From Scenedesmus sp. PABB004 (Eukaryota), in assembly GCA_014905635.1 (NCBI GenBank), contig JABVCE010000011.1, positions 1,054,001 to 1,118,000 of the forward strand: a DNA stretch of 64,000 bases. The letters are read 5' to 3'. How positions within the stretch are numbered: the first letter of the stretch is position 1; each line of letters begins with the position of its first letter. Made by a program: the position numbers and the translations under genes. Of this stretch, positions 1 to 64,000 are shown in pieces. The notes beneath the pieces are model-generated. The model was not told the DNA's origin and did no database searches. It saw only the letters and a program-made list of their open reading frames with translations.

Positions 1-87
1 GCGGGCGGCGCCCGGCCGGCGCGGGGGCGGGCGCGGGCGGCGCCCTGCCGCGGCGCGCCGACGACGCGGCCCGGCGGCGCGGCGCAG

Positions 88-2343
88 GTGCTGCTGCTGG
101 CGAGCTACCGCGGCAGCGCGCTTGAAGGCGCGATGCAGCGCCGCGTGGGCGAGCGCATGGACGTGTGGAGCCTCGGAGTGTGCATTTTTGAGCTGGCGGC
201 CGGTGCGGCCGCCGCGGGACCGCCGCGCGCGCCGCCGCGCCGCGCTCGGGCGGCGCCCGACCCGCCCCGACCCCCCTGACCCGCCCCGACCCGTCCCACG
301 CCGCCCCGTGCCGCCGCGCCCCGTCCCGCGCCGCCGCGCCACAGGCTACAAGCCCTTTGCGGGCGTGTCCTATGAGGGCATCGCCTCGGCCATCATCCAG
401 CACGCTGTCGCGGAGCTGCCGCCGCACGTGAGCCCCGCGCTGCGCGCGTTCATCGCCGCCGCGCTCACGTACGACCCCGCGGCGCGGCCCTCCGCGGCGG
501 CGCTGCTCGACCACCCCTGGCTGCAGGCGCTCGCGCCCGGCGCGCCGCGCAGCGACAGCGCGTGCAGCCTGCTCGGCATGTCCGGCGGCGGCGCCAAGGC
601 GGGCGCGCAGCAGCAGGCCAAGGGCGGCGTGGCGGCGCCGCCGCGGCGGCTCGGCGCCGAGCCCGGCGGCGGCAAGGCCGCGCCGGCCATCGCGGCGGCG
701 CTGCGGCAGCACCTGCCGCCCGGCGTGCCGCTGCACGGCTGGCACGCCGCGGGCAGCTCGTGCGCGGGCGGCAGCTCCTGCAGCGGCTGCTGCGCCGGCG
801 GCTGCGACGGCACGCTCACGGGCAGCAGCTGCGGGCACCACAGCCCGAGCGTGAGCAGCAGCTGCAGCAGCAACGCCCTGCTCAAGTGCAGCGCGCGCGA
901 CCTGGGCAGCTACGGCCGCTCCGGCGGCGGCGGCGGCGGCGGCGTGGCCGTCGCGGCCGTCGCCGCGGCGGCGGGCGTGCTGGGCGGCGGCGCCGGCGGG
1001 GCGGCGATGTGGGCGCTGCAGCAGCAGCACGCGGCCGTCGGCGGCGCCACCGCGGCCGCGGCCGCGCCGGCAGCGGCGTCACCCTTTGTGACACACGCGC
1101 TGCAGCCCTTTGCAGGTGCGGGGCGCGGCGCGTGGCCCGCTTGCGGCGCCGGCGCTGCAGCGCCACCGCGTGCTCCGCGCGCGTGCGGGGGCGCCGCCTC
1201 ACACGCGCCTCCCCGCTCCGCCCGCCCGCCGGCCGCCGCGCAGGCCTGCGCGTCGCGCGCAACACCAGCGGCCTGAGCACGCAGCACGCCGAGTGGAGCA
1301 CCACCGACAGCAGCTGCAACGGCGGCGGCGGCAGCCCGCGCAGCGTGCTTGGCCGCATGGGTCTGAGCGGCGGCAGCGCGCTCGCACGCCAGCTCATGCC
1401 CTGGGCGTCAGCCGGCTCGGCCGCGCTGGGCCTGCAGCCCGCGCCCAGCGGCGCGTGCCTGCATCCCGGCGCCGGCGCGCCGCCCCAGCAGCAGCAGGCC
1501 AGCAGCCAGGCGCAGCAGGCGCCGGGGCAGGCCGCGCCTTCTGCGGGCGGCGAGGGGGGGCAGGCGCCGGCGCAGCCGGCTGCGCCGCCGCAGCTCGATG
1601 CGCATGGCACGAGCGCGGGCGGCGCGGCTGCGCCTGCAGGCGCCCCACAGCAGCACGACGCGCCCGGCGAAGGCGCTGCGAACGGCAGCCCGCGGCGCGG
1701 CAGCAGCGGCAGCGGCAGCGGCCGGGGCGGCAGCCCCCCGCAGGCGCTCGTTGCCGCACTGCAGCAGCAGCAGGCGCCGGCGCGGGCGCCGGCGCCGGCG
1801 GAGCAGGCCGCCGCGGCCGCCGCAGCCGCCGCTGCAGCCGCCGCGGCCGCCGCGGCCGGCGGCGCGCACCTGTCGCCGCTGGCGATGGCGGTCGCCGCGG
1901 CGGTCGCCGAGCACAACCGCAGGCAGCCGCGCAGGTGGACGCCCTTTGCGCTGCGCGTGCACCAGCTCCGCGTCGCGCAGGTGCTGCTGGCGGAGCGCCA
2001 GCGCGCGACGGCGGCGCCGCCGCCGCCGCCGCCCGTCGCGCCGCTGGTGCCGCTGCAGCCCACCAAGCTGCCGGTCTCGAGCGAGGAGGAGGAGGACGAC
2101 GAGGCGGCGGCCGCCCAGGCGGCGCCGGCAGACGCGGCCGGGCCGAGCAGCGGCGCCGGCGGCGCCATGGCGCGGCCGCCGGTGGTGGAGATGCAGCAGC
2201 AGCTGTCGCTGGGCCGCACCGCGCCTGGCGGCGGCAGTGCTGGCGCCGCCGCCGGCGTCGGCGGTGGCGCCGGCCCCGACACGCAGCCCAAGCCGCAGCC
2301 CAAAAAGCGCTGGCTCGCCTGCTTCGTGCCGCGCGCCGTGTGA
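88..2343 (+). CDS. Ser/Thr protein kinase, 3' part (gene starts before window), long low-complexity C-terminal tail
   Basis: Exons 88-202, 345-1115 and 1244-2343 are joined by GT-AG introns. They give DVWSLGVCIFELAAGYKPF and RPSAAALLDHPWL (kinase subdomains IX-XI) and end KKRWLACFVPRAV*. Confidence 0.85.
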
Positions 2344-2909
2344 GCGCGCCGGCGGCGCGGCGGAACTGCACATGCGGGCCGCGGCAGCACTCGGGGCGCG
2401 CCTGCATCGCTCTCTCTCTCTCTCCTTCCTTGTGCCTGCGGCGCACCCGAGCGCAGCGCCTGTGCGCTCCGGCCGCTCGGGGCGCTGCCGGCGGCCGCCG
2501 GCGCGACACCCGTGCGCGCGCCCGCGCGCCTGTGGACTGTGTGTATGACAAGCAACACGAGGCCAGCCGACCCATAGGACGTGCAGCTAGCGAGGACGCG
2601 CAGCTAGCGGGGAGGCGGTGTGTGTGTGGGCCTTCAACGCATGCGCCCGGCCAGTCGGCGCGGCGGCGGAACGAGCTCCAGGCAGCCAAGGGCAATCCAC
2701 TGCCCCTGCACTAACGCATGCGTCCGCTTTTCTCTCTGCATTGCGGGGGGCGGGCGCAGCGGGCGCGCGTCCTGTGCCGGCGCCGCGCCGCGCCCGGGGT
2801 GGCGGCGGACGGCGGGCAAGTTGGGACTCTCGGCAAGTTGCTGCGACGCCCGACCCAGCGTCTGCCCAGCGCAGCAGCAGCAGCAGCACACCCGCACAGG
2901 CGGCGTGGC

Positions 2910-2951
2910 GCACACGAGCACAGACCCGACGCACACGAGCACAGACCCGGC
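2910..2951. repeat. 21-bp tandem duplication in convergent 3' region
   Basis: GCACACGAGCACAGACCCGAC followed by GCACACGAGCACAGACCCGGC. Confidence 0.8.
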
Positions 2952-3049
2952 GCAGACCGGCCGCACACAGTGCAGCACACAGCACATCACGCGCGCCGCC
3001 AGCATGCTCGCCCCCAGCAGCAGCACCCAGCAACCGGGCCCGCGCCCGC

Positions 3050-4504
3050 TCAGCTGCCGGGCGGGGGCTCCTCGCTCTCCGCGCGCAGCAGGTGCGCCGA
3101 CGGAATAAAAACTCCGGTGCCGCGCGGCCGCACGGCGGCCGGCGCCTGCGCCTCGCCGCCCGCGGTGAGGTCTGCCGCACTGCCGCCCGCGAGCCACGCC
3201 GCCACGCCCGCGCCGCCGCTGGCGGGCCAGCTCGCGGGCACGCCCGGCGTGCCGGGTGCCGCGGGCGGCGCGGCGTCGTCGTCACTGCCGCCGCCGGGCG
3301 CGGCGCCTCCGAGCGCGCCGGCGCGCTGGCCGCCACCGCGGCGGTACCAGGGAGCGTGCGCAGGGCCGGCAGCAATCTGGGCGTCAACCAGATGCCGCAC
3401 AACCGCCGCCGGCAGCTCGGGCAGCACCTGCCGGCGTGCGTGCGAGACGTGCAGCCAGCGCATGAGGCTGGCGGGGTCCATGGAGCTGCAGCCGGCCGGC
3501 CAGCTCGCCAGCTCGGGCAGCTCGCGGCCACCGGCGGCGGCCTCGGCAGCCACGCCGGCGCGGGCGGGCGAGCCCAGCCAGCCGCCGCTGGCGTGGGCGC
3601 CCGGCACAAGCGGCAGCGCGCCAGCCGCGCCGGCGCGGACCCCGCCCCAGCTGCTGACGTCGCGCGTCGCCGCCAGGCCGGGCGCCCAGGCGAGCTGCTG
3701 CGCCGCAACGCTGGCCGCCCAGGGGTGCGGCAGCTGGGCGGGCAGGTAGTAGGCCCCGCCTGGGCCTGGCAGGACATAGTGCTGGTGCGGCGCGCCCGCC
3801 AGCTGCAGCCCGCCTGCCAGCGGTGGTGCGCAGGCCGCCGGCACCGCGACAAAGCCGCCCGCGTCCGGCGCCCACGACCGCAGCTGGTGGTGCGGGCCCG
3901 GGTCGGCCTGCGCCTGGCGCTGGCGGCGGCCGCCACCGCTGCCGTGCGTGCGCGTGGCGTCCGCGCTGCTGCTCGCAGCGTCGGCGCCGTCGCCAGCGCC
4001 CGCCTCGAGCTCGCCGCCGCCCTGGTCCTGGCCCCGGCCCGGCTCGTCGCCGCCGGCCGGGCTGTGCGCCGCCTCGTGCCGCAGCTTGGCCCTCGTGCGA
4101 GAGCCAGCGAGGCTGGCCACCGCAGGCAGCTGAAGCGGCGCCGGCGGCGCGTCGACGACCGTCGGGCCGCCACCGCTGCAGGCGCGGCGCGGCGCGGCGG
4201 GGTCGAGGCTGCCTGGCTGCGACGCCAGCAGCGCGCCCGGCACCAGCGCCGCCGCGTCGCGCGGGTCCACGGAGGCCTGCGGCGAGGTCGGCGTTGAGGC
4301 CCGCGCGCGCGCGCGCGCGCGCGGGCGCAGCGAGCGCCGCGCCTCGGCCGTCTGCAGCATTCGCAGCACGCGGCTCGGCTGCCCCGCCAGCGCCAGCTCG
4401 GCACCCACGGCCGCAGCCTGTGCTTGATCTCCGCGCAGGACGCCCGCCGCGGCCGCGTCCTCCAGAGTGAACGGCGCGGACGCCCCCGACGCCGGCGGCT
4501 CCAT
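3050..4504 (-). CDS. Uncharacterised single-exon protein (484 aa) with C-terminal GTGVFIP motif
   Basis: ATG-initiated ORF MEPPASGASAPFTLED... with GC3-rich codons. It ends RPRGTGVFIPSAHLL..., a short motif I recall from uncharacterised green-lineage proteins (not verified). Confidence 0.65.
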   Translation of the reverse strand: MEPPASGASAPFTLEDAAAAGVLRGDQAQAAAVGAELALAGQPSRVLRMLQTAEARRSLRPRARARARASTPTSPQASVDPRDAAALVPGALLASQPGSLDPAAPRRACSGGGPTVVDAPPAPLQLPAVASLAGSRTRAKLRHEAAHSPAGGDEPGRGQDQGGGELEAGAGDGADAASSSADATRTHGSGGGRRQRQAQADPGPHHQLRSWAPDAGGFVAVPAACAPPLAGGLQLAGAPHQHYVLPGPGGAYYLPAQLPHPWAASVAAQQLAWAPGLAATRDVSSWGGVRAGAAGALPLVPGAHASGGWLGSPARAGVAAEAAAGGRELPELASWPAGCSSMDPASLMRWLHVSHARRQVLPELPAAVVRHLVDAQIAAGPAHAPWYRRGGGQRAGALGGAAPGGGSDDDAAPPAAPGTPGVPASWPASGGAGVAAWLAGGSAADLTAGGEAQAPAAVRPRGTGVFIPSAHLLRAESEEPPPGS

Positions 4505-4878
4505 CGCCTCGGCGCGCGCGGCGGCGCCGGTCTAGCGGCTGTCTCTGGCAGCGGGCACCATGCCCGGGGCGGCGCGGCGCGCTGCTGGCCGGCGTCAGCA
4601 GCGCAGCGCGCCCGCCGCTGCCGCTGCCGCACCCGCTGCCGCCGCAGCTGCGGGCGCGCGTCGGCCGCCACCACCTGCCGCCAAGCGCGGGTCACCGCTC
4701 GAGCAAGGCACGGCGCGGTCGCCCGACGGGCGAGGCGCTGCGCCGCCGAGGCCGAGGTTGCGCTTCTGGGGCGGCGGCGGGTTAGGGCGCCGGCGGGTCA
4801 CGGCGCCCTGTCCAGCAGACCTGCAGCAGCCCAGTGAAGACCCTGGGACCGCGGGCGCCGAGCTCCGCCGCCGGCGCG

Positions 4879-6744
4879 ATGCGCTCGGCGAGGCTGCCAG
4901 CCGCCGCCGCGGGCGGTGCGCTCACCTTCATGCGCGCGCGTGGACACCACAGGCTCGGCTGCATGGCAGAGCGCGTGGCGCCGCGCCCACAGGTGCGGCG
5001 GCGGCGGCAGCGGAAGCAGCGGATGCCGCGCCCGGCGGCCGCCGCCAATAGGGCGCCCTCCAGGCCCCCTGGGCGTGCTCCACGGGGTCATGTCGATCTT
5101 ACCGACCCGCAGCCGAGCCGGCGGCCCGGGGCACGGCCGACGGCGGCGACTGGCGCTGCTCGCCGCCGCTCACTCGGCCGCCGCCACCGCCGCAGAAGCA
5201 GCAGCACAAGAAGCAGCAGCAAAAGCAGCAGCGGCAGCAGCAGGAGTGGGAGGGCCTGGCGGCGTGGCGCGCACGCGGCGTGGACGCGCGGCGGGCGTGG
5301 GGCGCCGACAACCGGGCGACCGCGGGCAGCGAGCGCGGCGGCGGCGCGGCCGCGGCGGTGCCGCTGCCGGCCTCGCTGGTCGGCGTGGCGCTGCAGGTGC
5401 TGCACACCGCCGACCCGGCCGCGAAGGCCGCGCTCACGCACCGGTGCGGGCGCCGCTCACCCGCACAAGGGAGGGGGAAGCTCAACCCACGTGCCCCGCG
5501 CGCGCCGGGCGGGCCGCCGCCGGCTGCCTGCGCGCTGCGGCTCACCCGCGCCCGCGGCCGCGCCGCAGCGGCTGGTCGGCCTACTGCAGCGGCCGCATCT
5601 CGCTGCACGACCCGCCCGGCGGCGCGCCGCCGCGCGCGCCGCCGGCCCGGCCCGCGCGACCCGCGCGCCCCGCGCTCGTGGCGCCGCGGCACGTGCCGCC
5701 GCCCAAGGCCTCGCCGCTGCCGCTGTCGGCGCACCTCCTTCACAACCTGGCTCACATCGAGCTCAACGCCGTCGACCTCGCCTGGGACACGGTCGCGCGC
5801 TTTGCGCCCCTGCGCCTGCCCGCAGCGCTGTGAGCGCCGCCCGCCCGCGGGCCGCGGCGCGCGCCAGGCGCCGCCGGCGCCCGCTCGCCAGGCCCACGCG
5901 CGCCGCGCCGCCCGCCGCGTGCAGGTATGAGGACTTTGCGCGCGTGGCCGACGACGAGAGCCGCCACTTCTCTTGGTGCGCCCAGCGCCTCGCCGAGCTG
6001 GGGTACAGCTACGGCGACATGCCGGCGCACGACCTGCTCTGGCAGGGCGCGGAGGGCTCGGCGGGCGACCTCGGCGCGCGGCTCGCGGTCGTGCCGCTGT
6101 CGCAGGAGGCGCGCGGGCTCGACGCGGGGCAGCGCCTCGCGCAGCGCCTCGTCGGCGCGGGCGACGCGCGCAGCGCGGCCATCGTCGCGGCCATCGCGGC
6201 CGAGGAGCGCGCGCACGTGGCCGTGGGTGCGCGCGCGCCGCCCCCGCCGCCCGCCGCCCGCCGCGCGCCGCCCGCGCCCGCCGCGCGCCGCGCCCGCAGC
6301 GCCCGCGCCGCAGCCGCCGCAGCCGCCTGACGCTGCTGCGTCCGCGCCGTGCGCCGCCCGCCGCCAGGCGTCGTGTGGTTCACCCGCCTCTGCGCCGCGC
6401 TCGGCGTGGACCCGCCGACGGCGTTCCGGGCGTGGCTCGCGGCGCTCGGGCCGGAGCTGCTCAAGGGGCCGTTCTCGCACGAGGAGCGGCAGCTCGCCGG
6501 CCTGCCGCGCTCGTGGTACGACGTCGAGGCGTGGCCCGAGGAGCTGGCCGCGGCGGTGGTCAAGCCCGAGGTCGCGGCCGCAGCGCGCGGGCGGGGCCTG
6601 ACCCTCGCGGACGCGGGCGGGCCGCCGGGCGCGCAGCGGCCGGGGCTGCCGCCGCCCAATGCGGTGCCGACGGGGGGTGCGCCGCTGGAGGCGCTGCGGC
6701 AGCGCCTGTGGCGCATGGTCGAGGCCGAGGCGGCGGCCTGCTGA
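4879..6744 (+). CDS. DUF455 / ferritin-like family protein
   Basis: Introns 4993-5063, 5444-5568, 5830-5924 and 6226-6367. Motifs LHNLAHIELNAVDLAWD, DESRHF, YGDMPAHDLLW, LSQEARGLDAG and EERAHVAVG are typical of DUF455. The start codon is uncertain (4879, 4930 or 4963). Confidence 0.85.
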
Positions 6745-7015
6745 CGCGACGAGCAACCCTCTCGCCGCCGGCCCGACGCGCAGTCACACGCAGTCAGTCA
6801 GCAGTCACACGGCGCATTCTCAGTGGCACGCTCACGGCCAGCGCGAGCTCACTCACAGCAGTCCTTGGCCCGCGCGCACGCGCGAGCAGCACCCAGTGCG
6901 AGGCGCTGCCGTTCTCTCCCCCTCTCCCCCCTCCCCGCCCCAAAGCGCGGGGGAGAAATCAGTCTGCACATGTGTGGTGTACACTGGGGCTCCGCACCAT
7001 CAGCCTGCCGGCGGC

Positions 7016-7987
7016 TCAAACCGCCGGCTGGCTCCTCACGGCGCCGTTTGCGGGGCCGCGCGTCGCGTCGTCGCGCCGCATGCTCGACCGCGGTGTGCCG
7101 CCGCCGCCACCGCCGCGGCTCCCCGCAGCGCCCGCCTCCACCACCGCGACGCCGCCGAAGCGCACGCGGCCGCCGTCGGTGCTGCCCTCCTCGCCGCCCG
7201 CCGCCTCGCTCGGCAGCCGCGCGGGCTCCGCCACGGCGCCGTCGGAGGCGCTGCCGGCGTCGCTGGCGCCGGAGCGCAGCTGCTCCAGCGCGCGCGCGTA
7301 GTAGTCGGCCTGCGCCGCGCCGGGCGAGCCGGCGCCGCCGTCGGCGCCGGACGCGGTGCGGCGGAGGCGCGGCAGCGTGATGCTGTCCTGAATGAACGCG
7401 GCGCGGAGCCGCGCGTGGGCCGGCTCGCTGTCGCCCTCCACGCCGGCAAAGGCGACCATGCGCACGCGCATCACCGCGCCCTCGTCCTTGTCCCTGTCCT
7501 TGGCCGGCGGCCCGCCCTGGTCGGCGTCGGCCGCGCCGGCGCGAACGGTCGACGAGGCGCGGCGCCGCGCGACCACCACCGAGTCCACGCCGCGCGCCAG
7601 CTCGCTCAGCAGGGACTCGTCCAGTGCCGGCTGCACGCCCTTGTTGGCGGGCGCCGCCGCGGGCCCTGGCCCCGCGGCCGCGGCGGCGCGGCGCCGGCGC
7701 AGGAACAGCCAGGTCATCACGCCCGCCCCGGCGAGCGCCGCGGCGCCGGCGCCCGCGGCAGCGACGAGCCCGACGCCGACCGCTGCGAGCGACGACGGCG
7801 CGGAGGCGCGCGGTCAGCACAAGTCGGCGACCGCGGGCGCGGCGTCTGTGCAGCGCGGCGTGCGGCGCCACGCACCGCCCAAGCGGACGGACGCGCCCTG
7901 CGCGGCCGCGGCCGCGGCGCGACCGCAGGAGGCCAGCAGAAGGAGGAAGGCCGGCGGCGCGGCGCGCCGCGCCGCGTGCCGGCTCAT
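7016..7987 (-). CDS. Uncharacterised predicted single-pass membrane protein
   Basis: ATG at 7987 (MSRHAARRAAPPAFLLLLAS...). One GT-AG intron with a GCTGAC branch-like site joins to the hydrophobic segment AVGVGLVAAAGAGAAALAGAGVMTWLFL-RRRR and ORF 7016-7720. Confidence 0.55.
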
Positions 7988-8419
7988 GGTGCCTGCGGGG
8001 CCACCGGGTCGACGGCGCCGAGCGGCTTCGCTGGGGCGCGGTCACACGCAAAAAAAGAGGCTGGCAGTGGTGCGCGCGGGAGCGTGTTCCCGGCGGGAAG
8101 ACCGGCAGCGTCGACTTGGACGATGGGGGGCGGCGGGCCACGTTTTGAGGGGGAGATAGAGTGCTGCACCTCCTGGCGCGTGCCGGCAGGACGAGCGAGC
8201 TGCCGGGAAAAGTGAGTGACGGGCCGCGTCTCAGCAGCAGAACGAGCCGTCGACCTTCCCCCTGCGCACTGCCAGAGACTGGTGATGACCGTGGGCGCAG
8301 TGGCCCGCTGAGCCGCCGTGCGCGAGCAGTACAGCAGCGAGCGGCGCGCGCTGATCACCGGCGGCGCTCGATTGCACGTTCGCCGCCGCCGCCGCTCCGC
8401 TGCCTGGACGCCGGCCGCC

Positions 8420-9524
8420 ATGAAGCGAGCGCCGCTGTCGCTGCTGCTCGCGGCGGCGCTGATGGCGGCGCTGTGCGGCGGCGGGCCGCGCGGCGCGGCG
8501 GCGTCGGCGAGCGTGGAGGCCTCGCTGGACGGCGGGCGCAGCTTCTTCGCGGCCGGGCGCATCAACCTCGAGGACGACGACCTGCTGGTGCGGGGCGCGG
8601 CGGGCAGCGAGCGGGAGGGCAGCTGCGGGGCGCGCCCGCGCAGCCGCTGCAGCCGCTGCGCCGCGCACGACGCGCCGCCGCCCGGTGCGCTGCGCGCGCA
8701 GGGCGCGGCGGTGACGGGCTCGTACGAGCGCGAGCCACTCGGCGCGGCGCAGCTGGAGCAGCTGCGGGCGCTGGTCGAGGCCGACGGGCTGTACCTCTGG
8801 CGCGTGCGCCTGCCGGGCGCGCCCCCGGTGCTGACGTCGGTGCGCGCGGCGTGCCTGGCCGAGGCCTTTGCCGACCAGGCGCCCTCGCTCGCGCTCGATG
8901 CGGGCGGCGCGATCGTGGCGGCGCAGCTCGCCGTGCCGGCGCCGCCCGACGGCGGCTGCTCGCCCGCGCGCGGCCTCGCCGCGCTCGCCGCGCTGCCGCC
9001 CGCTGCGCTCGCCGAGCCGGGGCCGCTGCACGTGGCCGTGCACGTCCCCGGCCGCGCGCCGGCGGTGCCGCAGCTCGCGCCGGCGGAGGGTGGCCCCGCG
9101 CCGAGCCTCACGAGCGCGGGCCCGCAGCAGCCGGCGCCGCCGCCGCCGCCGGCGCAGCAGCAGCAGGCTGGCGGCAGCGGCGGCGCGGGGCAGCGGGGCG
9201 GCGAGCGCGGCGCGCCGCCGCCCGACACGCGCACGTGGTGGCAGAAGAACTGGCTGTTCGTGATGGCCGGCGGCACGATGGTGGGCGCGGGGGTGCACGC
9301 GGGCGGGCGCACGCGCGCCGCTCCGTCGCCGCCGCGGCAGCAGGGCCTCACGCGCCGCGCCGCGTCGCGCCGCGCCGCGCCGCGCCGCGCCGCAGGTGCT
9401 CAACCTGGCGCTCAAGGCCTTTGTCGACCCGCCACCCCCGGCGGCGCGCCCGGCGCCCCAGGCGCCGCGCGCCCCGCGGCGCGGCCCGCGGGGGCGGCGG
9501 GACGGCGGGCGTAGCGTAGCGTAG
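8420..9524 (+). CDS. EMC10: ER membrane protein complex subunit 10-like
   Basis: Signal peptide MKRAPLSLLLAAALMAAL, then GLYLWRV...LTSVRAAC, and C-terminal RTWWQKNWLFVMAGGTM|VLNLAL resembling the EMC10 FWxKYW-TM motif. Two GT-AG introns, the second 9281-9395. Confidence 0.7.
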
Positions 9525-9640
9525 CGGCGGTTGCAGGGCAGGGCAGGGCCGCGGTGCGGTCGCGCCGGCCGGCGTCTCAGGGCGCACCTCGTGACGCAGC
9601 GGCGCAGAGGGCAGTCGGCGCGCGCAGCCGGTGTGGCTGT

Positions 9641-9645
9641 TGTAA
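9641..9645 (+). terminator. Chlorophyte poly(A) signal TGTAA
   Basis: TGTAA about 115 nt after the EMC10-like stop. UGUAA is the established Chlamydomonas-type signal. Confidence 0.6.
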
Positions 9646-9749
9646 GCGCGCCCCCTCCACGCCGTTTGAGCGGTGCTGCAGACGCAGACGCGCCCACCGC
9701 ACAGCAGCGCGCGCGGCGGCCAGCGCAGCGGCAGCGGCGGCGGCGGGCA

Positions 9750-12098
9750 ATGCAGCAGCGGGCGCCGGGCCGCGCCGCGGCGCCGGCGCGGCCGCAGCGG
9801 TCGGCCATGGTCTGCCGGGCTGCTGCGGACGCGCCCAAGCGCGTGGTGGTGCTCGGCGGCACGGGGCGCGTCGGGTCGGCGAGCGCAGCATCGCTGGTGG
9901 AGAACTTTGGCGCCCGCTACGAGATCACCGTGGCCTCCCGCAGCGCGGAGTCATTCGAGAAGGCCGTGGCGTTGCGCCCCGCCCTGAAGGCGGCGCGCTT
10001 CGCGGCCTGCGACATCGGCGACAAGGGCGCCGTGAAGGTGCGCTGCCCCGCCCAGCGTGTGGCCCGGGGGCCGCGCGCCGCCGCCGCGCGCCGCCGCGCG
10101 GCCGGCCGCCGGCGCAGCCGCCGCCCCGCGCGCGGCGCCGCCCTCCCGCCGCCGCCCCACAGCCGCTGCCGCCGCGGCGCCGCGGCGCGCGCGCAGGCGC
10201 TGATCGGCGGCGCGGACCTCGTGCTGCACACGGCGGGGCCGTTCCAGCACTCGGCCAACTTCAACGTCATCGAGGCCGCCCTCGAGACCGGCACGCCCTA
10301 CGTCGACGTCTGCGACGACACCGCCTACTCGGAGCGGTGCGCGGGCAGCTGCGCAGCGGCGCCGAGCTGCCGCGGTCGGAGCCGCGCGGGCGCCGCCGCC
10401 GACGCCCCGCATGCCGCGCGCGCAGCGTGAAGGGCTACCACGACGCCGCCGTCGCGGCGGGCGTGCCCGCGCTCACCACGGCCGGCATCTACCCAGGCGC
10501 GGGCTGCTCGGCGCCGCGGGCTGCTCGGCGCCGCAGGCTGCTCGGCGCCGCAGGCTGCTCGGCGCCGCCGTGCGCTGCTCGGCGCGTCGCGCTGCGCCGG
10601 CTCAGCCCCCCCCCCCCCCCCCCCCGCCGCCGCGCGCAGGCACGAGCAACGTGATGGCCGCGCACATCATCGCCATCAGCCGCGGCGAGTACGACGACGA
10701 CTGGGCCTACCGCACGCCCGAGCCGGGTGCGGCGCCCGGCGCCCGCGCGCGCGGCGCCCGCGCGCCGGCGGCGGCGGGCCCGCCATTGTCGGCCCGGCGC
10801 CGACCCGCGCGCCGCGGTCCCGCCGCCGCGCCGCCCGCAGGCGCGGGCGTGGAGCCGGCGATGCTGCGCTATAGCTATTACACCGCCGGCAGCGGGGGCG
10901 CGGGGCCGACGATCCTGGAGACGAGCTTCCTGCTCGCGGGCGAGCCGGTCACGGTCTACCGCGATGGGCAGGCCTTCACGCTGCCGCCGATCAGCAACCC
11001 GCGCGAGGTCGACTTTGGCCCCGGTGCGCGGCGGGCGCGCCGCGGCCCGCGCGCACGCCGCCGCCCGCGCATCCGCCCCCTCGCGTGCGCAGCCGACGCC
11101 GCCGACGCCGCGCGCGCGCGCCGCGCGCGCCGCCGCCGCCGCGCGCCCGCGCCGGCCAGGCCTCGGGCGCAAGAGCGTGTGGCTGTACAACCTGCCGGAG
11201 GTGGCGTCGGCGCACAAGTACCTGCGCGTGCCGGGCGTGAGCGCACGGTTTGGGACCGACCCCTTCATCTGGAACTGGGCGATGTGGGCCGTCGCGCGGC
11301 TCTGCCCGCCGGGATTCCTCAAGGACCGCAGCCAGGCACGGCGGCGCGCGGCGGCGCGCGGCGGGCGCGGCGGGGCAGCGCAGCAGGGCGCGGCGGGGCA
11401 GCGCAGCAGGGCGTGGCGGGAGCTGGGGCGCGGCGGCGGGGCGGCGCAGCGCGCCCACGGCGCGCGCGGCCGCGGCGCGCGGGCGCGCAGGTGCGGGGGC
11501 TGGCCAAGCTGAGCGACCCCTTCGTGCGCGCGGTGGACAGGATCATCGGCGAGGCGGTGGTGCGCCCGCGCCGCCGCGCTGCGCCGACGCGCTGTGCCGC
11601 GCGCCCCGGCCTTACCTCGTGTCGCGCGCGCCGGCTGCGCCGTGTGTCGCGCGCCGTGTGACGCCCGCGCCGCGCCGCGCAGGGCATGCGCGTGGAGGTT
11701 GACTTTGAGGGCGGTAAGAACGCGGCGGGCATCTACGTGCACAAGCGCCTGCCCGAGGCCATGGGCAACAGCGTCGCCGCGTTTGCGCACGCCGTGCTCA
11801 GCGGCCAGACGGCGCCGGGCGTGTGGTACCCGGAGGAGCGCGAGGCCCTCGCGGTGCGCTTGCGGGGGCGCAGGGCTGCGCGGCGCGCGGCGCGGGGGCG
11901 CGGCGGCGTGGCACGCCGGCCGGCGGCGCGGAAGGCGTGACACCGCGTGGCACCGCGCCCCGCCGCTTCCCCTCCACCCAGGACCGGCGCGCGTTCCTGC
12001 AGTACGCGTCCAAGGGCTGCAGCCGCTTCGACCTCAACCGCCCGGCGTGGGCGCTGGAGAGCGAGGTGCGGCAGCTCGGCGGGCTCATTTATTGGTGA
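9750..12098 (+). CDS. Saccharopine dehydrogenase-like NAD(P)-binding oxidoreductase, probably plastid-targeted
   Basis: Transit-like N-terminus, VVVLGGTGRVG Rossmann motif, DLVLHTAGPF, YVDVCDD, TAGIYPG|TSNVMA, YYTAGSGGAGPTIL, GVWYPEE; ends LGGLIYW*. Eight introns, two with GC donors (10497, 11336). Confidence 0.88.
10501..10568. repeat. 17-bp intronic tandem repeat x4
   Basis: (R)GGCTGCTCGGCGCCGC four times inside GC-AG intron 10497-10639. Confidence 0.85.
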
Positions 12099-12212
12099 GC
12101 CGGCCGCGCGCACGCGGGTGGCTGCAGGCGCAGCCACGCCGCGGCGGGAGAGTTGCAGGAGCCGTTGCGTGCGTGAGAGAGGGGCCTGCCGTGCGGCGCC
12201 CTGTGGCGCCGC

Positions 12213-12217
12213 TGTAA
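12213..12217 (+). terminator. Chlorophyte poly(A) signal TGTAA
   Basis: TGTAA 115 nt after the stop at 12098. Confidence 0.65.
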
Positions 12218-12536
12218 TTCCGCCGGCCAGAGCGGCCCGCGCGCGGCGCGGCGCGGCGCGGCGGCGCACGAGCGGGCGCGAGCGGCGGCGCTTCAGCGCC
12301 GTTGAACTCGTCCCGAGCCTCGAGTCATTTGACTGCTGCAGCCCTCCCTCAGGCGCACCGCCCCCGCCCAGCCGGCGCGCCCCGCCGCCAGCGCAGCGCC
12401 GACCGCAGCAGCAGCGGCACAACTTCTCCGATAGCGGCCGCGCCGAGCGCTCCAAGCAGCCGGACGCATCACCTTTGCGCACGCAGCCTCGCTCGATCAG
12501 CGGCGGCAGCCCTGTGCGGCAGCAGCGCACCGCGGG

Positions 12537-15500
12537 ATGTTTCGGCCGTCCTGCGCCGCCGCGCAGGCGCGCCCGGCGCTGGCCCGGCGCTGGCTTGCGG
12601 CGCCCGTCCTCTGTCACGGCGTGCGGCCTGCGGTGGGATGTCAGGTGGGGCTGTCGCGGCGTCGTGCGGCGGCGGGCGCCGCGCTGCTGCCTGGCCGCGA
12701 CGCGCGCATGCATGCTGCCCGGCCCCCCGCGACGCCGCTCTGCCGCCTGCTCGCAGGCGTCCCTGAGCAGCATCAGCAGCAGCAGCAGCCGGCAGCTGGT
12801 CGCCACCGCGCGCAGCGGCGGCGCCGCAGCGGCCCTGCAGCCTGGAGCGCGGCGACGCCGCGGCGTCGCGGCCGCGGCGGCCGCGCCGCCGCCCGGCGAG
12901 GGCGCGCTGCCGGCTGACGACGACCTGGCGGCCGACGACAACATCATTCTCCTGGGCAGCGAGGACGAGGAGGACGACGAGCTCGGCCTCGGCGGCGCGG
13001 GCGATGCCGACTTTGTGCGGGCGATGGCGACCGCGCGGCGGCGCGCCGAGTCCGGCAGCAGCGGCGACGACGACGGCGACGACGACGGCTGGGACGACGG
13101 CGCGCGGCGCTCGTCGGAGGTGCGCGGCGGGGGGAGCCAGCGGGGCGCGCCCGCCGCCCCCGGCGTCCGCAACCGCGCGCTGCCGCGCCGCGCGCCGCCC
13201 CGGCCGCGCGGCCGCGCGCTCGCAGGACGGCGACGACGACGCCTTCTGGTCGACCCACCGCGAGCGCGTGTACCTGGTCGGCGTGAGCTGCAGCGGCCGC
13301 GCCGGCGGCGGCGGCGGCGCGCGGCGGCGCGGCGGCGAGGCCGCGTACAGCGTCACGGAGTCGCTGGAGGAGCTCGGGCGCCTCGCCGAGACGGCGGGGC
13401 TGCAGGTCGTGGGCAGCACGTACCAGGCGCTCGAGGCGCCGAGCAACGCGACCTACATCGGCAGCGGCAAGGTCGCCGAGGTCGCGCAGGCGGTCGCCGC
13501 GTTCAAGGCGCGGACGGACGCCGGCATCGCCCGCGCAGGCCGGCCGCCGGCGCGCGCCCGCGCGCAACACGTGCGACGCGTGCCGCGTGCCGCCGCCGCC
13601 GCGCGCGCTCGGCGCCGCGCGCCGCAGGTGGACACGGTCATTTTTGACGACGAGCTTTCTCCTGGGCAGCTGCGCAACCTGGAGAAGGCGTTTGCGCGCA
13701 AGGACGGCCAGCAGGCGCGCGCGCGGGGGTGCCGCCTGGCTGTAGCGGCTGCGGTCCCCCCGGCGGCGCGCGCGGCGGGGCCGCGCCCGGCGACGCCCGC
13801 GCCGCGCCGCGCCGCGCCGCAGGTCGCCGTGGCGGACCGCACCGCGCTCATCCTGGACATTTTCAGCCAGCGCGCGCGCACGCGCGAGGGCAAGCTGCAG
13901 GCGCGCGCGCTGCCCTGCGCGTCCGCCGCCGCGCCGCGCTCTGCCCGTGCCGTGCCCGCCGCCCGCGCGCCCGGCCCCGCGCGCCCGGCCCCGCGCGCCC
14001 GCGAGCCCCTTCCTGCCCGCCCGCGCCCTCCTCCCCTCCCCCTCCCCTCCCCTCCCCAGGTGGAGCTCGCGCAGACGGAGTACCAGCTGCCGCGCCTCAC
14101 GCGCATGTGGACGCACCTCGACCGCGTGGCCGGCGGCGGGCAGGTCAAGGGCGCGGGCGAGAAGCAGATCGAGATCGACAAGCGCCTCCTGCGCGACCGC
14201 GCGGCGGCGCTGCGCCGCGAGCTGCAGGCCGTGCGCACGCACCGCGCCGCGCACCGCAGCCGCCGCAGCGACGCGCCCATCCCCGTCGTCGCGCTCGTGG
14301 GCTACACCAACGCGGGTGCGGCGCACCGCCGCCGCCCGCCCGCGCCCTCGCTCGCGCTGCGTCCCCCCTTGCGGCGCGCCGCCGCTCCCCTCCCCGCCCG
14401 CGCGCGCCGCCCGCGCACCCGCGCCCGCGCACGCCGAGCCCGCCCCCGCTGCCGCGCACCCGCTGCCCGGCAGGCAAATCTACGCTGCTCAACACGCTCA
14501 CCGCGGCGGGCGTGCTGGCGGAGGACAAGCTCTTTGCCACGCTCGACCCCACGACGCGCAAGGCGCGCGCGCTGGGACAGCGGGGCCTAGGTTCAGGGCG
14601 ACGGCGGCCAGCGGCAACGGGGCTCCTGATCCTGCCGCGGGCGTGCAGGTCAAGGAAACGCCACGCGCGCGCACCAACGAATCACGCGCTGCGCTCGGGG
14701 CGCCGCCGCGCGCAGGTCCGGCTGGACGGCAACCTGGAGGTCCTCTTTAGCGACACGGTCGGATTCATTCAGAAGCTGCCCACGCAGTTGGTTGCAGCGT
14801 TCAGGGCGACGCTGGAGGAGATTGCGGCCGCCGCGGTGGTGCTGCACGTGCTCGACGTCTCCGCGCCAAACGCGGCCGCGCAGTGCGCGGCGGTGCTCAA
14901 GGCGCGGCGCAGCCGGCGCCGCGGCGCCCGCGGCCGGGCGGCGGCTCCCTCCCCTCCTCCCCGCTGAGCGCGCCGGCACGCGCCGCGCGCCGCGGCAGGT
15001 GCTGGAGGAGCTGGGCGTGCAGGACCTGCCGCTCGTGACGGCATGGAACAAGCTCGACGCGTGCCCCGCGCCCGACGCGGTGCGCTCGCTCGCGGCGGCG
15101 CGGCCCGACACCGTTGCGATCAGCGGGGCGACCGGGGAGGGCATGGACGCGCTGCTGGCGGCGATCGGGGACAAGCTCGCGGAGGCGATGGTGGAGGTGC
15201 AGGTGCGCGCCGTGCCGCCGCCGCGCCGCCGCCGCCGCCGCCCGCCCATGCCGCCTGCCACCGCGCCACCCCCCCCCCCCCACACACACACACACACCCT
15301 CGCCGCAGGTGCTGCTGCCCTACTCTGCCGGCGCGCTGCTGGACGACGTGCACAAGATGGGCGTCGTGAGCGCCGAGGCCTACACCGAGGCCGGCACGTC
15401 GCTCACCGCGCGCGTGCCGCGCTGCCTCGTCGGCCGGCTGGCGCGCGCGGCGGCCGACGCCGCGGCGGCGGGCGGCAGCGTCAGCAGCGGCGTGTTCAGC

Positions 15501-15848
15501 GTGCTCGACGACGGCGACAACGGGCAGCTCGGCTCGGCGACGATCGAGGACGCCGAGTACGGCGCGCTGCCCGCGCTCGGGCTCGAGCTCGACTCGGCCA
15601 GCCTCGACGCGCTCGAGCGCGGCGCGGGCGAGGACGACGCGGGCGCGTGGGCGGGCGCCGCGGCGGGCAGCGGCGGCGGCGGCGGCGCCCCGGCGGATGA
15701 CCGCTACGAGCCGGCGGCGGCGGGGAGCCGCGCGGGCAAGCGCGCCGCGGCGGCGGCGCGCGCGGCGCAGTCGAGCAGCCTGCGCGCGCACCAGCTGCCG
15801 CCCGAGTGGGCGGAGGTGCTCGCGGGGTCGGCCGCGAGCAGCGTGTGA
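12537..15848 (+). CDS. hflX: HflX ribosome-associated GTPase, probably plastid-targeted
   Basis: [66 protein letters not shown]1 [22 protein letters not shown]3 DTVGFI, G4 NKLD. Nine introns, six with GC donors. The first exon ([10 protein letters not shown]) is inferred. Confidence 0.95.
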
Positions 15849-16555
15849 GCGCGTGAGAGCGCGCCGCACGGTGGTTACTCCCCGCCGACACACCCGCCCG
15901 CCGACCGGGCCGTCCGCCCACCGCCCCCAAAGCCCCATTCGGTTCGTCCCGCAGCCCCCGCCCCCCTTTGGTCCGACGACGACGGAGCTGCTGCTCACCC
16001 TGGGAGCCGGGGGTCATGCAGACGCGCGGTCGGGGGACGCCCCCGTGCGCCAGCGAGCCGAGCCGAGCGACCGATCCAACCGGGGAGCGGTTCGCCGCCG
16101 CAACAGCAAAGAGAAGTGGATCGCCAGCGCCGCACGGGTCGGCGGCAAGCAGTGACCTGGGAAGGGACGCCCCCACTCGTGCGGGGCCGCGGCGCGGCGG
16201 GCCGACCCCGCGCGCGCGCGCGCGCGCTGCCACCGCGACGGCCCCGAAACAAACAGTGCCACCAGCCGCCGGGCCGGCCCCGGCGGCCCCCAGGCACGGC
16301 CTGGAACGTCAAGTGCGGGGGCCGGGCGCGCGCGGGTCGGCCGTGCCACCCGCGCCGCGCGCGCGGCCAACGGTCCGACGGCGACGCCACGAGTCGGTCG
16401 CAGCAGTGGTACTGCTCAGATACGGCCACTGAAGCCAGCGCGCGCGCGTCAGCGCGCCGGCCCCCGAGGGAGCGAGGGAGAGAGAGAGGGAGAAACAGCG
16501 CGAGAGAGAGGGAGGGGCCCACATCGGCCGGCCGGCCGCGCCTGCGGCGCCGCGC

Positions 16556-16960
16556 TCAGAGCGCGGCGCCGTGCGGCACGCGCAGCGCCGCGAGCGCGCC
16601 CGACGGCGGGCACGCGCGCGACTCAAACGTCCCGACGCCCGCCTTGACCTTTGCGACGAGGCGCATGCGGTCCATGGGCGTGAGCTTGATGCAGCCGCCG
16701 GTGTCGATCGCGGTCAGCATCGGCAGGCGCAGCAGCGCCGACACAGCCTCCTGCTTCAGCGCCGTCGCGCCGCAGAGGCTCAGCTTGAGCGGCGAGACCT
16801 CGGCCCGCATGCGCCCGCAGATGCTGTCCACGAGCGCCTTGACGCCCTCGTTGTCGAGGTGGCTGTACTGCGGCCGCGGCATGCTCGGCTGCTGCCGGTA
16901 CGCGTGCGAGTCGAGCGCGAGCTCGCGCAGCGGGAGCAGCCCGATCACCTGCGCGCGCGC

Positions 16961-16998
<38 letters not shown>

Positions 16999-17426
16999 CG
17001 GTCACGCGCGCGCACAGCAGCGCGCCGCGCTGCGCGCGCCCAGCACCGCCGCGCGCTGCGCCGCCGCGGCCCGCGGCCCCGCGCGCACCCGCAGCTGCTC
17101 CGTGGAGAGCATCATGCCCTTGACCTCCAGCTCCAGGCCGCGCAGGCAGGGCGCGGCGTTGAGGTAGAAGAGCGCGGCGTCGAGCTCCAGCGGGCTGGCC
17201 ACGAGGAACGCGAGGCGGCGCAGCGCGGGGCACGCCGACACGGCGGCCTGCACGTTGGCGGCGGGGCCGTCGAGCTGCAGCTCGGTGAGCCCGGGGCAGC
17301 GCTGGATGAGGGGAGCGAGACTGTCCACGTTGGCAAAGCGCACGTGCAGCCGGCGCAGCGACGCGTACGCCGCCGGGCCGCCGCCCGCCCGCGCCGCGTG
17401 GGCCGGCGCCTCCGGCGCCTGCTCCA

Positions 17427-17467
<41 letters not shown>

Positions 17468-18783
17468 TCCGGCTGCTGCTGCTCCAGCTGCTGCTGCTCC
17501 GGCTGCTGCTGCTCCGGCTGCGCCGGCTGCTCGTGCGCCGCCGCCGCGTGCCGGCTGCTGCCGGCGGCGGCGCCGCCCTCGGCGCCGCCGCCGCGCTCCG
17601 CGCCGTGCAGCGTGAGGCCCGACGTCACCTGCGACGCGAGCGCCGCCGTGGCCGCCGCGGGCACGCTGATGCTGGTCGAGTCGCTCGCGGCGATGCTGCT
17701 GCTGTCGTCGCTGCTGCCGTCGCCGTCCGAGAGCAGGCTGTCCGACGCGTCGCTGCTCAGCCGGTGGCGCGCCACGCCGCCCGGCCCCGCCGCCGCGAGC
17801 TGCGCCGCCGCCGCGCCGCCGCCGGCGCCGCCGCCCGCGTGCTGCGGGCTGCCGATGCTGCGCGCGCCGCGCGCCTCGGGCGCGGGCCGCCACCACGCGC
17901 CGCTCGCGCGCAGGGCGCCCCAGTCCACGCCCTCCGCGCCCTCGATGTGCAGCGACTCGAGCTGGCGGCAGCCGCCGAGCAGCTGCGGCAGGAACGCGCC
18001 CGCCACGCCGGGGCCGGCGTCCTCGATCGTGAACTGCTTCAGCAGCGGCGCGCCGCGCACGAGCGCCGACAGCCCCGCGTCGGTCACGCACGCGCAGCCG
18101 AGCAGCTTCACGCTCGTGAGCCGCGCGCCCGCCGCGGCCGTGACGTTGGCGAGCACCTCGTCCGTCACCGCCTCGCCCGAGAGCGTGACGTCGGTGTAGC
18201 CTGCGGCGCAGGGAGGCGGTGGCGGCGGCGGCGGCGTGGGCGGCCGGCGGCGGCGGCGCGCGGGCGAGCAGCAGCGGCGCCTTCCCCGCCGCCGCCGTCG
18301 CCGCGCCCCTGGCGTGCCCGCGGCCGGGCCGCGGGCCGCGGCGGCCGCCCGGGACCGCGACCGTCCCACGCGCGGCCGCGCAGCCCCCGGCGCGGCGGGG
18401 GCGGGCCCCGGCGAGCCCGGGCGACCCCCGGCGCTCGCCCCGCCCCCGCGCGCCGCGGGGCCCGCCCGCCCCCTCGAGCCGCCCACGCGCCGCCCGGTCT
18501 CACCGCTGAGCAGGCGGCTGGCGCCCAGGAACGTGGCGCGCTTGCGCGCGAGCTCAGCTCGCCGAAAGCGGGCCGCCGTGGCGCGCGCGGGGCCCGAGAG
18601 GCCGCCGTTGTCGGCCCCATCGAACACCAGGCTCACGCCCGGCGGCACCTCGCCCGCGGTGGACCGCCAGCGCGGGCAGACGCCGCAGAGGGCGGTCAGG
18701 TGCAGCAGGCGATTGCCGGGCGCCGGCTCGTCCCGCACGGCCGCCGCGGCCACCAGGCGCACGATCTCGGGCGGCCAGTCCAT
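16556..18783 (-). CDS. F-box/leucine-rich-repeat (RNI-like) protein with poly-Q insert
   Basis: N-terminal DWPPEIVRLV...LCGVCPRWR (F-box-like). LRRs LTSVKLLGCACVTDAGLSALVRGAPLL, RCPGLTELQL and LTAIDTGGCIKLT. Two GT-AG introns. Confidence 0.8.
17426..17520 (-). repeat. CAG-rich coding repeat (QPEQQ/poly-Q)
   Basis: (CTG)n tracts on the + strand encoding [31 protein letters not shown]. Confidence 0.85.
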
Positions 18784-18921
18784 GGCTCCGACGCACTGGC
18801 GGCGCAGGGCCGGGGGCGAGCCCTTGGCGCCGCGCCGCCAGGGAGCGTTCGCGCGGTTCGGCGGCAGGGCCCGCGCCGCGCCGCGAGCGCAGCAGGGGCC
18901 GTGGCCACGCCCACGCCGCCC

Positions 18922-20294
18922 TCACTCGCCGCTCCCGCCCTCGCCGCCGCTCCCGCCGCCGCGCAGCAGCTCGTCGCCGGTCGCGAGCAGGCGCTGCAGC
19001 GTCGCGTCGGCCTCGCGGCGCATTGCGCTGATCGTCGCGTCCTTCTTGGCCAGCACGGCAGCGAGCCGCACCTGCACGCGCTCCAGCTCCAGCGCGTGCT
19101 GCGCGCGGAGCTCGCGGTCCTGCGCGCGGCGGCGGTGCGCGGCGCGGTGCGCTCGGCGGGGAGGGCCGGCGGCTCCCCCGCCGCGGGCGGCGCCGCGCCG
19201 CGCCCGACGCGTCCGCCCCAGCGCGCGGCGCGGCGCGCCCACCGTCGCGCGCGCCTCGCGCTGCGCCGCGGCCAGCTGTGCCCGCCAGCTGGCCTCCAGC
19301 GCGGCCCGCTCCGCCTGGGCGCGCGCCGCGCCGTCAGCGAGCGCCGCCTCGGCCGCCGCGAGCCGCTGCTGCAGCGCACCGGCCGCGGCGTCGTGCGCGG
19401 CCGATGCTGCGGCCGCCGCCGCCGCCACCGCCGCCTGCGCCGCCGCGAGCTCGCCCTCCGCCGCCGCGCAGCGCTCCTGCCTGCGCGACGGAAGCAGGCG
19501 GCGCCGCGGCTCCGCGCGCCGGACGGCCGCCGGCGCGCACGCGCACGCCCCGCGCCCGCCCGCGCCGCCCCCGCCTCACCACTGCGCCGCGGCGGCGGCC
19601 TCGCGCGCGACGCGCTCCGCCGCGACGGCCTGGACCGCCTCGACCTCGCCCTGCGACCACTCCTCCACCTCGGTCAGCAACGCCGCCGCCTGCGCGCGCG
19701 CGGCCTCGCGCTCGGCCGCCGCCGCCGCGTCGCGCTGCTCGAGCTGCGCGCGGATGTCGGCGAGCGCCTGGCGGTGCGCCGCGTTGCGCGCCGCGAGCGC
19801 CTCGGCGTGGCCCGCGTCGCGCGCCGCGAGCGCCTCGGCGTGCCCCGCCTCCAGCGCCGCGAGCGCCTCCGCGCCGCGCTCCGCCTGCGCTGCCAGCGCG
19901 CGCTTGTCCCTGCGCGCGCCCCAGGACGGCGGCGCGCCGCGCGGGCCGTCAACGCGCGGGTCAACAGGGCGCGCTCACGGCGGGGCTCGGCGCTCGCCAC
20001 CGCCGCACCGCCGCACCGCTCGGCGTGCTGCCTCGCCTTGGCGGCGCGCTCCAGGCTGTCCTTGAGCCGGGCCTGCGCGGCCGCGAGCTCGCGGCCCTGC
20101 GCCTCCAGCGCCGCCTCGAACGCCGCGCGCTGCTGCGCGAGCGCCGCGGTCTCCGCCTCCTTGGCCCTCGCCCGCCCGTCCGCGAGCCAGGCCTGGTCCG
20201 CCTTCATCACCGCCACCTGGGCCTTGAGCTGGTCGTAGGCCGCGCGGCGGCCGCCGCCGCCGCCGGCGGCGACGCGCTCGCCGTCGGGCGCCAT
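18922..20294 (-). CDS. Coiled-coil protein with CEP131/AZI1-like C-terminus
   Basis: Ala/Glu/Arg heptad-rich exons joined by three GT-AG introns. The C-terminal LELERVQVRLAAVLAKKDATISAMR resembles the conserved CEP131 tail (recalled similarity, not searched). Confidence 0.55.
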
Positions 20295-20558
20295 CGCTGA
20301 CCGTGCACAGCAGCGCTTGCGCGGCGGTCTGTGAGTGTTTTTCGCTCAGCCCGAGCTCTCCCGGCAACATAGGCGCCCGCCAGGCGCGCAGGGCACAGCG
20401 CGGGCCAGACCTCGGCGCGCCAGGCGCTGGCCTCGGCCGCACCGGCGCGCCGCGGGCAGTCCTCGGTTGCACCCGTAGCTGTCACACGCACCTGCGAACC
20501 GCCTCGGCAGCAGCGCTCCTGGCTTGGCCGCGCCGCAGCAACAGCGCTCACGCCAAAC

Positions 20559-22274
20559 ATGCTCCTGGGGGCGCGCTCCGCCACGCAGCTGCGGCGAATT
20601 GCCGCGCCGCGGCACCTACGGGCGCGGCAGTCGCGCCTGGTCACCGCGGCCGCCGCGCAGAAGCAGGACGTGCTCCTTCGCAGGCACGAGTGGCCGCCGC
20701 TGCGCCCGCCGCCCGCCGCCGCGCATGCGCGGGCGCGCCGCGCCCCCCTTGCAGCTGCCCGGCAGCTCACCGGCGCGCCCTTCGGCTCACCCGCTGCCGC
20801 CGCCGCCACCTGCGCTGCAGCCTGAGCGACATGGGGGAGGTCGCGGTGCTGGTGGCCGACGGCACCCAGCTGGTCCAGGAGGCGATGACCCGCCACAAGA
20901 CGGCGCCGACCGCGACCGCCGCGCTCGGCCGCACGCTGCTGGGCGCGGCGCTGCTGGGCGCGTACCGCAAGGAGGAGGAGCAGATCCAGGTGCGCGCGGC
21001 GGGGGGGGGGGGGGCACACGGCAGAAGTAGGGGAGGCAGCGGCTGGCGCGCGCCGCACGTGCGCGACGCAGCGCGCCCACGCGCGCGCCGTTGGCACCCG
21101 CGCGCGCTCGCCGCGCGCAGATCCAGTTCAAGGGCGACGGCCCGCTCGGCGGCATCCTCGCGGTCGCTGACACGCGCGGCCAGGTCAAGGGCAAGGTCGG
21201 CAACGCAGCCGCCGACCCGCCGCTGCGCCCCGATGGCAAGCTGGCGGTCGGGGCCGCGGTCGGCCAGGGTGCGTGCGGCGCGAGCGCCGGTGGTCGCCGC
21301 GCCGACTGCGCCGCGCGCCGCGCGCCGCGCGCCGCCGGCCGACCGCGCCCGCGCCACCCGCGCGCCGGCGCGCAGGCCAGCTGTGCGTGACGCGCAGCCA
21401 CCCGGGGCAGCCGCGGCCGTACATGGGAGTCGTGAATATCGTGAGCGGCGAGGTGGCCGAAGACCTTGCCACGTACTTGGTGCGCGGATCGGCCGCGCAG
21501 CGGACGCGGGCGGCGCAGCGCGGCGCGGGCGCGGACACGCGGCGGGGCCCGCAGCGGCGGCCGAGTGGGCGCCCGCGCGCTGCAGGCGGAGAGCGAGCAG
21601 ACCAACTCGGCGCTCGCGCTGGGCGTGTGCATCGGCCGCGACCTCAACGTGCGCTCGGCGGGCGGGTACCTGGTGCAGGTGTGTGCGCCCCGCGCCGCGC
21701 CGCGCCGCGCCGCGCGGCGGCGGCAGTCTGCCAGCGGACCGGCCGGCCGGCGGGCGCCTCACGCGGCGCGGCGCGCGCGCCGCCGCCGCCGCCGCAGGTG
21801 CTGCCGTTTTGCAGCGACGAGACGCTGGACCAGCTGGAGGCCAACCTCACCGGCATGCCCTCCATGACCGCGCTGCTGAACGAGGGCCTCACGCCGCAGC
21901 AGATCACGGACCGCATCCTCGCCGGCCTCGGCAGCAGCGCGAGCGGCGAGAGCATCGTGCCGCGGTGGGCGGGGACGCGCGCGGCGCGCGGCGGGGGGGG
22001 GGGGGGCAGCGCGGCGCTGAGCGCGCAGCGCGGCGGGGGCGCTGCAGCTTGCGCGGGCGCCGACGCGTGGGCCCCCGCCGCCGCCGCCGCTGCGCCCAGG
22101 TACGGGCCGTGCCAGGCGGCGGAGCTCAAGGGCCGCATGCTGCGCGCCGTCGCGTCGCTGGGCGCGGCCGAGGTCAAGAGCATCATCGAGGAGCAGGGGC
22201 ACGTCGAGGTGACGTGCGAGCTCTGCAACGAGCAGTTCAGGTTTGCTGAGCAGGAAGTCATGGAGTATGTGTGA
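20559..22274 (+). CDS. HSP33: HSP33 redox-regulated chaperone, plastid-targeted
   Basis: HKTAPTATAALGRTLLGA, IQFKGDGPLGGI, SGEVAEDLATYL-AESEQTNS, AGGYLVQVLP, VEVTCELCNEQF. Six introns, the first with a GC donor at 20684. Confidence 0.95.
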
Positions 22275-22288
22275 GGCTGCTGCGCGGG

Positions 22289-22293
22289 TGTAA
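22289..22293 (+). terminator. Chlorophyte poly(A) signal TGTAA
   Basis: TGTAA 15 nt after the HSP33 stop. Confidence 0.55.
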
Positions 22294-22710
22294 GCTGCTG
22301 CGAGTGCGTGGCGTGGCGCGGTCCGCACGCCGGGCAGCGGCTGGCCGGCGGGCCGGCTGGCCGGCGGGCCGCGCCGCCGCGCGCTCGGCCACCCCAGCTG
22401 CTCGCCGACCGGCCGCGACCGAGGGCGGCCCAGCCGCCTGCCGCCCGGCAGCGGCGGCGGCTTCGGCGGCAGCCGCGCCGCCGGCAGCGGCAGCGCGGGC
22501 ACGCGCGCGGCGCGCCGCAAGGCGGACCGAGCAGTCTGGCGCCAGGCACCGGAACGGCCGGAAATGCGCGCTGCGGCTGCAAGCAAAAGCCGCCGCCGGG
22601 CCCATCGCGTTTTTGCGATGCGAGCCCCGGGCCATGCTCGCCGGGCGGCCGCGCGCCCGCCCTTTTTCGCCGACGACCGCAGAGCGGCTGCTTTCGTCGG
22701 AAGGAGCACC

Positions 22711-24320
22711 ATGCCGTTCAAGCGCTACGTGGAGATCGGGCGGGTGGCCCTGGTCACGTTTGGCGAGGACTACGGCAAGCTCGTGGTCATCTCCGACGTG
22801 GTCGACCAGAACCGGGTGCGGCGCGGCCCGGCGGCGGGCGCGGGCGATGCGCGGTGCCCGATGGCGCCGCAGCTCGGCGGCCGGAGCCGCTGCGGGCGCG
22901 GCGCCGGGCTGGGGGCGCGGCGGGGCGCGGCCATGGCGCCGGGGCCGGCGCGCCACCGCGGCCGGGGCGGGCAGCAGCTCGGGGGCCGGCAGAGGCAGCC
23001 GGCTGCTGCAGGGCGGAGCAGCACCAGCCCCGGCCGGGGCCGCAGCCCAGGCCGGCGCAGCGGGAGCGGCGGCGGTTCACCAGCCCGGCGGCGCGACGGC
23101 CGGCCAGCGGGCGCGCCGGCGGCGGGCTCGCGGCAGCAGCGGCGGCCGCCGTCGTGTGCTGCTGGCCGGCGGAGCGACCGCGCGCGGTCGCTGCAGCGCG
23201 CGGCGTGCAGCCTGAGCACGCTGGAGCCGCGGCGGCAGGGCAGCAGCCGCTGGCGGCGCAGCAGCAGCGGGAGCCGCTGCAGCAGCAGCGCCGGCGGCGC
23301 CCCTCGCGCGGCGACGCCACGGCCGGGGTCGGTGCACGGTCCCTGTTGCGCTTCGGAGTGCCCGTTGCGCTTGCTGCAGCGCAACGGGAACCGTGCGCCG
23401 ACCCCGGCCACAGTCTCCGCGCCCGCGAGTCGCCGCGTCGGATGCAGCCGGCGGCCGCCGCGCCGGCCGCGGCGCGGCGCACCCGGGCAGCGCGCGCGCC
23501 CAGCAGCGGGGGGGGGGGGGGGGGGGGGGGGCGGGGAGGGGCAGCCGAACGCGGCGCGCCGGCCGCGGCCGCTCGGCGTCACCGGCGCCGCGCCCGCCGC
23601 AGCAGCAGCGGCGCTCACGCGCGCCCCTCCGCGCGCGCAGGCGCTCGTGGACGCGCCGACGGAGGCGCGCCGCGTGATGAACTTCAAGCGCCTCACGCTG
23701 ACCGACCTCACGGTCGAGATCCCGCGCCTGGCCAGCAAGAAGGTCCTCACCCAGGCCTTCAACGCTGCCGGTGAGCGGCGCGCGCGGCCGGCGAGGGCCG
23801 CGGGGGGACCGCGGGCGCGGCGCGGCCGGCGAGCGCGGCGGCAGGGCGGGGCGTGCCGGCGCGGCGGCGGCGGCGGCGGCGGCGGCGGCAGCGGCGGCAG
23901 CGGCGGCGGCGGCGACGGCGGCGACGGCAGCGGAGGGGCCGCAGCGGCACCGGCAGCGCGCGGCGAGCGGCAACGGCAGCAGGGCGGCTCCTGCGCTCGC
24001 GCGCGCGCGCGCGCACATGCGCACGCGGCAATGGCGGCGCGTGCCCTGCGCACCCTGCGCGCCCTGCGCACCCTGCGCGCCCTGCGCGCCCTGCGCGCCC
24101 TCACGCCCTGGCCACCGGCGCCGCGCGCCGCCCCCGCCGCGCGCGCCGCGCAGACGTCGCCGGCAAGTTTGCGGCGTCCGCGTGGGGCAAGAAGCTGGCG
24201 GCGCGGTCGGCCAAGGCCAGCATGTCTGACTTTGACCGCTACGCCGCGATGGTCGCCAAGGCCAAGAAGAACCGCGCCGCGCGCAAGGCGTTCAACCAGC
24301 TGAAGAAGGCGGCCGCCTAG
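22711..24320 (+). CDS. RPL14: 60S ribosomal protein L14 (eL14)
   Basis: [15 protein letters not shown]...[20 protein letters not shown]...[10 protein letters not shown]...|...SAWGKKL...MSDFDRY. Introns 22816-23640 (825 nt) and 23771-24153. Confidence 0.97.
23321..23409 (+). ncRNA. Candidate intronic pre-miRNA-like hairpin
   Basis: Arms 23321-23352 and 23378-23409 pair at 31 of 32 positions (two G-U pairs, one C-A mismatch) around a 25-nt loop. Function is inferred only. Confidence 0.5.
24043..24096. repeat. 9-bp intronic tandem repeat x6
   Basis: (R)CCCTGCGC six times in RPL14 intron 2. Confidence 0.85.
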
Positions 24321-24755
24321 GCGCGGCGCGGCCGGAGGCAGCTGTGGTTGGGCGGGCGGGGGCGTCGGGAGGGCTGAAGAGCGCTGTACGCGGGGCGCCC
24401 GGCGGGCCGGCGGCTGCAGGCGCAGCGGCCGCCGCTGGCGCGCCCGGCGCGGCGGCGCGGCGCGCCTGGTAACACGGGCGCGCGACACTGGCGGCCGTGC
24501 GCGGCGCAGCAGCAGCGCACGAAGCAGCCGGGCGGTCAGTGACGGTCAACCTTTGCTGCAGCGACGCGCTGGCCCAGCATCGCGCCGGACGCTGCCCGCA
24601 CCGCCATCGCACGCCAGCACGCGCCCACGCACGCTGCGGCGCCAGGGAGCGCGGCGCCGTCCGCTGTCGCGCGTTCGCTGCTCGCGCGGCTGCCGCGCCC
24701 TGCTGCCGCTGGCGGCGCGGCGACAGCTATAGCGTCCGTCACATAGCGCGCAACC

Positions 24756-27700
24756 ATGACGGAGCCGGCGCCTGAGGGCGGCGGGCCGCTGGCGCGGCCA
24801 GCGGGTGCGCGGGCGCCGTCGCGAGCGGCAACGGCCCGCGCCGCCGCGCCGGCGCGCCTCACGCCCCGCACGCCCGCCCAGACGCGCCCGACGATGGCGA
24901 GCCCGAGGCCAGCTTCCTGCCGCCCTTTGCCAACGCCGACAACCGCGCACTCGATGCGCACATCCGGGTGCGCACGCGCGCGCCGCTGCTCGCCCTGCGC
25001 CCTGCGCCCCGCGCCGCCGCGCCGCCGCGCCGTGCCGGCAGCTCGCCCGCGTGGGTCTCTCACGCCTCCCTCGGCCCCGCAGGCGCTGGAGCGGCAGCTG
25101 GCGCAGGTGGACGCCGCGCTCGAGGAGAATGGCGGCCGCATCGGCGTCATGGACGAGCACCTCAAAAACGTGCAGCAGGAGATCACCTACACCGAGAGCC
25201 GGGTGGGGGCCCGCGCGGCGGCAGCGCCGCGGCGGGCGCGCGTGCGCGCGCTGGCCGACCCCCCCTCCTGTCTCGACGCGCCGCGCCGCGCGCGCTGCGC
25301 CGCGCCGCGCGCGCTGCGGCAGGTCGAGGCGGAGAAGCGGGAGGCCGAGACGGAGCAGCACCTCAAGATCATGGCCGACAAGGAGATCGTGAGCTGCCGG
25401 GCGGCCCTGCCACGGCCCTGCCGCGCCGCAGCGCGCGCGGCGCCGGCCGGCCGCCGACCGCGCCGCCGCCGCGCGTGCGCGCGCGCGTGCAGGCGCGCAT
25501 GCGGACCGACCTGGAGCGCCTCGGCCGCGAGCGCGGGGAGCTCGCGGAGCGCGTGGCGGGGCTGCAGGCGGGCATCTTCCGGGGCAGCGAGCGGCTGGAC
25601 CAGTTCAAGGAGCGCATGAGCTGGAACCAGGAGGAGCTCGAGCAGTGGGCGGTCGCGCAGCGCCAGAAGGAGGAGGACAACGCTGCGCTCGAAAAGTACA
25701 GGTGTGGCGCGCGCGGCGCCGCGTGCGCGAGCGCGCGCGCGTGCGCTGTGTGTGCGCGGCCGGCGCGACGCGCATGCCTCGCGACGCGCCTGCGCCCGGC
25801 CAGGCGGCAGGACGAGGGCAAGCTCAAGGACCTGGGCCTGGCGGTGGAGAAGCTCACCACGCGCGTCGCGGCGGCCAAGGACGCGCTGGACGCGGAGATC
25901 ACCGACACGCAGGCCGCGCAGACGCAGCTCGACCGCACCGCACAGGACTTTCGCGCGCTGCACGCGGAGCGCCAGGAGCTCATCCGGCAGTGGGACGAGG
26001 CGCGCGAGGCGATGCGGCACCGCGACGAGGCCATCCAGGCGCGCGCCGCACCGGGGCGGCGGGCGGCCGCGGCGGCGGGCGGGCGGGCGCGGCAGCGGCT
26101 GCCGGGGCCGCGGCGGCGGCCCACCGCGCCCGCCGGGGGCGCCCGGCCCTCGCCGCGCTGCGCAGGCGCTGGCGGCGGCGTATGCGGAGCGCAAGGCGCA
26201 GCTGAAGCAGAAGCAGGCGGAGCTGGACGCGCAGGCGCGCGCCCTGGCAGGTGTGCGCGCGCGGCGGCTGGCCGCTGCTGGCTGGGCTCGGCTCGCGGCG
26301 ACCCGGGCGGGGCGGCGCCGAGCGACGCCGCGGGGCCCCCCTGCGCGCCCGCAGGCGAGGGCGCGCGCAACCGGGAGCTGGAGGCACAGATCAGCCAATA
26401 CGAGCGCGAGCTGGGCAAGGCGCGCGACGCGCAGGTGGGCGGGAGGAGGGCGAGGCAGCGCGGTCCTGGCGGCGCGGGCGTCCGGCCGCGCCGCGCCGCG
26501 CCGCGCCGCGCAACCACCGAGGCGCTGGGAGCGCCGCCTGCACGCAGGCGGCCGAGGCGGCCCGGCTGGACGCGGCGGCCAGCCAGGTGGAGGTGCTGCA
26601 GAGCACGCTCGCCAAGGCGGCCAACGACCTGGCCGACGCGGGGACGGGCAACGCCGCGGCGCGGCGCGCGCTGGAGGAGAAGCGGTGCGGGCGGGGGCAG
26701 CGGCGGGGTGGTGTCGTGGCCGGCAGCGTGGGCCCCCGTGGCTGACGCCGCGACGCGGCCGCCGCCGAACCGCAGCGCGCGGCTGGAGGGTGTGCGCAAG
26801 AAGCACGCTGCGCTCAAAGCGCAGCTCGAGGGCGAGGCGGGCCAGCTGGGCAGCCTCGAGTCCAAGGCGCGCGGCGCTCTGGGAGCGACGCGGCGGCCCG
26901 GCCGAGGCCCGCGCCGCGCCTCGGCTGCGCTGCGCCCGGCCTCCCATGCCCCTGCCCCGCGCCGGCTGCCGCAGGTATCGCAGCTGGAGGCGCTGCGCCG
27001 GCGCGATGAGGCGGGCCTGCGCGCGCTGCAGGGCGAGCACGAGGCGCTGCGGCGCGAGGCGCTGCGCGCGGGCGCGTCGCTGCACGCGCTGCGCGTGCGC
27101 GAGAAGGAACTGGTCAGCGAGATCGCGGGCGGGCAGGGCCAGGCGCGCAACCTGGGCGCGCGCATGCGCGCGCTCGACGAGCAGCTGCTGCGCCAGGGCG
27201 AGCTGATGTACGCGGTGGACCTCAACCTGCAGGCGCGGCGCGGCGCGGCGCGTGCTCAGCGCGCCGGGCGTGCGCTGGCGCTGCCGCCGCCCCGCGCGCC
27301 GACCGTGCGCGCCCCGCGCGGCCGCGCCGCAGGAGATGGAGCGCCGCATCGCGCGCGCGGGCGGGCGCCGCAGCGACGACGAGGCGCGCGCGCTCAACGC
27401 GCGCATCGCCCAGCTGACCGAGGTCCTCGCCGGCGTGAACGCGGAGCACGCGATGCTGCTGGGCCAGGTCAAGCAGGCGGAGACCGACCTGGGCGAGGCG
27501 CGGCGCGCGAGCGGCGCGCTCGGCGCCGAGCAGCGCCGCGTCGGCGACGCGATCGATCGGCTGCGCCTCGAGACGGACAGCGCGGCGCGCGCGCTCAAGG
27601 CGGCCATCGGCGACAAGGAGCGCCAGCTGGTGGAGCACGACGTGCTCAAGCTGCAGGTGCACCGGCTGCGGCAGCTGCTCTCCATGGCCGCCGACGAGGT

Positions 27701-29702
27701 GTACAGCCTCGAGTCGCGCAAGGTGCAGCTCAAGCTGAGCCTGGACGAGCGGCGGCACGAGATCGAGGTGGGCGGCGCGGTTGGGCCGCCGCGCGCGCGT
27801 CGTCGCGGCCCGAGGCGCGCGCGCGCGCGCTGCCCGCGTGCACGCGGGCGCCTGGCCGACGCGCGCGCGCGCGGCGGCGCAGGTGCACCGGGACGGCCTG
27901 CGGGCGGAGCTGAAGCTTGTGCGCGACGACATCCACAGGTGGGGCGGAGGGGCACCCCACCCGCCGTCAGCGCGCCCGGCGGCCGTCAGCGACCGCTCCC
28001 GCGCGCGCGCGCCGTCCGCGCCGGCAGGGTGACGCTGGAGCTGCGCGACCGCGAGGCGCGCGCGGAGGCGCTGGGGGCCAAGTTTGAGGCGCTCGCGGGG
28101 CGGGGCCGCGGTGCCGACCCGGACGGCGGCGAGCCGCGGAGCCAGGCGTACTACATCATTAAGGTGAGGCCAGATCACACGCACACCTGGGGATGGGGCC
28201 AAAGGGCTCTGCTGCTGTGTGATGAGTACATCACTGTGTGCGTATTTGCTTGCGGGTGTCCGGAGGTGGTTGTGGCAGGGAGGGAGGGGCCGTGGCCGTG
28301 CGGGGCCGCCGCGCGCGCGGCGCCGAGCGCGCCGGGCGGGGCCGCCGCCGCCGCGCGCGCACGCAGGCGGCGCAGGAGCGGGAGGGGCTGCAGGTCGCGG
28401 GCGACGCGCTGGACGCCAAGATCACGCAGTCAGAGGCGGAGGTAGGGCGGCGGTCACGCACGGCGCGGCGCGACGCGCGGTTGGCCGGCGGCGGCGCAGC
28501 GCGCGCGGCGCAGCTCGCACGGGGTCTCGCAAGAGCGGCGCGCGCCCGGCCGCGCGCAGGTGGCGATGCTGCACAGCACGCTGGCGCAGATGCAGGCGAC
28601 CAACGTGGCGTTCAACTCCAGCCTGCGCGCGGGCGACACCAAGGCGACGCAGCAGGAGAAGGCGGCGCTGCGGTGCGCGGGGTGGGGTTTGTGAGTGGGA
28701 GGAGGGGTCTGCGCGCCACAGGCAGGGGGAGCCAGAGCCCGGCTGGCCGACGCGCCGCGCGCCGGCGGCGGCCCCGCGCCGCGCACGCGCAGGGAGCAGC
28801 TGGACGCCAGCTACGACCGACTCAAGGCGCTGCGCGCCCAGGAGGCAGCGCTGCTGGCCGAGGCCGCGGCCGCGGCGGCGGCGGGCAGCAGCAGCGACGA
28901 CGAGCTGGCGGCCATGACCGCGGCCGTGGCCGACCTGGCGCGCAGAAAGGTGGGGCGGCGCGTGGCGGGGCCGGGGCTGTCGGGGCCGGGGCTGGGGCGC
29001 GCGCGCGCGCGCGGGGGTGCGGGAGACGGTGCCCGCCCAGCCCGCCGCACGCGCCCCCGCGGCCCGCGCAGGCCGAGGCGGAGCGGCAGCTGGACGAGCA
29101 GCGCGAGCGGGAGGCCCGCGCGGCCAAGGCGCTGGCGCGCGCGCAGAAGCTGGTCGCGACGCAGGCGGCCATGGCCGCGGCGCAGGGCGGCGACGCCGGC
29201 GGCGGCGACGGCAGCGGCAGCGCGCGCGGGCGGTCGTCAGGCGGCGCGGGCGGCGCGGCCGCGCCGCTGGACGCGCAGGAGGTGCAGCGAGAGGTGCAGC
29301 TGGCCGAGGCGCGCGGCGTGACGCGCACGATGCTGCAGGAGCTGCGCGCGCTCGCGGTCGCGCACCCGGGTGAGGCGCGGCGCGCGGCGCGGCGCGCGGC
29401 AGGAGCGGCGCGCGCGCGCCCGCCTCTCAGCGCCCACCGCCGCACCGGGCGCAGAGGCGGGCATCGCCGGCGCGCTCGAGGCGGCGGGCTTCAGGCTGCC
29501 GGCCGGGGCCAGCAGCGCGGCGAGCAGCCGCGCGGGCAGCGTGGCCGGCGGCAGCCGCGCCGGCTCCCTCAGCAGCGGGCCGTCGGCCGCGAGCAGCCTC
29601 GGCGCCGCGAGCGCCAAGGGCGCCGGGCGCTCAGGCGGTGGCGGTGTCGCCCGGATCGCGTCGCTGAAGACCGTGGAGCTGGGCGGCGGCGAGGGCTGCT
29701 GA
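24756..29702 (+). CDS. CCDC39: CCDC39/FAP59 axonemal 96-nm ruler coiled-coil protein
   Basis: FLPPFANADNRAL, MDEHLKNVQQE, MSWNQEELEQW...QKEEDN, AQTQLDRTAQDFRALHAERQELIRQW, DEVYSLESRK, EPRSQAYYIIK|AAQEREGLQ...GDALDAKI. About 18 introns, three with GC donors. Confidence 0.93.
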
Positions 29703-29948
29703 CTGACGGGCGGCGGCCGCCGCAAGTGTGGCGGCGGCCGCAAGTGTGGCGGCGAGTGGCGACGCCCGAACCGCGGACGGCGGCGCGACCAAACCCGCAG
29801 CCCTCTCGCCCCTCCCGCCAGATCTTGGTGTCGACGCCGCGCGCCGCCCGAGACAGAGCAGAGAGCCGCTCGCACGCGCACGCCCACGACCCCGGCATCG
29901 CGGCCAGGCACGCGCCGGCGCGCAGCCGCAGCGCCCGCAGCCGCCGCC

Positions 29949-31346
29949 ATGTTGCGCGTCGCAGCGCGCGCGGTCGGTCGCGGCGGGCTGGCGGCGCACC
30001 GCCTCGCCGGCAGCGCTGGATCGGCGCCCTCGCGGGCCAACCCACGCACCGACCTCGCCGGCTCGCCCAGCGCCTTCAGCTGCGCCCCAGGTGTGGCTCG
30101 GCGCAAGTTCACGCCTCCCAGACCGCTCGCGGGGGCGCGCGCGGCGCGGGCGCGGCACCAGCCCGCCGCGATGTGCCCACAACCTCCGTCACGGCTGCCC
30201 GAACGCAGGGCGCGCCTTCGCCAGCATCAGCGACCTCCTCTGGCGCCGCAGCGACCAGGCGGGCGCGACGCCCGCGACGCAGCGGCCCAGCTGCAGCGCC
30301 GCTGGCCCGGGCGCCGCCGCTGGGCCGAGCGGCGTGGACCTCATGCGCAGCGCGCTCGCTGGGATCGACGCCGAGCACGCCCTGGTCTCGCGCGCCGCGG
30401 AGGCGTGGGGCATCCCGGCCGAGGTGCTGACCAGCCACGTGCAGGCGCTCGCTCGCCTGATGGGGCCCGCGGGCTTCGACACGCCCGCGCACGCGCTCTG
30501 GGTGCGCGCAGCGCGGAGCGCGGCGCGCGCGGCGGCCCGGTCGCAGGACGCTGCGCGCCCTGCCCCACTCCCCGCCAACATGCGCGCGCCCGCGCCGCCG
30601 CCGCCGCCGCCGCGCGCCGACAGATGATGGTCCGCGCCCCGCAGCTGCGCGACTGCGGCGAGGCGGCGCTGCGCGGCGCGGCGCGCCGGCTTTCGGCGCT
30701 CGCGGCCGACGCGGGGCTCGACCGCGGCGCGCTGCTGTCGGCGGCGTACCGGCGGCCCTGGATGCTCGCGGCGATGCAGGCGCCCGCGCCGCCCGCGGGC
30801 GGCGCGCCCGGCTGGCGGCGCGAGCTCGCGTCGCTGCTGCTCGAGGTCGAGGCGCTCGGCGGCGGCGGCGCCAGCGCGGCGCCGGCCGGCGCATCGCCCG
30901 CAGCGCCGGCGCGGGCGGTGCGCGCGTACCTGGCGTTCGCCGAGGCGGCGGCCGCGGTCAGCGGCGGCGCCCGCGCGGTCGCGGCCGCGGTCGCGCCGGC
31001 GGTGCGCTCCACGCCGGCGCCTCGGGCGCGCGACGGCGGCAGCGGCGGCGGCGGCCGCGGGGGCGGCGGCGGCGACGCGTGCGTGGCCGTGGCGCCCGAC
31101 CTGCAGCAGCTGCTGGGGGCGTGCCCGCCGCTCGTGGCGTGCCCGCAGCAGCGCTGGCACGCGCTGCTGGCGGGGCTGCGCTGCACGGCGCGCCCCGACG
31201 GCCCGGCCGCGGCTGCCCAGCTGCTGGCGTGCAACCCCTACCTGCTGGCGGGCCACACGGCTGCGGACGGCGCCTGGCACGACTACGACGGCGGCGTGGG
31301 CGGCACGGCCGCGGAGCCGCCGGTGCGCGCGTTTGCGTGGGTGTGA
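29949..31346 (+). CDS. Uncharacterised protein with mitochondrial-type presequence
   Basis: MLRVAARAVGRGGLAAHRL N-terminus. Two GT-AG introns join RAFASISDLLW...HALW|MMVRAPQL...AYRRPWML...NPYLL; ends VRAFAWV*. Weak mTERF-like periodicity. Confidence 0.6.
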   Translation: MLRVAARAVGRGGLAAHRLAGSAGSAPSRANPRTDLAGSPSAFSCAPGVARRKFTPPRPLAGARAARARHQPAAMCPQPPSRLPERRARLRQHQRPPLAPQRPGGRDARDAAAQLQRRWPGRRRWAERRGPHAQRARWDRRRARPGLARRGGVGHPGRGADQPRAGARSPDGARGLRHARARALGARSAERGARGGPVAGRCAPCPTPRQHARARAAAAAAARRQMMVRAPQLRDCGEAALRGAARRLSALAADAGLDRGALLSAAYRRPWMLAAMQAPAPPAGGAPGWRRELASLLLEVEALGGGGASAAPAGASPAAPARAVRAYLAFAEAAAAVSGGARAVAAAVAPAVRSTPAPRARDGGSGGGGRGGGGGDACVAVAPDLQQLLGACPPLVACPQQRWHALLAGLRCTARPDGPAAAAQLLACNPYLLAGHTAADGAWHDYDGGVGGTAAEPPVRAFAWV

Positions 31347-31854
31347 GGGTCTATGTCTCACGCCGCGGGGACCCGCGTGTGTGTACAGATTTTGCTGCCA
31401 GCGCCTGCTGCTGCTCTCTTCATTCCCACCACCACGTGTGTGTAGTAGTAGCCAGCATCACGCCAGGACCCGGCGGGCGGCCCGCGCCCTGCCCCCCTGC
31501 TTTTTTGTGCGCGCTCCAGCGGGCAGCAGCAGCTCGGTCATCGTAGTAGGCGGCTCGGCGGCGGGCTTTGTACAATAGCGACTGCGCGGTCGGGACTCGC
31601 GCATGCGGTGTGTGTCTCGTGTGTGGCGGCGGCCGCGAATTGGCGGCGGCGGCGCGTTATCGGTGCGGCGCCCGGGGTGTTGTCCTGTGCTTTTTGCTTA
31701 CGCATGGCAGGGGCGGGCTCGCTGATCACGGAACCAATCCCTCACCAGGCGACGACGGTCAGGACGGTCACGTCGCAGCGCGGTGCAGCGCGCGTCAGCA
31801 ACCATGAGTGGCGTTGGCGCCACGGAGTAACGGCGCGGGAGTCTCTCACCCGCG

Positions 31855-33531
31855 TCACTCGTCGCCCGCGCCCAGGTCGGCGAGGCGGTGCGACGCCGCG
31901 CCGGCGCCGCCCGCGCCGCCGCCGGCGTGCGCCTCGAGCCGGATCTGCGCGCTGCGCGCGCCGTCCTCGACCAGCGCCGCCGCGGCGTCGAGCCGCGCCG
32001 CGACGTGCTGCGCGCGCGCGCGCGCCCTGCGCCGCCGCCGCCGCGGCCGCCGCGCCGGCCGCCGCCGCCGCGAGGGCCGCCTGCACCTCGCCGCCGGGCG
32101 CCCAGTGCGCCTGCAGCTTGGCGCGCGCCAGCGCGCCCGCCTGCCGGCGCCGGGGCGGGCGGCTGACGGTCAGGCGCGCCCAGGCCGCGTGGCCCGGGTG
32201 CTGCCGCGCGCGCGCCGCGCCGCACCTCCTGCGCGCTGCGGCAGGCCGCGAGCGCGCGGCCCAGGTTGTCCGCGACCTCGGGCGCCGCGTCGGCCCCGCC
32301 GGCGTCGCCGCCGCCGTCGGCGGGCAGCGGGTGCACCCACACGGGCTTGCCCTCGGCCCAGCTGCCCGCCCAGCGCTGGCCTGCGCGTCGCGCGCCGCGC
32401 CGCGCTTGAGCACACGGCGCGGCGCGACGCGCGCGCTGCGCGCCGCCAGTCCAAAGCGTCTCGCGCCGCGCACCCGTCTCCACGGTGTACACGCTCCAGC
32501 CGTGCTTCTTGCCCTTCTCCCAGCGCCCCTCGTAGCGCTGCCCGCTGCTGAACATGTAGACGCCGTACCCCTGCGCGCGCGCGCGGCGCCGGCCCCCCGC
32601 GGTGGCACGGCCGTCGGCGACGGCGACGGCGCCGCGGCGTGCGCAGCCCCGCCCAGCCCGCCCCGCCGCGGTGCCGCGTGCCTGGGGTATGTCGTCCTCG
32701 TACTCGCCCGCAAAGGCGTCGCCGTTGGGGAAGGCGTAGACGCCGTGCCCGCTGCGCTTGCCGCGCGCGTAGTCGCCGACGTAGCTGCTGTCATCCGTGC
32801 ACTGCGCGCGCGGCCGGCCGCGCGCGGCGCGTGAGGGCAGGGCGCTCGCGCGCCGCGCCGCGCGCGCTGTGTGCGCCACACGCCACACCACGCCGCGCCG
32901 TCCGCCGCGCCGCGCTGCGCGCGCCTGCTGCATGCCCGGGCCGTCGCGCAGGCCGCGCGCCCACGCGCCCTCGTAGAAGTCGCCGTTGTGGAAGCGGCAC
33001 GCGCCCCAGCCGTGGCGCAGCCCGCCGGCGTACTGCCCCGCGTAGGCGGAGCCCTTGGCAAAGGCCTCCGCGCCGGCGCCCTCGTACGCCGCGCCCGCCC
33101 ACTCGCCCTCAAACCTGCGCGCGGGGGCGGCCGCGTGGGGCCGCGCGCGCCGCCGACGCCGCAGCGCCGCGCGCTGATGCCCCCCTTCCGACCCCCTCCC
33201 CGGGCTGCACGCGCCTGCCCTCGGGCGCAAAGGCGTACACGCCCGCGCCGGCCATGCGGTCGTCCCTGAACTCGCCCTCGTACACGTCGCCGTTGGCAAA
33301 GAAGTAGCTGCCCTCGCCGTCCTTGCGCGCGCCCGCGTAGCGCCCCTGCGCAACGCGCCGCCGGCGACTCTCGGTCGCCAGGGGCTGGCAGGTGTGTGGG
33401 GCCCCGCCCCGGCGCGCGTGCACGCACACGCGCGCGCAAGCAAACACACCTTGTAGACGTCGCCGTTGCGCAGCTGCTTCATGGAGCAGTCGCCGAGCTT
33501 GAGCACCTTGGTGGTGGTGGCCGCGCCCCCG

Positions 33532-33562
<31 letters not shown>

Positions 33563-35921
33563 CGCGTCGGCGAGGAACTGCGCGGCCGCGGCCGCGCCCT
33601 CGCGGTGGCACCGCGCCATGAGCGCGCCGTACGCCGCGCCGACGCCGCGCAGCGCGCCGTGGAGCGCCGCGGTCGACGCGAGCAGCTTCTGCAGGGCGCT
33701 GAGCTGCGGGTTGCGCGCCGCCGCGGCGCCGGCGAGCGGGCAGGCCGCCGCGGCGGCGCCGAGCGCCGCGCTCGAGGCGTCCAGCGCGCCGCGCGCGGCG
33801 ACGAACTCCTGCGCCGGCACGCGCGGTTGGGACGATACCGAACCGGCGCCGGGGCCTGACGATTGTCGCGGCGTGGCCGTCCGCGCCGCACCCGCCGCGC
33901 ACCTGCTGCAGCGCGGCCGCCCGCGCCTTGACCTCGTCCGCGCTGCCGTCCGCCTTGCGCCCGCACACGGCCGCGACGTCCGACAGCAGCAGCGCCACGT
34001 GCCGGGCCGTCGTCGCCGCCGCGTCCTGCAGGCTCCTGATCTTGCCCCTGCGGCGCCCGGTGGGCGCGGCGGCGCGCGCAGCCGGCGCGGTCAGCGGCCG
34101 CCGCGCGCCGCGCGTCGTGCGCCCGATGCGTGCCACCAGCTGCTGCCCTGCGGCGCGGGCCACTGCATGCATATGCACTGCGCAGCGCCTGCAGCAGCAG
34201 GCCGCGCGCGCCTGAAGACGTAGCTGTCGCTGCAGGTGGGCAGCCCGGCCGCGATCTGGTCCATGCTGCCCCGCGCCTTGCCCAGCACGCCGACCGCCTC
34301 GCCCGCGACGCCGAGGCACGTCTCCAGCTGCGCGCGGCCGCCAGGGCTCAGCGGCCTGCGGCGGTGGCGGCGGCGGCGGCCTCGCGTCAGCGCTGCGCGC
34401 GCCCCCGCGCGCCGCCGCGAGCCCGCGCACGCGCGCGCCGCACCTGGTCATGCGGCTGCTGATGGCGTCCTCGGGGATCACGAGGCGCGTGGGGCCGCCC
34501 GGGTCGTCCGGCGCGGCGCGCGCGCCGGCGGCCTCCTCCTTGCGCGAGGGGACGACCGCGACGTGGAACACGGCGACGCCAGGCTGCGCGCGGCGCGGCA
34601 CGGTGCAGCGCGCTGCTCAGACGGCGCTGGCCGGGCCGTCCTGCAAGTCGGGCAGCCGGGCAGCGGCCCCACCTCGTCCTCGCCGGCCTCGTCGCCGTGG
34701 CGCTTGGCCGCCGCGCCCGCCGCGGCTGCTGCGGGTGCCGCCGCCGCGCCCGCCGCCGCGCCCGCCGCCGCGCCCCCGCCCGGCGCGGCGTCCCTGCTGC
34801 GGCTGGCCGTCGGCACGCGCGCGGGCGCGCAGGGCCGCCGGCCGCCGGCCTTGTCCTCGCGCTCAGGGCTGCCGCCGCCCGCCGCCGTGGCGCTGTGCAC
34901 CACCTTGCGCCCGGCCACGTGCGACGCGGACGGCGCAAAGCTGCCGCTCGCGCGCAGCCCGCCGCGCACGGGCGAGCCCTCCAGCGCCGAGCCCCAGTTG
35001 CCGGAGGACCGGTTGACTGCGCGGCAGCGCGGCGGCACGGCGGGGCGCGGCGGCCAGGTCGGGCGGCCAGGTCGGGCGGCCGGGTCGGCCGGCGCCCGGC
35101 CGCGCCGCGGCGCGCGCTCCCAGCAGCTGGCAGCAGCGGCCGCCGCCGACTCACGGCCGCTGCGCCCGGCCGCCTGGCTGGCCGACATCCACGCCGGCAT
35201 GGGCACCGCGTCGACGCCGCCGCGCAGCGTGATGGCGCGGCGCTCGCGGCCGTCGTAGCCCTCGCGGGCCTTGAGCTCTGCCGGGCGGCCGGCGGGGGCA
35301 ATTGGTCGTGCGCGCCTGCACGCAGGACAGCCCCCGCGGAGGCACGCCAGGCGCCGCGCGCGCGCCGCTCACTCAGGAGCCACTTGTAAAAGTACTGCAG
35401 CAGCTCCAGCAGCTCGACGCGGGAGCCGCGGGACAGCTTGCTCACCGCGATGTCCTGGCGGCGGCGGTGCGGGGGCGTGGCGGGGCATGACACCATGCGC
35501 GGGGCGCGGCGGGCACGTGGCGTGGGCTCGCGCCGGCGGGCGCGCACCCGCGTGAGGCCGATGGCAGTGAAGCCCTGCTGCAGGACCTTGTAGTTGGCGA
35601 GCGCCTCGTACTCGCTCGCGGCGTGGTAGTTGACCTGCGCGCGGCGGTTGCGCGGCGGCTGGGCGGGGGCGGCTGTGTCTGCCGGGCGCGGCGGCGCCGG
35701 CAGGGCGCGCGCCGCGCCTTGGCCATCGGCACGGCGTCGCTGAAGTACGCGTCGAGGAGCTGGCAGAAGACGGCGCCGCTGCTGAACTGCTCCAGCCGGC
35801 CGAGCTGCAGCTCCAGGAGGCCGTTGACCCACTCCAGCAGCTCGGTCTTGCTGGCGTAGAGGTAGCCCTCGGCGGGCGACTCGTACGGCGCGGCGCCGCC
35901 GGCGCCGGCGCTGCTCGCCAT
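31855..35921 (-). CDS. EB1/RP1-type calponin-homology domain fused to helical region and MORN repeats (two apparent frameshifts)
   Basis: N-terminus SKTELLEWVNGLL...SGAVFCQLLD...VNYHAASEYEALANYKVLQQGF...LQYFYKW...YDGRERR (EB1-type CH). C-terminus has multiple MORN units (NGDVYEGEFRDDRMAGAGVY, NGDFYEGAWARGLRDGPG, SGQRYEGRWEKGKKHGWS). About 14 introns in compatible phases. Confidence 0.75.
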
Positions 35922-36025
35922 CGCGCGCCGTGCGCGGCGGCGGGGCGGGGGTGCGCTGCGAGGCCAGGCGATGGCGTCACACGCGCCGTGCGCGCGCGGG
36001 GATGCAGCCGGTGGGCGAGTCGGGG

Positions 36026-36051
36026 GAAATCGGGCCAGCAGGCCCGGTTTC
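36026..36051. promoter_or_regulatory. Dyad/inverted repeat in bidirectional promoter between CH-MORN gene and ARL6
   Basis: GAAATCGGGCC-AGCA-GGCCCGGTTTC (10 of 11 positions complementary) in the 325-bp head-to-head interval. Confidence 0.35.
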
Positions 36052-36246
36052 AGGGCTGCATTGACCGAACCGACCGTCGCGTCTGGTTTCGTTGTCTTTC
36101 ACGCCGCGCCCGTTTCGACGAGCACGCGCTGATACCCGCAACCCGCACTCACGCACGCGCGCCCGCAGCAGCACCCGCCGCAGCGCGGTCGGCGATGCGC
36201 CGGGCGGCCGCCGGCTGAGCGGCGCGCCGCGCGGCGAGCGCCCGCC

Positions 36247-37347
36247 ATGGGCTTCTTTCAGCGCCTGCTGCAGCTGCTGGGGCTGACGGGGCAGAAGGCG
36301 CGGGGGCGGGCCGGCGGGCCGGCGCCGAGCTGCTTCTGGCGCCGCCGCCGACGCGCGACCGCCGACCGCACGCCCGGCGCGGGCCGCAGGTCAACGTGCT
36401 GGTCGTGGGCCTGGACAACAGCGGCAAGTCCACCACCATCGAGCGCCTCAAGGCGCGCGCCGCCTCCGCCGCAGCGGCAGCAAGCGCGCCGCGCGCGCGC
36501 CGCGCTGACCCGCCGCCGCGACGACCGCGGCCGCCGCAGCCCAAGGCCCGCCAGGTCAGCGAGGTCGTGCCGACCGTCGGGCTGAGCGTGGAGGAGTTCT
36601 CACGCGGGTGTGGTGCGGCCGCGGGGCACCGGCGCGGCGCCCGCGTCGGCCGCTGCGCGCGCGGGAGGAGGGCGGCCGCATGTGCACGCGCGCGCCGCGC
36701 CGCCGCGCACCCCCGCCCCGCCGCCGCCGCGCGCCGCAGGCCGCTGTCGCTGACCGTGTTTGACATGAGCGGCGCGGGGCAGTACCGGGGGCTGTGGGAG
36801 CACTACTACCTGGAGGCGCAGGCGGTGGTGTTTGTGGTCGACTCGGCCGACCGCCTGCGCCTGTGAGCGCCGCGGGCGCCGCGCGCGCGCGCGCGGCCAA
36901 CGGCGAGGGACGAGCACCACGGCGGTCGCGCGCACGCGCGGCGTGAGCTCGGGGACGGGCCCGCGCGCGCCGCCGCGCCGCCCCCGCCCGCAGCGTGGTC
37001 GCCAAGGACGAGCTGGACAACCTGCTGCGCCACCCGCAGCTCGGGCGCCGCGTGCCGCTGCTGGTGCTGGGCAACAAGATGGACCTGCCCTCCGCGCTCA
37101 CGCCCGTGGAGCTCGCGCAGGCGCGGCCGCGGCGCGCCGCGGCGCCGGCCGCGGCGGCGGCGGCGCCGGCGGGCGCACGCAGCCGTGAGCCCGAGCGCCG
37201 CGCGTCGCGCCGCGTCGCCGCGCGCAGGCGTTCCGGCTCGAGGACGTCCGCGAGCGGCCGTGGCAGATCATGGCCTCCAACGCGCTCACCGGGGAGGGCC
37301 TCGACCGCAGCATGGACTGGCTCGCCGAGCGGCTGCTGCGCAAGTGA
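36247..37347 (+). CDS. ARL6: ADP-ribosylation factor-like 6 (BBS3) small GTPase
   Basis: MGFFQRL, VGLDNSGKSTTIERLK, VVPTVG, TVFDMSGAGQYRGLWEHYY (DMSG typical of ARL6), VDSADRLR, NKMDL, ASNALTGEGL. Five introns, three with GC donors (36298, 36453, 37121). Confidence 0.95.
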
Positions 37348-37608
37348 CGCGGCGGCGCGGGGCGGAGGGGCGGGGGGGGGGGTATGGGTTCAACGCGGGT
37401 TGCACCGGTCAAAACCGCGCGGGTTCAGCGAACCGCGTGCGAGGCGGGCGCCGCGCGCGCTCGGCAACCAAGTCACACTTGCACAGGCCGCCGCTGCCCT
37501 GCTCTCGCCGCGGCCCCTCCCACGCACGCACCGCCGGGGCTCGCACGCCGCCACTCTTCAGCTCGCACGCGCGCTGCGCCGCGGCGGCCGACGCCAGGCG
37601 CACGCGGC

Positions 37609-38117
37609 ATGGCGGTGGTGGTGCTGGGCGGCACGGTGATGGACGTGCAGGTGCGGCGGGCGGCCCGCAGCGGCGCGGCGGCGGGCGCGGCAGCGGCGGC
37701 GCCTGCCGCCGCCCACGCCAGGCCACGTCCCTCTCGCGCAGGCGCAGCCCACCAACGCCGAACTGCGGCGCGGCAGCTCGGTGCCGGGGCTGGTGCGGCG
37801 GGCGTGCGGCGGGCGTGCGGGGGCGCTGACGGCGCAGCAGCGGGGCGCCCGGCTGGCGGGCGGCGCAGCGCGGCGTGCGGGCGCCGACGGCGCGCCGCCG
37901 CCGGCCCGGCAGGTGACACACATCCCCGGCGGCGTGGGGCGCAACATAGCGGAGGCGGCGCACCACCTGCTCGTCGGCGCGCCGCTGCCGCAGCAGCACG
38001 GCCAGGCGCAGCGGCCGCCGGTGCTGCTCGTGAGCGTCATAGGCCACGACGCGGCGGGGGACGCGCTCATGGCGCACCTGCGGCACCAGGGGTGCGCGCG
38101 CGGCAGCGGCGGCCGGC

Positions 38118-38150
<33 letters not shown>

Positions 38151-39179
38151 GCCGGCCCGCACGCGCGGGTGCGGGCGCGGCCGCGAGTCCACACACCGCC
38201 CGCCCGCCCGCGCCGCCGCCGCGCGCAGCATGGCGACGTCCGGCGTCGCGCAGGTGCGCGGCGTCTCGACGCCCTGCGTCGCGGCGGTGCTGGACCGGCA
38301 CGGCGAGGTCGCGGCGAGCGTGGCGGACGTGGCCGCGCCGCGCCTGCTCACGCCGGGCCTCGTCGCGTGCTACGGCCCGGAGCTGCGCGGCGCGCGGCTC
38401 GTCGTCCTCGACGGCAACCTCGCCCCCGACACGCTCGCCGCGGCGGCCAAGCTCGCGAGCGAGAGCGCCGTGCCGGTGCTGTTTGAGCCGGTCTCGGTGC
38501 CCAAGGCCGCCGCCTGCGTGCCGGTGCTGCGCCGCCTGAGCTACATCACACCCAACGGCGCCGAGCTGCTCGCGATCGCCGACGCGGCGGCGGGGACGCC
38601 GCCGCAGCGCGCGCAGCACCCCGCGCTGCCCGACGAGCCGCAGCAGCTGCTCGCGGCGCTCGCGCCGGCCGCGGCCGTCGTGCTGCGCACGGGTGCGGCG
38701 GCAGCGCGGAGCGGGGCTCAGCGGCGCAGAGCCCCGTAGCGCACCGCGCGCAGGCGGCCAGCAGCGCCGCTCAAAACCCGCCCGCCCGCCGCCCGCCCTC
38801 CTGCACAGGGCTGAGGCACATCGTCCTCACCATGGGCCACCACGGCGCGGCGCTGCTGTGGCTGGAGCCGCTACGAGGCGCCGCCGGGCGGCAGGCGCTC
38901 GCGGCGCGCCACGTGCCCGCGGCGCCCGCGCGCGCGGTCGTGAGCCTGAGCGGCGCCGGCGACACGCTCACCGGCGGCTTTGCGGCGGCGCTCGCGCGCG
39001 GCGCCGCGCCGGCCGAGGCGCTCGCGCTTGGCGTTGCGGCCGCGCGGCTGGCGGTGGAGTGCCCGCACAATGTGCCGGGGCCGGGGCAGGGCCTCGCGTT
39101 TGCCCCGCTCGCGCACGAGGCGGCGGCACTGCTCGCGCGCGCGGACGTCTGGCGCGTGCCCCTCGGCCCGGCGCTGTGA
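37609..39179 (+). CDS. PfkB-family carbohydrate kinase, pseudouridine-kinase-like
   Basis: PGGVGRNIAE, SVIGHDAAG, VLDGNL, FEPVSVPKA, ITPNGAEL, VVSLSGAGDTLTGG. Four GT-AG introns. Confidence 0.88.
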
Positions 39180-39347
39180 CGCGGCGGCGGCAGCGGCGAC
39201 GGGTTCGCAGGAGGAGGTACGGGTGCCGCAATGCACCCGGCGCATGTGCAGGATGGTGTGGGGGAGCTGGCAGCGCGCTGGTGACCGAGCAATGTGCCGC
39301 CGGAGTTGCACGGCGGCGCGGCGCGCTCGCAACGACCCGCCAGCGAC

Positions 39348-41733
39348 TCAGCTGGCCCCGCCGCCCGCAGCTGGTGGCCCGGCGCCGGCCGCCGCCGCTT
39401 GCAGCCCGCCGCCAGCCGCGTCTTCTGCCGCCGGGCGCTCCGCTTCCATCCGCAGCTGCACCGGCTCCCGCCTCCGCCTGGCAGCGCCGCCGCCTGGGTG
39501 CTCCTGCTGCTGCTGCTCCTGCTGCTGCTGCCCCTGCTGCTCCTGCTGCTGCTGCTGCCCCTGCTCCTGCCCCTGCGCCGCCGCTGCCCTAGCCTTGGCC
39601 GCGGCGCGGCCGCGGCTGCGCGCGACGCCGAGGCTGGGCAGGCCGCGGTTGAGCCCCTCCAGCAGTATGCAGGCCTTGCACACCGGCTGGCTGGTCATGA
39701 AGCCGCAGCGCTCGCAGCTGCGACGCGGCGGCAGAGCGCGCGCGAGTGTGCGCGCGTCGCGTCGCGGCGCGGCGTCGCGGCGGCGGCGGCGGCGGCGGCG
39801 CGCGCACCTCTGCGGCGCCGGCATGGCCTGCTGCGCGCCCGCGCCGAGCGCCCAGCTCTCTGCCGAGTGTATGAGGTCCATGATCGCCGACGGCCGCGCC
39901 GCCTGCGCGCGACGCAACGCGGCGCGGCGGGTCCGCGCCCGTCCTCCTCCCCGCGCCCCCTCCGCCCCCCCCCCCCCGCCCCTGCCGCCCCTCCGCCCCT
40001 TCGCCCCTGCCGCGCCGCGCCCTGCCGCCCCACGCCCCCGCCGCTGCGCCGCCGCGCGCGCCTCGAGGTCCTTGACAAAGTCCCGCGCGAAGCCGCGCGC
40101 CGCAAAGGGCGCGTACACGCACTCGGTGCTGAAGTAGTCAAGGCACTTGAAGTGCGCGTACATCACAATCTCCTTCTCATACGTGTACTTGAACGGCTTC
40201 ACGCGCGGCAGCGGCCCGCCCTCGCCCGTGACCGCCGCGGCGCAGCGCGACAGCCTGCGGCGCGGCGCGGCGCGCGGCGCGGCGCGGCGCGGGGGCGCGG
40301 CGGGGGCGCGGCGGGGGCTCGGCGGCGCGACACGCGCGGCGCCTGTCGTCGCCTGTGTCGCGGCGCGGCGGCGCCTGCCGCGCGCTGCTAGGGCTCCGCG
40401 TGCGCGCGCACCGCGGGACGTCGCCGCGGATGATGTTGAGCAGTATCGTCTCCGCGAGGTCGTCCGCGTTGTGCCCCGTCGCGACCTTGTCGGCGCGCTC
40501 GAGCAGCCCGCCGCGGTCGAGCGCCTGCCGCCTGCGCGCGCGGCCGCGCGGCCCGTCGGCCCGTCGGCGCGCGCGCCGCGCCGCGCCGCGCCGGCTCGCG
40601 CCCCCGGGCGCCTCGCGGGCGCAGCAGCCCGGCGGCGGCGCCGGGGCGCGCGCGGGGCGCGGCGGGCGCGCGCGCCTGAAGACGCCGCAGAAGGTGCAGT
40701 TGTTGCGCGTGCCGATCGCGGCGACGATCTCGTCCATGGACCAGCCGTACAGCTCGCGGTACGACAGCACCTGCGTGGCGGGGCGGCACAGCGCGGCGCG
40801 GCGCGGCGAGGTTTGACGTGTGCGGCGCCGGCCCGACGGCGGCGGCGCGGCGCTGCGGGGCGCCGGGAGAGCGGCGGAGGGAGAGAGAGAGCGATGTGAA
40901 GCTGGCGGCGAGAGAGAGAAAGAGAGCGGGAGCCGGCCCGCGCGCTTCGTGTTGGGTACGCGGCGCGCACGGTGAGTGGGATGCCGTAGGTCGCCTCGTT
41001 GCGGCGCACGGTGTCGAGGCTGTCGTCACGGTAGCCGGTGATGCCCTCGTCGATGGAGAGCAGGAACAGGTCCAGCCCGTAGCTGCGGCGGTGGGCGCGG
41101 GGCAGGGGCGGCGCGGCGCGGGGCGGCGGCGCGGGGCAGGGGCGGAGGCGGAGGCGCGCGCGGCGTGGGCTGGGCGCGCGCGGCGCGGCGAGCGCGCGGC
41201 GTGCTGGCGGCGCGCGGGCGGCGCGGCGCATGCTGGCGGCGGCGGCGCGGCGCGGCGCGCACTCGTGGCGCTCGTTGAGGAGTGTGAGCATGTGGGCGAG
41301 CACGGTCGAGTCCTTGCCGCCCGACGCCGCGATCGCGACGCGCTCGCCGCGCGCAAAGAGGCGGTTGGCGGTGATGGTGCCGTGCACCTCGTCCTCCAGC
41401 ACCGCAAAGAAGCAGGGCTTGCACAGCTGGGGGGGGGGGGGGCGGGGCGCCGCGGCGGCGGCGGGTGCGGCGGCCGACGTGGGTGCGCGGAAGGGGTGCG
41501 GCGGCGCCGGCGCGAGGCGGGGACCGCTGGGTGCGGGCGCGCGCGGCGCGGCTGGCGCGGGCGCCAGGGTGAGGGTGAGGCGAGGGCAAGGGCGAGGGGC
41601 CACGCCCGCCAGGCTGCTGCCGCCGCTGCCCGGGGCGGCGGCTCGGGCGCAGCGGGCCGGCGCTCGCCTGCTCCAGGTTCTTCGGCCGCCGCAGCACCGC
41701 CCGGCCGCCGCAGCGCGCACAGGGCTTGGACAT
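39348..41733 (-). CDS. CTU1: Cytoplasmic tRNA 2-thiolation protein 1 (Ncs6/ROL5)
   Basis: CxxC motifs, PP-loop [77 protein letters not shown]. Seven introns, three with GC donors. Confidence 0.97.
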
Positions 41734-42163
41734 GGCGCCCTCCAGTCGCAGCGCCGGGGGCGGGGGCTGCCGGCGCCGGCGCGCGCGCCGGCGGCAGCGG
41801 GGCAGCGGCGCGCGGCAGCGGCGCCCGCGCGGAGTGGGCGGTGGTTCGCTGCGACAGCACGGGAGGTATGGCGAGTCGCAACACGTCGGAGGGTGGGCGC
41901 GCGGGAGCCAGCTAGGCAGGCAGGTCTCGCGGCTGCTGCACCGCGCGGCAGCTGCCGCGCGACAATCGCGGCGCGCCCTCGCCGGTCACGGCAGACGACG
42001 ACCCCCCCGAGCACACCGCGTCCTCGGAGCGCATCACCAAGCTTACGCACACGCCGGGCGCGCGCTGGCGAGCTGCCCCTCCCTGCTCACGCCGAGAGGC
42101 CTCGCCCCCGCCCGCGGGCGGCGCCCGGGACGCGGGCGCCTGACTGGGGCCCGCGCCCGCTGG

Positions 42164-45091
42164 ATGGTGGGGGGTGCCGGCATCCCCCTGACCACAGTCC
42201 AGCAGGCCATCGCCTTCATCCAGCGCGTCGAGGTGCGAGGGCGCCGCCCCAGCCCCGCGCCGCTCGCCGGGGGGTGTGGCACGAGATGTGCCACCGTCAG
42301 GGCGGCCGGGCGGCGGCCGGCGAGCGGCCCCGGCGGCGGCACGGCCGCCGTGAGGCGTCGGCGCCAGCCGCTGCTGCACGCCCCGACGCCGCCCGGTGCC
42401 GCCGCCGCCCGCAGCGCGAGCACCCGCACCTCGCCACCCTCGAGGAGCGCGCGTCGCTTCAGGCCGCCGCGCAGTTTCTGCTCTCCGTCGCGTCGCCGCC
42501 GCCCGCCGACGCCCAGGCGCTCTCGCGCCGCAGCTCAGACGACGAGGAGTGCGCCGGCTTCCTAGAGGCCTTCACAAGCCAGGCGCGGCCGGACAGTGCC
42601 ACGGTGCGTGGTCGCCGCTGAGCATCGCACGCCCCGCCATGGCGGCGCAGCTGCGGTGCCTCTGCGCCGCGGCGCCGCGCACGCGCAGCGCGGCCGACCT
42701 GCGCGCCGGCAGCGGGCTGCTCGCGGGCGCCGCGCTGCGCGGCGGCGGCGGCAGCGGCATCCCGGTCGCCCGGGCGGTCAGCTTCAGCGCCAAGCGCCAG
42801 CCCCTGGCGACGCTCGCGGCGCCGGCGCCGGCGTCGGCGCCGGCACGCGCGAGCGCGCCGCCCGTGGCGCGGCGCGGCACCACCGCCAGCGACGCCGTGC
42901 AGCGCGTCGTCCGCGGCGCCGCCGCGGCGGCCAGCGGCGTCTTCAGCGGCCTGCGCCGCGCGCTGCACGCCTGCCACGTGGCTGGCGTCGCGCCGCCGTC
43001 GGCCCATGCGCGCCCGCCACCCTCGCCCCTGCGGCGGCGCCGCCGGCCCCGAGGGCACGGGGGTGCGTCGCCCCGGCGGCGGACGCGTGGCCGCCGCTGC
43101 GTGGCCGCCGCTGACGCGCCGCGCCGCTGCTCTGCCGCGCAGGTCGAGCGCGAGCGGCTGCTTCGAACCTACTCGCGCATCTCGGTGCGCCGCCCCGGCC
43201 CTGGCCCGCGCCGCCGCGCCGCCCGGCCGCCCCGCCGCCGCCCGCCGGCGGCCGTGCGCCCGCCGCGCGCGCCGCCGCGCGCGCGCCGCGCGCCGCGCCC
43301 GCGCCGCCGCCGCCGCCGCCCGCCGCCGCCGCCGCCGCGCGGCGCCCGCAGCGCTCGAGCGGGTTTGAGGGCCGCAGCAGCGATGCGGCGCTGCAGTGCC
43401 GGCTGCTCGACAACCCGGAGGTTGCCGACCTCATCGCGCACGTGCGCGCCGCGCCGCGCCCCGCCGCGCCCCGCCGCCGCGTCCGCCGCGCTGGTGCTGC
43501 TGCGCTGGCCCCCTCCCTCACCCCGCCCGCCCGCCCGCGTCCGCCTGCGCTCGCCCTCGGCCTAGGTGTTTTCGTGGGACGAGTTTGACGTCTTCCGCCT
43601 TGCGAGCCTCACCGACGGCCGGCCGCTCGAGGCGCTCGCGCTGCCGCTGCTGCAGGGGCTGGGCCTGATCGACGAGCTTAAGCTCCCCGTGCCGCAGCTG
43701 CTCGGCTTTGTGCGCGCCGTGCAGGGCGCGTACCGGCGAGAAAACCCCTACCACAACGCCACGCACGCGGCCGACGTCGTGCAGGCGCGCTGGGGCGCGG
43801 CCGCCACCGCCGCACCAGAAACAGCGCGCGCCGGGCAGCGCGCGCGAGTGTGCCGCCTCCGACGGCGTCGCGCCGCGCCGCCGCGTTGCGCCGCGCAGAC
43901 GCTGGGCGCGATCCTCATGGCCGACGCGGTCAAGGACAAGCTGACGCCGCTGGAGCTGCTCGCGGTCGTCACGGCGGCGGTCATACACGACGTCGGCCAC
44001 CCAGGTGCGGCGCCGTCCCTCCCTCCGCCCTCCGCGCGCCGCGCTCGCTCGCCTGCGCCGGCCACGCAGCCCGTCCGCACCCCGTCACCGACTCCTCCCG
44101 CCCGCCCCTGCCCCTGCTCCGCCCCGCCGCCGCCCCGCCGTGCCCCGCCCCGCCCACCCAGGCCTGTCGAACGAGTACCTGATCGCCACGCAGGCCGAGG
44201 CGGCGCTCACGTACAACGACGTGAGCGTGAACGAGCACTCGCACCTCGCGCTCGGCTTCCGCCTGCTACGCAGCCCCGGCTGCGACTTCCTGGCCGGCCT
44301 GAGCGCCGAGGACTGGCGCTTTGTGCGGGGGCTGATCGTCGACATCGTGCTCGCGACAGACATGAAGGCGCGCTGCTGCACGCGTGTGCTGGACGCGCGC
44401 GCGGCGCGCGCTCCCGCCGCTGCGCGCTCCCGCCACTCACGCCGCGCTCACGCGCGCGCTCCCGCCGCTGCGCGCTCCCGCCACTCACGCTGCGCTCACG
44501 CGCGCGCTCGCGCCGCCGCGCTCGCTGCCGCGCCCGCCGCGCAGGCGCACCGCGCGCTGCTGTCTGACGTCAACACCGACATCGGGCTCTTTGGGTCTGA
44601 CACGTCGACCTGGAACGCGGTCGCGCGCACGCACCTGCTCTCGCTGCTGCTGCACTGTGCCGACATTGGCAACCTTGTCAAGCCGCGGCACCTCTGCGTC
44701 ACGTGGGCCCGCCTCGTCAACGAGGGTGCGCGCGCGGGGAGGGCGGGCACGCGGCGCAGACGCGGCGGGCGGCGGGCGGGCAGCGGGCGCGCGTGCGCCG
44801 CCCTCGCGCCGAGCGGCCGCCGGCTCGCGCTGCCGCCGTGCGCGCGCCGCAGAGTTTTGGCTGCAGGGCGACCGCGAGCACGCGGCGGGGCTGCCCGTGT
44901 CTGCGCTCAACAGCCGCGCCGCGGCCAACGTGCCGCGCAGCCAGAAGACCTTTATGTCACTCTTTGTGCGGCCCTGCTACGAGACGCTCGCGCGCGTCGC
45001 GCCCGTGAGCGGCGGCACCGCGATGGCGCACTACGAGTCCAACGTCGCGCTGTGGGACGGCCTGCTCGCGCAGGGCGTGACGACCGTCTGA
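42164..45091 (+). CDS. Class I cyclic-nucleotide phosphodiesterase (5' end uncertain)
   Basis: [65 protein letters not shown]. The N-terminal exon structure is tentative and may start at ATG 41868. Confidence 0.9.
44404..44509. repeat. 48-bp intronic tandem repeat (about 2.2 copies)
   Basis: GCGCGCGCTCCCGCCGCTGCGCGCTCCCGCCACTCACGCYGCGCTCAC repeated inside PDE intron 44368-44544. Confidence 0.8.
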
Positions 45092-45350
45092 GCGGCGCCA
45101 CGGACCCGTCGGAGCTCGGCGGGGCGAGCCCACGCCGCCCCGCGCCGGGGCCCGCGCGCCGCGCGGCGCCGCGCGCTGTGTACGACCACCGACCGACCGA
45201 CCGACCCAAGTGACGACATCTGTGGACTGGCTTGGCTGACTGACCGCGCCCGACAGACCCAACCGTCTTCTGAGCGACCGGCATACGCTCGTGGCGAGGT
45301 TGTGCGCGCGGGAGCCGGCTCCCGCGCACGACGCGTGCGTGCCACGCGGC

Positions 45351-45435
45351 CGCGGGCGCCGTCGGCGCAGGATCGCTCAAAAGCGCCGACCGCGTCGCGC
45401 GCACTTTGAGCGATCCTGCGGTGACGGAGCCCGCG
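45351..45435. ncRNA. Candidate pre-miRNA-like hairpin downstream of PDE gene
   Basis: 31-nt arms 45351-45381 and 45405-45435 include a perfect 16-bp core CGCAGGATCGCTCAAA/TTTGAGCGATCCTGCG. The loop can extend the stem (GCGC-CGAC/GTCG-GCGC). Confidence 0.5.
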
Positions 45436-46054
45436 CGCACTTTCCATCATACTGCACAGTTTGATTGTACTTGCTTGCGTGGCGGCGCGCGCACGCGCGT
45501 GGAGCGCGGTGCCCGCGCAGCGCGGCACGCCCGCCGCCGCGCCGCGCCGCCCGCGCCCGCCCGCAAGCCTGCCTGTCTATTGCCTCCCGCGTTGGGGGTG
45601 TGCATGGATTGGCTGCGTGCGCGCCGCGCACACCGTTGGAGTGCTGGGGCGCCGCGTTGGCGCCGGCAAGTACGACTGCGTTTTGAGTTGGCAGCCGCGC
45701 CCGCCCGCCGCCGCCGATCGCGCCCGACCGCTGGCGCTGCAGCGGACGCCGCGGGAGCTCTTGTCGCTCGGCGAGCGGGCCTGGGCGGGCAGCCCGCCGG
45801 GCGCCCGGGGCACGGCAGCAGCAAACCCCCTCGGCTCGAAGGCCCCTGCGCGCGCGCCCGGCCGCCCCGCGCCGCCGGCGCTGCCCAGATCGACGCTCCC
45901 CGCCGCTCCGCACCGCGCACGCCAGCCCTCCGCCCCACCCGCCCGCCGTGCGCGCGCGCCGAGCCCGGCTCTTGCCATCACCGGCCCCTGGCGCGTGCGC
46001 TGCCCGCGGACTGGCGCATGCGACGCGCTCTGGCATGAGGCCGGCCGGGCAGAC

Positions 46055-49000
46055 ATGCCCCAGCGCGGCGGTGGTCGCCCTCAGCGCAAGGCAGCACTAG
46101 AGGCCCGCGCCAAGCTCGCCGCGGACACGCCCAGGAGCGGGCGCGGCAAGGGCGACAAGGCCGACCCGCCGAGCGACACCCCCAGCCGCGAGGAGGCGGC
46201 CGAGGAGCCGCCCGCCGCCCAGGCCGCGGCGGAGCCGCCCCGGGCGCGCGCAGCGATGAAAAAGGACGACGCCCCGGCGGAGCGGGACAAGCAGACGGTG
46301 GAGAAGAAGGAGGACGCGGACTCGGCCGCGCCGCTGCCCGAGAAGGCGCGCCCGCGCGGGCTCGGGGCGGCGCGGGCGGGGCGGGGGCGGGGACATTGCC
46401 ATCACATCTGCTGCTCGCGCAGGTGCAAGTGGGCGGCGGGCCCGAGTACTACGTCGACCGCAAGCTCGGCAAGGGCGGCTTCGGCCAGGTGTTCATCGGG
46501 CGCCGCCTGAACGCCACCAAGCAGCGCGACGGCGCGAACGCCAACCTGGTGCGCGCGCAGATCAGCGCCGCGCCGCCGCACGCCGCGCGGGGCCGCTGAG
46601 CGCGCGGCGCGCCGCGCCCCACGCAGGTGGCGCTCAAGTTTGAGCACCGGAGCAGCAAGGGCTGCAACTATGGCCCGCCCTACGAGTGGTCGGTGTACCA
46701 GTGAGCGCGCCGCTGCTTGAGCCGCTGCCGCGACCGACAGCGGCTGCCGCGACGCGCAGCCGCCGCCCGCGCCTCCCGGCCGCGACGGGCAGCCGCCGCG
46801 CCTGCAGCTGCCGCCGCTGCGGGCTCACGCGCGCGCGCGCGCGTGGCGGCGCAGGTCCCTCGGCGGCGTGCACGGCATCCCCAAGGTGCACTACAAGGGC
46901 CGCCAGGGCGACTACTACATCATGGTGCGTGTGTGTTTGTTTGTTTGTTTGTGTGTGTGTGTGGGGGGGGGGGGCTGCGGCGGGCTCGGGCGCAGCAGCG
47001 GGCGCAGCAGCGGCAGCGCAGCGGGCGGCGGCCGCGGCCGCGCGCGCCCCGCGGCCCTGGCCGACCCCCATCCTCTCCCCAACCCGCCCAGGTCATGGAC
47101 ATGCTGGGCCCGAGCCTGTGGGACGTGTGGAACAGCCAGGGCCAGGTGATGAGCCAGGAGATGGTCGCCTGCATCGCCGTGGAGGCGCTGTCCATCCTCA
47201 AGGACCTGCACAGCAAGGGGTGCGCGCGGCGCGGCGCGGCGCGGCGCGGCGCGGCCTGGCCGGCGGCGGCCTGGCCGGCGGCGGCGGCGGCGGCGGCTGC
47301 CCGCCACGCCCGCCCCATCCCTGCCCCTCCCGGTTCAGCGCGCCCGCGCTCGCTTGACCACGCGCTCACCCTCTCACACCCACCCACACTCACACACACA
47401 CCACGCACCCCCCCCCACCCCCCGCAGCTACGTGCACGGCGACGTCAAGCCCGAGAACTTCCTGCTCGGCCAGGCGGGCAGCCCCAACGAGAAGCGCCTC
47501 TACCTCGTCGACCTCGGCCTCGGTGAGCACGCGGCACGCAGCACGCAGCACGCAGCACGCAGCACGCGCCGCGCGCGACGGCCCCACGCAGCACGCAGCA
47601 CGATGCGCCGCGGCGCAGCGGCCGAGGCCCGCGCCCGCGCCGCGCCCGACCCGTGCCGCCCCCGCCGCGCCGCATCGCCGCAGCGACGCGGTGGAAGGAC
47701 ACGGTGTGCGGGACGCACGTGGAGTACGACCAGCGGCCCGACGTCTTCCGCGGCACCGTGCGCTACGCGAGCGTGCACGCGCACCTCGGCCGCACCGCGT
47801 CGCGCCGCGACGACCTCGAGTCGCTCGCCTACACCCTCCTCTTCCTGCTCAAGGGCCGCCTGCCCTGGCAGGGCTACCAGGCGCGCGGCGCGCCCCGCGC
47901 CGCCGGCCGCACGCACCCCCCGGGCGCCGCCTGCGCACGCGCTCGCCGCCTGCGCGCGCGCTCGCCGCGCCGGCCCGCCGCGCCCCCGCTCACCACACGC
48001 CGCCGCCTCCCTGCCCCTGCCCCTCCCGCGCGCGCCCCTCCCGCGCCCCTGCCCTGCCCCAATGATCACAACGCCGCAGGGCGACAACAAGGGCTACCTG
48101 GTGTGCAAGAAGAAGATGGCCACGAGCGCCGAGATGCTCTGCCGCTACACGCCGCCCGCGTTCCGGCAGTTCACCGAGGGCGTGGTCAACCAGAAGTTTG
48201 ACGAGGAGCCGCGCTACGAGGCGTACATGAAGATCTTCGAGCCCCTCTGCGGCCCCGGCCCGCAGCGCCCCATACTCACAGAGGGCGCCAACAAGGCGCG
48301 GCGCCGCGCGCAGCGGCGCGCGGCGCGGCGCGGCGGCGCGCGGGGAGGCTCGCCGCGGCCGGCGCCGACCGCCGGCGCCGACCGCCGACGCCGCGCCGCG
48401 CCGCCGCCGCCGCCGCGCAGCTGCTGACGGTCGCGGTGGGGCAGAAGCGCGGGCGCGAGACGGACGAGCTCGCGGAGGACAACGCGCCCAAGAAGAAGGT
48501 CCGCCTGGGCCTGCCTGCGACGCAGTGGATCACCGTCTACAACGCGCACCGCCCCATGAAGCAGCGGTGCGCGCCGCGGCGCCGCTGCTGCAGGGGCGCT
48601 GCGGCAGGGGCGCGCGGCTGGATGCGGCTGGGCTGGGCGCGCTGGGCTGGACGCGCGCGGGGCGCGCGGGCGGGGGCTCGGGGGCTGGCTGGGCCCCGGC
48701 GCGGCGGCTGTGCAGCGGCGCTGGCGGCAGCAGGGCGCCCGCGCGCCGCCCGCGCGCCGCCCGCGCCGCCGCCCACGCGCCGCCTCCGCCCCCCCCCCCC
48801 CCCCCCCCGCCGCCGCCCGCCCTGGCGCCGCGTGCCCACAGGTACCACTACAACGTTGCCAACACGCGCGTGGACCAGCACGTGGAGAAGGGCAACGACG
48901 ACGGGCTCTACATCTCCAGCGTCGCGTGCTGCCAGGAGCTGTGGGCGCTCATCATGGACGCCGGCACCGGCTTCACCGCGCAGACGTACAGCCTGTCCAA

Positions 49001-50275
49001 CCAGTTCCTGCCCAAGGAGTGGATCATGGTGCGGCCCCCAGGGGCCAGGGGGGGGGGTGCAGCAGCGAGCAGCGCCGCGCGGGGCCGCCGGACGCGGACG
49101 CAGGCGGACGGGCGCGGCGCGGCGCGGCGGCGCGCGCGGCGGGGGCGTCGGCGGCGCGGCAGGCGGCGAGCGGGCCGGGCCGCCCACCGCGCCGCACCGC
49201 CGCGCCTCCCCGCCCGTCGTGTGCGCGCAGGAGAAGTGGGAGGAGGGGTACTACATCACCGCGATGGCGGGGTCCATGTCGAGCGCGAGCCTGGTGGTCA
49301 TGTCCAAGGGCACGCCCTACACGCAGCAGTCGTACAAGGCGCGGCGCGCGCGGCGGCGCAGACCGCGCGGCGCGGGGCAGACCGCGCGGGGCGGGGCAGA
49401 CCGCGCGGCGCGGGGCAGACCGCGCGGGGCGGGGCAGACCGCGCGGCGCGGGGCAGCGCGCGGCGCGCGCGCGCGCGCCCCCCGCCTCGCCCCGCGCTCG
49501 CTCGCCCGCCCACCCGCCGCCGCGCCACACCCACACGGCCTCACGCCCACACGGCCTCCCTCCCCCTCCCTCCCCCTGCCCAGGTGTCCGACTCCTTCCC
49601 GTTCAAGTGGATCAACAAGAAGTGGAAGGAGGGCTTCTACGTCACCTCCATGGCCACCAGCCACACGCGCTGGGCGGTCGTGATGAGCCGCAACGCCGGC
49701 TTCGTCGACCAGGCGCGCGCCCGCGCAGCGCGCGCTGCGCAGCGCGCGCTGCGCAGCGCGCGCGCCGCCGCAGGCCCCGCCCGCCGCGGGGTCCGGGCGG
49801 CGGCGCCAGCCGGCGCGCGCGACGCCCCGCTCACCCCGCCCGCCGCGCTCACCCCGCCGCGGCCACCCGTGCCTCTGCTGCGCAGTGCGTGGAGCTGGAC
49901 TTCCAGTACCCCAGCGAGGGCATCCACCGCCGCTGGGACGCGGGCTTCCGCATCACCGCCTGCGCCGCGACGCCCGACCAGAGCGCGTTTGTGCTGAGCG
50001 TGCCGCGCCGGCGCCCCATGGACGAGACGCAGGCGCGCGCCGCCCCGCGGCGGGCGGCGCACGGCGCGGCGCGCAGCACGCGGCTGCGCCCCTGGACGCG
50101 TCCCCCCGCGCGCGCGCCGCCGGCCTCACGCCCGCGCGCGCCCGCGCGGCGGCGGCGCCGCTGCCGCGCGCAGGAGACGCTGCGCACGAGCGCGTTCCCG
50201 AGCAGCCACGTCAAGGAGAAGTGGGCCAAGAACCTCTACATCGCCGGCATCGCCTACGGCCGCACCGTCAGCTGA
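46055..50275 (+). CDS. MUT9: MUT9/MLK (plant-type casein kinase 1-like) Ser/Thr kinase
   Basis: [95 protein letters not shown]; ends YGRTVS*. Thirteen introns, six with GC donors. Confidence 0.93.
49358..49452. repeat. 19-bp intronic minisatellite x5
   Basis: GCAGACCGCGCGGSGCGGG five times in MUT9 GC-AG intron 49339-49583. Confidence 0.85.
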
Positions 50276-51024
50276 GCCGCCGCTGCGCACTGCCGCCGCC
50301 CCGGCGGAGCCGGCCCGGGCGCGCGCCGCGGCGCGCGCGCGCGGGCGGCGCGGCGGCGCGGCCCCAGCAGGCGCTGGGGCGGGCCGCCGCGCGGGGCGGC
50401 GGGCGGGGCGGGCGGGGCGGGCGGGGCGGATGTGGGCCGGCTTAGGGTAGGTCCAGGCCCGGCAGGCCAGGCAGCACAGCGCGGGCCCGGGCGGCGCGCG
50501 CCGCACGGCGGCGCGCGGGTTTGTCTGTGTGCACATGTGTGCGGGCGCGTGGCGGGGCTGCCGCCTGTGTAGTGCGCCTCTGTTTGTGCGCGCGGCGCTG
50601 CGTGCGCGCGCGCCGCCGCCGCTGCCCGCGGGGCGCCGCCGCCAACTCGCGGTCGAGAGCGGGCGGCCGGCGCCGGCGGGGCGCGGTGTCAGCAGGCCGG
50701 CGGCGGCCTCGCGTGTGCGCGTCGAGGCGGCGCCTCCTCGTTTTGCTGCGGCCCCGCGCGTCTCGCTTCCCAGCGCGGGCCGCCGGCCGCCGCGGCGCGC
50801 AGCGCACGCCCACTTCTTCTGCCGGACGGGCGCCGCGCGTGTTGGAGCTGGTTGCGCCGGCGCCGGCGGGGCGCGCGCCCTCTCTCTGTCTCCCTCTCCT
50901 GCCCCACGCGCGAGCCGGCCGCGCTGCGCGCTCGCACGAGCAAGGGTAACCCCGCGACGCGCCGCCGCGAGCCTCTTTGTTACCCCAGCTCAAGCGCCGC
51001 GCCCCGCCCCGCCCGGCCGCGCGC

Positions 51025-53155
51025 TCACTGCGACGCGGCGCCCGCGGCCTGCTGCTGCTTGAGCCGCGCGACCGCGCGCCAGCCGATGTCGGTGCGGTAG
51101 TACGCGTCGTCCCAGGCCACGCCCGCGACGCCCGCGTACGCGGCGGCCTGCGCGGCGGCGACGTCGTCGCCGAGCGCCGTCACGCCCAGCACGCGCCCGC
51201 CCGCCGCGACGAGCCGCCCGCCGCCGTCGAGCGCGGTGCCGGCGTGGAAGACCTTGGCCCCGCCCGGCACGCCGCCGGCGGGGGGCAGGCCGATGGGCGT
51301 GCCCTTGGCGTAGGCGCCGGGGTAGCCCTTTGCCGCCATGACCACCGTCAGCGATGCGCGCGGGCTCCAGCGCAGCGACACGTCGCGCAGCCGCCCGTCG
51401 CACGCCTGCGCGCGGCGCGCCGGCCGCGGCGCCGGCCGCGCGTGAGCCCCGCCCGCCCCGCCGCGCGCCGCGCGCCGCAGCCTCGGCCCGCCCCCGCCAC
51501 CAGGCCCCGCGCGCCGCCGCGCCGCCGCGCAGCCGCCGCGCCTGCAGTAGCGCCGCGAGCAGGTCGCTGTCGAGGCGGGCCATGAGGCCCTGGCACTCGG
51601 GGTCGCCGAAGCGCACGTTGTGCTCGAGCAGCTTGGCGCGGCCGTCCTTGATCATCAGCCCCGCAAACAGCACGCCGCGGAAGGGGCAGCCCTCTGCGAC
51701 CATCGCGCGCGCAGTGGGCAGCACAATGTCGGCCATGACCTGGGGGAGCGCCGGACGCCGCGGGGCTCAGCGTAAGGCTCAGCGGCGGGGCTCAGCGGCG
51801 GGGCTCGGCGGCGGGGCTCGGCGGCGGGCACGGGCGGCGGACGCGGGCGGCGCAGCGTGCGTGCTGCGCGCGGGGTGCACAGCGCGGCGTGCGTGCTGCG
51901 CGCGCGGCGCGCCTGGGCCTCAATTTCGGGCGTGACCACTGGCGCGGGCGAGTACGCGCCCATGCCGCCCGTGTTGGGCCCCGTGTCGCCGTCGCCCGCG
52001 GCCTTGTGGTCCTGCGCACGCGCGCGACGCGGCGGCGCGCCCCGCCCACGCGTCAGCGCCGCGCGGCGCGCCGCGGGCGGCGGCCGCGCGTGCGCGCGTG
52101 CGGGCGCGGGCGCGGCGGGTCGACCCCGGACGCTCATCACCTGCGCGCTCGCGAGCGCGACCGCGTCCTCGCCATCCACCAGCGCGAAGAAGCTCGCCTC
52201 CTCGCCGTCCAGAAACTCCTCAATCACCACCTGCGACCCTGACATAGGTTGCAGCGGCGCGCGGCGCGCGGCGCGGCGGCGCGCGGCGTGGGCCGTCTGC
52301 GCGCCCGCGCGGCCGGCCGCCGCCGGCGCGCTGCGAGCCCCCGCGCGGCGCGGCGCAGGCGGCCGGCGCCCGTCCCCTCCCCTCCCCTCTCCCTCCCCGC
52401 CCCGCCCCCGCGGCGTGCGCACCCGCGTCGCCGAAGACGGCGCCGACGAGCATGTCGTCCACCGCGGCGCACGCCTCGTCGACGCTCGCCGCGACGATGA
52501 CGCCCTTGCCCGCGGCGAGGCCGCTCGCCTTGACCACGATCGGCGCGCCCGCGGCGCGCACGTACGCCTTGGCGGCCTCCGGGTCGGTGAACACGGCGTA
52601 GCCGGCGGTGGGGATGCCGTGCTTGGCGCAGAGGTCTTTCATAAAACTCTTGCTGCCCTCGAGCCGCGCCGCGGCCGCGCTCGGCCCAAACGCGCGCACG
52701 CCCGCGGCGGCGAGGTCGTCGGCGAGCCCCGCGACGAGCGGCGCCTCGGGCCCCACCACGACGAGCCCGACGCCGTGGGCCTTGCAGAAGGCCGCGACGG
52801 CGGCGTGGTCGGAGACGTCGAGCCCCGCCGCGTCGGCCGAGACCTTGGGCTCGGCCGCGATGCCGGGGTTGCCCGGCGCAGCGTAGAGCGTCCCGCACAG
52901 CTCGCTCTGCGCCAGCTTCCACGCGAGCGCGTGCTCGCGCCCGCCGCTGCCGACGAGCAGCACGTTGGTGGGCGCGAGGCCGGGCGCGCCGGCGGCGGCG
53001 GCCGCCGCGGGCGCGAGCCGCCGCCGCTGCGCCCGCGCGGGGGCCGCGGCGCGCCGCGGCGCGGGCCGGGCCGCGGGGCCGGGCCGGGCAGGGGCTGCCA
53101 GCGGCGCCCGGCCGGCCGGGAGGCCCGCCGCGGCGGGGCGGTGGCAGAGGAGCAT
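51025..53155 (-). CDS. purD: Phosphoribosylamine-glycine ligase (GAR synthetase), organelle-targeted
   Basis: [61 protein letters not shown]...[37 protein letters not shown]. Four introns, two with GC donors. Confidence 0.97.
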
Positions 53156-54418
53156 GGCACGGTGCCGCCGCTGCTGCTGTTGCTGCTGCCGCGCCTGCGG
53201 GCTGGAAACGGCGCCGCGGTGGCGGCTGCCCTGCCGGGCAGCTCGGAAAACGGGGCGGCGAGAGTCCGGGAGCCGGCTGACGCGCGCCGGGGCGGGCACG
53301 CGGGCGCGGCGTGCCGGGGGGCGTGTTGCGGCGCCTGGCGGTCTGCGCGACCGGGGCTGCTCTGCGGTGTGTGTGAGTGCGTGTGTGTGTGGTGGAGAAT
53401 GGCGCCGACGCGCCGGCGCGGGAGCTGGCGTGCCGAGCGGGCTGCTGCCGGGACCGCCGAGGGAGGGCCTCGCGCGAGCTCTGCGCCGGGCGGAGCTCCG
53501 CGCAGTCGTCCTGGCGTCGCGCTGGTCTGGTCGTCGCTGATCGGCGGCGCAGCTGCTGCTGCCTGCCACCGCCGCTGCTGACTGCTGGTGACGCCGACGA
53601 GCGCCGCGTTGCGGTTGCCGCCGCGCAATCCCCGCGGGCCAACGCGCACGCACACGAGTATGGAGGGGGGGGGGGGGCGCAGTCGCCGGGTTGGGTTGTG
53701 GTTGCGCCGACGGATCCAGCCGCCGAGGTCCGCCCGCCGCCGCCGCCGCCGCGGCCATGCGGCGGCGCGTGGTCGGGCGGCGCGTGGCCGGGAGGGCAAG
53801 GAGAGAGAGATGGCCACGAACCAAACAAGTGCCAAGGGCCAGCCCACCCCCCGGCGCCGCTCGCGCCGCCGCCGGTCGCCTAGATGTCAAACAAGCTCGG
53901 CCGCCGACAGACGCCAGCAGGCAGCGGCAATGCGCGGTGTGTGGGGTGCGGTGGTGCGGTGCGGTGCGGTGTGTCGCGCCCGCGCCCCGCAGACGGGGGC
54001 GCGGCGGCGCTCCTTCTTGCGCAGCGGCAGCTGCAGGCACGCACGCGCGCTTCGCGCAGTGGGGGCACAAAACGTGCAGCGGAGTCCCACCGCCGCTGTT
54101 CTTGTCGTTGCCCTTGTTGGTGTTGGCTAGTGTGTTTAAGAAGAAGCATGCGCGGGCGCGCACGTGGCAGCTAGCGGGCGCGGGCGCCGCGGCGCCGCAG
54201 GGGGCGCGCCGCGGCGCGCGCGCCCAAGTCGAGGTCGCACCGGCGCGCAGCTCCCTCCCTCCTTTTAGGCCGGCGCGCGCTCAAGGCGGAAAGGGCGCTC
54301 AAGGCGGGAAAGGGTGACAAAAAGAGTAGACGGCAGGGGCCCCACCGCAGCTTTGCCGGCCGGCTAGGGCGCCTGGGCCGGCCAGGCGCCACAAACAACA
54401 AGGGAGCGCGGCCGCCGC

Positions 54419-55340
54419 TCACAGCACCAGCATGCGGCGCTTCTTGGGCGGCACAGCGCGGTCGCCGTCCTCGCCCTCCTCCTGCCCCGGCGCGCCGCGG
54501 CTGCCGCCGCCCGCGCGCTGCGCGAGCGCGATCGCGGCCGCGTTGTCCGCCGCGCCCGCGGCCGCGACCGCGGCCATCAGCGCCGCGCCGCTCACGCCGT
54601 GCGCGCCGAGCACGGCGGGGTCGTCCGCCGCGGCCACGGCCGCCGCCGCCGCGGCGGCCGCCGACAGCAGCGAGTGCGGCGCGCCGAGCCCCGCGAGGCC
54701 TGCCAGCCCGCCGACGCCCATGGGCGCCGTGCTCAGCGGCGCCGCGGGCGCGCCGCCGGCGCTGCCGGCGGCGCTGGGCTCGGCCGCCACCGCGGCCGCC
54801 GCGCGCTCGGCCCTGCCGGCCGCGGCCTCGGGGTCGAGGCGGACCAGGAGGCGCTGCAGCTCCGCCGGCAGCGTGGAGCCGGGGACGATCGCCCGGCCGC
54901 CCGCCGCCGGCGCGGGCGAGGGCGGCCTGGGCGCGGCAAACGCCTCCGGCCGCGGCGCGCCGGCGGCGAGGCCCCCGCCCGGCGGGGTCAGCACCAGGCT
55001 GGGCGGCGCCGCGAGAAGCGGCGCCGCGGACGCGCCGCCCGCCAGCGCGGCGCCGGCCGCGTCGGTCCCGGCACTGCCCGCCGACGCGCCGCCGCTCAGC
55101 GCCGCCTGGTGCTGCTGGTGCTGCTGCAGCAGCTGCGCCTGCGCGTTGACAAGCGCCTGCTGCAGCAGCTGCTGCACGTCGATGCCCTGCGGCAGCAGGC
55201 CCTGCAGGCCCTGCAGCGCCTCGCTCGTGGACGGCGCTGTGCCGCCGCCGGGCGCAGCGCCGCCGCCGCCGGCGGGTTCGCCCGCGCTCGTGCCGGACAG
55301 GCTCTGCGCGGGCGCCGCCGCGCCGCGCGGCTCCGGGGTG

Positions 55341-55372
<32 letters not shown>

Positions 55373-56207
55373 GTGCGGCGCTGGCGCGGCGCCGCCGCCG
55401 CCGGCCGCCGCGGCGGCGCCGCCACCGGCCTGCAGCTCCTTGACGGCGCGCTCGAGCGCTGCGTTGTGCGCCTTGAGCTGCTCGATGTACTTGATGACCT
55501 CCTCCAGGAAGCACGCCGTGTTGGCGCGCTCCGCGTGCGGCACCAGCTTGCGCAGCAGCTCCAGCCTGCGGGGCGCGACCGGGCGGCGCGCGCGTGGGCG
55601 CGCGGCGCGACGGCAGCGGCGCCCGCGCTCGGCGCGGCGGCGCCGCCGCTGCGGCGTCCGGTTCGGGCGCCCGCGGCGCCCTGGATCGAGTACGCGCTGC
55701 TGCGCCCGCGGAGAGCGCCCCGGCGCGCCCCGGGCGCGCTGCGTGGCGCCGGGGCGGGCGCCCAAGGAGCACCCCGCATGCCGCGCTGTCCCTCGTCGCC
55801 GGCGCGTCACGCGGGCGGCCCGCCGACCGCCAAACCGCGCTGGGCGTCCCTGCGCACCTCTCGTTGATGCGCGTCCGGCGCCGCGCCTCGGCCTGCTGAT
55901 GCCGCGAGGCGTAGTGGCTGCTGCTGCGCGAATCGTTGCTGCGCGTGCGCCCTCGCGAGCCGCCGACGCGCTCCTCGGCCTCACCGCCGCCGGGCTTGGC
56001 GCCGCCGGCGTGGTGGGCGCCCGCCTCGAGGTGGCCCCCATGCGCCGCGCCCGCCTGCGGGGCGTACCAGCCGCCCAGGTTGCTCAGCAGCGCCAGTTCT
56101 GCCGCCCCAAGGCCCAGGGCAGCCAGGTTGGCGCCCGGGAAGGCCGGCGGCGCCTGCTGCCCGCCTCCCCCGAGGCCGTTCTGGCCCAGCATGGCGGTGC
56201 TGCCCAT
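54419..56207 (-). CDS. bHLH transcription factor (BIM-like basic region)
   Basis: HQQAEARRRTRINER|LELLRKLVPHAERANTACFLEEVIKYIEQL plus a C-terminal NLS-like PPKKRR. One GT-AG intron. Start at 56207 or 56192. Confidence 0.9.
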
Positions 56208-56516
56208 CAACGCGATCCGGCCATGGCGCGGGATGGGGCCGGAGACTGTGCCGCGGGCGGGCGGCCGCGCGCGGTCGGCCACGGGGACACACGGGAGGCG
56301 AGCAGGCCCCGTGTTCGTGACGTGAGCCCCGTGAGGCGCGCCCTGGTTGGGGGATGTGGCGGCGCCGACAGGGCGCTGTGGAGATCGGCAGCGACGCGCA
56401 GGCGACAACGCCGCGCCGCACGGCGCGCAGCGGCCGCGCCGCACACGCGCCGCTGACGCTCGGGCCGCGGCTCACGCGCGCGCCGCGCCCGAGGTCCCTG
56501 GCCGCGCCACAGGCGC

Positions 56517-56521
56517 TTACA
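56517..56521 (-). terminator. Chlorophyte poly(A) signal TGTAA (minus strand)
   Basis: TTACA on the + strand, about 30 nt past the crooked-neck stop. Confidence 0.55.
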
Positions 56522-56549
56522 CGAGCTCCCCGCCGCGCCACGGCGCGGC

Positions 56550-58045
56550 TCACGCGCCGGCGTCGTAGTGCTCCTCCTCCTCGTGCGCCGGGGCCGCCGC
56601 CGGCGCGCCCTCCTCCTCGCCGCCGCCGCCGCCGCCGCCCTCCTCGTCGCCGCCGCGCTGCTGCTGCTGCTCGCTGCCGCCGTCGCCGCCGCCGCCGAGC
56701 TTGCGCCGCTTCCAGCGCATCGCCGCCTCGAGCAGCTTGAGGTTAGGCGCGCCGCCGGCGTCCTCAGGGAAGATGTAATCGTAATACTCCTCCAGCACGC
56801 CCGGCCCGCCCCCGGCGCGGGGCGCTTGCGCTTGACGCGCTTCGGCATCTTGCGCTCCACCGCCGTCACCGCGGCCGCGACCTCGTCGCGCCGCCTGCGC
56901 GGTGTGCGGGGCGCGCGGCGCGCGGCGGGCGCTCAGCGACGGGTGCGGCGGCGGCGCTGCTGCCACGCGGCGGCAGCGCAGCGGCGGCGCGGCGCGCCTG
57001 AAATCGCTGCAGCCCGCCTCAAAGTCCCTCCACGCCTCGAGCAGCATGACCGCCTCCTCCTTGGCCTCAGGGCTGCCCTCGCGGATGGACCTGCGGCGCG
57101 GCGCGGCGGGCAGGGCGCGGGGGCGGCGTTCGGAGGCCGCGGGCGGCGCGCGGGCGCGGCAGCAGCGCCCGCAGCAGCAGCTGGTCACCTGAAGCCGCGC
57201 TCGTAGACGGTCCGCGCGCGCGCGGCGCGCGCCTCGCGCTCCGCGGCGCTGCTGCCCTCGCCGGGCGGCGGCTCGCTGCGCGGCGGCGCGGCGCGGCGGG
57301 TGCAGGCGCAGGGCGTCGGCGGCGGGGCCGGCGGGCGGCGGGGAGGCCGCTGCGGGCGCGGTGCGCCGCGCTGCGCCGCGCGTCGCGTCGCCGCGCGCAC
57401 CGCTGCGCGGCCTGCTCGTCGTCGGCGTCGGGCTGCGGCAGCGGCTCGGCCTCGAAGCGCGCAAAGCTGATCCAGACCTTGACGTGCTTCGTGCGGTCCA
57501 GCAGGCGCTCGTACAGCAGCCGCGTGCGCTCGCGGTTGCCCTGCGCGCGCGGCGGGGCGGGCGGGCCGGCGCGCGGGGCGCGTCGGCGTCCGACGCGCGC
57601 CGGCGTGCGGCGGCGCGCGCGGGCGGGCGCGAGCCCACACGCAGCGCGGCGCGGCGCTGCAGGCTCTGTGTGTGAGCGTTTGGCCGCGTTCAGCCGCACC
57701 TGGCCGATCTCAAAGTCGATGTAGGCCTTCCAGACCGCCTCGGGCATGTCGAGCACCGGCTGCGCGATCGCGAGCTCGTACAGCGCGCGCGCCCGCCCCG
57801 CCTCGGCCAGCAGCAGCTCCAGCTCGGCGTACCTGGGCGGCGCGCGCGTGCGCGCGTGAGTGCGCGCGCGTGTGTGAGGAAGGGCGGCGGCGAGGCGCGC
57901 CAGCGAGGCGGCGGCGGCGGCGGGCGGCGGCGGCGGGCGGCGCGGGCACGCGGCGCGCACTTGAGCCAGGCCGTCGCGTTGGCGGGGTTCCACTCGAGGT
58001 ACTTCTCATACAGCGTGCGGCACCTGGGCGGCAGCGGCGGCGCGA

Positions 58046-58135
<90 letters not shown>

Positions 58136-61021
58136 TGCGTGCGTGGGCGCGGGCGCGGGCGCTGGGCGGCGCCGCGCGCCGCGCGCCGCGCGCGGCCGGG
58201 CGCTGCGCCGCGCCGCCGTCACAGGCCTCCTCACCGGTCGATGTTGCCGAGCGTGAGCTCCAGCGCGATGTACTCCCGGAACAGCTTGTCCTTGGGGCAG
58301 CTGCCCAGCGCGAGGCCGAGGATGCGCCGCGCCGCGGGGAGGCGCTTCGACCGCACCTCGAGCTTCGCCGCGAGGAGCCAGAGCTTGGCAAACGTGAAGG
58401 AGCCGTGCGGGACGAGCTTCAGCGCCGCCCTGCGGCGGCGGCGCAGCGTTGTGGGCGCCCCGCGCTGGCCCCAGCCGCCGCCCGCGCCCCGGCCGCCCAA
58501 TCCGCCCCCTCCGGCCCCCTCCTCGCCGCGGCGCTCGGCGCGCACGCGCGCGCGCGGCGCGCACCTGTAGACCTCGCGCGCGCGGTCGGCGTCGCCGGCG
58601 TCGAGCTCCTCGAAGAGCGCGTACTTTATCCACAGGTACACGTAGCGCCGCCAGTAGCGCTTGTCCGCCCCCGGCGGCAGGTTGGCGACCGCGCGCTCGT
58701 ACACCTGCGAGGTGCGCGCGGGCGTGGGTGTGAAGGGGGGGCGGCGGGTGCGTGGGTGTGGGTGTGGGGAGGGGGCGGGGTCAGGCCGGCGGCGCGAGGG
58801 CCGGGAGCCAGCGGGCGCGGCGGGCGGCGGCGCGGCGCGCGCGCGTGCCTCGCGGATGCGCTCCGTGTCGTGCGTCGACTCCTCGAGCTTCACGTAGTCG
58901 AACCACGCGTCGTAGTTGAGCGGGTCGGCCTTGACCTGGGCCTCGTACGTGAAGCGCCGCTTCGACAGCACCACGTCCTCAATGCCCTCCCTGCCGGACG
59001 CGCCACGGCCACGCGGCGGCGCGGTCACGCGGCGGCGGCGTGAGCGTCAGCGCGGCGGCGCGCGAGCGCGGCGGCGCCGCGCCCACGCGCGGGCCGGGCC
59101 GTCCCCTCCTGCTCCCGCCCGCACCCTCTCCCCCCCCTGCCTCCCTCCCTCCCTCGCTCCCCCCGGCCGCGCGCCGCGGGGGCCGCACCGCGAGCCGTGC
59201 TGCTTCTCGAACGCGACGAAGCGCGCGTAGAGGCCCTGCGCGGCGGCCTTGGGCAGGTGGTCCAGCGCGTAGCGAAAGATCGCGCGCGCGCGCTCCGGCT
59301 CCTTGACCAGCTCCTCAAACTCGGCAAAGCGCAGGAAAAACTCCTCCTGGCGGCGGCGGTTGGTGTTGTGTGCGGGAGAAGGGCGCGCGCGCCGCAGGGA
59401 GAGACAGGGCGTGAGCCCGGGGCGTGTGGTGCGCGCGCGGCGGCGGCGCGCGGGCGGCGCGGGGGCCAGCCGCACCGTGTGCGCATCCTCGCCGAGCGCC
59501 TCCAGCGCGCGCTCGTAGCAGCTGCGCGCGCGCTCCACCTGGTTGTGCTGCAGCTCAAACTGCGGGGCGGCGCGCGGCGCAGCTGGAGCCGCCACTGCGC
59601 CGCGCGGCGCGCCCCGCCCCGCCCCGCGTTGCGCGGCCCCGGGCGGCGCGGCGCGGCGCGGCGCGCGCACCTTTGCGTAGCGCACCCACGCCTTGACGCT
59701 GGGCAGCACCTCCACGTAGCGCTCGTACACGGCGCGCGCGCGCTCCACCTCGGCGTAGCGCAGCTCAAACTGCGGCGACGCGCCGGCGCCCCGGCGGCGG
59801 CGGCGGCGGTCGGGGGGCCGGGGGCCGGGCGGCGGCGCGCGCGCCAGACACCCATACACCCACACACCCATACACACATGTTCACAAACAAAACAACAAA
59901 CAGACGCGTTTGCACAGCCCCACCTTGATGTAGGCCATCCACGCGGCGTGGTCGGGCTCAAAGCTCATCCAGCGGTCAAAGATGAGCCGCGCCTTGGCGG
60001 TCTCCTTGACCATCTCCTCCATGTGGATGTACTTGTACCACAGCTGGTCCACGCGCGGCAGCAGCGACACCGCGCGGTCCCACACGTTGCGCGCGTGGTT
60101 GACGAAGCGGTGCCGCATCTCCATCTCGGCGTACTGCCGCGCGGCGCGGGCGGCGCGGGCGGCGGGCGCGGCGTGAGCGGGCGCGGCGCGGGGCGTGAGC
60201 GGCGCGCGAGGGAAGGGGAGGGGGAGGGCGGCTGGGGGACGCGTCCGCGCCGCCCGCGCCGCGCCGCGCCAGCGCCGCGCCGCGCCGCGCCGGCGCCGCG
60301 CACGCGTGGCCCACCTTGAGCCAGAAGGGGACGTTGGTGTAGTCGACGTCGATGGCCCGCTCCCACACGCTGCGCGCGCGCCGGAAGTCCTTCTGGCTCT
60401 CCTCCCACGTCGCGTACTGCGGCGCGGCGGCGCGGGGGCGGCAGTGCGGCGGGGGCGCGTCGGCGGGGCGCGCCGCCGCTGCCCCCGCCTGCCGCCGCGG
60501 GCCGCCCCGCTGCGACGCCCGCCGCCGCGCCCGCCGCCGCGCCGCACCTTGGTCCATATGCTCGGGTTCCACCGCCCCACGCGCCGCACGTTGTCCTCAA
60601 ACTCCTTGCGCTTGCGCAGCCTGCGCGCGCGCGCGCGCGCGTGCCGGGCCGCGGCCGCGGCGGCGGCGCGTGAGCGGCGGCGCCGCGCGCCGCCATGCGC
60701 CTCGCGCGCGCGCTGCTCACGCTCGCCCGCCCGCGCGCCGCCGTGCCGCGGCGCGGCGCGGCGCGGCGGCACACAGCAGCCCCTTGCAGGAGGCGCGCGC
60801 GCGCGCGCGCACCGGTACTCGGCGAGCTCCTCGGGGTCGGTGATGATGGTCTTGGGCGCGCTGAAGTCGTCCTCGAGCTGTATGTCCTTCGACTCGCGCA
60901 GCAGCTGCTCCGCCGTGATCTGGCGCGCCGCGGGCGCCTTGTTCTTCACCTTCATGCTCTTGGGCATGCGGATGTCGTTCACGCTGCGCGGCGCGGCCGC
61001 GCCGCCGCCGGGGCCGCTCAT
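56550..61021 (-). CDS. CRNKL1: Crooked-neck (CRN/CLF1/SYF3) HAT-repeat splicing factor; one apparent frameshift near C-terminus
   Basis: [114 protein letters not shown]. About 15 introns, two with GC donors. Confidence 0.96.
58051..58134. repeat. (GGGCGC)14 intronic microsatellite
   Basis: Perfect hexamer array within a crooked-neck intron. Confidence 0.9.
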
Positions 61022-61783
61022 CGCGGCTGGCGCTGCTGCTGCTGCTGCTGCTGCTGCCGCCGGCAGAGCCGCCGCCGCTGCCGCTGCCGAAGGCGCCGCC
61101 GCCGCAGGCGCTGCTCCTGCAGGCACGCCGGGTGGGCGAGGGGCTCGGCCCCGGCTGGGTGGGGCGAGCCGCCCTGGCGCGCGGGCGCCGCAGCGCGCGG
61201 GCCGCCGCCGCTGCTCGCCGCCGCCGCCGCCGCCGCCTGGAGGCGCCGCTGGCTGCCTGCCCGGCCGGGCCGCCAAGGGGCCGTGTGCGTGCCCGGGCGA
61301 TCACGCGCACGCGTGCGGCGTCTGGCTGCCGCTCAGGGCCGAGCCCTCATCAGAGCACCGCTGCTTGAGGTGGCTGCGTCGCTCGAGGGCCGCCCCGGGA
61401 TCGACGGCGTGTGCGGAGCTGAGCGTAACAGGCTCCGCACCACCTGCCGGAGCGTGTCGGCTTGACAAGCGGCGCTCGGCCTCCCCGACTTGGCTGGGGC
61501 ACGCGCAAGCCGCCCCAGGGGCCCCACATCCCGGGCTCACGACCTCGAGAGCGCTCGAACCGCGTCGCGCGGCGCGCACAACCACGCCGCGCCAGCCGCC
61601 GCGCGCCGCTGCCGCCGCTGCTGCCGCACCGCCAAGCTTTCGCCACCCAGCAGCGCGTGCAGCGCTCCTGCTGGACGCTTCAGCTTCCCCCTCACGCACG
61701 GCACAGCCGCCGAGCAGCCAGCACGCACGCGAGCGCACCGCTCGCGCGGAGCGCGCCGCCGCCGGCGGCCCGCCGGCGCGGCG

Positions 61784-62618
61784 ATGGACTGGTTTGCACT
61801 CGCCGCCGGCGGCGCCGCGCTGCTCGGCGGCGGCCGCTGGCTGGCGGCCCGGCTGGGCAGGCGGCGCCGCGCGGCGCGGGCCGGCGCGCGCGGGCAGCCG
61901 CTGCGCGCGGTCGTCGCGGCGTGCGAGGCGCGCTGGTTCCTGGAGGAGCTCAAGGTGCGGCCTGCTGCCGCCGCTGCTGCCGCTGCCGCTGCCGCTGCCG
62001 CTGCCGCTGGCAGCTCCGCCACGCCCTCCGCTGCCGCTGCTGGCGGCGCCGCCGCGCCCGGCGCCCGCCGCCCTGCCCGACTCTCGCCCGCCGCGCCCCG
62101 CCGCCAGCTCGCGGTCGCCGGCGACGCCGAGGCGATGGTGCGGGTGAGCCACATGCTGCTCAGCGGTTACGGCACGCGCCAGGACGCGAGCGCGGCGGCG
62201 ACGTGGATGCGGCAGGCGTGGTGCGCGCCCCGCCGCGCACGCTCGCGGCGCTCGGCGCGGCGGCGCGGCTGCTGGCCGCCGTCACGGAACTCGCCGGACC
62301 GCGCCCCGTCGCAGGGCGATACAGAACTACAGGGAGCCGGCGCAGCTGCACGACATGCTCGACGTGCGGGACTCGGCCATTCCGGCGCTGAACGAGGCGG
62401 CGAGCGGCGAGCGGCCGGCGGCGCGGCACGGCCAGGCCGCGGCGGCGGTGGCGGCGGCGGCGGCGGCGGCTGCTGCAGGCGGCAGCAGCCGCCGCGGCGG
62501 GCGCAGCGCTGGGGGCGGGCCTGCGAGCGGGGCGGGCGGCGGCGGCGACGGCCAGGCTGCGCAGGCCGGCGCCGGGTCGGACACGCAGGCTCAGGCGCAG
62601 GCCCAGGCGCAGCAGCAG

Positions 62619-62682
<64 letters not shown>

Positions 62683-62870
62683 TGGAGCAGCAGCAGGGGC
62701 AAGCGCAGGCCCCACGCTGCAAGCGCCCGGCCGTGCAGCAGCAGCAGCCCCGGGCGGCGCAGCAGCGCCGCCTTGCGGCAGCGGCGGCGGGGCTCATGCA
62801 GCTTCAGCAGCTGCTGCAGCAGCGAGATCAGTCCGCGGCGCTGGCGCTGCCGTCAGCGACGGTGACGTGA
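61784..62870 (+). CDS. Sel1-like repeat protein with N-terminal hydrophobic segment and poly-Q tail
   Basis: PLRAVVAACEARWFLEELK|LAVAGDAEAMVRVSHMLLSGYGTRQDASAAATWMRQA fits the Sel1 pattern G-D-x-x-A...G-x-G...A-x-x-W. Two GT-AG introns. Confidence 0.7.
62607..62696 (+). repeat. CAG poly-Q coding repeat
   Basis: Long (CAG)n tract in frame with the Sel1-like CDS. Confidence 0.9.
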
Positions 62871-63414
62871 CGCCTGGGACGGTGTCGCACCATGCTGTTA
62901 ACCGTTGCTCTGGGCAAACCAACCGAGAAAACCACCAGCGTTGCAGCAGTGTGCAGTGCGAGAGTTCTGCGGGACGTCCCGTCGGGGGGGTTCCGTCGTG
63001 CGTTGGCGCGCCGTCTGCGGGGCGCCCCGGCGCCAGCGCAGGCCCCGTCCCGCGCACCGCCCTGTTCGTGCCTCAGCCGCGCCGCTCTGGCGCTGGCGGC
63101 GGCGCGGCGGTTCCCTAAACAAAGCAGGCGCCGCGGCAGGTTCGCGGGGCCGCTCGGGGCGGGCGGCGGCGCGGCGCGTCGCAGGCCCTCGCGCCGCCAC
63201 CGAGCGCCAACCGGGCACATACAAGATATTGATGTTGGGCACGGGAATCACACGTGCACGCGACCGCAAGACAGAGCGTTCGGGTTCGCACCAGTTACCG
63301 TGATTCACGCTTGGGGGGCAGACCAACGACCGAGACGGAGGACAAGCCCGCAGACCCCCACCCCAACAGCCCCGCGCCCCACGCGCCGCCCCTCCCGCGC
63401 ACGCGCGCGCCGCC

Positions 63415-63915
63415 TCACGCGACGAGCAGCACCGCGGCGGTGGAGCAGACGACCCAGCTGCCGATCGCCATGAGCAGCAGCCAGCCGGCGTAGAGCAGCA
63501 CCGAGAGCAGCACGCTCCCGCGCACGACCGCGGCCGCGGGCGTCAGCACGCGCAGCTGGTCGGCGCGGATGCCGCACTCGCAGAGCAGGAAGGAGACCTT
63601 GAGCTTCCACTCCACCAGGTAGGCCAGGAACAGCGGCACCAGCAGCGCGCCAAAGGTATGCAGGAAGAGCACGCTCGCCAGCAGCGCCGCGTCGGGCGGC
63701 AGCGCGAGGCGCCACACGTCCATCGCGGGCGAGAGCGCGCCGAAGAAGCCGGCCATGACCTGCTCAAAGCCCCAGTGCAGCGCGGCGCTGAGCGCGCGCA
63801 GGCCCGCGTCGCCGGCGCGCGGGAGCGCCGCCGCGACGCTCAGTCCCTGCGCCGCCGTGCTGAGCACCAGCAGCGGCGCCTGGACGGTGAAGGGCTGCTC
63901 GTGGAAGAGGACGAA
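63415..63915 (-). CDS. Last exon of an uncharacterised multi-pass membrane protein (gene continues beyond window)
   Basis: Acceptor CAG at 63918-63916 opens 167 codons FVLFHEQPF...FLHTFGALLVPLFLAYLVEWKLKVSFL...LLYAGWLLLMAIGSWVVC with several hydrophobic helices. Confidence 0.7.
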   Translation of the reverse strand, partial: FVLFHEQPFTVQAPLLVLSTAAQGLSVAAALPRAGDAGLRALSAALHWGFEQVMAGFFGALSPAMDVWRLALPPDAALLASVLFLHTFGALLVPLFLAYLVEWKLKVSFLLCECGIRADQLRVLTPAAAVVRGSVLLSVLLYAGWLLLMAIGSWVVCSTAAVLLVA

Positions 63916-64000
63916 CTGGGCGGCGGCGGCGTGGCGGGGCGCGGCGGCGGTGAGCGGGGCGCCGGCGGCGCGGCGGGGCGGCGGCGGTGAGCGGGCGGCG

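Follow-up and report, generated by a model that had tools for sequence, protein, structure and literature searches.

The 64-kb stretch of Scenedesmus sp. PABB004 DNA analysed here (the window) carries genes for proteins that include the GTPase HflX, a MUT9/CK1-like kinase, CTU1/NCS6 and CCDC39. GC content is 77-81% in the window, 87% in its introns and 98.5% at exon third positions, in a genome of 78.5% GC. A first-pass annotation had listed 36 introns beginning with GC. All 36 donor sites read AG/GC(G/A)(C/A)G on their assigned strand (the slash after exonic AG marks the exon-intron boundary), with 31 GCGCG, 4 GCACG and 1 GCGAG. The listed GC-AG introns and one unlisted candidate (33809..33926) are as follows.

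10497..10639 (+), saccharopine-dehydrogenase-like gene; ab initio model only; 143 nt, frame-shifting; no GT within 20 nt of the donor
11336..11490 (+), same gene, GCACG donor; ab initio only; 155 nt, frame-shifting
12567..12756 (+), HflX N-terminal region; ab initio only; 190 nt, frame-shifting; lower confidence because the coding scores of the flanking exons are weak
13508..13627 (+), HflX; spliced alignment to P0001; Pfam GTP-bdg_N continuous, 49(+2) to 52
13715..13822 (+), HflX; donor from the ab initio model; the aligner prefers 13721, also GC and two codons downstream, so that the exact donor is ambiguous inside a GCGCGC run
13901..14059 (+), HflX; spliced alignment; Pfam N- to M-domain continuity
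14563..14715 (+), HflX; spliced alignment; MMR_HSR1 profile continuous, 40 to 40
14902..14998 (+), HflX; donor from alignment and model; acceptor ambiguous (14998 in the model versus 15527 with P0001)
20684..20820 (+), 5' part of the Hsp33 gene, GCACG donor; ab initio only; 137 nt, frame-shifting; upstream of the Pfam-covered portion
26039..26165 (+), CCDC39; spliced alignment, 4/4 homologues
26867..26974 (+), CCDC39; spliced alignment, 3/4 homologues
27233..27332 (+), CCDC39; spliced alignment, 4/4 homologues
32571..32681 (-), CH+MORN gene, GCACG donor 32681; ab initio only; 3n, no stop; read-through scores -0.91 bits/codon versus +1.8 and +2.6 for the flanking exons
32802..32924 (-), CH+MORN gene, donor 32924; ab initio only; 3n, no stop
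33115..33214 (-), CH+MORN gene, donor 33214; ab initio only; 100 nt, frame-shifting
33809..33926 (-), unlisted candidate, donor 33926 (AAG/GCGCGG); ab initio only; 3n; acceptor 33809 in the unconstrained model run versus 33507 in the constrained run
34048..34211 (-), CH+MORN gene, donor 34211; ab initio only; frame-shifting, with an in-frame stop
35635..35717 (-), CH-domain exon junction, donor 35717; ab initio only; 83 nt, frame-shifting
36298..36389 (+), ARL6-like GTPase intron 1; sequence reading; 92 nt, frame-shifting; from the ATG at 36247 up to this intron's acceptor GT is absent
36453..36539 (+), ARL6-like GTPase intron 2; PDB 4v0k_A, exon 2 ending at 27 and exon 3 starting at 28; 87 nt and in frame; contains the branch-like motif CTGAC
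37121..37227 (+), ARL6-like GTPase intron 5; PDB 4v0k_A, exon 5 ending at 132 and exon 6 starting at 133; 107 nt, frame-shifting
39903..40061 (-), CTU1/NCS6, donor 40061; spliced alignment, 6/6 homologues including the near-identical deposited P0241
40532..40675 (-), CTU1/NCS6, donor 40675, phase 2; spliced alignment, 6/6 homologues
41427..41667 (-), CTU1/NCS6, GCGAG donor 41667; spliced alignment, 5/6 homologues
42583..43142 (+), gene upstream of or joined to the PDEase gene; ab initio only; 560 nt, frame-shifting, with a stop; acceptor uncertain
43785..43898 (+), PDEase gene; ab initio only; 3n; the Pfam profile begins close to the junction
44368..44544 (+), PDEase gene; PDEase_I continuity, exon ending at 116 and residue 1 of the next exon at ~118
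46346..46422 (+), N-terminal part of the MUT9/CK1-like kinase gene; ab initio only; 77 nt, frame-shifting; no GT within 20 nt
47881..48079 (+), MUT9/CK1-like kinase; spliced alignment, 6/6 homologues; P0121 gapless
48296..48420 (+), MUT9/CK1-like kinase; spliced alignment, exact junction in 3/6 homologues, the other three taking nearby GC donors (48287 in two, 48320 in one) within a variable linker
49339..49583 (+), MUT9/CK1-like kinase; spliced alignment, 6/6 homologues
49713..49885 (+), MUT9/CK1-like kinase; spliced alignment, 6/6 homologues
50033..50173 (+), MUT9/CK1-like kinase; spliced alignment, 6/6 homologues
51406..51541 (-), GAR synthetase (purD-like), donor 51541; PDB 1gso_A numbering, residues 2-63 of the upstream exon matching 250-312, exon end ~315, next exon start 316
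51740..51912 (-), GAR synthetase, donor 51912; GARS_A continuity, 143(+2) to 147(-1); 173 nt, frame-shifting
56896..56997 (-), candidate in the C-terminal part of CRNKL1, donor 56997 (TTCAG/GCGCGCC), acceptor CGCAG/G at 56896
58705..58848 (-), crooked-neck-like (CRNKL1/Clf1) gene, GCACG donor 58848; PDB numbering runs through without a break in four chains (among them 9l5r_J, 300-346 then 347-392; 5mqf_O, 467-512 then 513-558)

Splicing was assessed throughout by homology to proteins, by reading frame and by coding statistics, and on this basis we regard the GC rather than GT start of about one quarter to one third of the introns in the window as real. Spliced alignment of homologues places GC-AG introns exactly at 18 of the 36 listed donors, and the homology-validated set to which these belong comprises 44 introns in five genes, 26 GT and 18 GC. 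Junction continuity to PDB structures or Pfam profiles backs four more donors (58848, 51541, 51912 and 44368), bringing those supported by spliced alignment, PDB numbering or Pfam profile continuity to 22 of 36. Residue numbering runs on across GC junctions, in PDB chains or Pfam profiles, in ARL6, CRNKL1, GAR synthetase, PDEase and HflX. The ab initio model alone lies behind 13 of the 36, and at 14902 the alignment backs the donor only.

The ab initio gene model scores codons by log-odds and acceptors with a matrix, recognises donors by the pattern G[T/C][GA]NG, and makes no use of exonic AG; the genes that trained its codon table and acceptor matrix had already been defined with GC donors. 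Blind to exon context, it recovered 35 of the 36 listed donors. The exception, 56997(-), was missed because of a second frame change ~60-100 nt downstream, a frame discrepancy at the locus. Over the 64-kb window the model contains 135 introns, 40 with GC (30%) and 95 with GT. Five of the GC introns are absent from the earlier list, and all five are 3n, free of stops and doubtful; restricted to the listed sites the fraction becomes 35/130 (27%). The first-pass annotation had given 36 of 133 introns; each of these counts was made on this one window.

For 21 of the 35 recovered GC introns read-through is impossible because of a frame shift or an intervening stop. The other 14 are in frame and lack a stop, so that their retention or translation is conceivable. 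Their scores of -0.9 to -1.9 bits/codon, against mostly +1 to +2.5 for flanking exons, speak against this; the only evidence opposing retention or translation of these 14 is such coding scores and the homologue numbering.

The heptamer AGGCRCG is not over-represented in the window (105 matches on both strands versus 132 ± 12 in shuffles), and the evidence for GC donors is positional. Among coding-strand AG/GC[GA]NG sites, 40 of 106 lie at exon-to-intron transitions, with a gain of 1428 bits, compared with 1 of 35 (10 bits) for AG/GG and 3 of 31 (61 bits) for AG/GA control donors. In two genes GC was the best of the 16 possible extra donor dinucleotides. When the MUT9/CK1-like kinase was aligned to P0121 with GT and GC donors allowed, 532 residues aligned with no gaps and no inserted codons (score 2593) over 11 introns, 5 of them GC; with GT donors only, the score fell to 2159 and 138 codons were inserted.

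The first-pass annotation had also proposed that GC occurs only after exonic AG, exons without AG keeping GT. This is borne out by all 18 homology-validated donors, and GC donors without exonic AG (1.3% usage, 6.4 bits per used site) are indistinguishable from the nonsense-donor controls CC (1.6%, 6.4 bits) and CG (1.5%, 6.0 bits). It had put the GC share among exons that end in AG at roughly half; the model has 40 GC and 26 GT. Donors of the GTGGG/GTGTG type do keep GT: AG/GCG[GT]G served as donor at 2 of 28 sites, neither of them secure, versus 10 of 13 for AG/GTG[GT]G. By sequence, usage was 32/59 for AG/GCGCG, 2/20 for AG/GCGGG and 0/8 for AG/GCGTG; it was 6/8 for AG/GTGGG and 4/5 for AG/GTGTG. 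A +4C is found in 36 of 40 GC donors versus 15 of 26 AG/GT donors (Fisher p = 0.005).

Nothing was imposed on the homology-only set, in which -2A, -1G, +3G and +5G are present in 18/18 GC donors and +4C in 17/18; its GT donors have +3G in 25/26 and +5G in 26/26. The model gives, for GC donors, -2A/-1G in 35/35 (required by the final donor pattern), -3 C or A in 33/35 and +4C in 34/35, and, for GT donors, +3G in 94/95 and +5G in 95/95 (both model-imposed) and +4C in 64/95. GC donors differ from general donors only at +2 and by greater strictness elsewhere. They are the ordinary NAG/GTGCG consensus of the species in which C has replaced T at +2, a substitution tolerated only if every other position is optimal. 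At the 3' side GC introns have the same features as GT introns: the branch-like motif C[CT][GC]AC, which the gene model does not use, occurs at -55 to -9 in 20/35 GC and 47/95 GT introns, compared with 1/35 and 11/95 in a 5'-proximal control region. Median intron lengths in the model are 139 nt (GC) and 135 nt (GT).

The existence of the introns, their GC fraction and their restriction in context are demonstrated in this window; GC-AG introns are frequent and confined to contexts in which the splice signal is otherwise strongest. We think it probable that the best explanation is one of ordinary U2-type introns in which GC pressure has converted +2 T to C where the remaining donor contacts are optimal. 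On this view they are ordinary major-spliceosome introns of a chlorophycean green alga whose nuclear genome is extremely rich in GC and whose 5' splice-site consensus is (C/A)AG/GTGCG. A strong genome-wide bias towards G/C, by mutation or biased gene conversion, would drive +2 T to C, and the C would be fixed only with -3C/A, -2A, -1G, +3G/A, +4C (rarely A) and +5G. Donors lacking exonic AG, or with G or T at +4, could not lose +2T and would remain GT. GC-AG introns accordingly make up about 27-30% of the total, and nearly all of them lie in phase 0, directly behind a CAG, AAG or GAG codon; with third codon positions so rich in G/C, phase 1 exons rarely end in AG. We infer that a normal spliceosome removes these introns, that U1, U5 and U6 contacts provide the compensation and that GC pressure drives the change.

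The first-pass annotation had instead explained the introns by relaxed or rewired 5' splice-site recognition in this alga, with an atypical donor consensus. Its description of the introns as real, frequent and restricted in context stands, and extreme GC content is plausibly linked to them. An atypical consensus, however, is not supported as stated: the GC donors carry the general one of the species, and the available part of PMC2483917 gives GTGCGTG as the donor consensus of Ostreococcus, another green alga with GTGCG-type donors. Rewired recognition is not needed either. GC donors are stricter outside +2, which is the classical GC-AG compensation pattern and not relaxation, and in the accessible text of PMC3033335 the putative U1 5' ends are canonical in Aureococcus and two Micromonas strains, GC-AG-rich Aureococcus and Micromonas pusilla among them. 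An Rfam search of the 64-kb window gave no match. The pseudouridine of canonical U1 stands opposite donor +4. At this position GC donors prefer C to either G or T, the reverse of what canonical U1 pairing predicts, and compensation with a standard U1 therefore leaves some details unexplained.

Abundant GC-AG introns are a pattern already published for other GC-rich algae. Excerpts of the respective papers report GC-AG shares of 39.6% in Aureococcus, 22.2% in Micromonas pusilla and 7.7% in Chlorella (PMC3033335), 14-17% in pelagophytes (bioRxiv 10.1101/2024.10.30.620910) and 56-65% in Emiliania, verified by RT-PCR (PMC4028052). The same excerpts tie the abundance to GC richness.

The main importance of GC-AG introns lies in the correct annotation of genes in GC-rich algal DNA. 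The deposited CTU1/NCS6 model P0241 has its start inside 41427..41667 instead of a GC intron there. NCBI NCS6 [Scenedesmus sp. PABB004] corresponds to the window product with the GC introns at 40675 and 40061 removed, in 424 of 425 residues.

The window had a G+C content of 77-81% in each 4-kb bin of its 64 kb and contained no N. Over its whole length there were 618 stop-to-stop frames of at least 40 aa, with a median of 140 aa and a longest of 1131 aa. Since frames stay open by chance throughout the window, an open frame here is not evidence of coding; the strongest coding signal came from A/T-containing codons such as TAC, AAG and ATT. Exon GC at codon positions 1, 2 and 3 was 0.59, 0.43 and 0.985, respectively, and introns were richer in GC than exons (87% versus 67%; window 46627-50272, plus strand, and exons generally). 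Introns were composed of 7% A, 46% C, 40% G and 6.5% T, and occurred about once per 470 bp of window. Scanned against Pfam, the read-through frames and predicted exons revealed a dense nuclear gene set on both strands: saccharopine-dehydrogenase-like, HflX, Hsp33, RPL14e, CCDC39, a CH+MORN gene, an ARL6-like GTPase, PfkB kinase, CTU1/NCS6, a cyclic-nucleotide phosphodiesterase, a MUT9/casein-kinase-1-like kinase, GAR synthetase and a crooked-neck-like splicing factor. The top protein matches were chlorophycean (Sphaeropleales, Chlamydomonadales). The spliced CTU1 product and P0241, the deposited NCBI protein NCS6 of Scenedesmus sp. PABB004, shared 424 of 425 aligned residues, which assigns the window to this alga or to a strain almost identical to it. 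The accessible text on the PABB004 assembly gives 39.8 Mb, 78.5% GC and 7,092 genes, versus 13,000-18,000 genes in related Sphaeropleales (PMC12571836). An Rfam search of the 64-kb window at gathering thresholds returned 0 matches, and so no snRNA. A word match of window 42001-52000 against sequencing runs found no RNA run; the sole match was a freshwater-metagenome run, possibly DNA, with 0.09 of the words.

Introns were placed by homology using a purpose-written protein-to-DNA spliced aligner (BLOSUM62, affine gaps, AG acceptors and a selectable donor set) with homologues obtained from searches. All 36 GC donors proposed in the first-pass annotation were found to consist of AG followed by GCGCG, GCACG or GCGAG on the strand assigned to them. 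When the MUT9/CK1-like kinase gene was aligned to its homologue P0121 with both GT and GC donors allowed, 532 residues were matched with no gaps and no inserted codons across 11 introns, and five of these were GC-AG introns lying exactly at the proposed donors 47881, 48296, 49339, 49713 and 50033. With GT donors only, the score fell from 2593 to 2159 and 138 codons had to be inserted. Five further kinase homologues gave a similar result; at 48296, in a variable linker, three of them picked nearby GC donors (48287 twice, 48320 once). We also offered each of 16 dinucleotides as the extra donor. GC scored highest in both the kinase gene and HflX, and the runner-up was CG, which lies one base off within GCGCGC runs. 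A MUT9 alignment search of metagenome contigs returned 80 loci whose match spans equal the coding length and which are hence intronless, offering no introns for comparison; we presume these to be marine prasinophyte-like.

Other genes gave comparable placements. CTU1 contained seven introns, three of them GC introns (41667, 40675, 40061) found with 5-6 of six homologues (40061 and 40675 with all six), and CCDC39 contained about 15 consistent introns, including three GC introns (26039, 26867, 27233) found with 3-4 of four homologues. In HflX, donors 13508, 13901 and 14563 were placed exactly; either of two GC donors, 13715 or 13721, fits at a fourth junction, and the acceptor of 14902 is uncertain. 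Intron 1 of the ARL6-like gene (36298-36389) is frame-shifting, and the stretch from the start codon to its acceptor lacks any GT. In the numbering of PDB chain 4v0k_A the same gene continues from residue 27 to 28 over intron 36453 and from 132 to 133 over intron 37121. CRNKL1 numbering is likewise continuous over 58848 (e.g. 346 to 347 in 9l5r_J), GAR synthetase numbering over 51541 (about 315 to 316 in 1gso_A), and Pfam profile positions over 51912 and 44368. In all, 22 of the 36 donors had homology support. The set of 44 introns placed by spliced alignment in five genes comprised 26 GT and 18 GC introns; the latter all run from GC to AG, and an AG also ends each of the 35 introns that the gene model described below placed at the proposed sites. 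The GC-AG segments are absent from homologous proteins, from PDB chains and from one deposited protein of the same species, and we infer from these sequence comparisons that they would be removed from the mRNA. Counting both strands, AGGCRCG occurs 105 times in the window, compared with 132 ± 12 in dinucleotide-preserving shuffles, all 100 of which had at least 105; a match to the motif therefore says little by itself about whether a site is a donor, and the deficit may come from avoidance of the motif where it would act as a cryptic donor.

A Viterbi gene model was run over the window on strand blocks assigned by coding score. It combined three components: codon log-odds contrasting the exons of the kinase gene and HflX with the introns of these two genes, an acceptor matrix derived from the 44 validated introns, and a donor pattern, G-x-[GA]-N-G, read off the validated donors (+3G in 43 of 44, +5G in 44 of 44). 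With x = T or C and exon context unused, the model recovered 43 of the 44 validated introns and 35 of the 36 proposed GC donors. The 77 GC introns called with G[T/C][GA]NG only included 42 outside the proposed list; almost none of these followed AG, they resembled the calls of nonsense-dinucleotide controls, and they were discarded as false positives. Gene finding without a donor context model was also abandoned, as it over-called GC donors (138-151 per strand) and recovered just 27-29 of the 44 validated introns.

Exon context separated signal from noise. When AG/GC[GA]NG (the slash marks the exon-intron boundary) was added to GT donors, 40 of 106 sites were used with a gain of 1428 bits, compared with 1 of 35 sites (10 bits) for AG/GG and 3 of 31 (61 bits) for AG/GA. 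Once GT and AG/GC were allowed, GC donors in other exon contexts were used at 1.3% of 3183 sites at 6.4 bits each. Nonsense donors behaved in the same way (CC 1.6%, 6.4 bits; CG 1.5%, 6.0 bits; GG 2.0%, 3.5 bits; GA 2.7%, 7.1 bits), and GC donors outside the AG context are therefore undetectable above noise. The AG/GC donor class itself is strongly supported as real. The final model contained 135 introns, 95 GT and 40 GC. Five of the 40 lie outside the proposed list; all five have lengths that are multiples of three and no stop, and one (39471) contradicts the deposited protein, which reads through it. Two of these candidates are as follows.

33809-33926, minus strand, candidate extra GC-AG intron with donor AG/GCGCG, predicted by the model only; length a multiple of three, no stop
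19120-19254, minus strand, candidate extra GC-AG intron with donor AG/GCGCG, predicted by the model only; length a multiple of three, no stop

The GC fraction in the window is 27-30%, or 35 of 130 introns (27%) without the five extra candidates. The first-pass annotation had counted 36 GC donors among about 133 introns and taken them to be real; with 22 of them supported by homology and 35 recovered by the model, the claim is confirmed and its quantitative details were largely right.

The GC donors share a strict context. AG at −2 and −1 precedes all 18 homology-placed GC donors, for which nothing was imposed, and all 35 in the final model, where the donor pattern required it. The 35 donors have C or A at −3 in 33 cases, G (31) or A (4) at +3, C at +4 in 34 and G at +5 in all 35; +3 and +5 were imposed by the model, and hold in 18 of 18 in the homology set. 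The 95 GT donors have A at −2 in 30 and G at −1 in 75, with C, A, G and T at +4 in 64, 13, 11 and 7, respectively. Compared with GT donors, GC donors match the rest of the 5′ splice-site consensus more closely, which compensates for the +2 mismatch. Usage of AG/GC sites was 32 of 59 for GCGCG, 4 of 8 for GCACG, 2 of 6 for GCGAG, 2 of 20 for GCGGG (both doubtful) and 0 of 8 for GCGTG, and that of AG/GT sites was 15 of 26 for GTGCG, 6 of 8 for GTGGG and 4 of 5 for GTGTG. A near-absence of AG/GTGCG, suggested by its two cases among the 44 validated introns, did not hold window-wide, given the 15 of 26 sites used. The rules read from the sequence at the outset agree with these counts: GC donors follow exonic AG, with GC donors elsewhere at noise level; donors of the GTGGG and GTGTG type keep GT; and about half of the exons ending in AG use GC (40 GC versus 26 GT in the final model). 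The description of the GC consensus as atypical did not survive, because GCGCG is the species' own GTGCG consensus with +2 changed.

In other respects the GC and GT introns were much alike. Median lengths were 139 nt and 135 nt, respectively, and C made up 54% of the last 30 nt in either class. A branch-like C[CT][GC]AC motif, unused by the model, was present between −55 and −9 in 20 of 35 GC and 47 of 95 GT introns, and near the 5′ end in 1 of 35 and 11 of 95. The validated acceptors (n = 44) were unusually rigid, with C at −3 in 44, G at −4 in 38, C at −5 in 39 and G at +1 in 34, i.e. CGCAG/G. GC introns were in phase 0 in 34 of 40 cases in the final model, a bias which results from codon usage: because 98.5% of third positions are G or C, exons ending in AG are practically confined to those that stop after an NAG codon (phase 0) or inside AGN (phase 2). 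Two unusually long GT introns were seen in RPL14e on the plus strand, at 22816-23640 (825 nt) and 23771-24153 (383 nt), compared with about 135 nt for the median intron of the window.

GC-rich algae with abundant GC-AG introns have been described in print since 2011-2014. The accessible text of Iwata & Gotoh (2011, PMC3033335) gives a usual GC-AG share of 1.3% over 61 species and values of 39.6% for Aureococcus anophagefferens, 22.2% for Micromonas pusilla CCMP1545 and 7.7% for Chlorella sp., which are attributed to G+C. These algae resemble the present one in combining high G+C with GC-AG shares 10- to 40-fold above 1.3%, similar lengths of GT and GC introns, and AG acceptors (PMC3033335). 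They differ in G+C, at 66-70% (PMC3033335) versus 78.5% for the genome here (PMC12571836; 77-81% in the window), and the chlorophycean Scenedesmaceae, to which the host belongs, lie outside the species covered by PMC3033335 as far as its accessible text goes. In the same portion of that text we did not find a statement of the strict rule of exonic AG and +4C worked out here. For Emiliania huxleyi, the accessible account puts GC donors at 56-65%, with verification by both RT-PCR and RNA-seq (Feldmesser et al. 2014, PMC4028052). As in our window, those donors pair with AG acceptors and are attributed to high GC, and predictors favouring GT mis-annotate the genes; their transcript-verified share is to be set against an inferred share of about 27-30% here. 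Pelagophytes have 14-17% GC-AG introns according to the available part of a preprint (bioRxiv 10.1101/2024.10.30.620910), and a paper on splicing in Volvox makes, in its accessible part, the general statement that 1-2% are non-canonical. The green alga Ostreococcus lucimarinus has, in the accessible text of Irimia & Roy (2008, PMC2483917), an ‘atypical’ GTGCGTG donor consensus, for which snRNA changes were raised but left untested. It shares +3G and +4C with our donors, but has few introns, very strong signals and GT donors (PMC2483917), whereas the genes here are intron-rich and polymorphic for T and C at +2. Our literature search found no published account of abundant GC-AG introns in this chlorophycean lineage, and the host is probably the GC-richest case of them examined so far.

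Like the rare GC-AG introns of animals and plants (about 1%), those described here have exonic AG and the best intron-side consensus to compensate for the +2 mismatch. They differ in a frequency more than 20-fold higher and in the consensus itself, which is GCGCG rather than GCAAGT because the GT consensus of this species is GTGCG. Burset in 2000 and Thanaraj & Clark in 2001 are said to have described such compensation by a near-perfect remaining consensus. We believe that the GC donors would be the normal (C or A)AG/GTGCG site of the species in which +2 has changed from T to C, solely where all other positions are optimal, and that donors lacking exonic AG or carrying G or T at +4 would retain +2T. 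The very high frequency would follow from extreme genome pressure towards G and C, and compensated T-to-C change under GC pressure is the most likely mode of origin of the GC donors. GC pressure was already part of the initial interpretation and remains plausible, given the 77-81% GC of the window and the parallel algae; the relaxed or rewired recognition also invoked there is unnecessary. The window amounts to a clean natural experiment in which the 5′ splice site is titrated under strong GC pressure, with +2T lost solely when exonic AG, C or A at −3 and +4C are all present. The donor data set quantifies which contacts are able to substitute for the +2 pair and makes a sharp prediction for the U1 5′ end.

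The canonical U1 5′ end is ACUUACCUG and the canonical U6 box is ACAGAGA. In standard U1 a pseudouridine lies opposite +4, and a preference for +4C is not obviously predicted. An alternative, which we consider unlikely, is a change in U1 snRNA, in an additional U1 variant or in the U6 ACAGA region that lets it pair with +3G and +4C, making GUGCG and GCGCG good substrates and a +2 mismatch cheap. C at +4 does act as a positive determinant, being present in 34 of 35 GC donors, 49 of 69 GT donors without exonic AG and 15 of 26 AG/GT donors. G or T at +4 is tolerated in GT donors, with 10 of 13 sites in use, and not in GC donors, for which the count is 2 of 28 (both doubtful); canonical U1 would not obviously predict this. 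However, in GT donors without exonic AG the base most enriched at +4 over the intron background is A (13 of 69 versus 7%), in line with canonical U1; enrichment is mild for C (49 of 69 versus 46%), G is strongly depleted (4 of 69 versus 40%), and C at +4 may be no more than the G/C base that does least harm under GC pressure. The exon-side preference for (C or A)AG is itself complementary to canonical U1. A matching snRNA change was raised as a possibility for the Ostreococcus GTGCGTG donors in the accessible text of Irimia & Roy (PMC2483917), but for Aureococcus, M. pusilla and Micromonas RCC299 that of PMC3033335 gives putative U1 5′ ends which are canonical, all 11 nt matching the consensus despite 40%, 22% and 2.7% GC-AG introns, respectively. 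The narrower proposal that the strict (C or A)AG/GC(G or A)CG grammar reflects a U1 5′ end, or a second class of U1, that co-evolved with extreme GC to pair with G(U or C)GCG seems to us quite improbable. If true, it would mean that an intron-rich green alga has a retuned U1:5′ splice-site code, beyond mismatch tolerance by a standard spliceosome.

Some or all of the in-frame GC segments could be translated as low-complexity insertions rich in Ala, Arg, Pro and Gly, or often be retained: a length divisible by three and no in-frame stop are seen in 14 of 35 recovered GC introns as well as in all five extra candidates; frames open by chance in DNA of 80% GC (median ORF 140 aa, longest 1131 aa); the deposited protein reads through candidate 39471; and intron retention is high in Emiliania in the accessible text of PMC4028052. 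We hold this to be very unlikely. For nine of the 14 (including 36453, 58848, 40061 and 40675), excision leaves a sequence that runs on without a gap in homologues, PDB chains or Pfam profiles, and reading through the 14 scores −0.9 to −1.9 bits per codon compared with about +1 to +2.5 in flanking exons. Third-position GC of these segments, read in frame, is 0.76-0.98 versus about 0.95 in exons, and the excess of lengths divisible by three in GC introns is not significant (14 of 35 versus 31 of 95 for GT, p = 0.53). Nor does translation or retention explain the other 21 recovered GC introns, which shift the frame or carry a stop. That the GC donors are assembly or base-calling errors from GT at the motif, U12-type introns or a mobile introner with a GC donor appears extremely improbable. 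Sequencing is difficult in DNA of extreme GC content and in GC-repeat runs, an unexplained frame discrepancy occurs at one locus of the window, and introners are known in other algae. Yet AG/GTGCG is present as well and used at 15 of 26 sites, so that GTGCG is not systematically miscalled as GCGCG, and the independently deposited P0241 agrees with the window over two GC junctions. The U12-type and introner explanations were rejected: none of the 135 model introns starts with [AG]TATCC, and all-against-all blastn of these introns gave 23 non-self matches of 19-136 nt at 73-89% identity (one 19-nt match being exact) and no family. Such short, weak matches are as expected for GC-rich low complexity.

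The main value of compensated GC donors is practical, in the annotation of this and similar genomes. GC-AG introns are present in 12 of the 19 intron-containing gene models in the window, so that a gene finder which forbids or penalises GC donors would spoil most multi-exon genes, leaving them truncated or frame-shifted. The public NCS6 model may be a case in point. P0241 aligns from 41555, which lies inside the segment placed as intron 1 (GC-AG, 41667-41427) with five other CTU1 homologues (window 41427-41733, minus strand), and its first residues differ from the window read-through; judging from this alignment, the model seems to have missed GC-AG intron 1 and the true first exon, 41733-41668. 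In the middle of GAR synthetase (52012-52423, minus strand), GARS_A positions 80-112 were covered by no predicted exon of at least 20 aa, and two model runs gave different short exons with doubtful non-consensus GC donors at 52426, 52152 and 52197. In the crooked-neck-like gene, donor 56997 (minus strand) reads TTCAG/GCGCGCC and has a CGCAG/G acceptor at 56896. It fits the original call but was not recovered by the model, and the frame changes again downstream. There, in the C-terminal part of the gene (56790-56900, minus strand), MPKRVKRKR and a second segment lie in different frames about 40 nt apart, too close for an intron; this discrepancy could stem from an assembly indel within a G/C run or from a feature that has gone unrecognised. 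Both segments, as we take it, resemble CRNKL1 C-termini.

Follow-up and report, generated by a model that had tools for sequence, protein, structure and literature searches.

In the alga Chlamydomonas reinhardtii, hairpins embedded in protein-coding genes are a documented source of small RNAs: in the account given by Valli et al. (2016, PMC4817775), 9 of the 18 high-confidence miRNAs are intronic and two derive from UTRs, and DCL3 also cuts hairpins located in UTRs directly. This precedent was also invoked in an earlier sequence-only reading of the DNA analysed here. Hairpins of this kind may also arise at the DNA level. Template switching is reported to produce whole hairpins in one step, with an enrichment in introns (Monttinen et al. 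2023, PMC10710096); for primates, the same source counts more than 6,000 suitable template-switch hairpins, yet gives the number of miRNA genes as at least 18 only. MITE and foldback elements have a comparable outline, being short elements that consist almost wholly of two inverted arms. Template-switch (quasi-palindrome) mutations creating hairpins were reportedly described by Monttinen and Loytynoja in 2022. Lastly, the introns of ribosomal-protein genes often host snoRNAs, and in yeast and animals the ribosomal-protein genes use intron structures for autoregulation.

The DNA under investigation is a 64-kb stretch (hereafter, the window) of the genome of Scenedesmus sp. PABB004, which we take to be a chlorophycean, like Chlamydomonas. 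Over the aligned part, which covers 61% of the query, the reading frame of a neighbouring gene is identical to an NCBI protein named for this strain. With a GC content of 79.5%, the composition of the window agrees with the figures reported for the PABB004 assembly (39.8 Mb, 78.5% GC, and 1.31% repeats), which is also described as having the smallest size and the most gene-family contractions among the Sphaeropleales genomes compared (PMC12571836). The window harbors the gene encoding the ribosomal protein eL14 (RPL14), whose first intron contains a long hairpin. The features of the gene and of the hairpin are the following:

22711..24320, + strand: coding region of eL14 (RPL14), three exons, 402 nt, 133 aa
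22711-22815, + strand: RPL14 exon 1
22816..23640, + strand: RPL14 intron 1, 825 nt, GT..AG
23321..23352, + strand: 5' arm of the hairpin, 32 nt, pairing with 23378-23409
23353..23377, + strand: apical region of the hairpin, 25 nt, in which the inner 11 nt of the arm are repeated (23361-23371)
23378..23409, + strand: 3' arm of the hairpin, 32 nt, with ACA (23410-23412) directly after it
23641-23770, + strand: RPL14 exon 2, Pfam Ribosomal_L14e, E 8.4e-07
between exons 2 and 3: RPL14 intron 2, 383 nt, GT..AG, from the junction of an RNA contig (run X10)
24154-24320, + strand: RPL14 exon 3, Pfam Ribosomal_L14e, E 8.9e-13

When exon 3 is compared with the PDB eL14 chains of solved ribosomes, the top match is that of wheat (E 3.8e-10). 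The structure of the gene is also documented by a 204-nt oligo-dT RNA contig (run X10), which spans exons 1, 2, and 3 without a single differing letter. Its first junction runs from 22814/15 to 23640/41, with an exon-1 side of just 22 letters, which is short, and its second one, between exon 2 and exon 3, covers 52 letters and skips 383 nt. Moreover, the spliced reading, in which ...DQNR is directly followed by AL..., agrees in the alignment with the contiguous eL14 of wheat. The splice sites that give intron 1 its length of 825 nt, originally proposed on the basis of the letters, are thus supported by spliced RNA, and the start codon, which had been placed at position 22712, is corrected here to 22711. 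The statement that most introns of this DNA measure 70-250 nt agrees with a small sample, i.e., the introns of one neighbouring NCBI gene model, 14/17 of which do not exceed 250 nt (median 154); RPL14 intron 1 is about five times as long as this local median.

Other features of the gene can be observed. Outside the hairpin, intron 1 is GC-rich and of low complexity; about 100 nt 3' of the hairpin, 24 consecutive G (23508-23531) are followed by CGGGGAGGGG, and this G tract is prone to the formation of a G-quadruplex on the sense strand. Intron 2 is mostly composed of a (GGC)n tract and of five to six tandem 9-nt units, CTGCGCRCC (23856-23930 and 24038-24105). Upstream of the gene, a GC-rich stem (22642-22671) precedes CCCTTTTTCG, a pyrimidine tract located about 40 nt upstream of the start codon and resembling the 5' ends of ribosomal-protein mRNAs. 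Two DNA contigs from freshwater metagenomes match the window with 0 differences, X3 at 22600-22744 and X1 at 24131-24307; these exact matches, together with the spliced mRNA present in the pond RNA run X10, indicate that the same alga, or a near-identical one, occurs in environmental data. In the four sequencing runs considered, the exact pieces are confined to exons and gene ends, and many of the low-identity pieces fall on CAG and GC repeats. These runs were available as contigs, none of which extends over 23332-23392, and they have no bearing on the expression of the hairpin.

As for the other genes of the window, matches were obtained on the + strand with an HflX-type GTPase (12767-14587), with Hsp33 (21171-22271), and with CCDC39, a flagellar axoneme protein (27207-28442, E 4.9e-55), the last one implying that this alga keeps at least one axoneme-associated gene. 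On the minus strand, the NCBI protein P0001 (1,806 aa, named CRNKL1, 51028-60955) joins the exons of a HAT-repeat splicing factor to those of phosphoribosylglycinamide synthetase (purD) by means of a 1,146-nt "intron" (about 53282-54421), and this model probably consists of two genes merged by annotation. A coiled-coil reading frame, looked up in the ESM Atlas, gave generic coiled-coil clusters only, which carry no taxonomic information.

The sequence and the coordinates of the RPL14 hairpin are exactly those given in the sequence-only reading, and so is the extent of its pairing. In the pair list of the fold, 31 of the 32 positions of each arm are paired, through 29 Watson-Crick pairs and two U.G wobbles (23333.23397 and 23344.23386), the remaining position being a C.A mismatch (23341/23389); the two arms, 25 nt apart, are identical as reverse complements at 29/32 positions. 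This inverted repeat is far beyond chance: an inverted 28-mer match like that of the arms appeared in 0 of 100 shuffled windows. The sense strand, folded over 109 nt, reaches -81.2 kcal/mol, against -49.3 +/- 3.7 kcal/mol for the shuffled sequences (z -8.59, with 0/200 as good), and the antisense strand reaches -74.2 kcal/mol (z -6.39, again with 0/200 shuffles as good). It had been claimed that the wobbles work on the sense strand only. Both G.U pairs do form on that strand; however, the C.A mismatch of the sense strand corresponds to a G.U pair on the antisense one, so that the asymmetry is reduced to 2 to 1. All three differences between the arms are T/C differences, two of which yield G.U on the sense strand and one on the antisense strand, and such a 2:1 split is what chance would give.

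The second copy of the inner part of the arm in the apical region is real: CCCGTTGCGCT has a single occurrence in the window (23361), as has its reverse complement (23378). The alternative fold attributed to this copy, which has a one-sided 20-nt bulge, is 8.8 kcal/mol worse than the main one (-68.9 vs. -77.7 kcal/mol), has a pair probability of 0.0, and is not populated. The direct repeat of the hairpin (23345 and 23364) has 9 exact nt, or 12/13 with one indel; it is reached by 48 of 500 shuffles and, taken alone, is not significant. The contrast between complex arms and a low-complexity intron is also confirmed, in that the stretch 23326-23415 is the least repetitive and the lowest-GC part of the whole intron, with a median 8-mer count of 2-7 and a GC fraction of 0.67-0.77, against 15-135 and 0.77-1.0, respectively, in most of the remaining intron.

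The criteria for plant miRNAs that Axtell and Meyers reportedly set out in 2018 are said to allow up to five mismatches in the miRNA/miRNA* duplex, of which asymmetric bulges may account for no more than three, to bar secondary stems from the duplex, and to ask for precise miRNA and miRNA* reads of 20-24 nt with 2-nt 3' overhangs, as well as for an organism that encodes Dicer-like and Argonaute proteins. As far as the hairpin criterion for plants and algae is concerned, the RPL14 hairpin contains one symmetric 1x1 mismatch and two G.U pairs, and it lies within these limits.

The whole window was also subjected to a sliding fold scan (110-nt windows, step 15, both strands), in which the RPL14 hairpin has the third GC-corrected rank among 8,520 sliding windows. 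The only windows that rank higher are those over a hairpin at 45.35 kb, which is the only stronger local structure of the 64 kb:

45353..45432, + strand: second hairpin, unrelated in sequence, with a stem of about 30 bp and located about 260 nt 3' of a phosphodiesterase stop codon

The reading frame upstream of this second hairpin contains a PDEase_I domain and, since its stop codon is only about 260 nt away, the hairpin is probably embedded in the 3' UTR of the phosphodiesterase gene. Also in this case the two strands are both able to fold (-82.1 kcal/mol and z -8.34 for the sense strand, -79.8 kcal/mol and z -6.87 for the antisense strand). The inverted copy that forms the 3' arm is bracketed by a direct repeat of 12 nt (45396-45407 and 45432-45443), unique in the window and reached by 0/500 dinucleotide shuffles; the 24 nt included between the two repeats are, by manual count, the reverse complement of 45356-45379 at 21/24 positions, and if one copy of the repeat and the intervening 24 nt are taken away, no long hairpin is left. 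A bracketing repeat is expected when a nascent strand folds back, copies itself, and returns a few bases upstream of the point of departure, and the arrangement of a 12-nt repeat around a 24-nt inverted copy can be regarded as a putative signature of template switching. The published template-switch cases may share with the second hairpin this short direct duplication at the boundary of the inverted copy. In Rfam, the second hairpin gave a match to the animal mir-339 that remained below threshold (26.1 bits vs. a gathering score of 60, E 0.048); this identity was discarded, a match below the gathering score being taken as chance.

With moderate confidence, we favour the reading according to which the RPL14 hairpin would be a young, lineage-specific inverted duplication without a demonstrated function. 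The fact that both strands fold almost equally well is expected of a palindrome arisen at the DNA level, the 2:1 split of the T/C differences fits a neutral AT-to-GC drift in a window of 79.5% GC with no need for selection, and the least repetitive and lowest-GC stretch of the intron is what would be expected of a sequence not yet eroded. The putative template-switch signature of the other, unrelated hairpin, at a distance of 22 kb, suggests that such hairpins have a mutational source. The template-switch hairpins described in PMC10710096 resemble that of RPL14 in being intronic and in carrying a near-perfect inverted copy of an adjacent sequence tens of bases away, and the stem length given there for pri-miRNAs (35 bp) is close to that found here (about 32-35 bp); unlike the RPL14 event, which is deduced from the present sequence only, the published cases were proved by ancestral reconstruction. 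On the other hand, the complexity and the lower GC content of the arms could equally reflect selective constraint. A further point against an inverted duplication is the location of the two hairpins, the one intronic and the other probably in a 3' UTR, which corresponds to that of the DCL3 substrates in Chlamydomonas. Moreover, the direct repeat of the RPL14 hairpin has just 9 exact nt and is not significant alone, and the history of the hairpin requires two or more events, or else an 11-bp hairpin that already existed.

The main alternative is that the hairpin might be an intronic small-RNA precursor, i.e., that a Dicer-like enzyme might cut it out of the pre-mRNA or of the excised intron, the resulting miRNA or hairpin siRNA being loaded into Argonaute and its output following the transcription of RPL14. 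A strongly stable stem with 31/32 positions paired, no bulges, and an apical region of 25 nt would suit this role, as would the location of the hairpin on the sense strand of an intron in an expressed gene and the 7 kcal/mol by which the sense fold is better than the antisense one; in addition, miRNAs are often intronic in Chlamydomonas, presumably an alga of the same class. A 32-bp stem presumably transcribed from the intron of a chlorophycean alga may be considered a plausible Dicer substrate, provided that the enzyme exists. The DCL3-dependent precursors of C. reinhardtii described in PMC4817775 include, like the RPL14 case, sense-strand stem-loops in the introns of protein-coding genes, and the UTR precursors of the same alga recall the hairpin at 45353-45432 with its likely location in a 3' UTR; in comparison with them, the RPL14 hairpin shows no similarity to any Rfam miRNA family. 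The absence of an Rfam match is one of the points that weigh against a small-RNA precursor: the search of Rfam 15, a check suggested in the sequence-only reading, gave no match at E <=1 in 22000-25000 and, over the full window, none that reached the gathering score, even though similarity to an already described miRNA family is not required of a new miRNA. Furthermore, one 21-nt duplex would take up all but about 11 bp of a 32-bp stem, the asymmetry between the strands is just 2:1, and the base rate is low, as the primate figures of PMC10710096 (more than 6,000 hairpins vs. at least 18 miRNAs) illustrate. RNAi is also reported to have been lost more than once among the microalgae with small genomes (PMC9871001), and the Scenedesmus assembly is small; in the searchable text of the literature on the RNAi genes of Scenedesmus, Tetradesmus, and Monoraphidium, no statement on Dicer or Argonaute for this lineage was found. 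On balance, it is unlikely that the hairpin acts as a small-RNA precursor; about half of the probability assigned to this possibility concerns a miRNA in the strict sense, and a bona fide miRNA appears distinctly unlikely.

The same inverted arms might also represent what is left of a MITE or of a foldback transposon of 89 bp, with 32-bp terminal inverted repeats, that was inserted into the intron. The discrete inverted repeat with sharp ends, the composition unlike that of the surrounding intron, and the dinucleotide AC present at both flanks agree with such an insertion, but a 2-nt AC flank does not correspond, to our knowledge, to any known target-site duplication. In contrast to MITE and foldback elements, with which it shares the structure, the RPL14 hairpin is single-copy in the window (the arms are unique in the 64 kb when searched as 12-mers and as a 28-mer with up to three mismatches) and resides in a genome reported to be very poor in repeats, with no recognisable target-site duplication beyond the AC shared by its flanks. 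The hairpin at 45353-45432, being unrelated in sequence, is not a second copy of it. Nor was a related match found in the contigs searched: a 20-mer of the hairpin arm gave 0 matches in viral contigs, and the search of metagenome contigs with both arm cores and a gap retrieved two loci, both unrelated GC-rich bacterial palindromes having only a 13-mer in common with the hairpin. The repeat content of 1.31% reported for the assembly (PMC12571836) also argues against a transposon family, and a transposon remnant is considered improbable.

Two further roles were considered. In one of them, the hairpin would be a cis-acting structure of the RPL14 pre-mRNA, either bound by eL14 or by another protein for splicing feedback or shortening the effective length of an intron that is about five times the local median. 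The idea of an autoregulatory splicing element, raised in the sequence-only reading, finds no support in the position of the hairpin, which is separated by 505 nt from the 5' splice site and by 231 nt from the 3' one, neither overlapping nor adjoining either of them; this distance from both sites is counted in favour of an inverted duplication. In addition, the structure would remove just 89 of the 825 nt, and it is a regular helix with no obvious irregularity for protein recognition. Autoregulation by eL14 is not known to us, and little credit is given to a cis-acting structure. In the other, the intron would release the hairpin as a single-hairpin H/ACA guide RNA, a suggestion that arose from the ACA following the stem immediately at 23410-23412. 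The trinucleotide, which in H/ACA RNAs directly follows the stem and lies three nucleotides from the 3' end, is there, but the search of Rfam revealed no family at E <=1 or at the gathering score, and the structure lacks an internal pocket, an H box, and a second hairpin. Interrupted by nothing more than a 1x1 mismatch, the stem has no two-sided internal loop that would serve as a pseudouridylation pocket, which in H/ACA RNAs is found about 14-16 nt before the ACA, and the candidate was rejected on this basis. The layout with two hairpins was likewise discarded, the sequence ACAGTC being a misfit to ANANNA and no second hairpin with an ACA being present downstream; next to no weight is left to an H/ACA RNA.

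If the RPL14 hairpin is an inverted duplication, as we favour, the event that most likely produced it would be template switching or fold-back priming during DNA replication, and we infer that the hairpin shares such a template-switch origin with that at 45353-45432. The short direct duplication near its centre would have arisen after the inverted duplication or along with it, and two histories may be proposed: either one switch lengthened an 11-bp hairpin that was already present, or a complete palindrome, its loop measuring 6 nt, was formed and then received a 20-nt insertion near its centre. Because its intron is spliced and belongs to a ribosomal-protein gene with high expression, the hairpin is presumably transcribed on the + strand as part of the pre-mRNA, whose transcript is predicted to fold into a very GC-rich stem of 32 bp with an apical region of 25 nt. 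If the alga has kept a Dicer-like enzyme, the length and the regularity of this stem would be enough for it to be cut into one duplex of roughly 21 nt. The cut stem would then represent raw material for a small RNA, i.e., a proto-miRNA, not yet an established miRNA gene. The RPL14 hairpin may thus be referred to as a candidate proto-miRNA, the base rate speaking against the claim of a miRNA. A combined scenario can also be conceived, in which the hairpin of RPL14 and that at the 3' end of the phosphodiesterase gene, both born by template switching, would both be substrates of a Dicer-like enzyme, as in Chlamydomonas, the former yielding a miRNA in step with ribosomal-protein transcription and the latter marking its mRNA for direct cleavage; this scenario is considered improbable.

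The meaning of the hairpin for the biology of this alga depends on which of these possibilities applies. If it is a mutational by-product, it would illustrate neatly, in an extremely GC-rich alga, the seeding of perfect hairpins by replication errors in non-coding DNA that is transcribed, and it would have little importance beyond that. If small RNAs are made from it, miRNA-like genes would exist in Sphaeropleales, the introns of housekeeping genes would be able to spawn them via the one-step route described for primates, and the finding would bear on how often, and in which way, miRNAs evolved independently in green algae. Lastly, if both hairpins are Dicer substrates, no small-RNA genes would have been described before them in an alga of the Scenedesmus type, whose genome is reported to have a GC content of 78.5%, and the birth of miRNAs would have been caught in the act outside animals.
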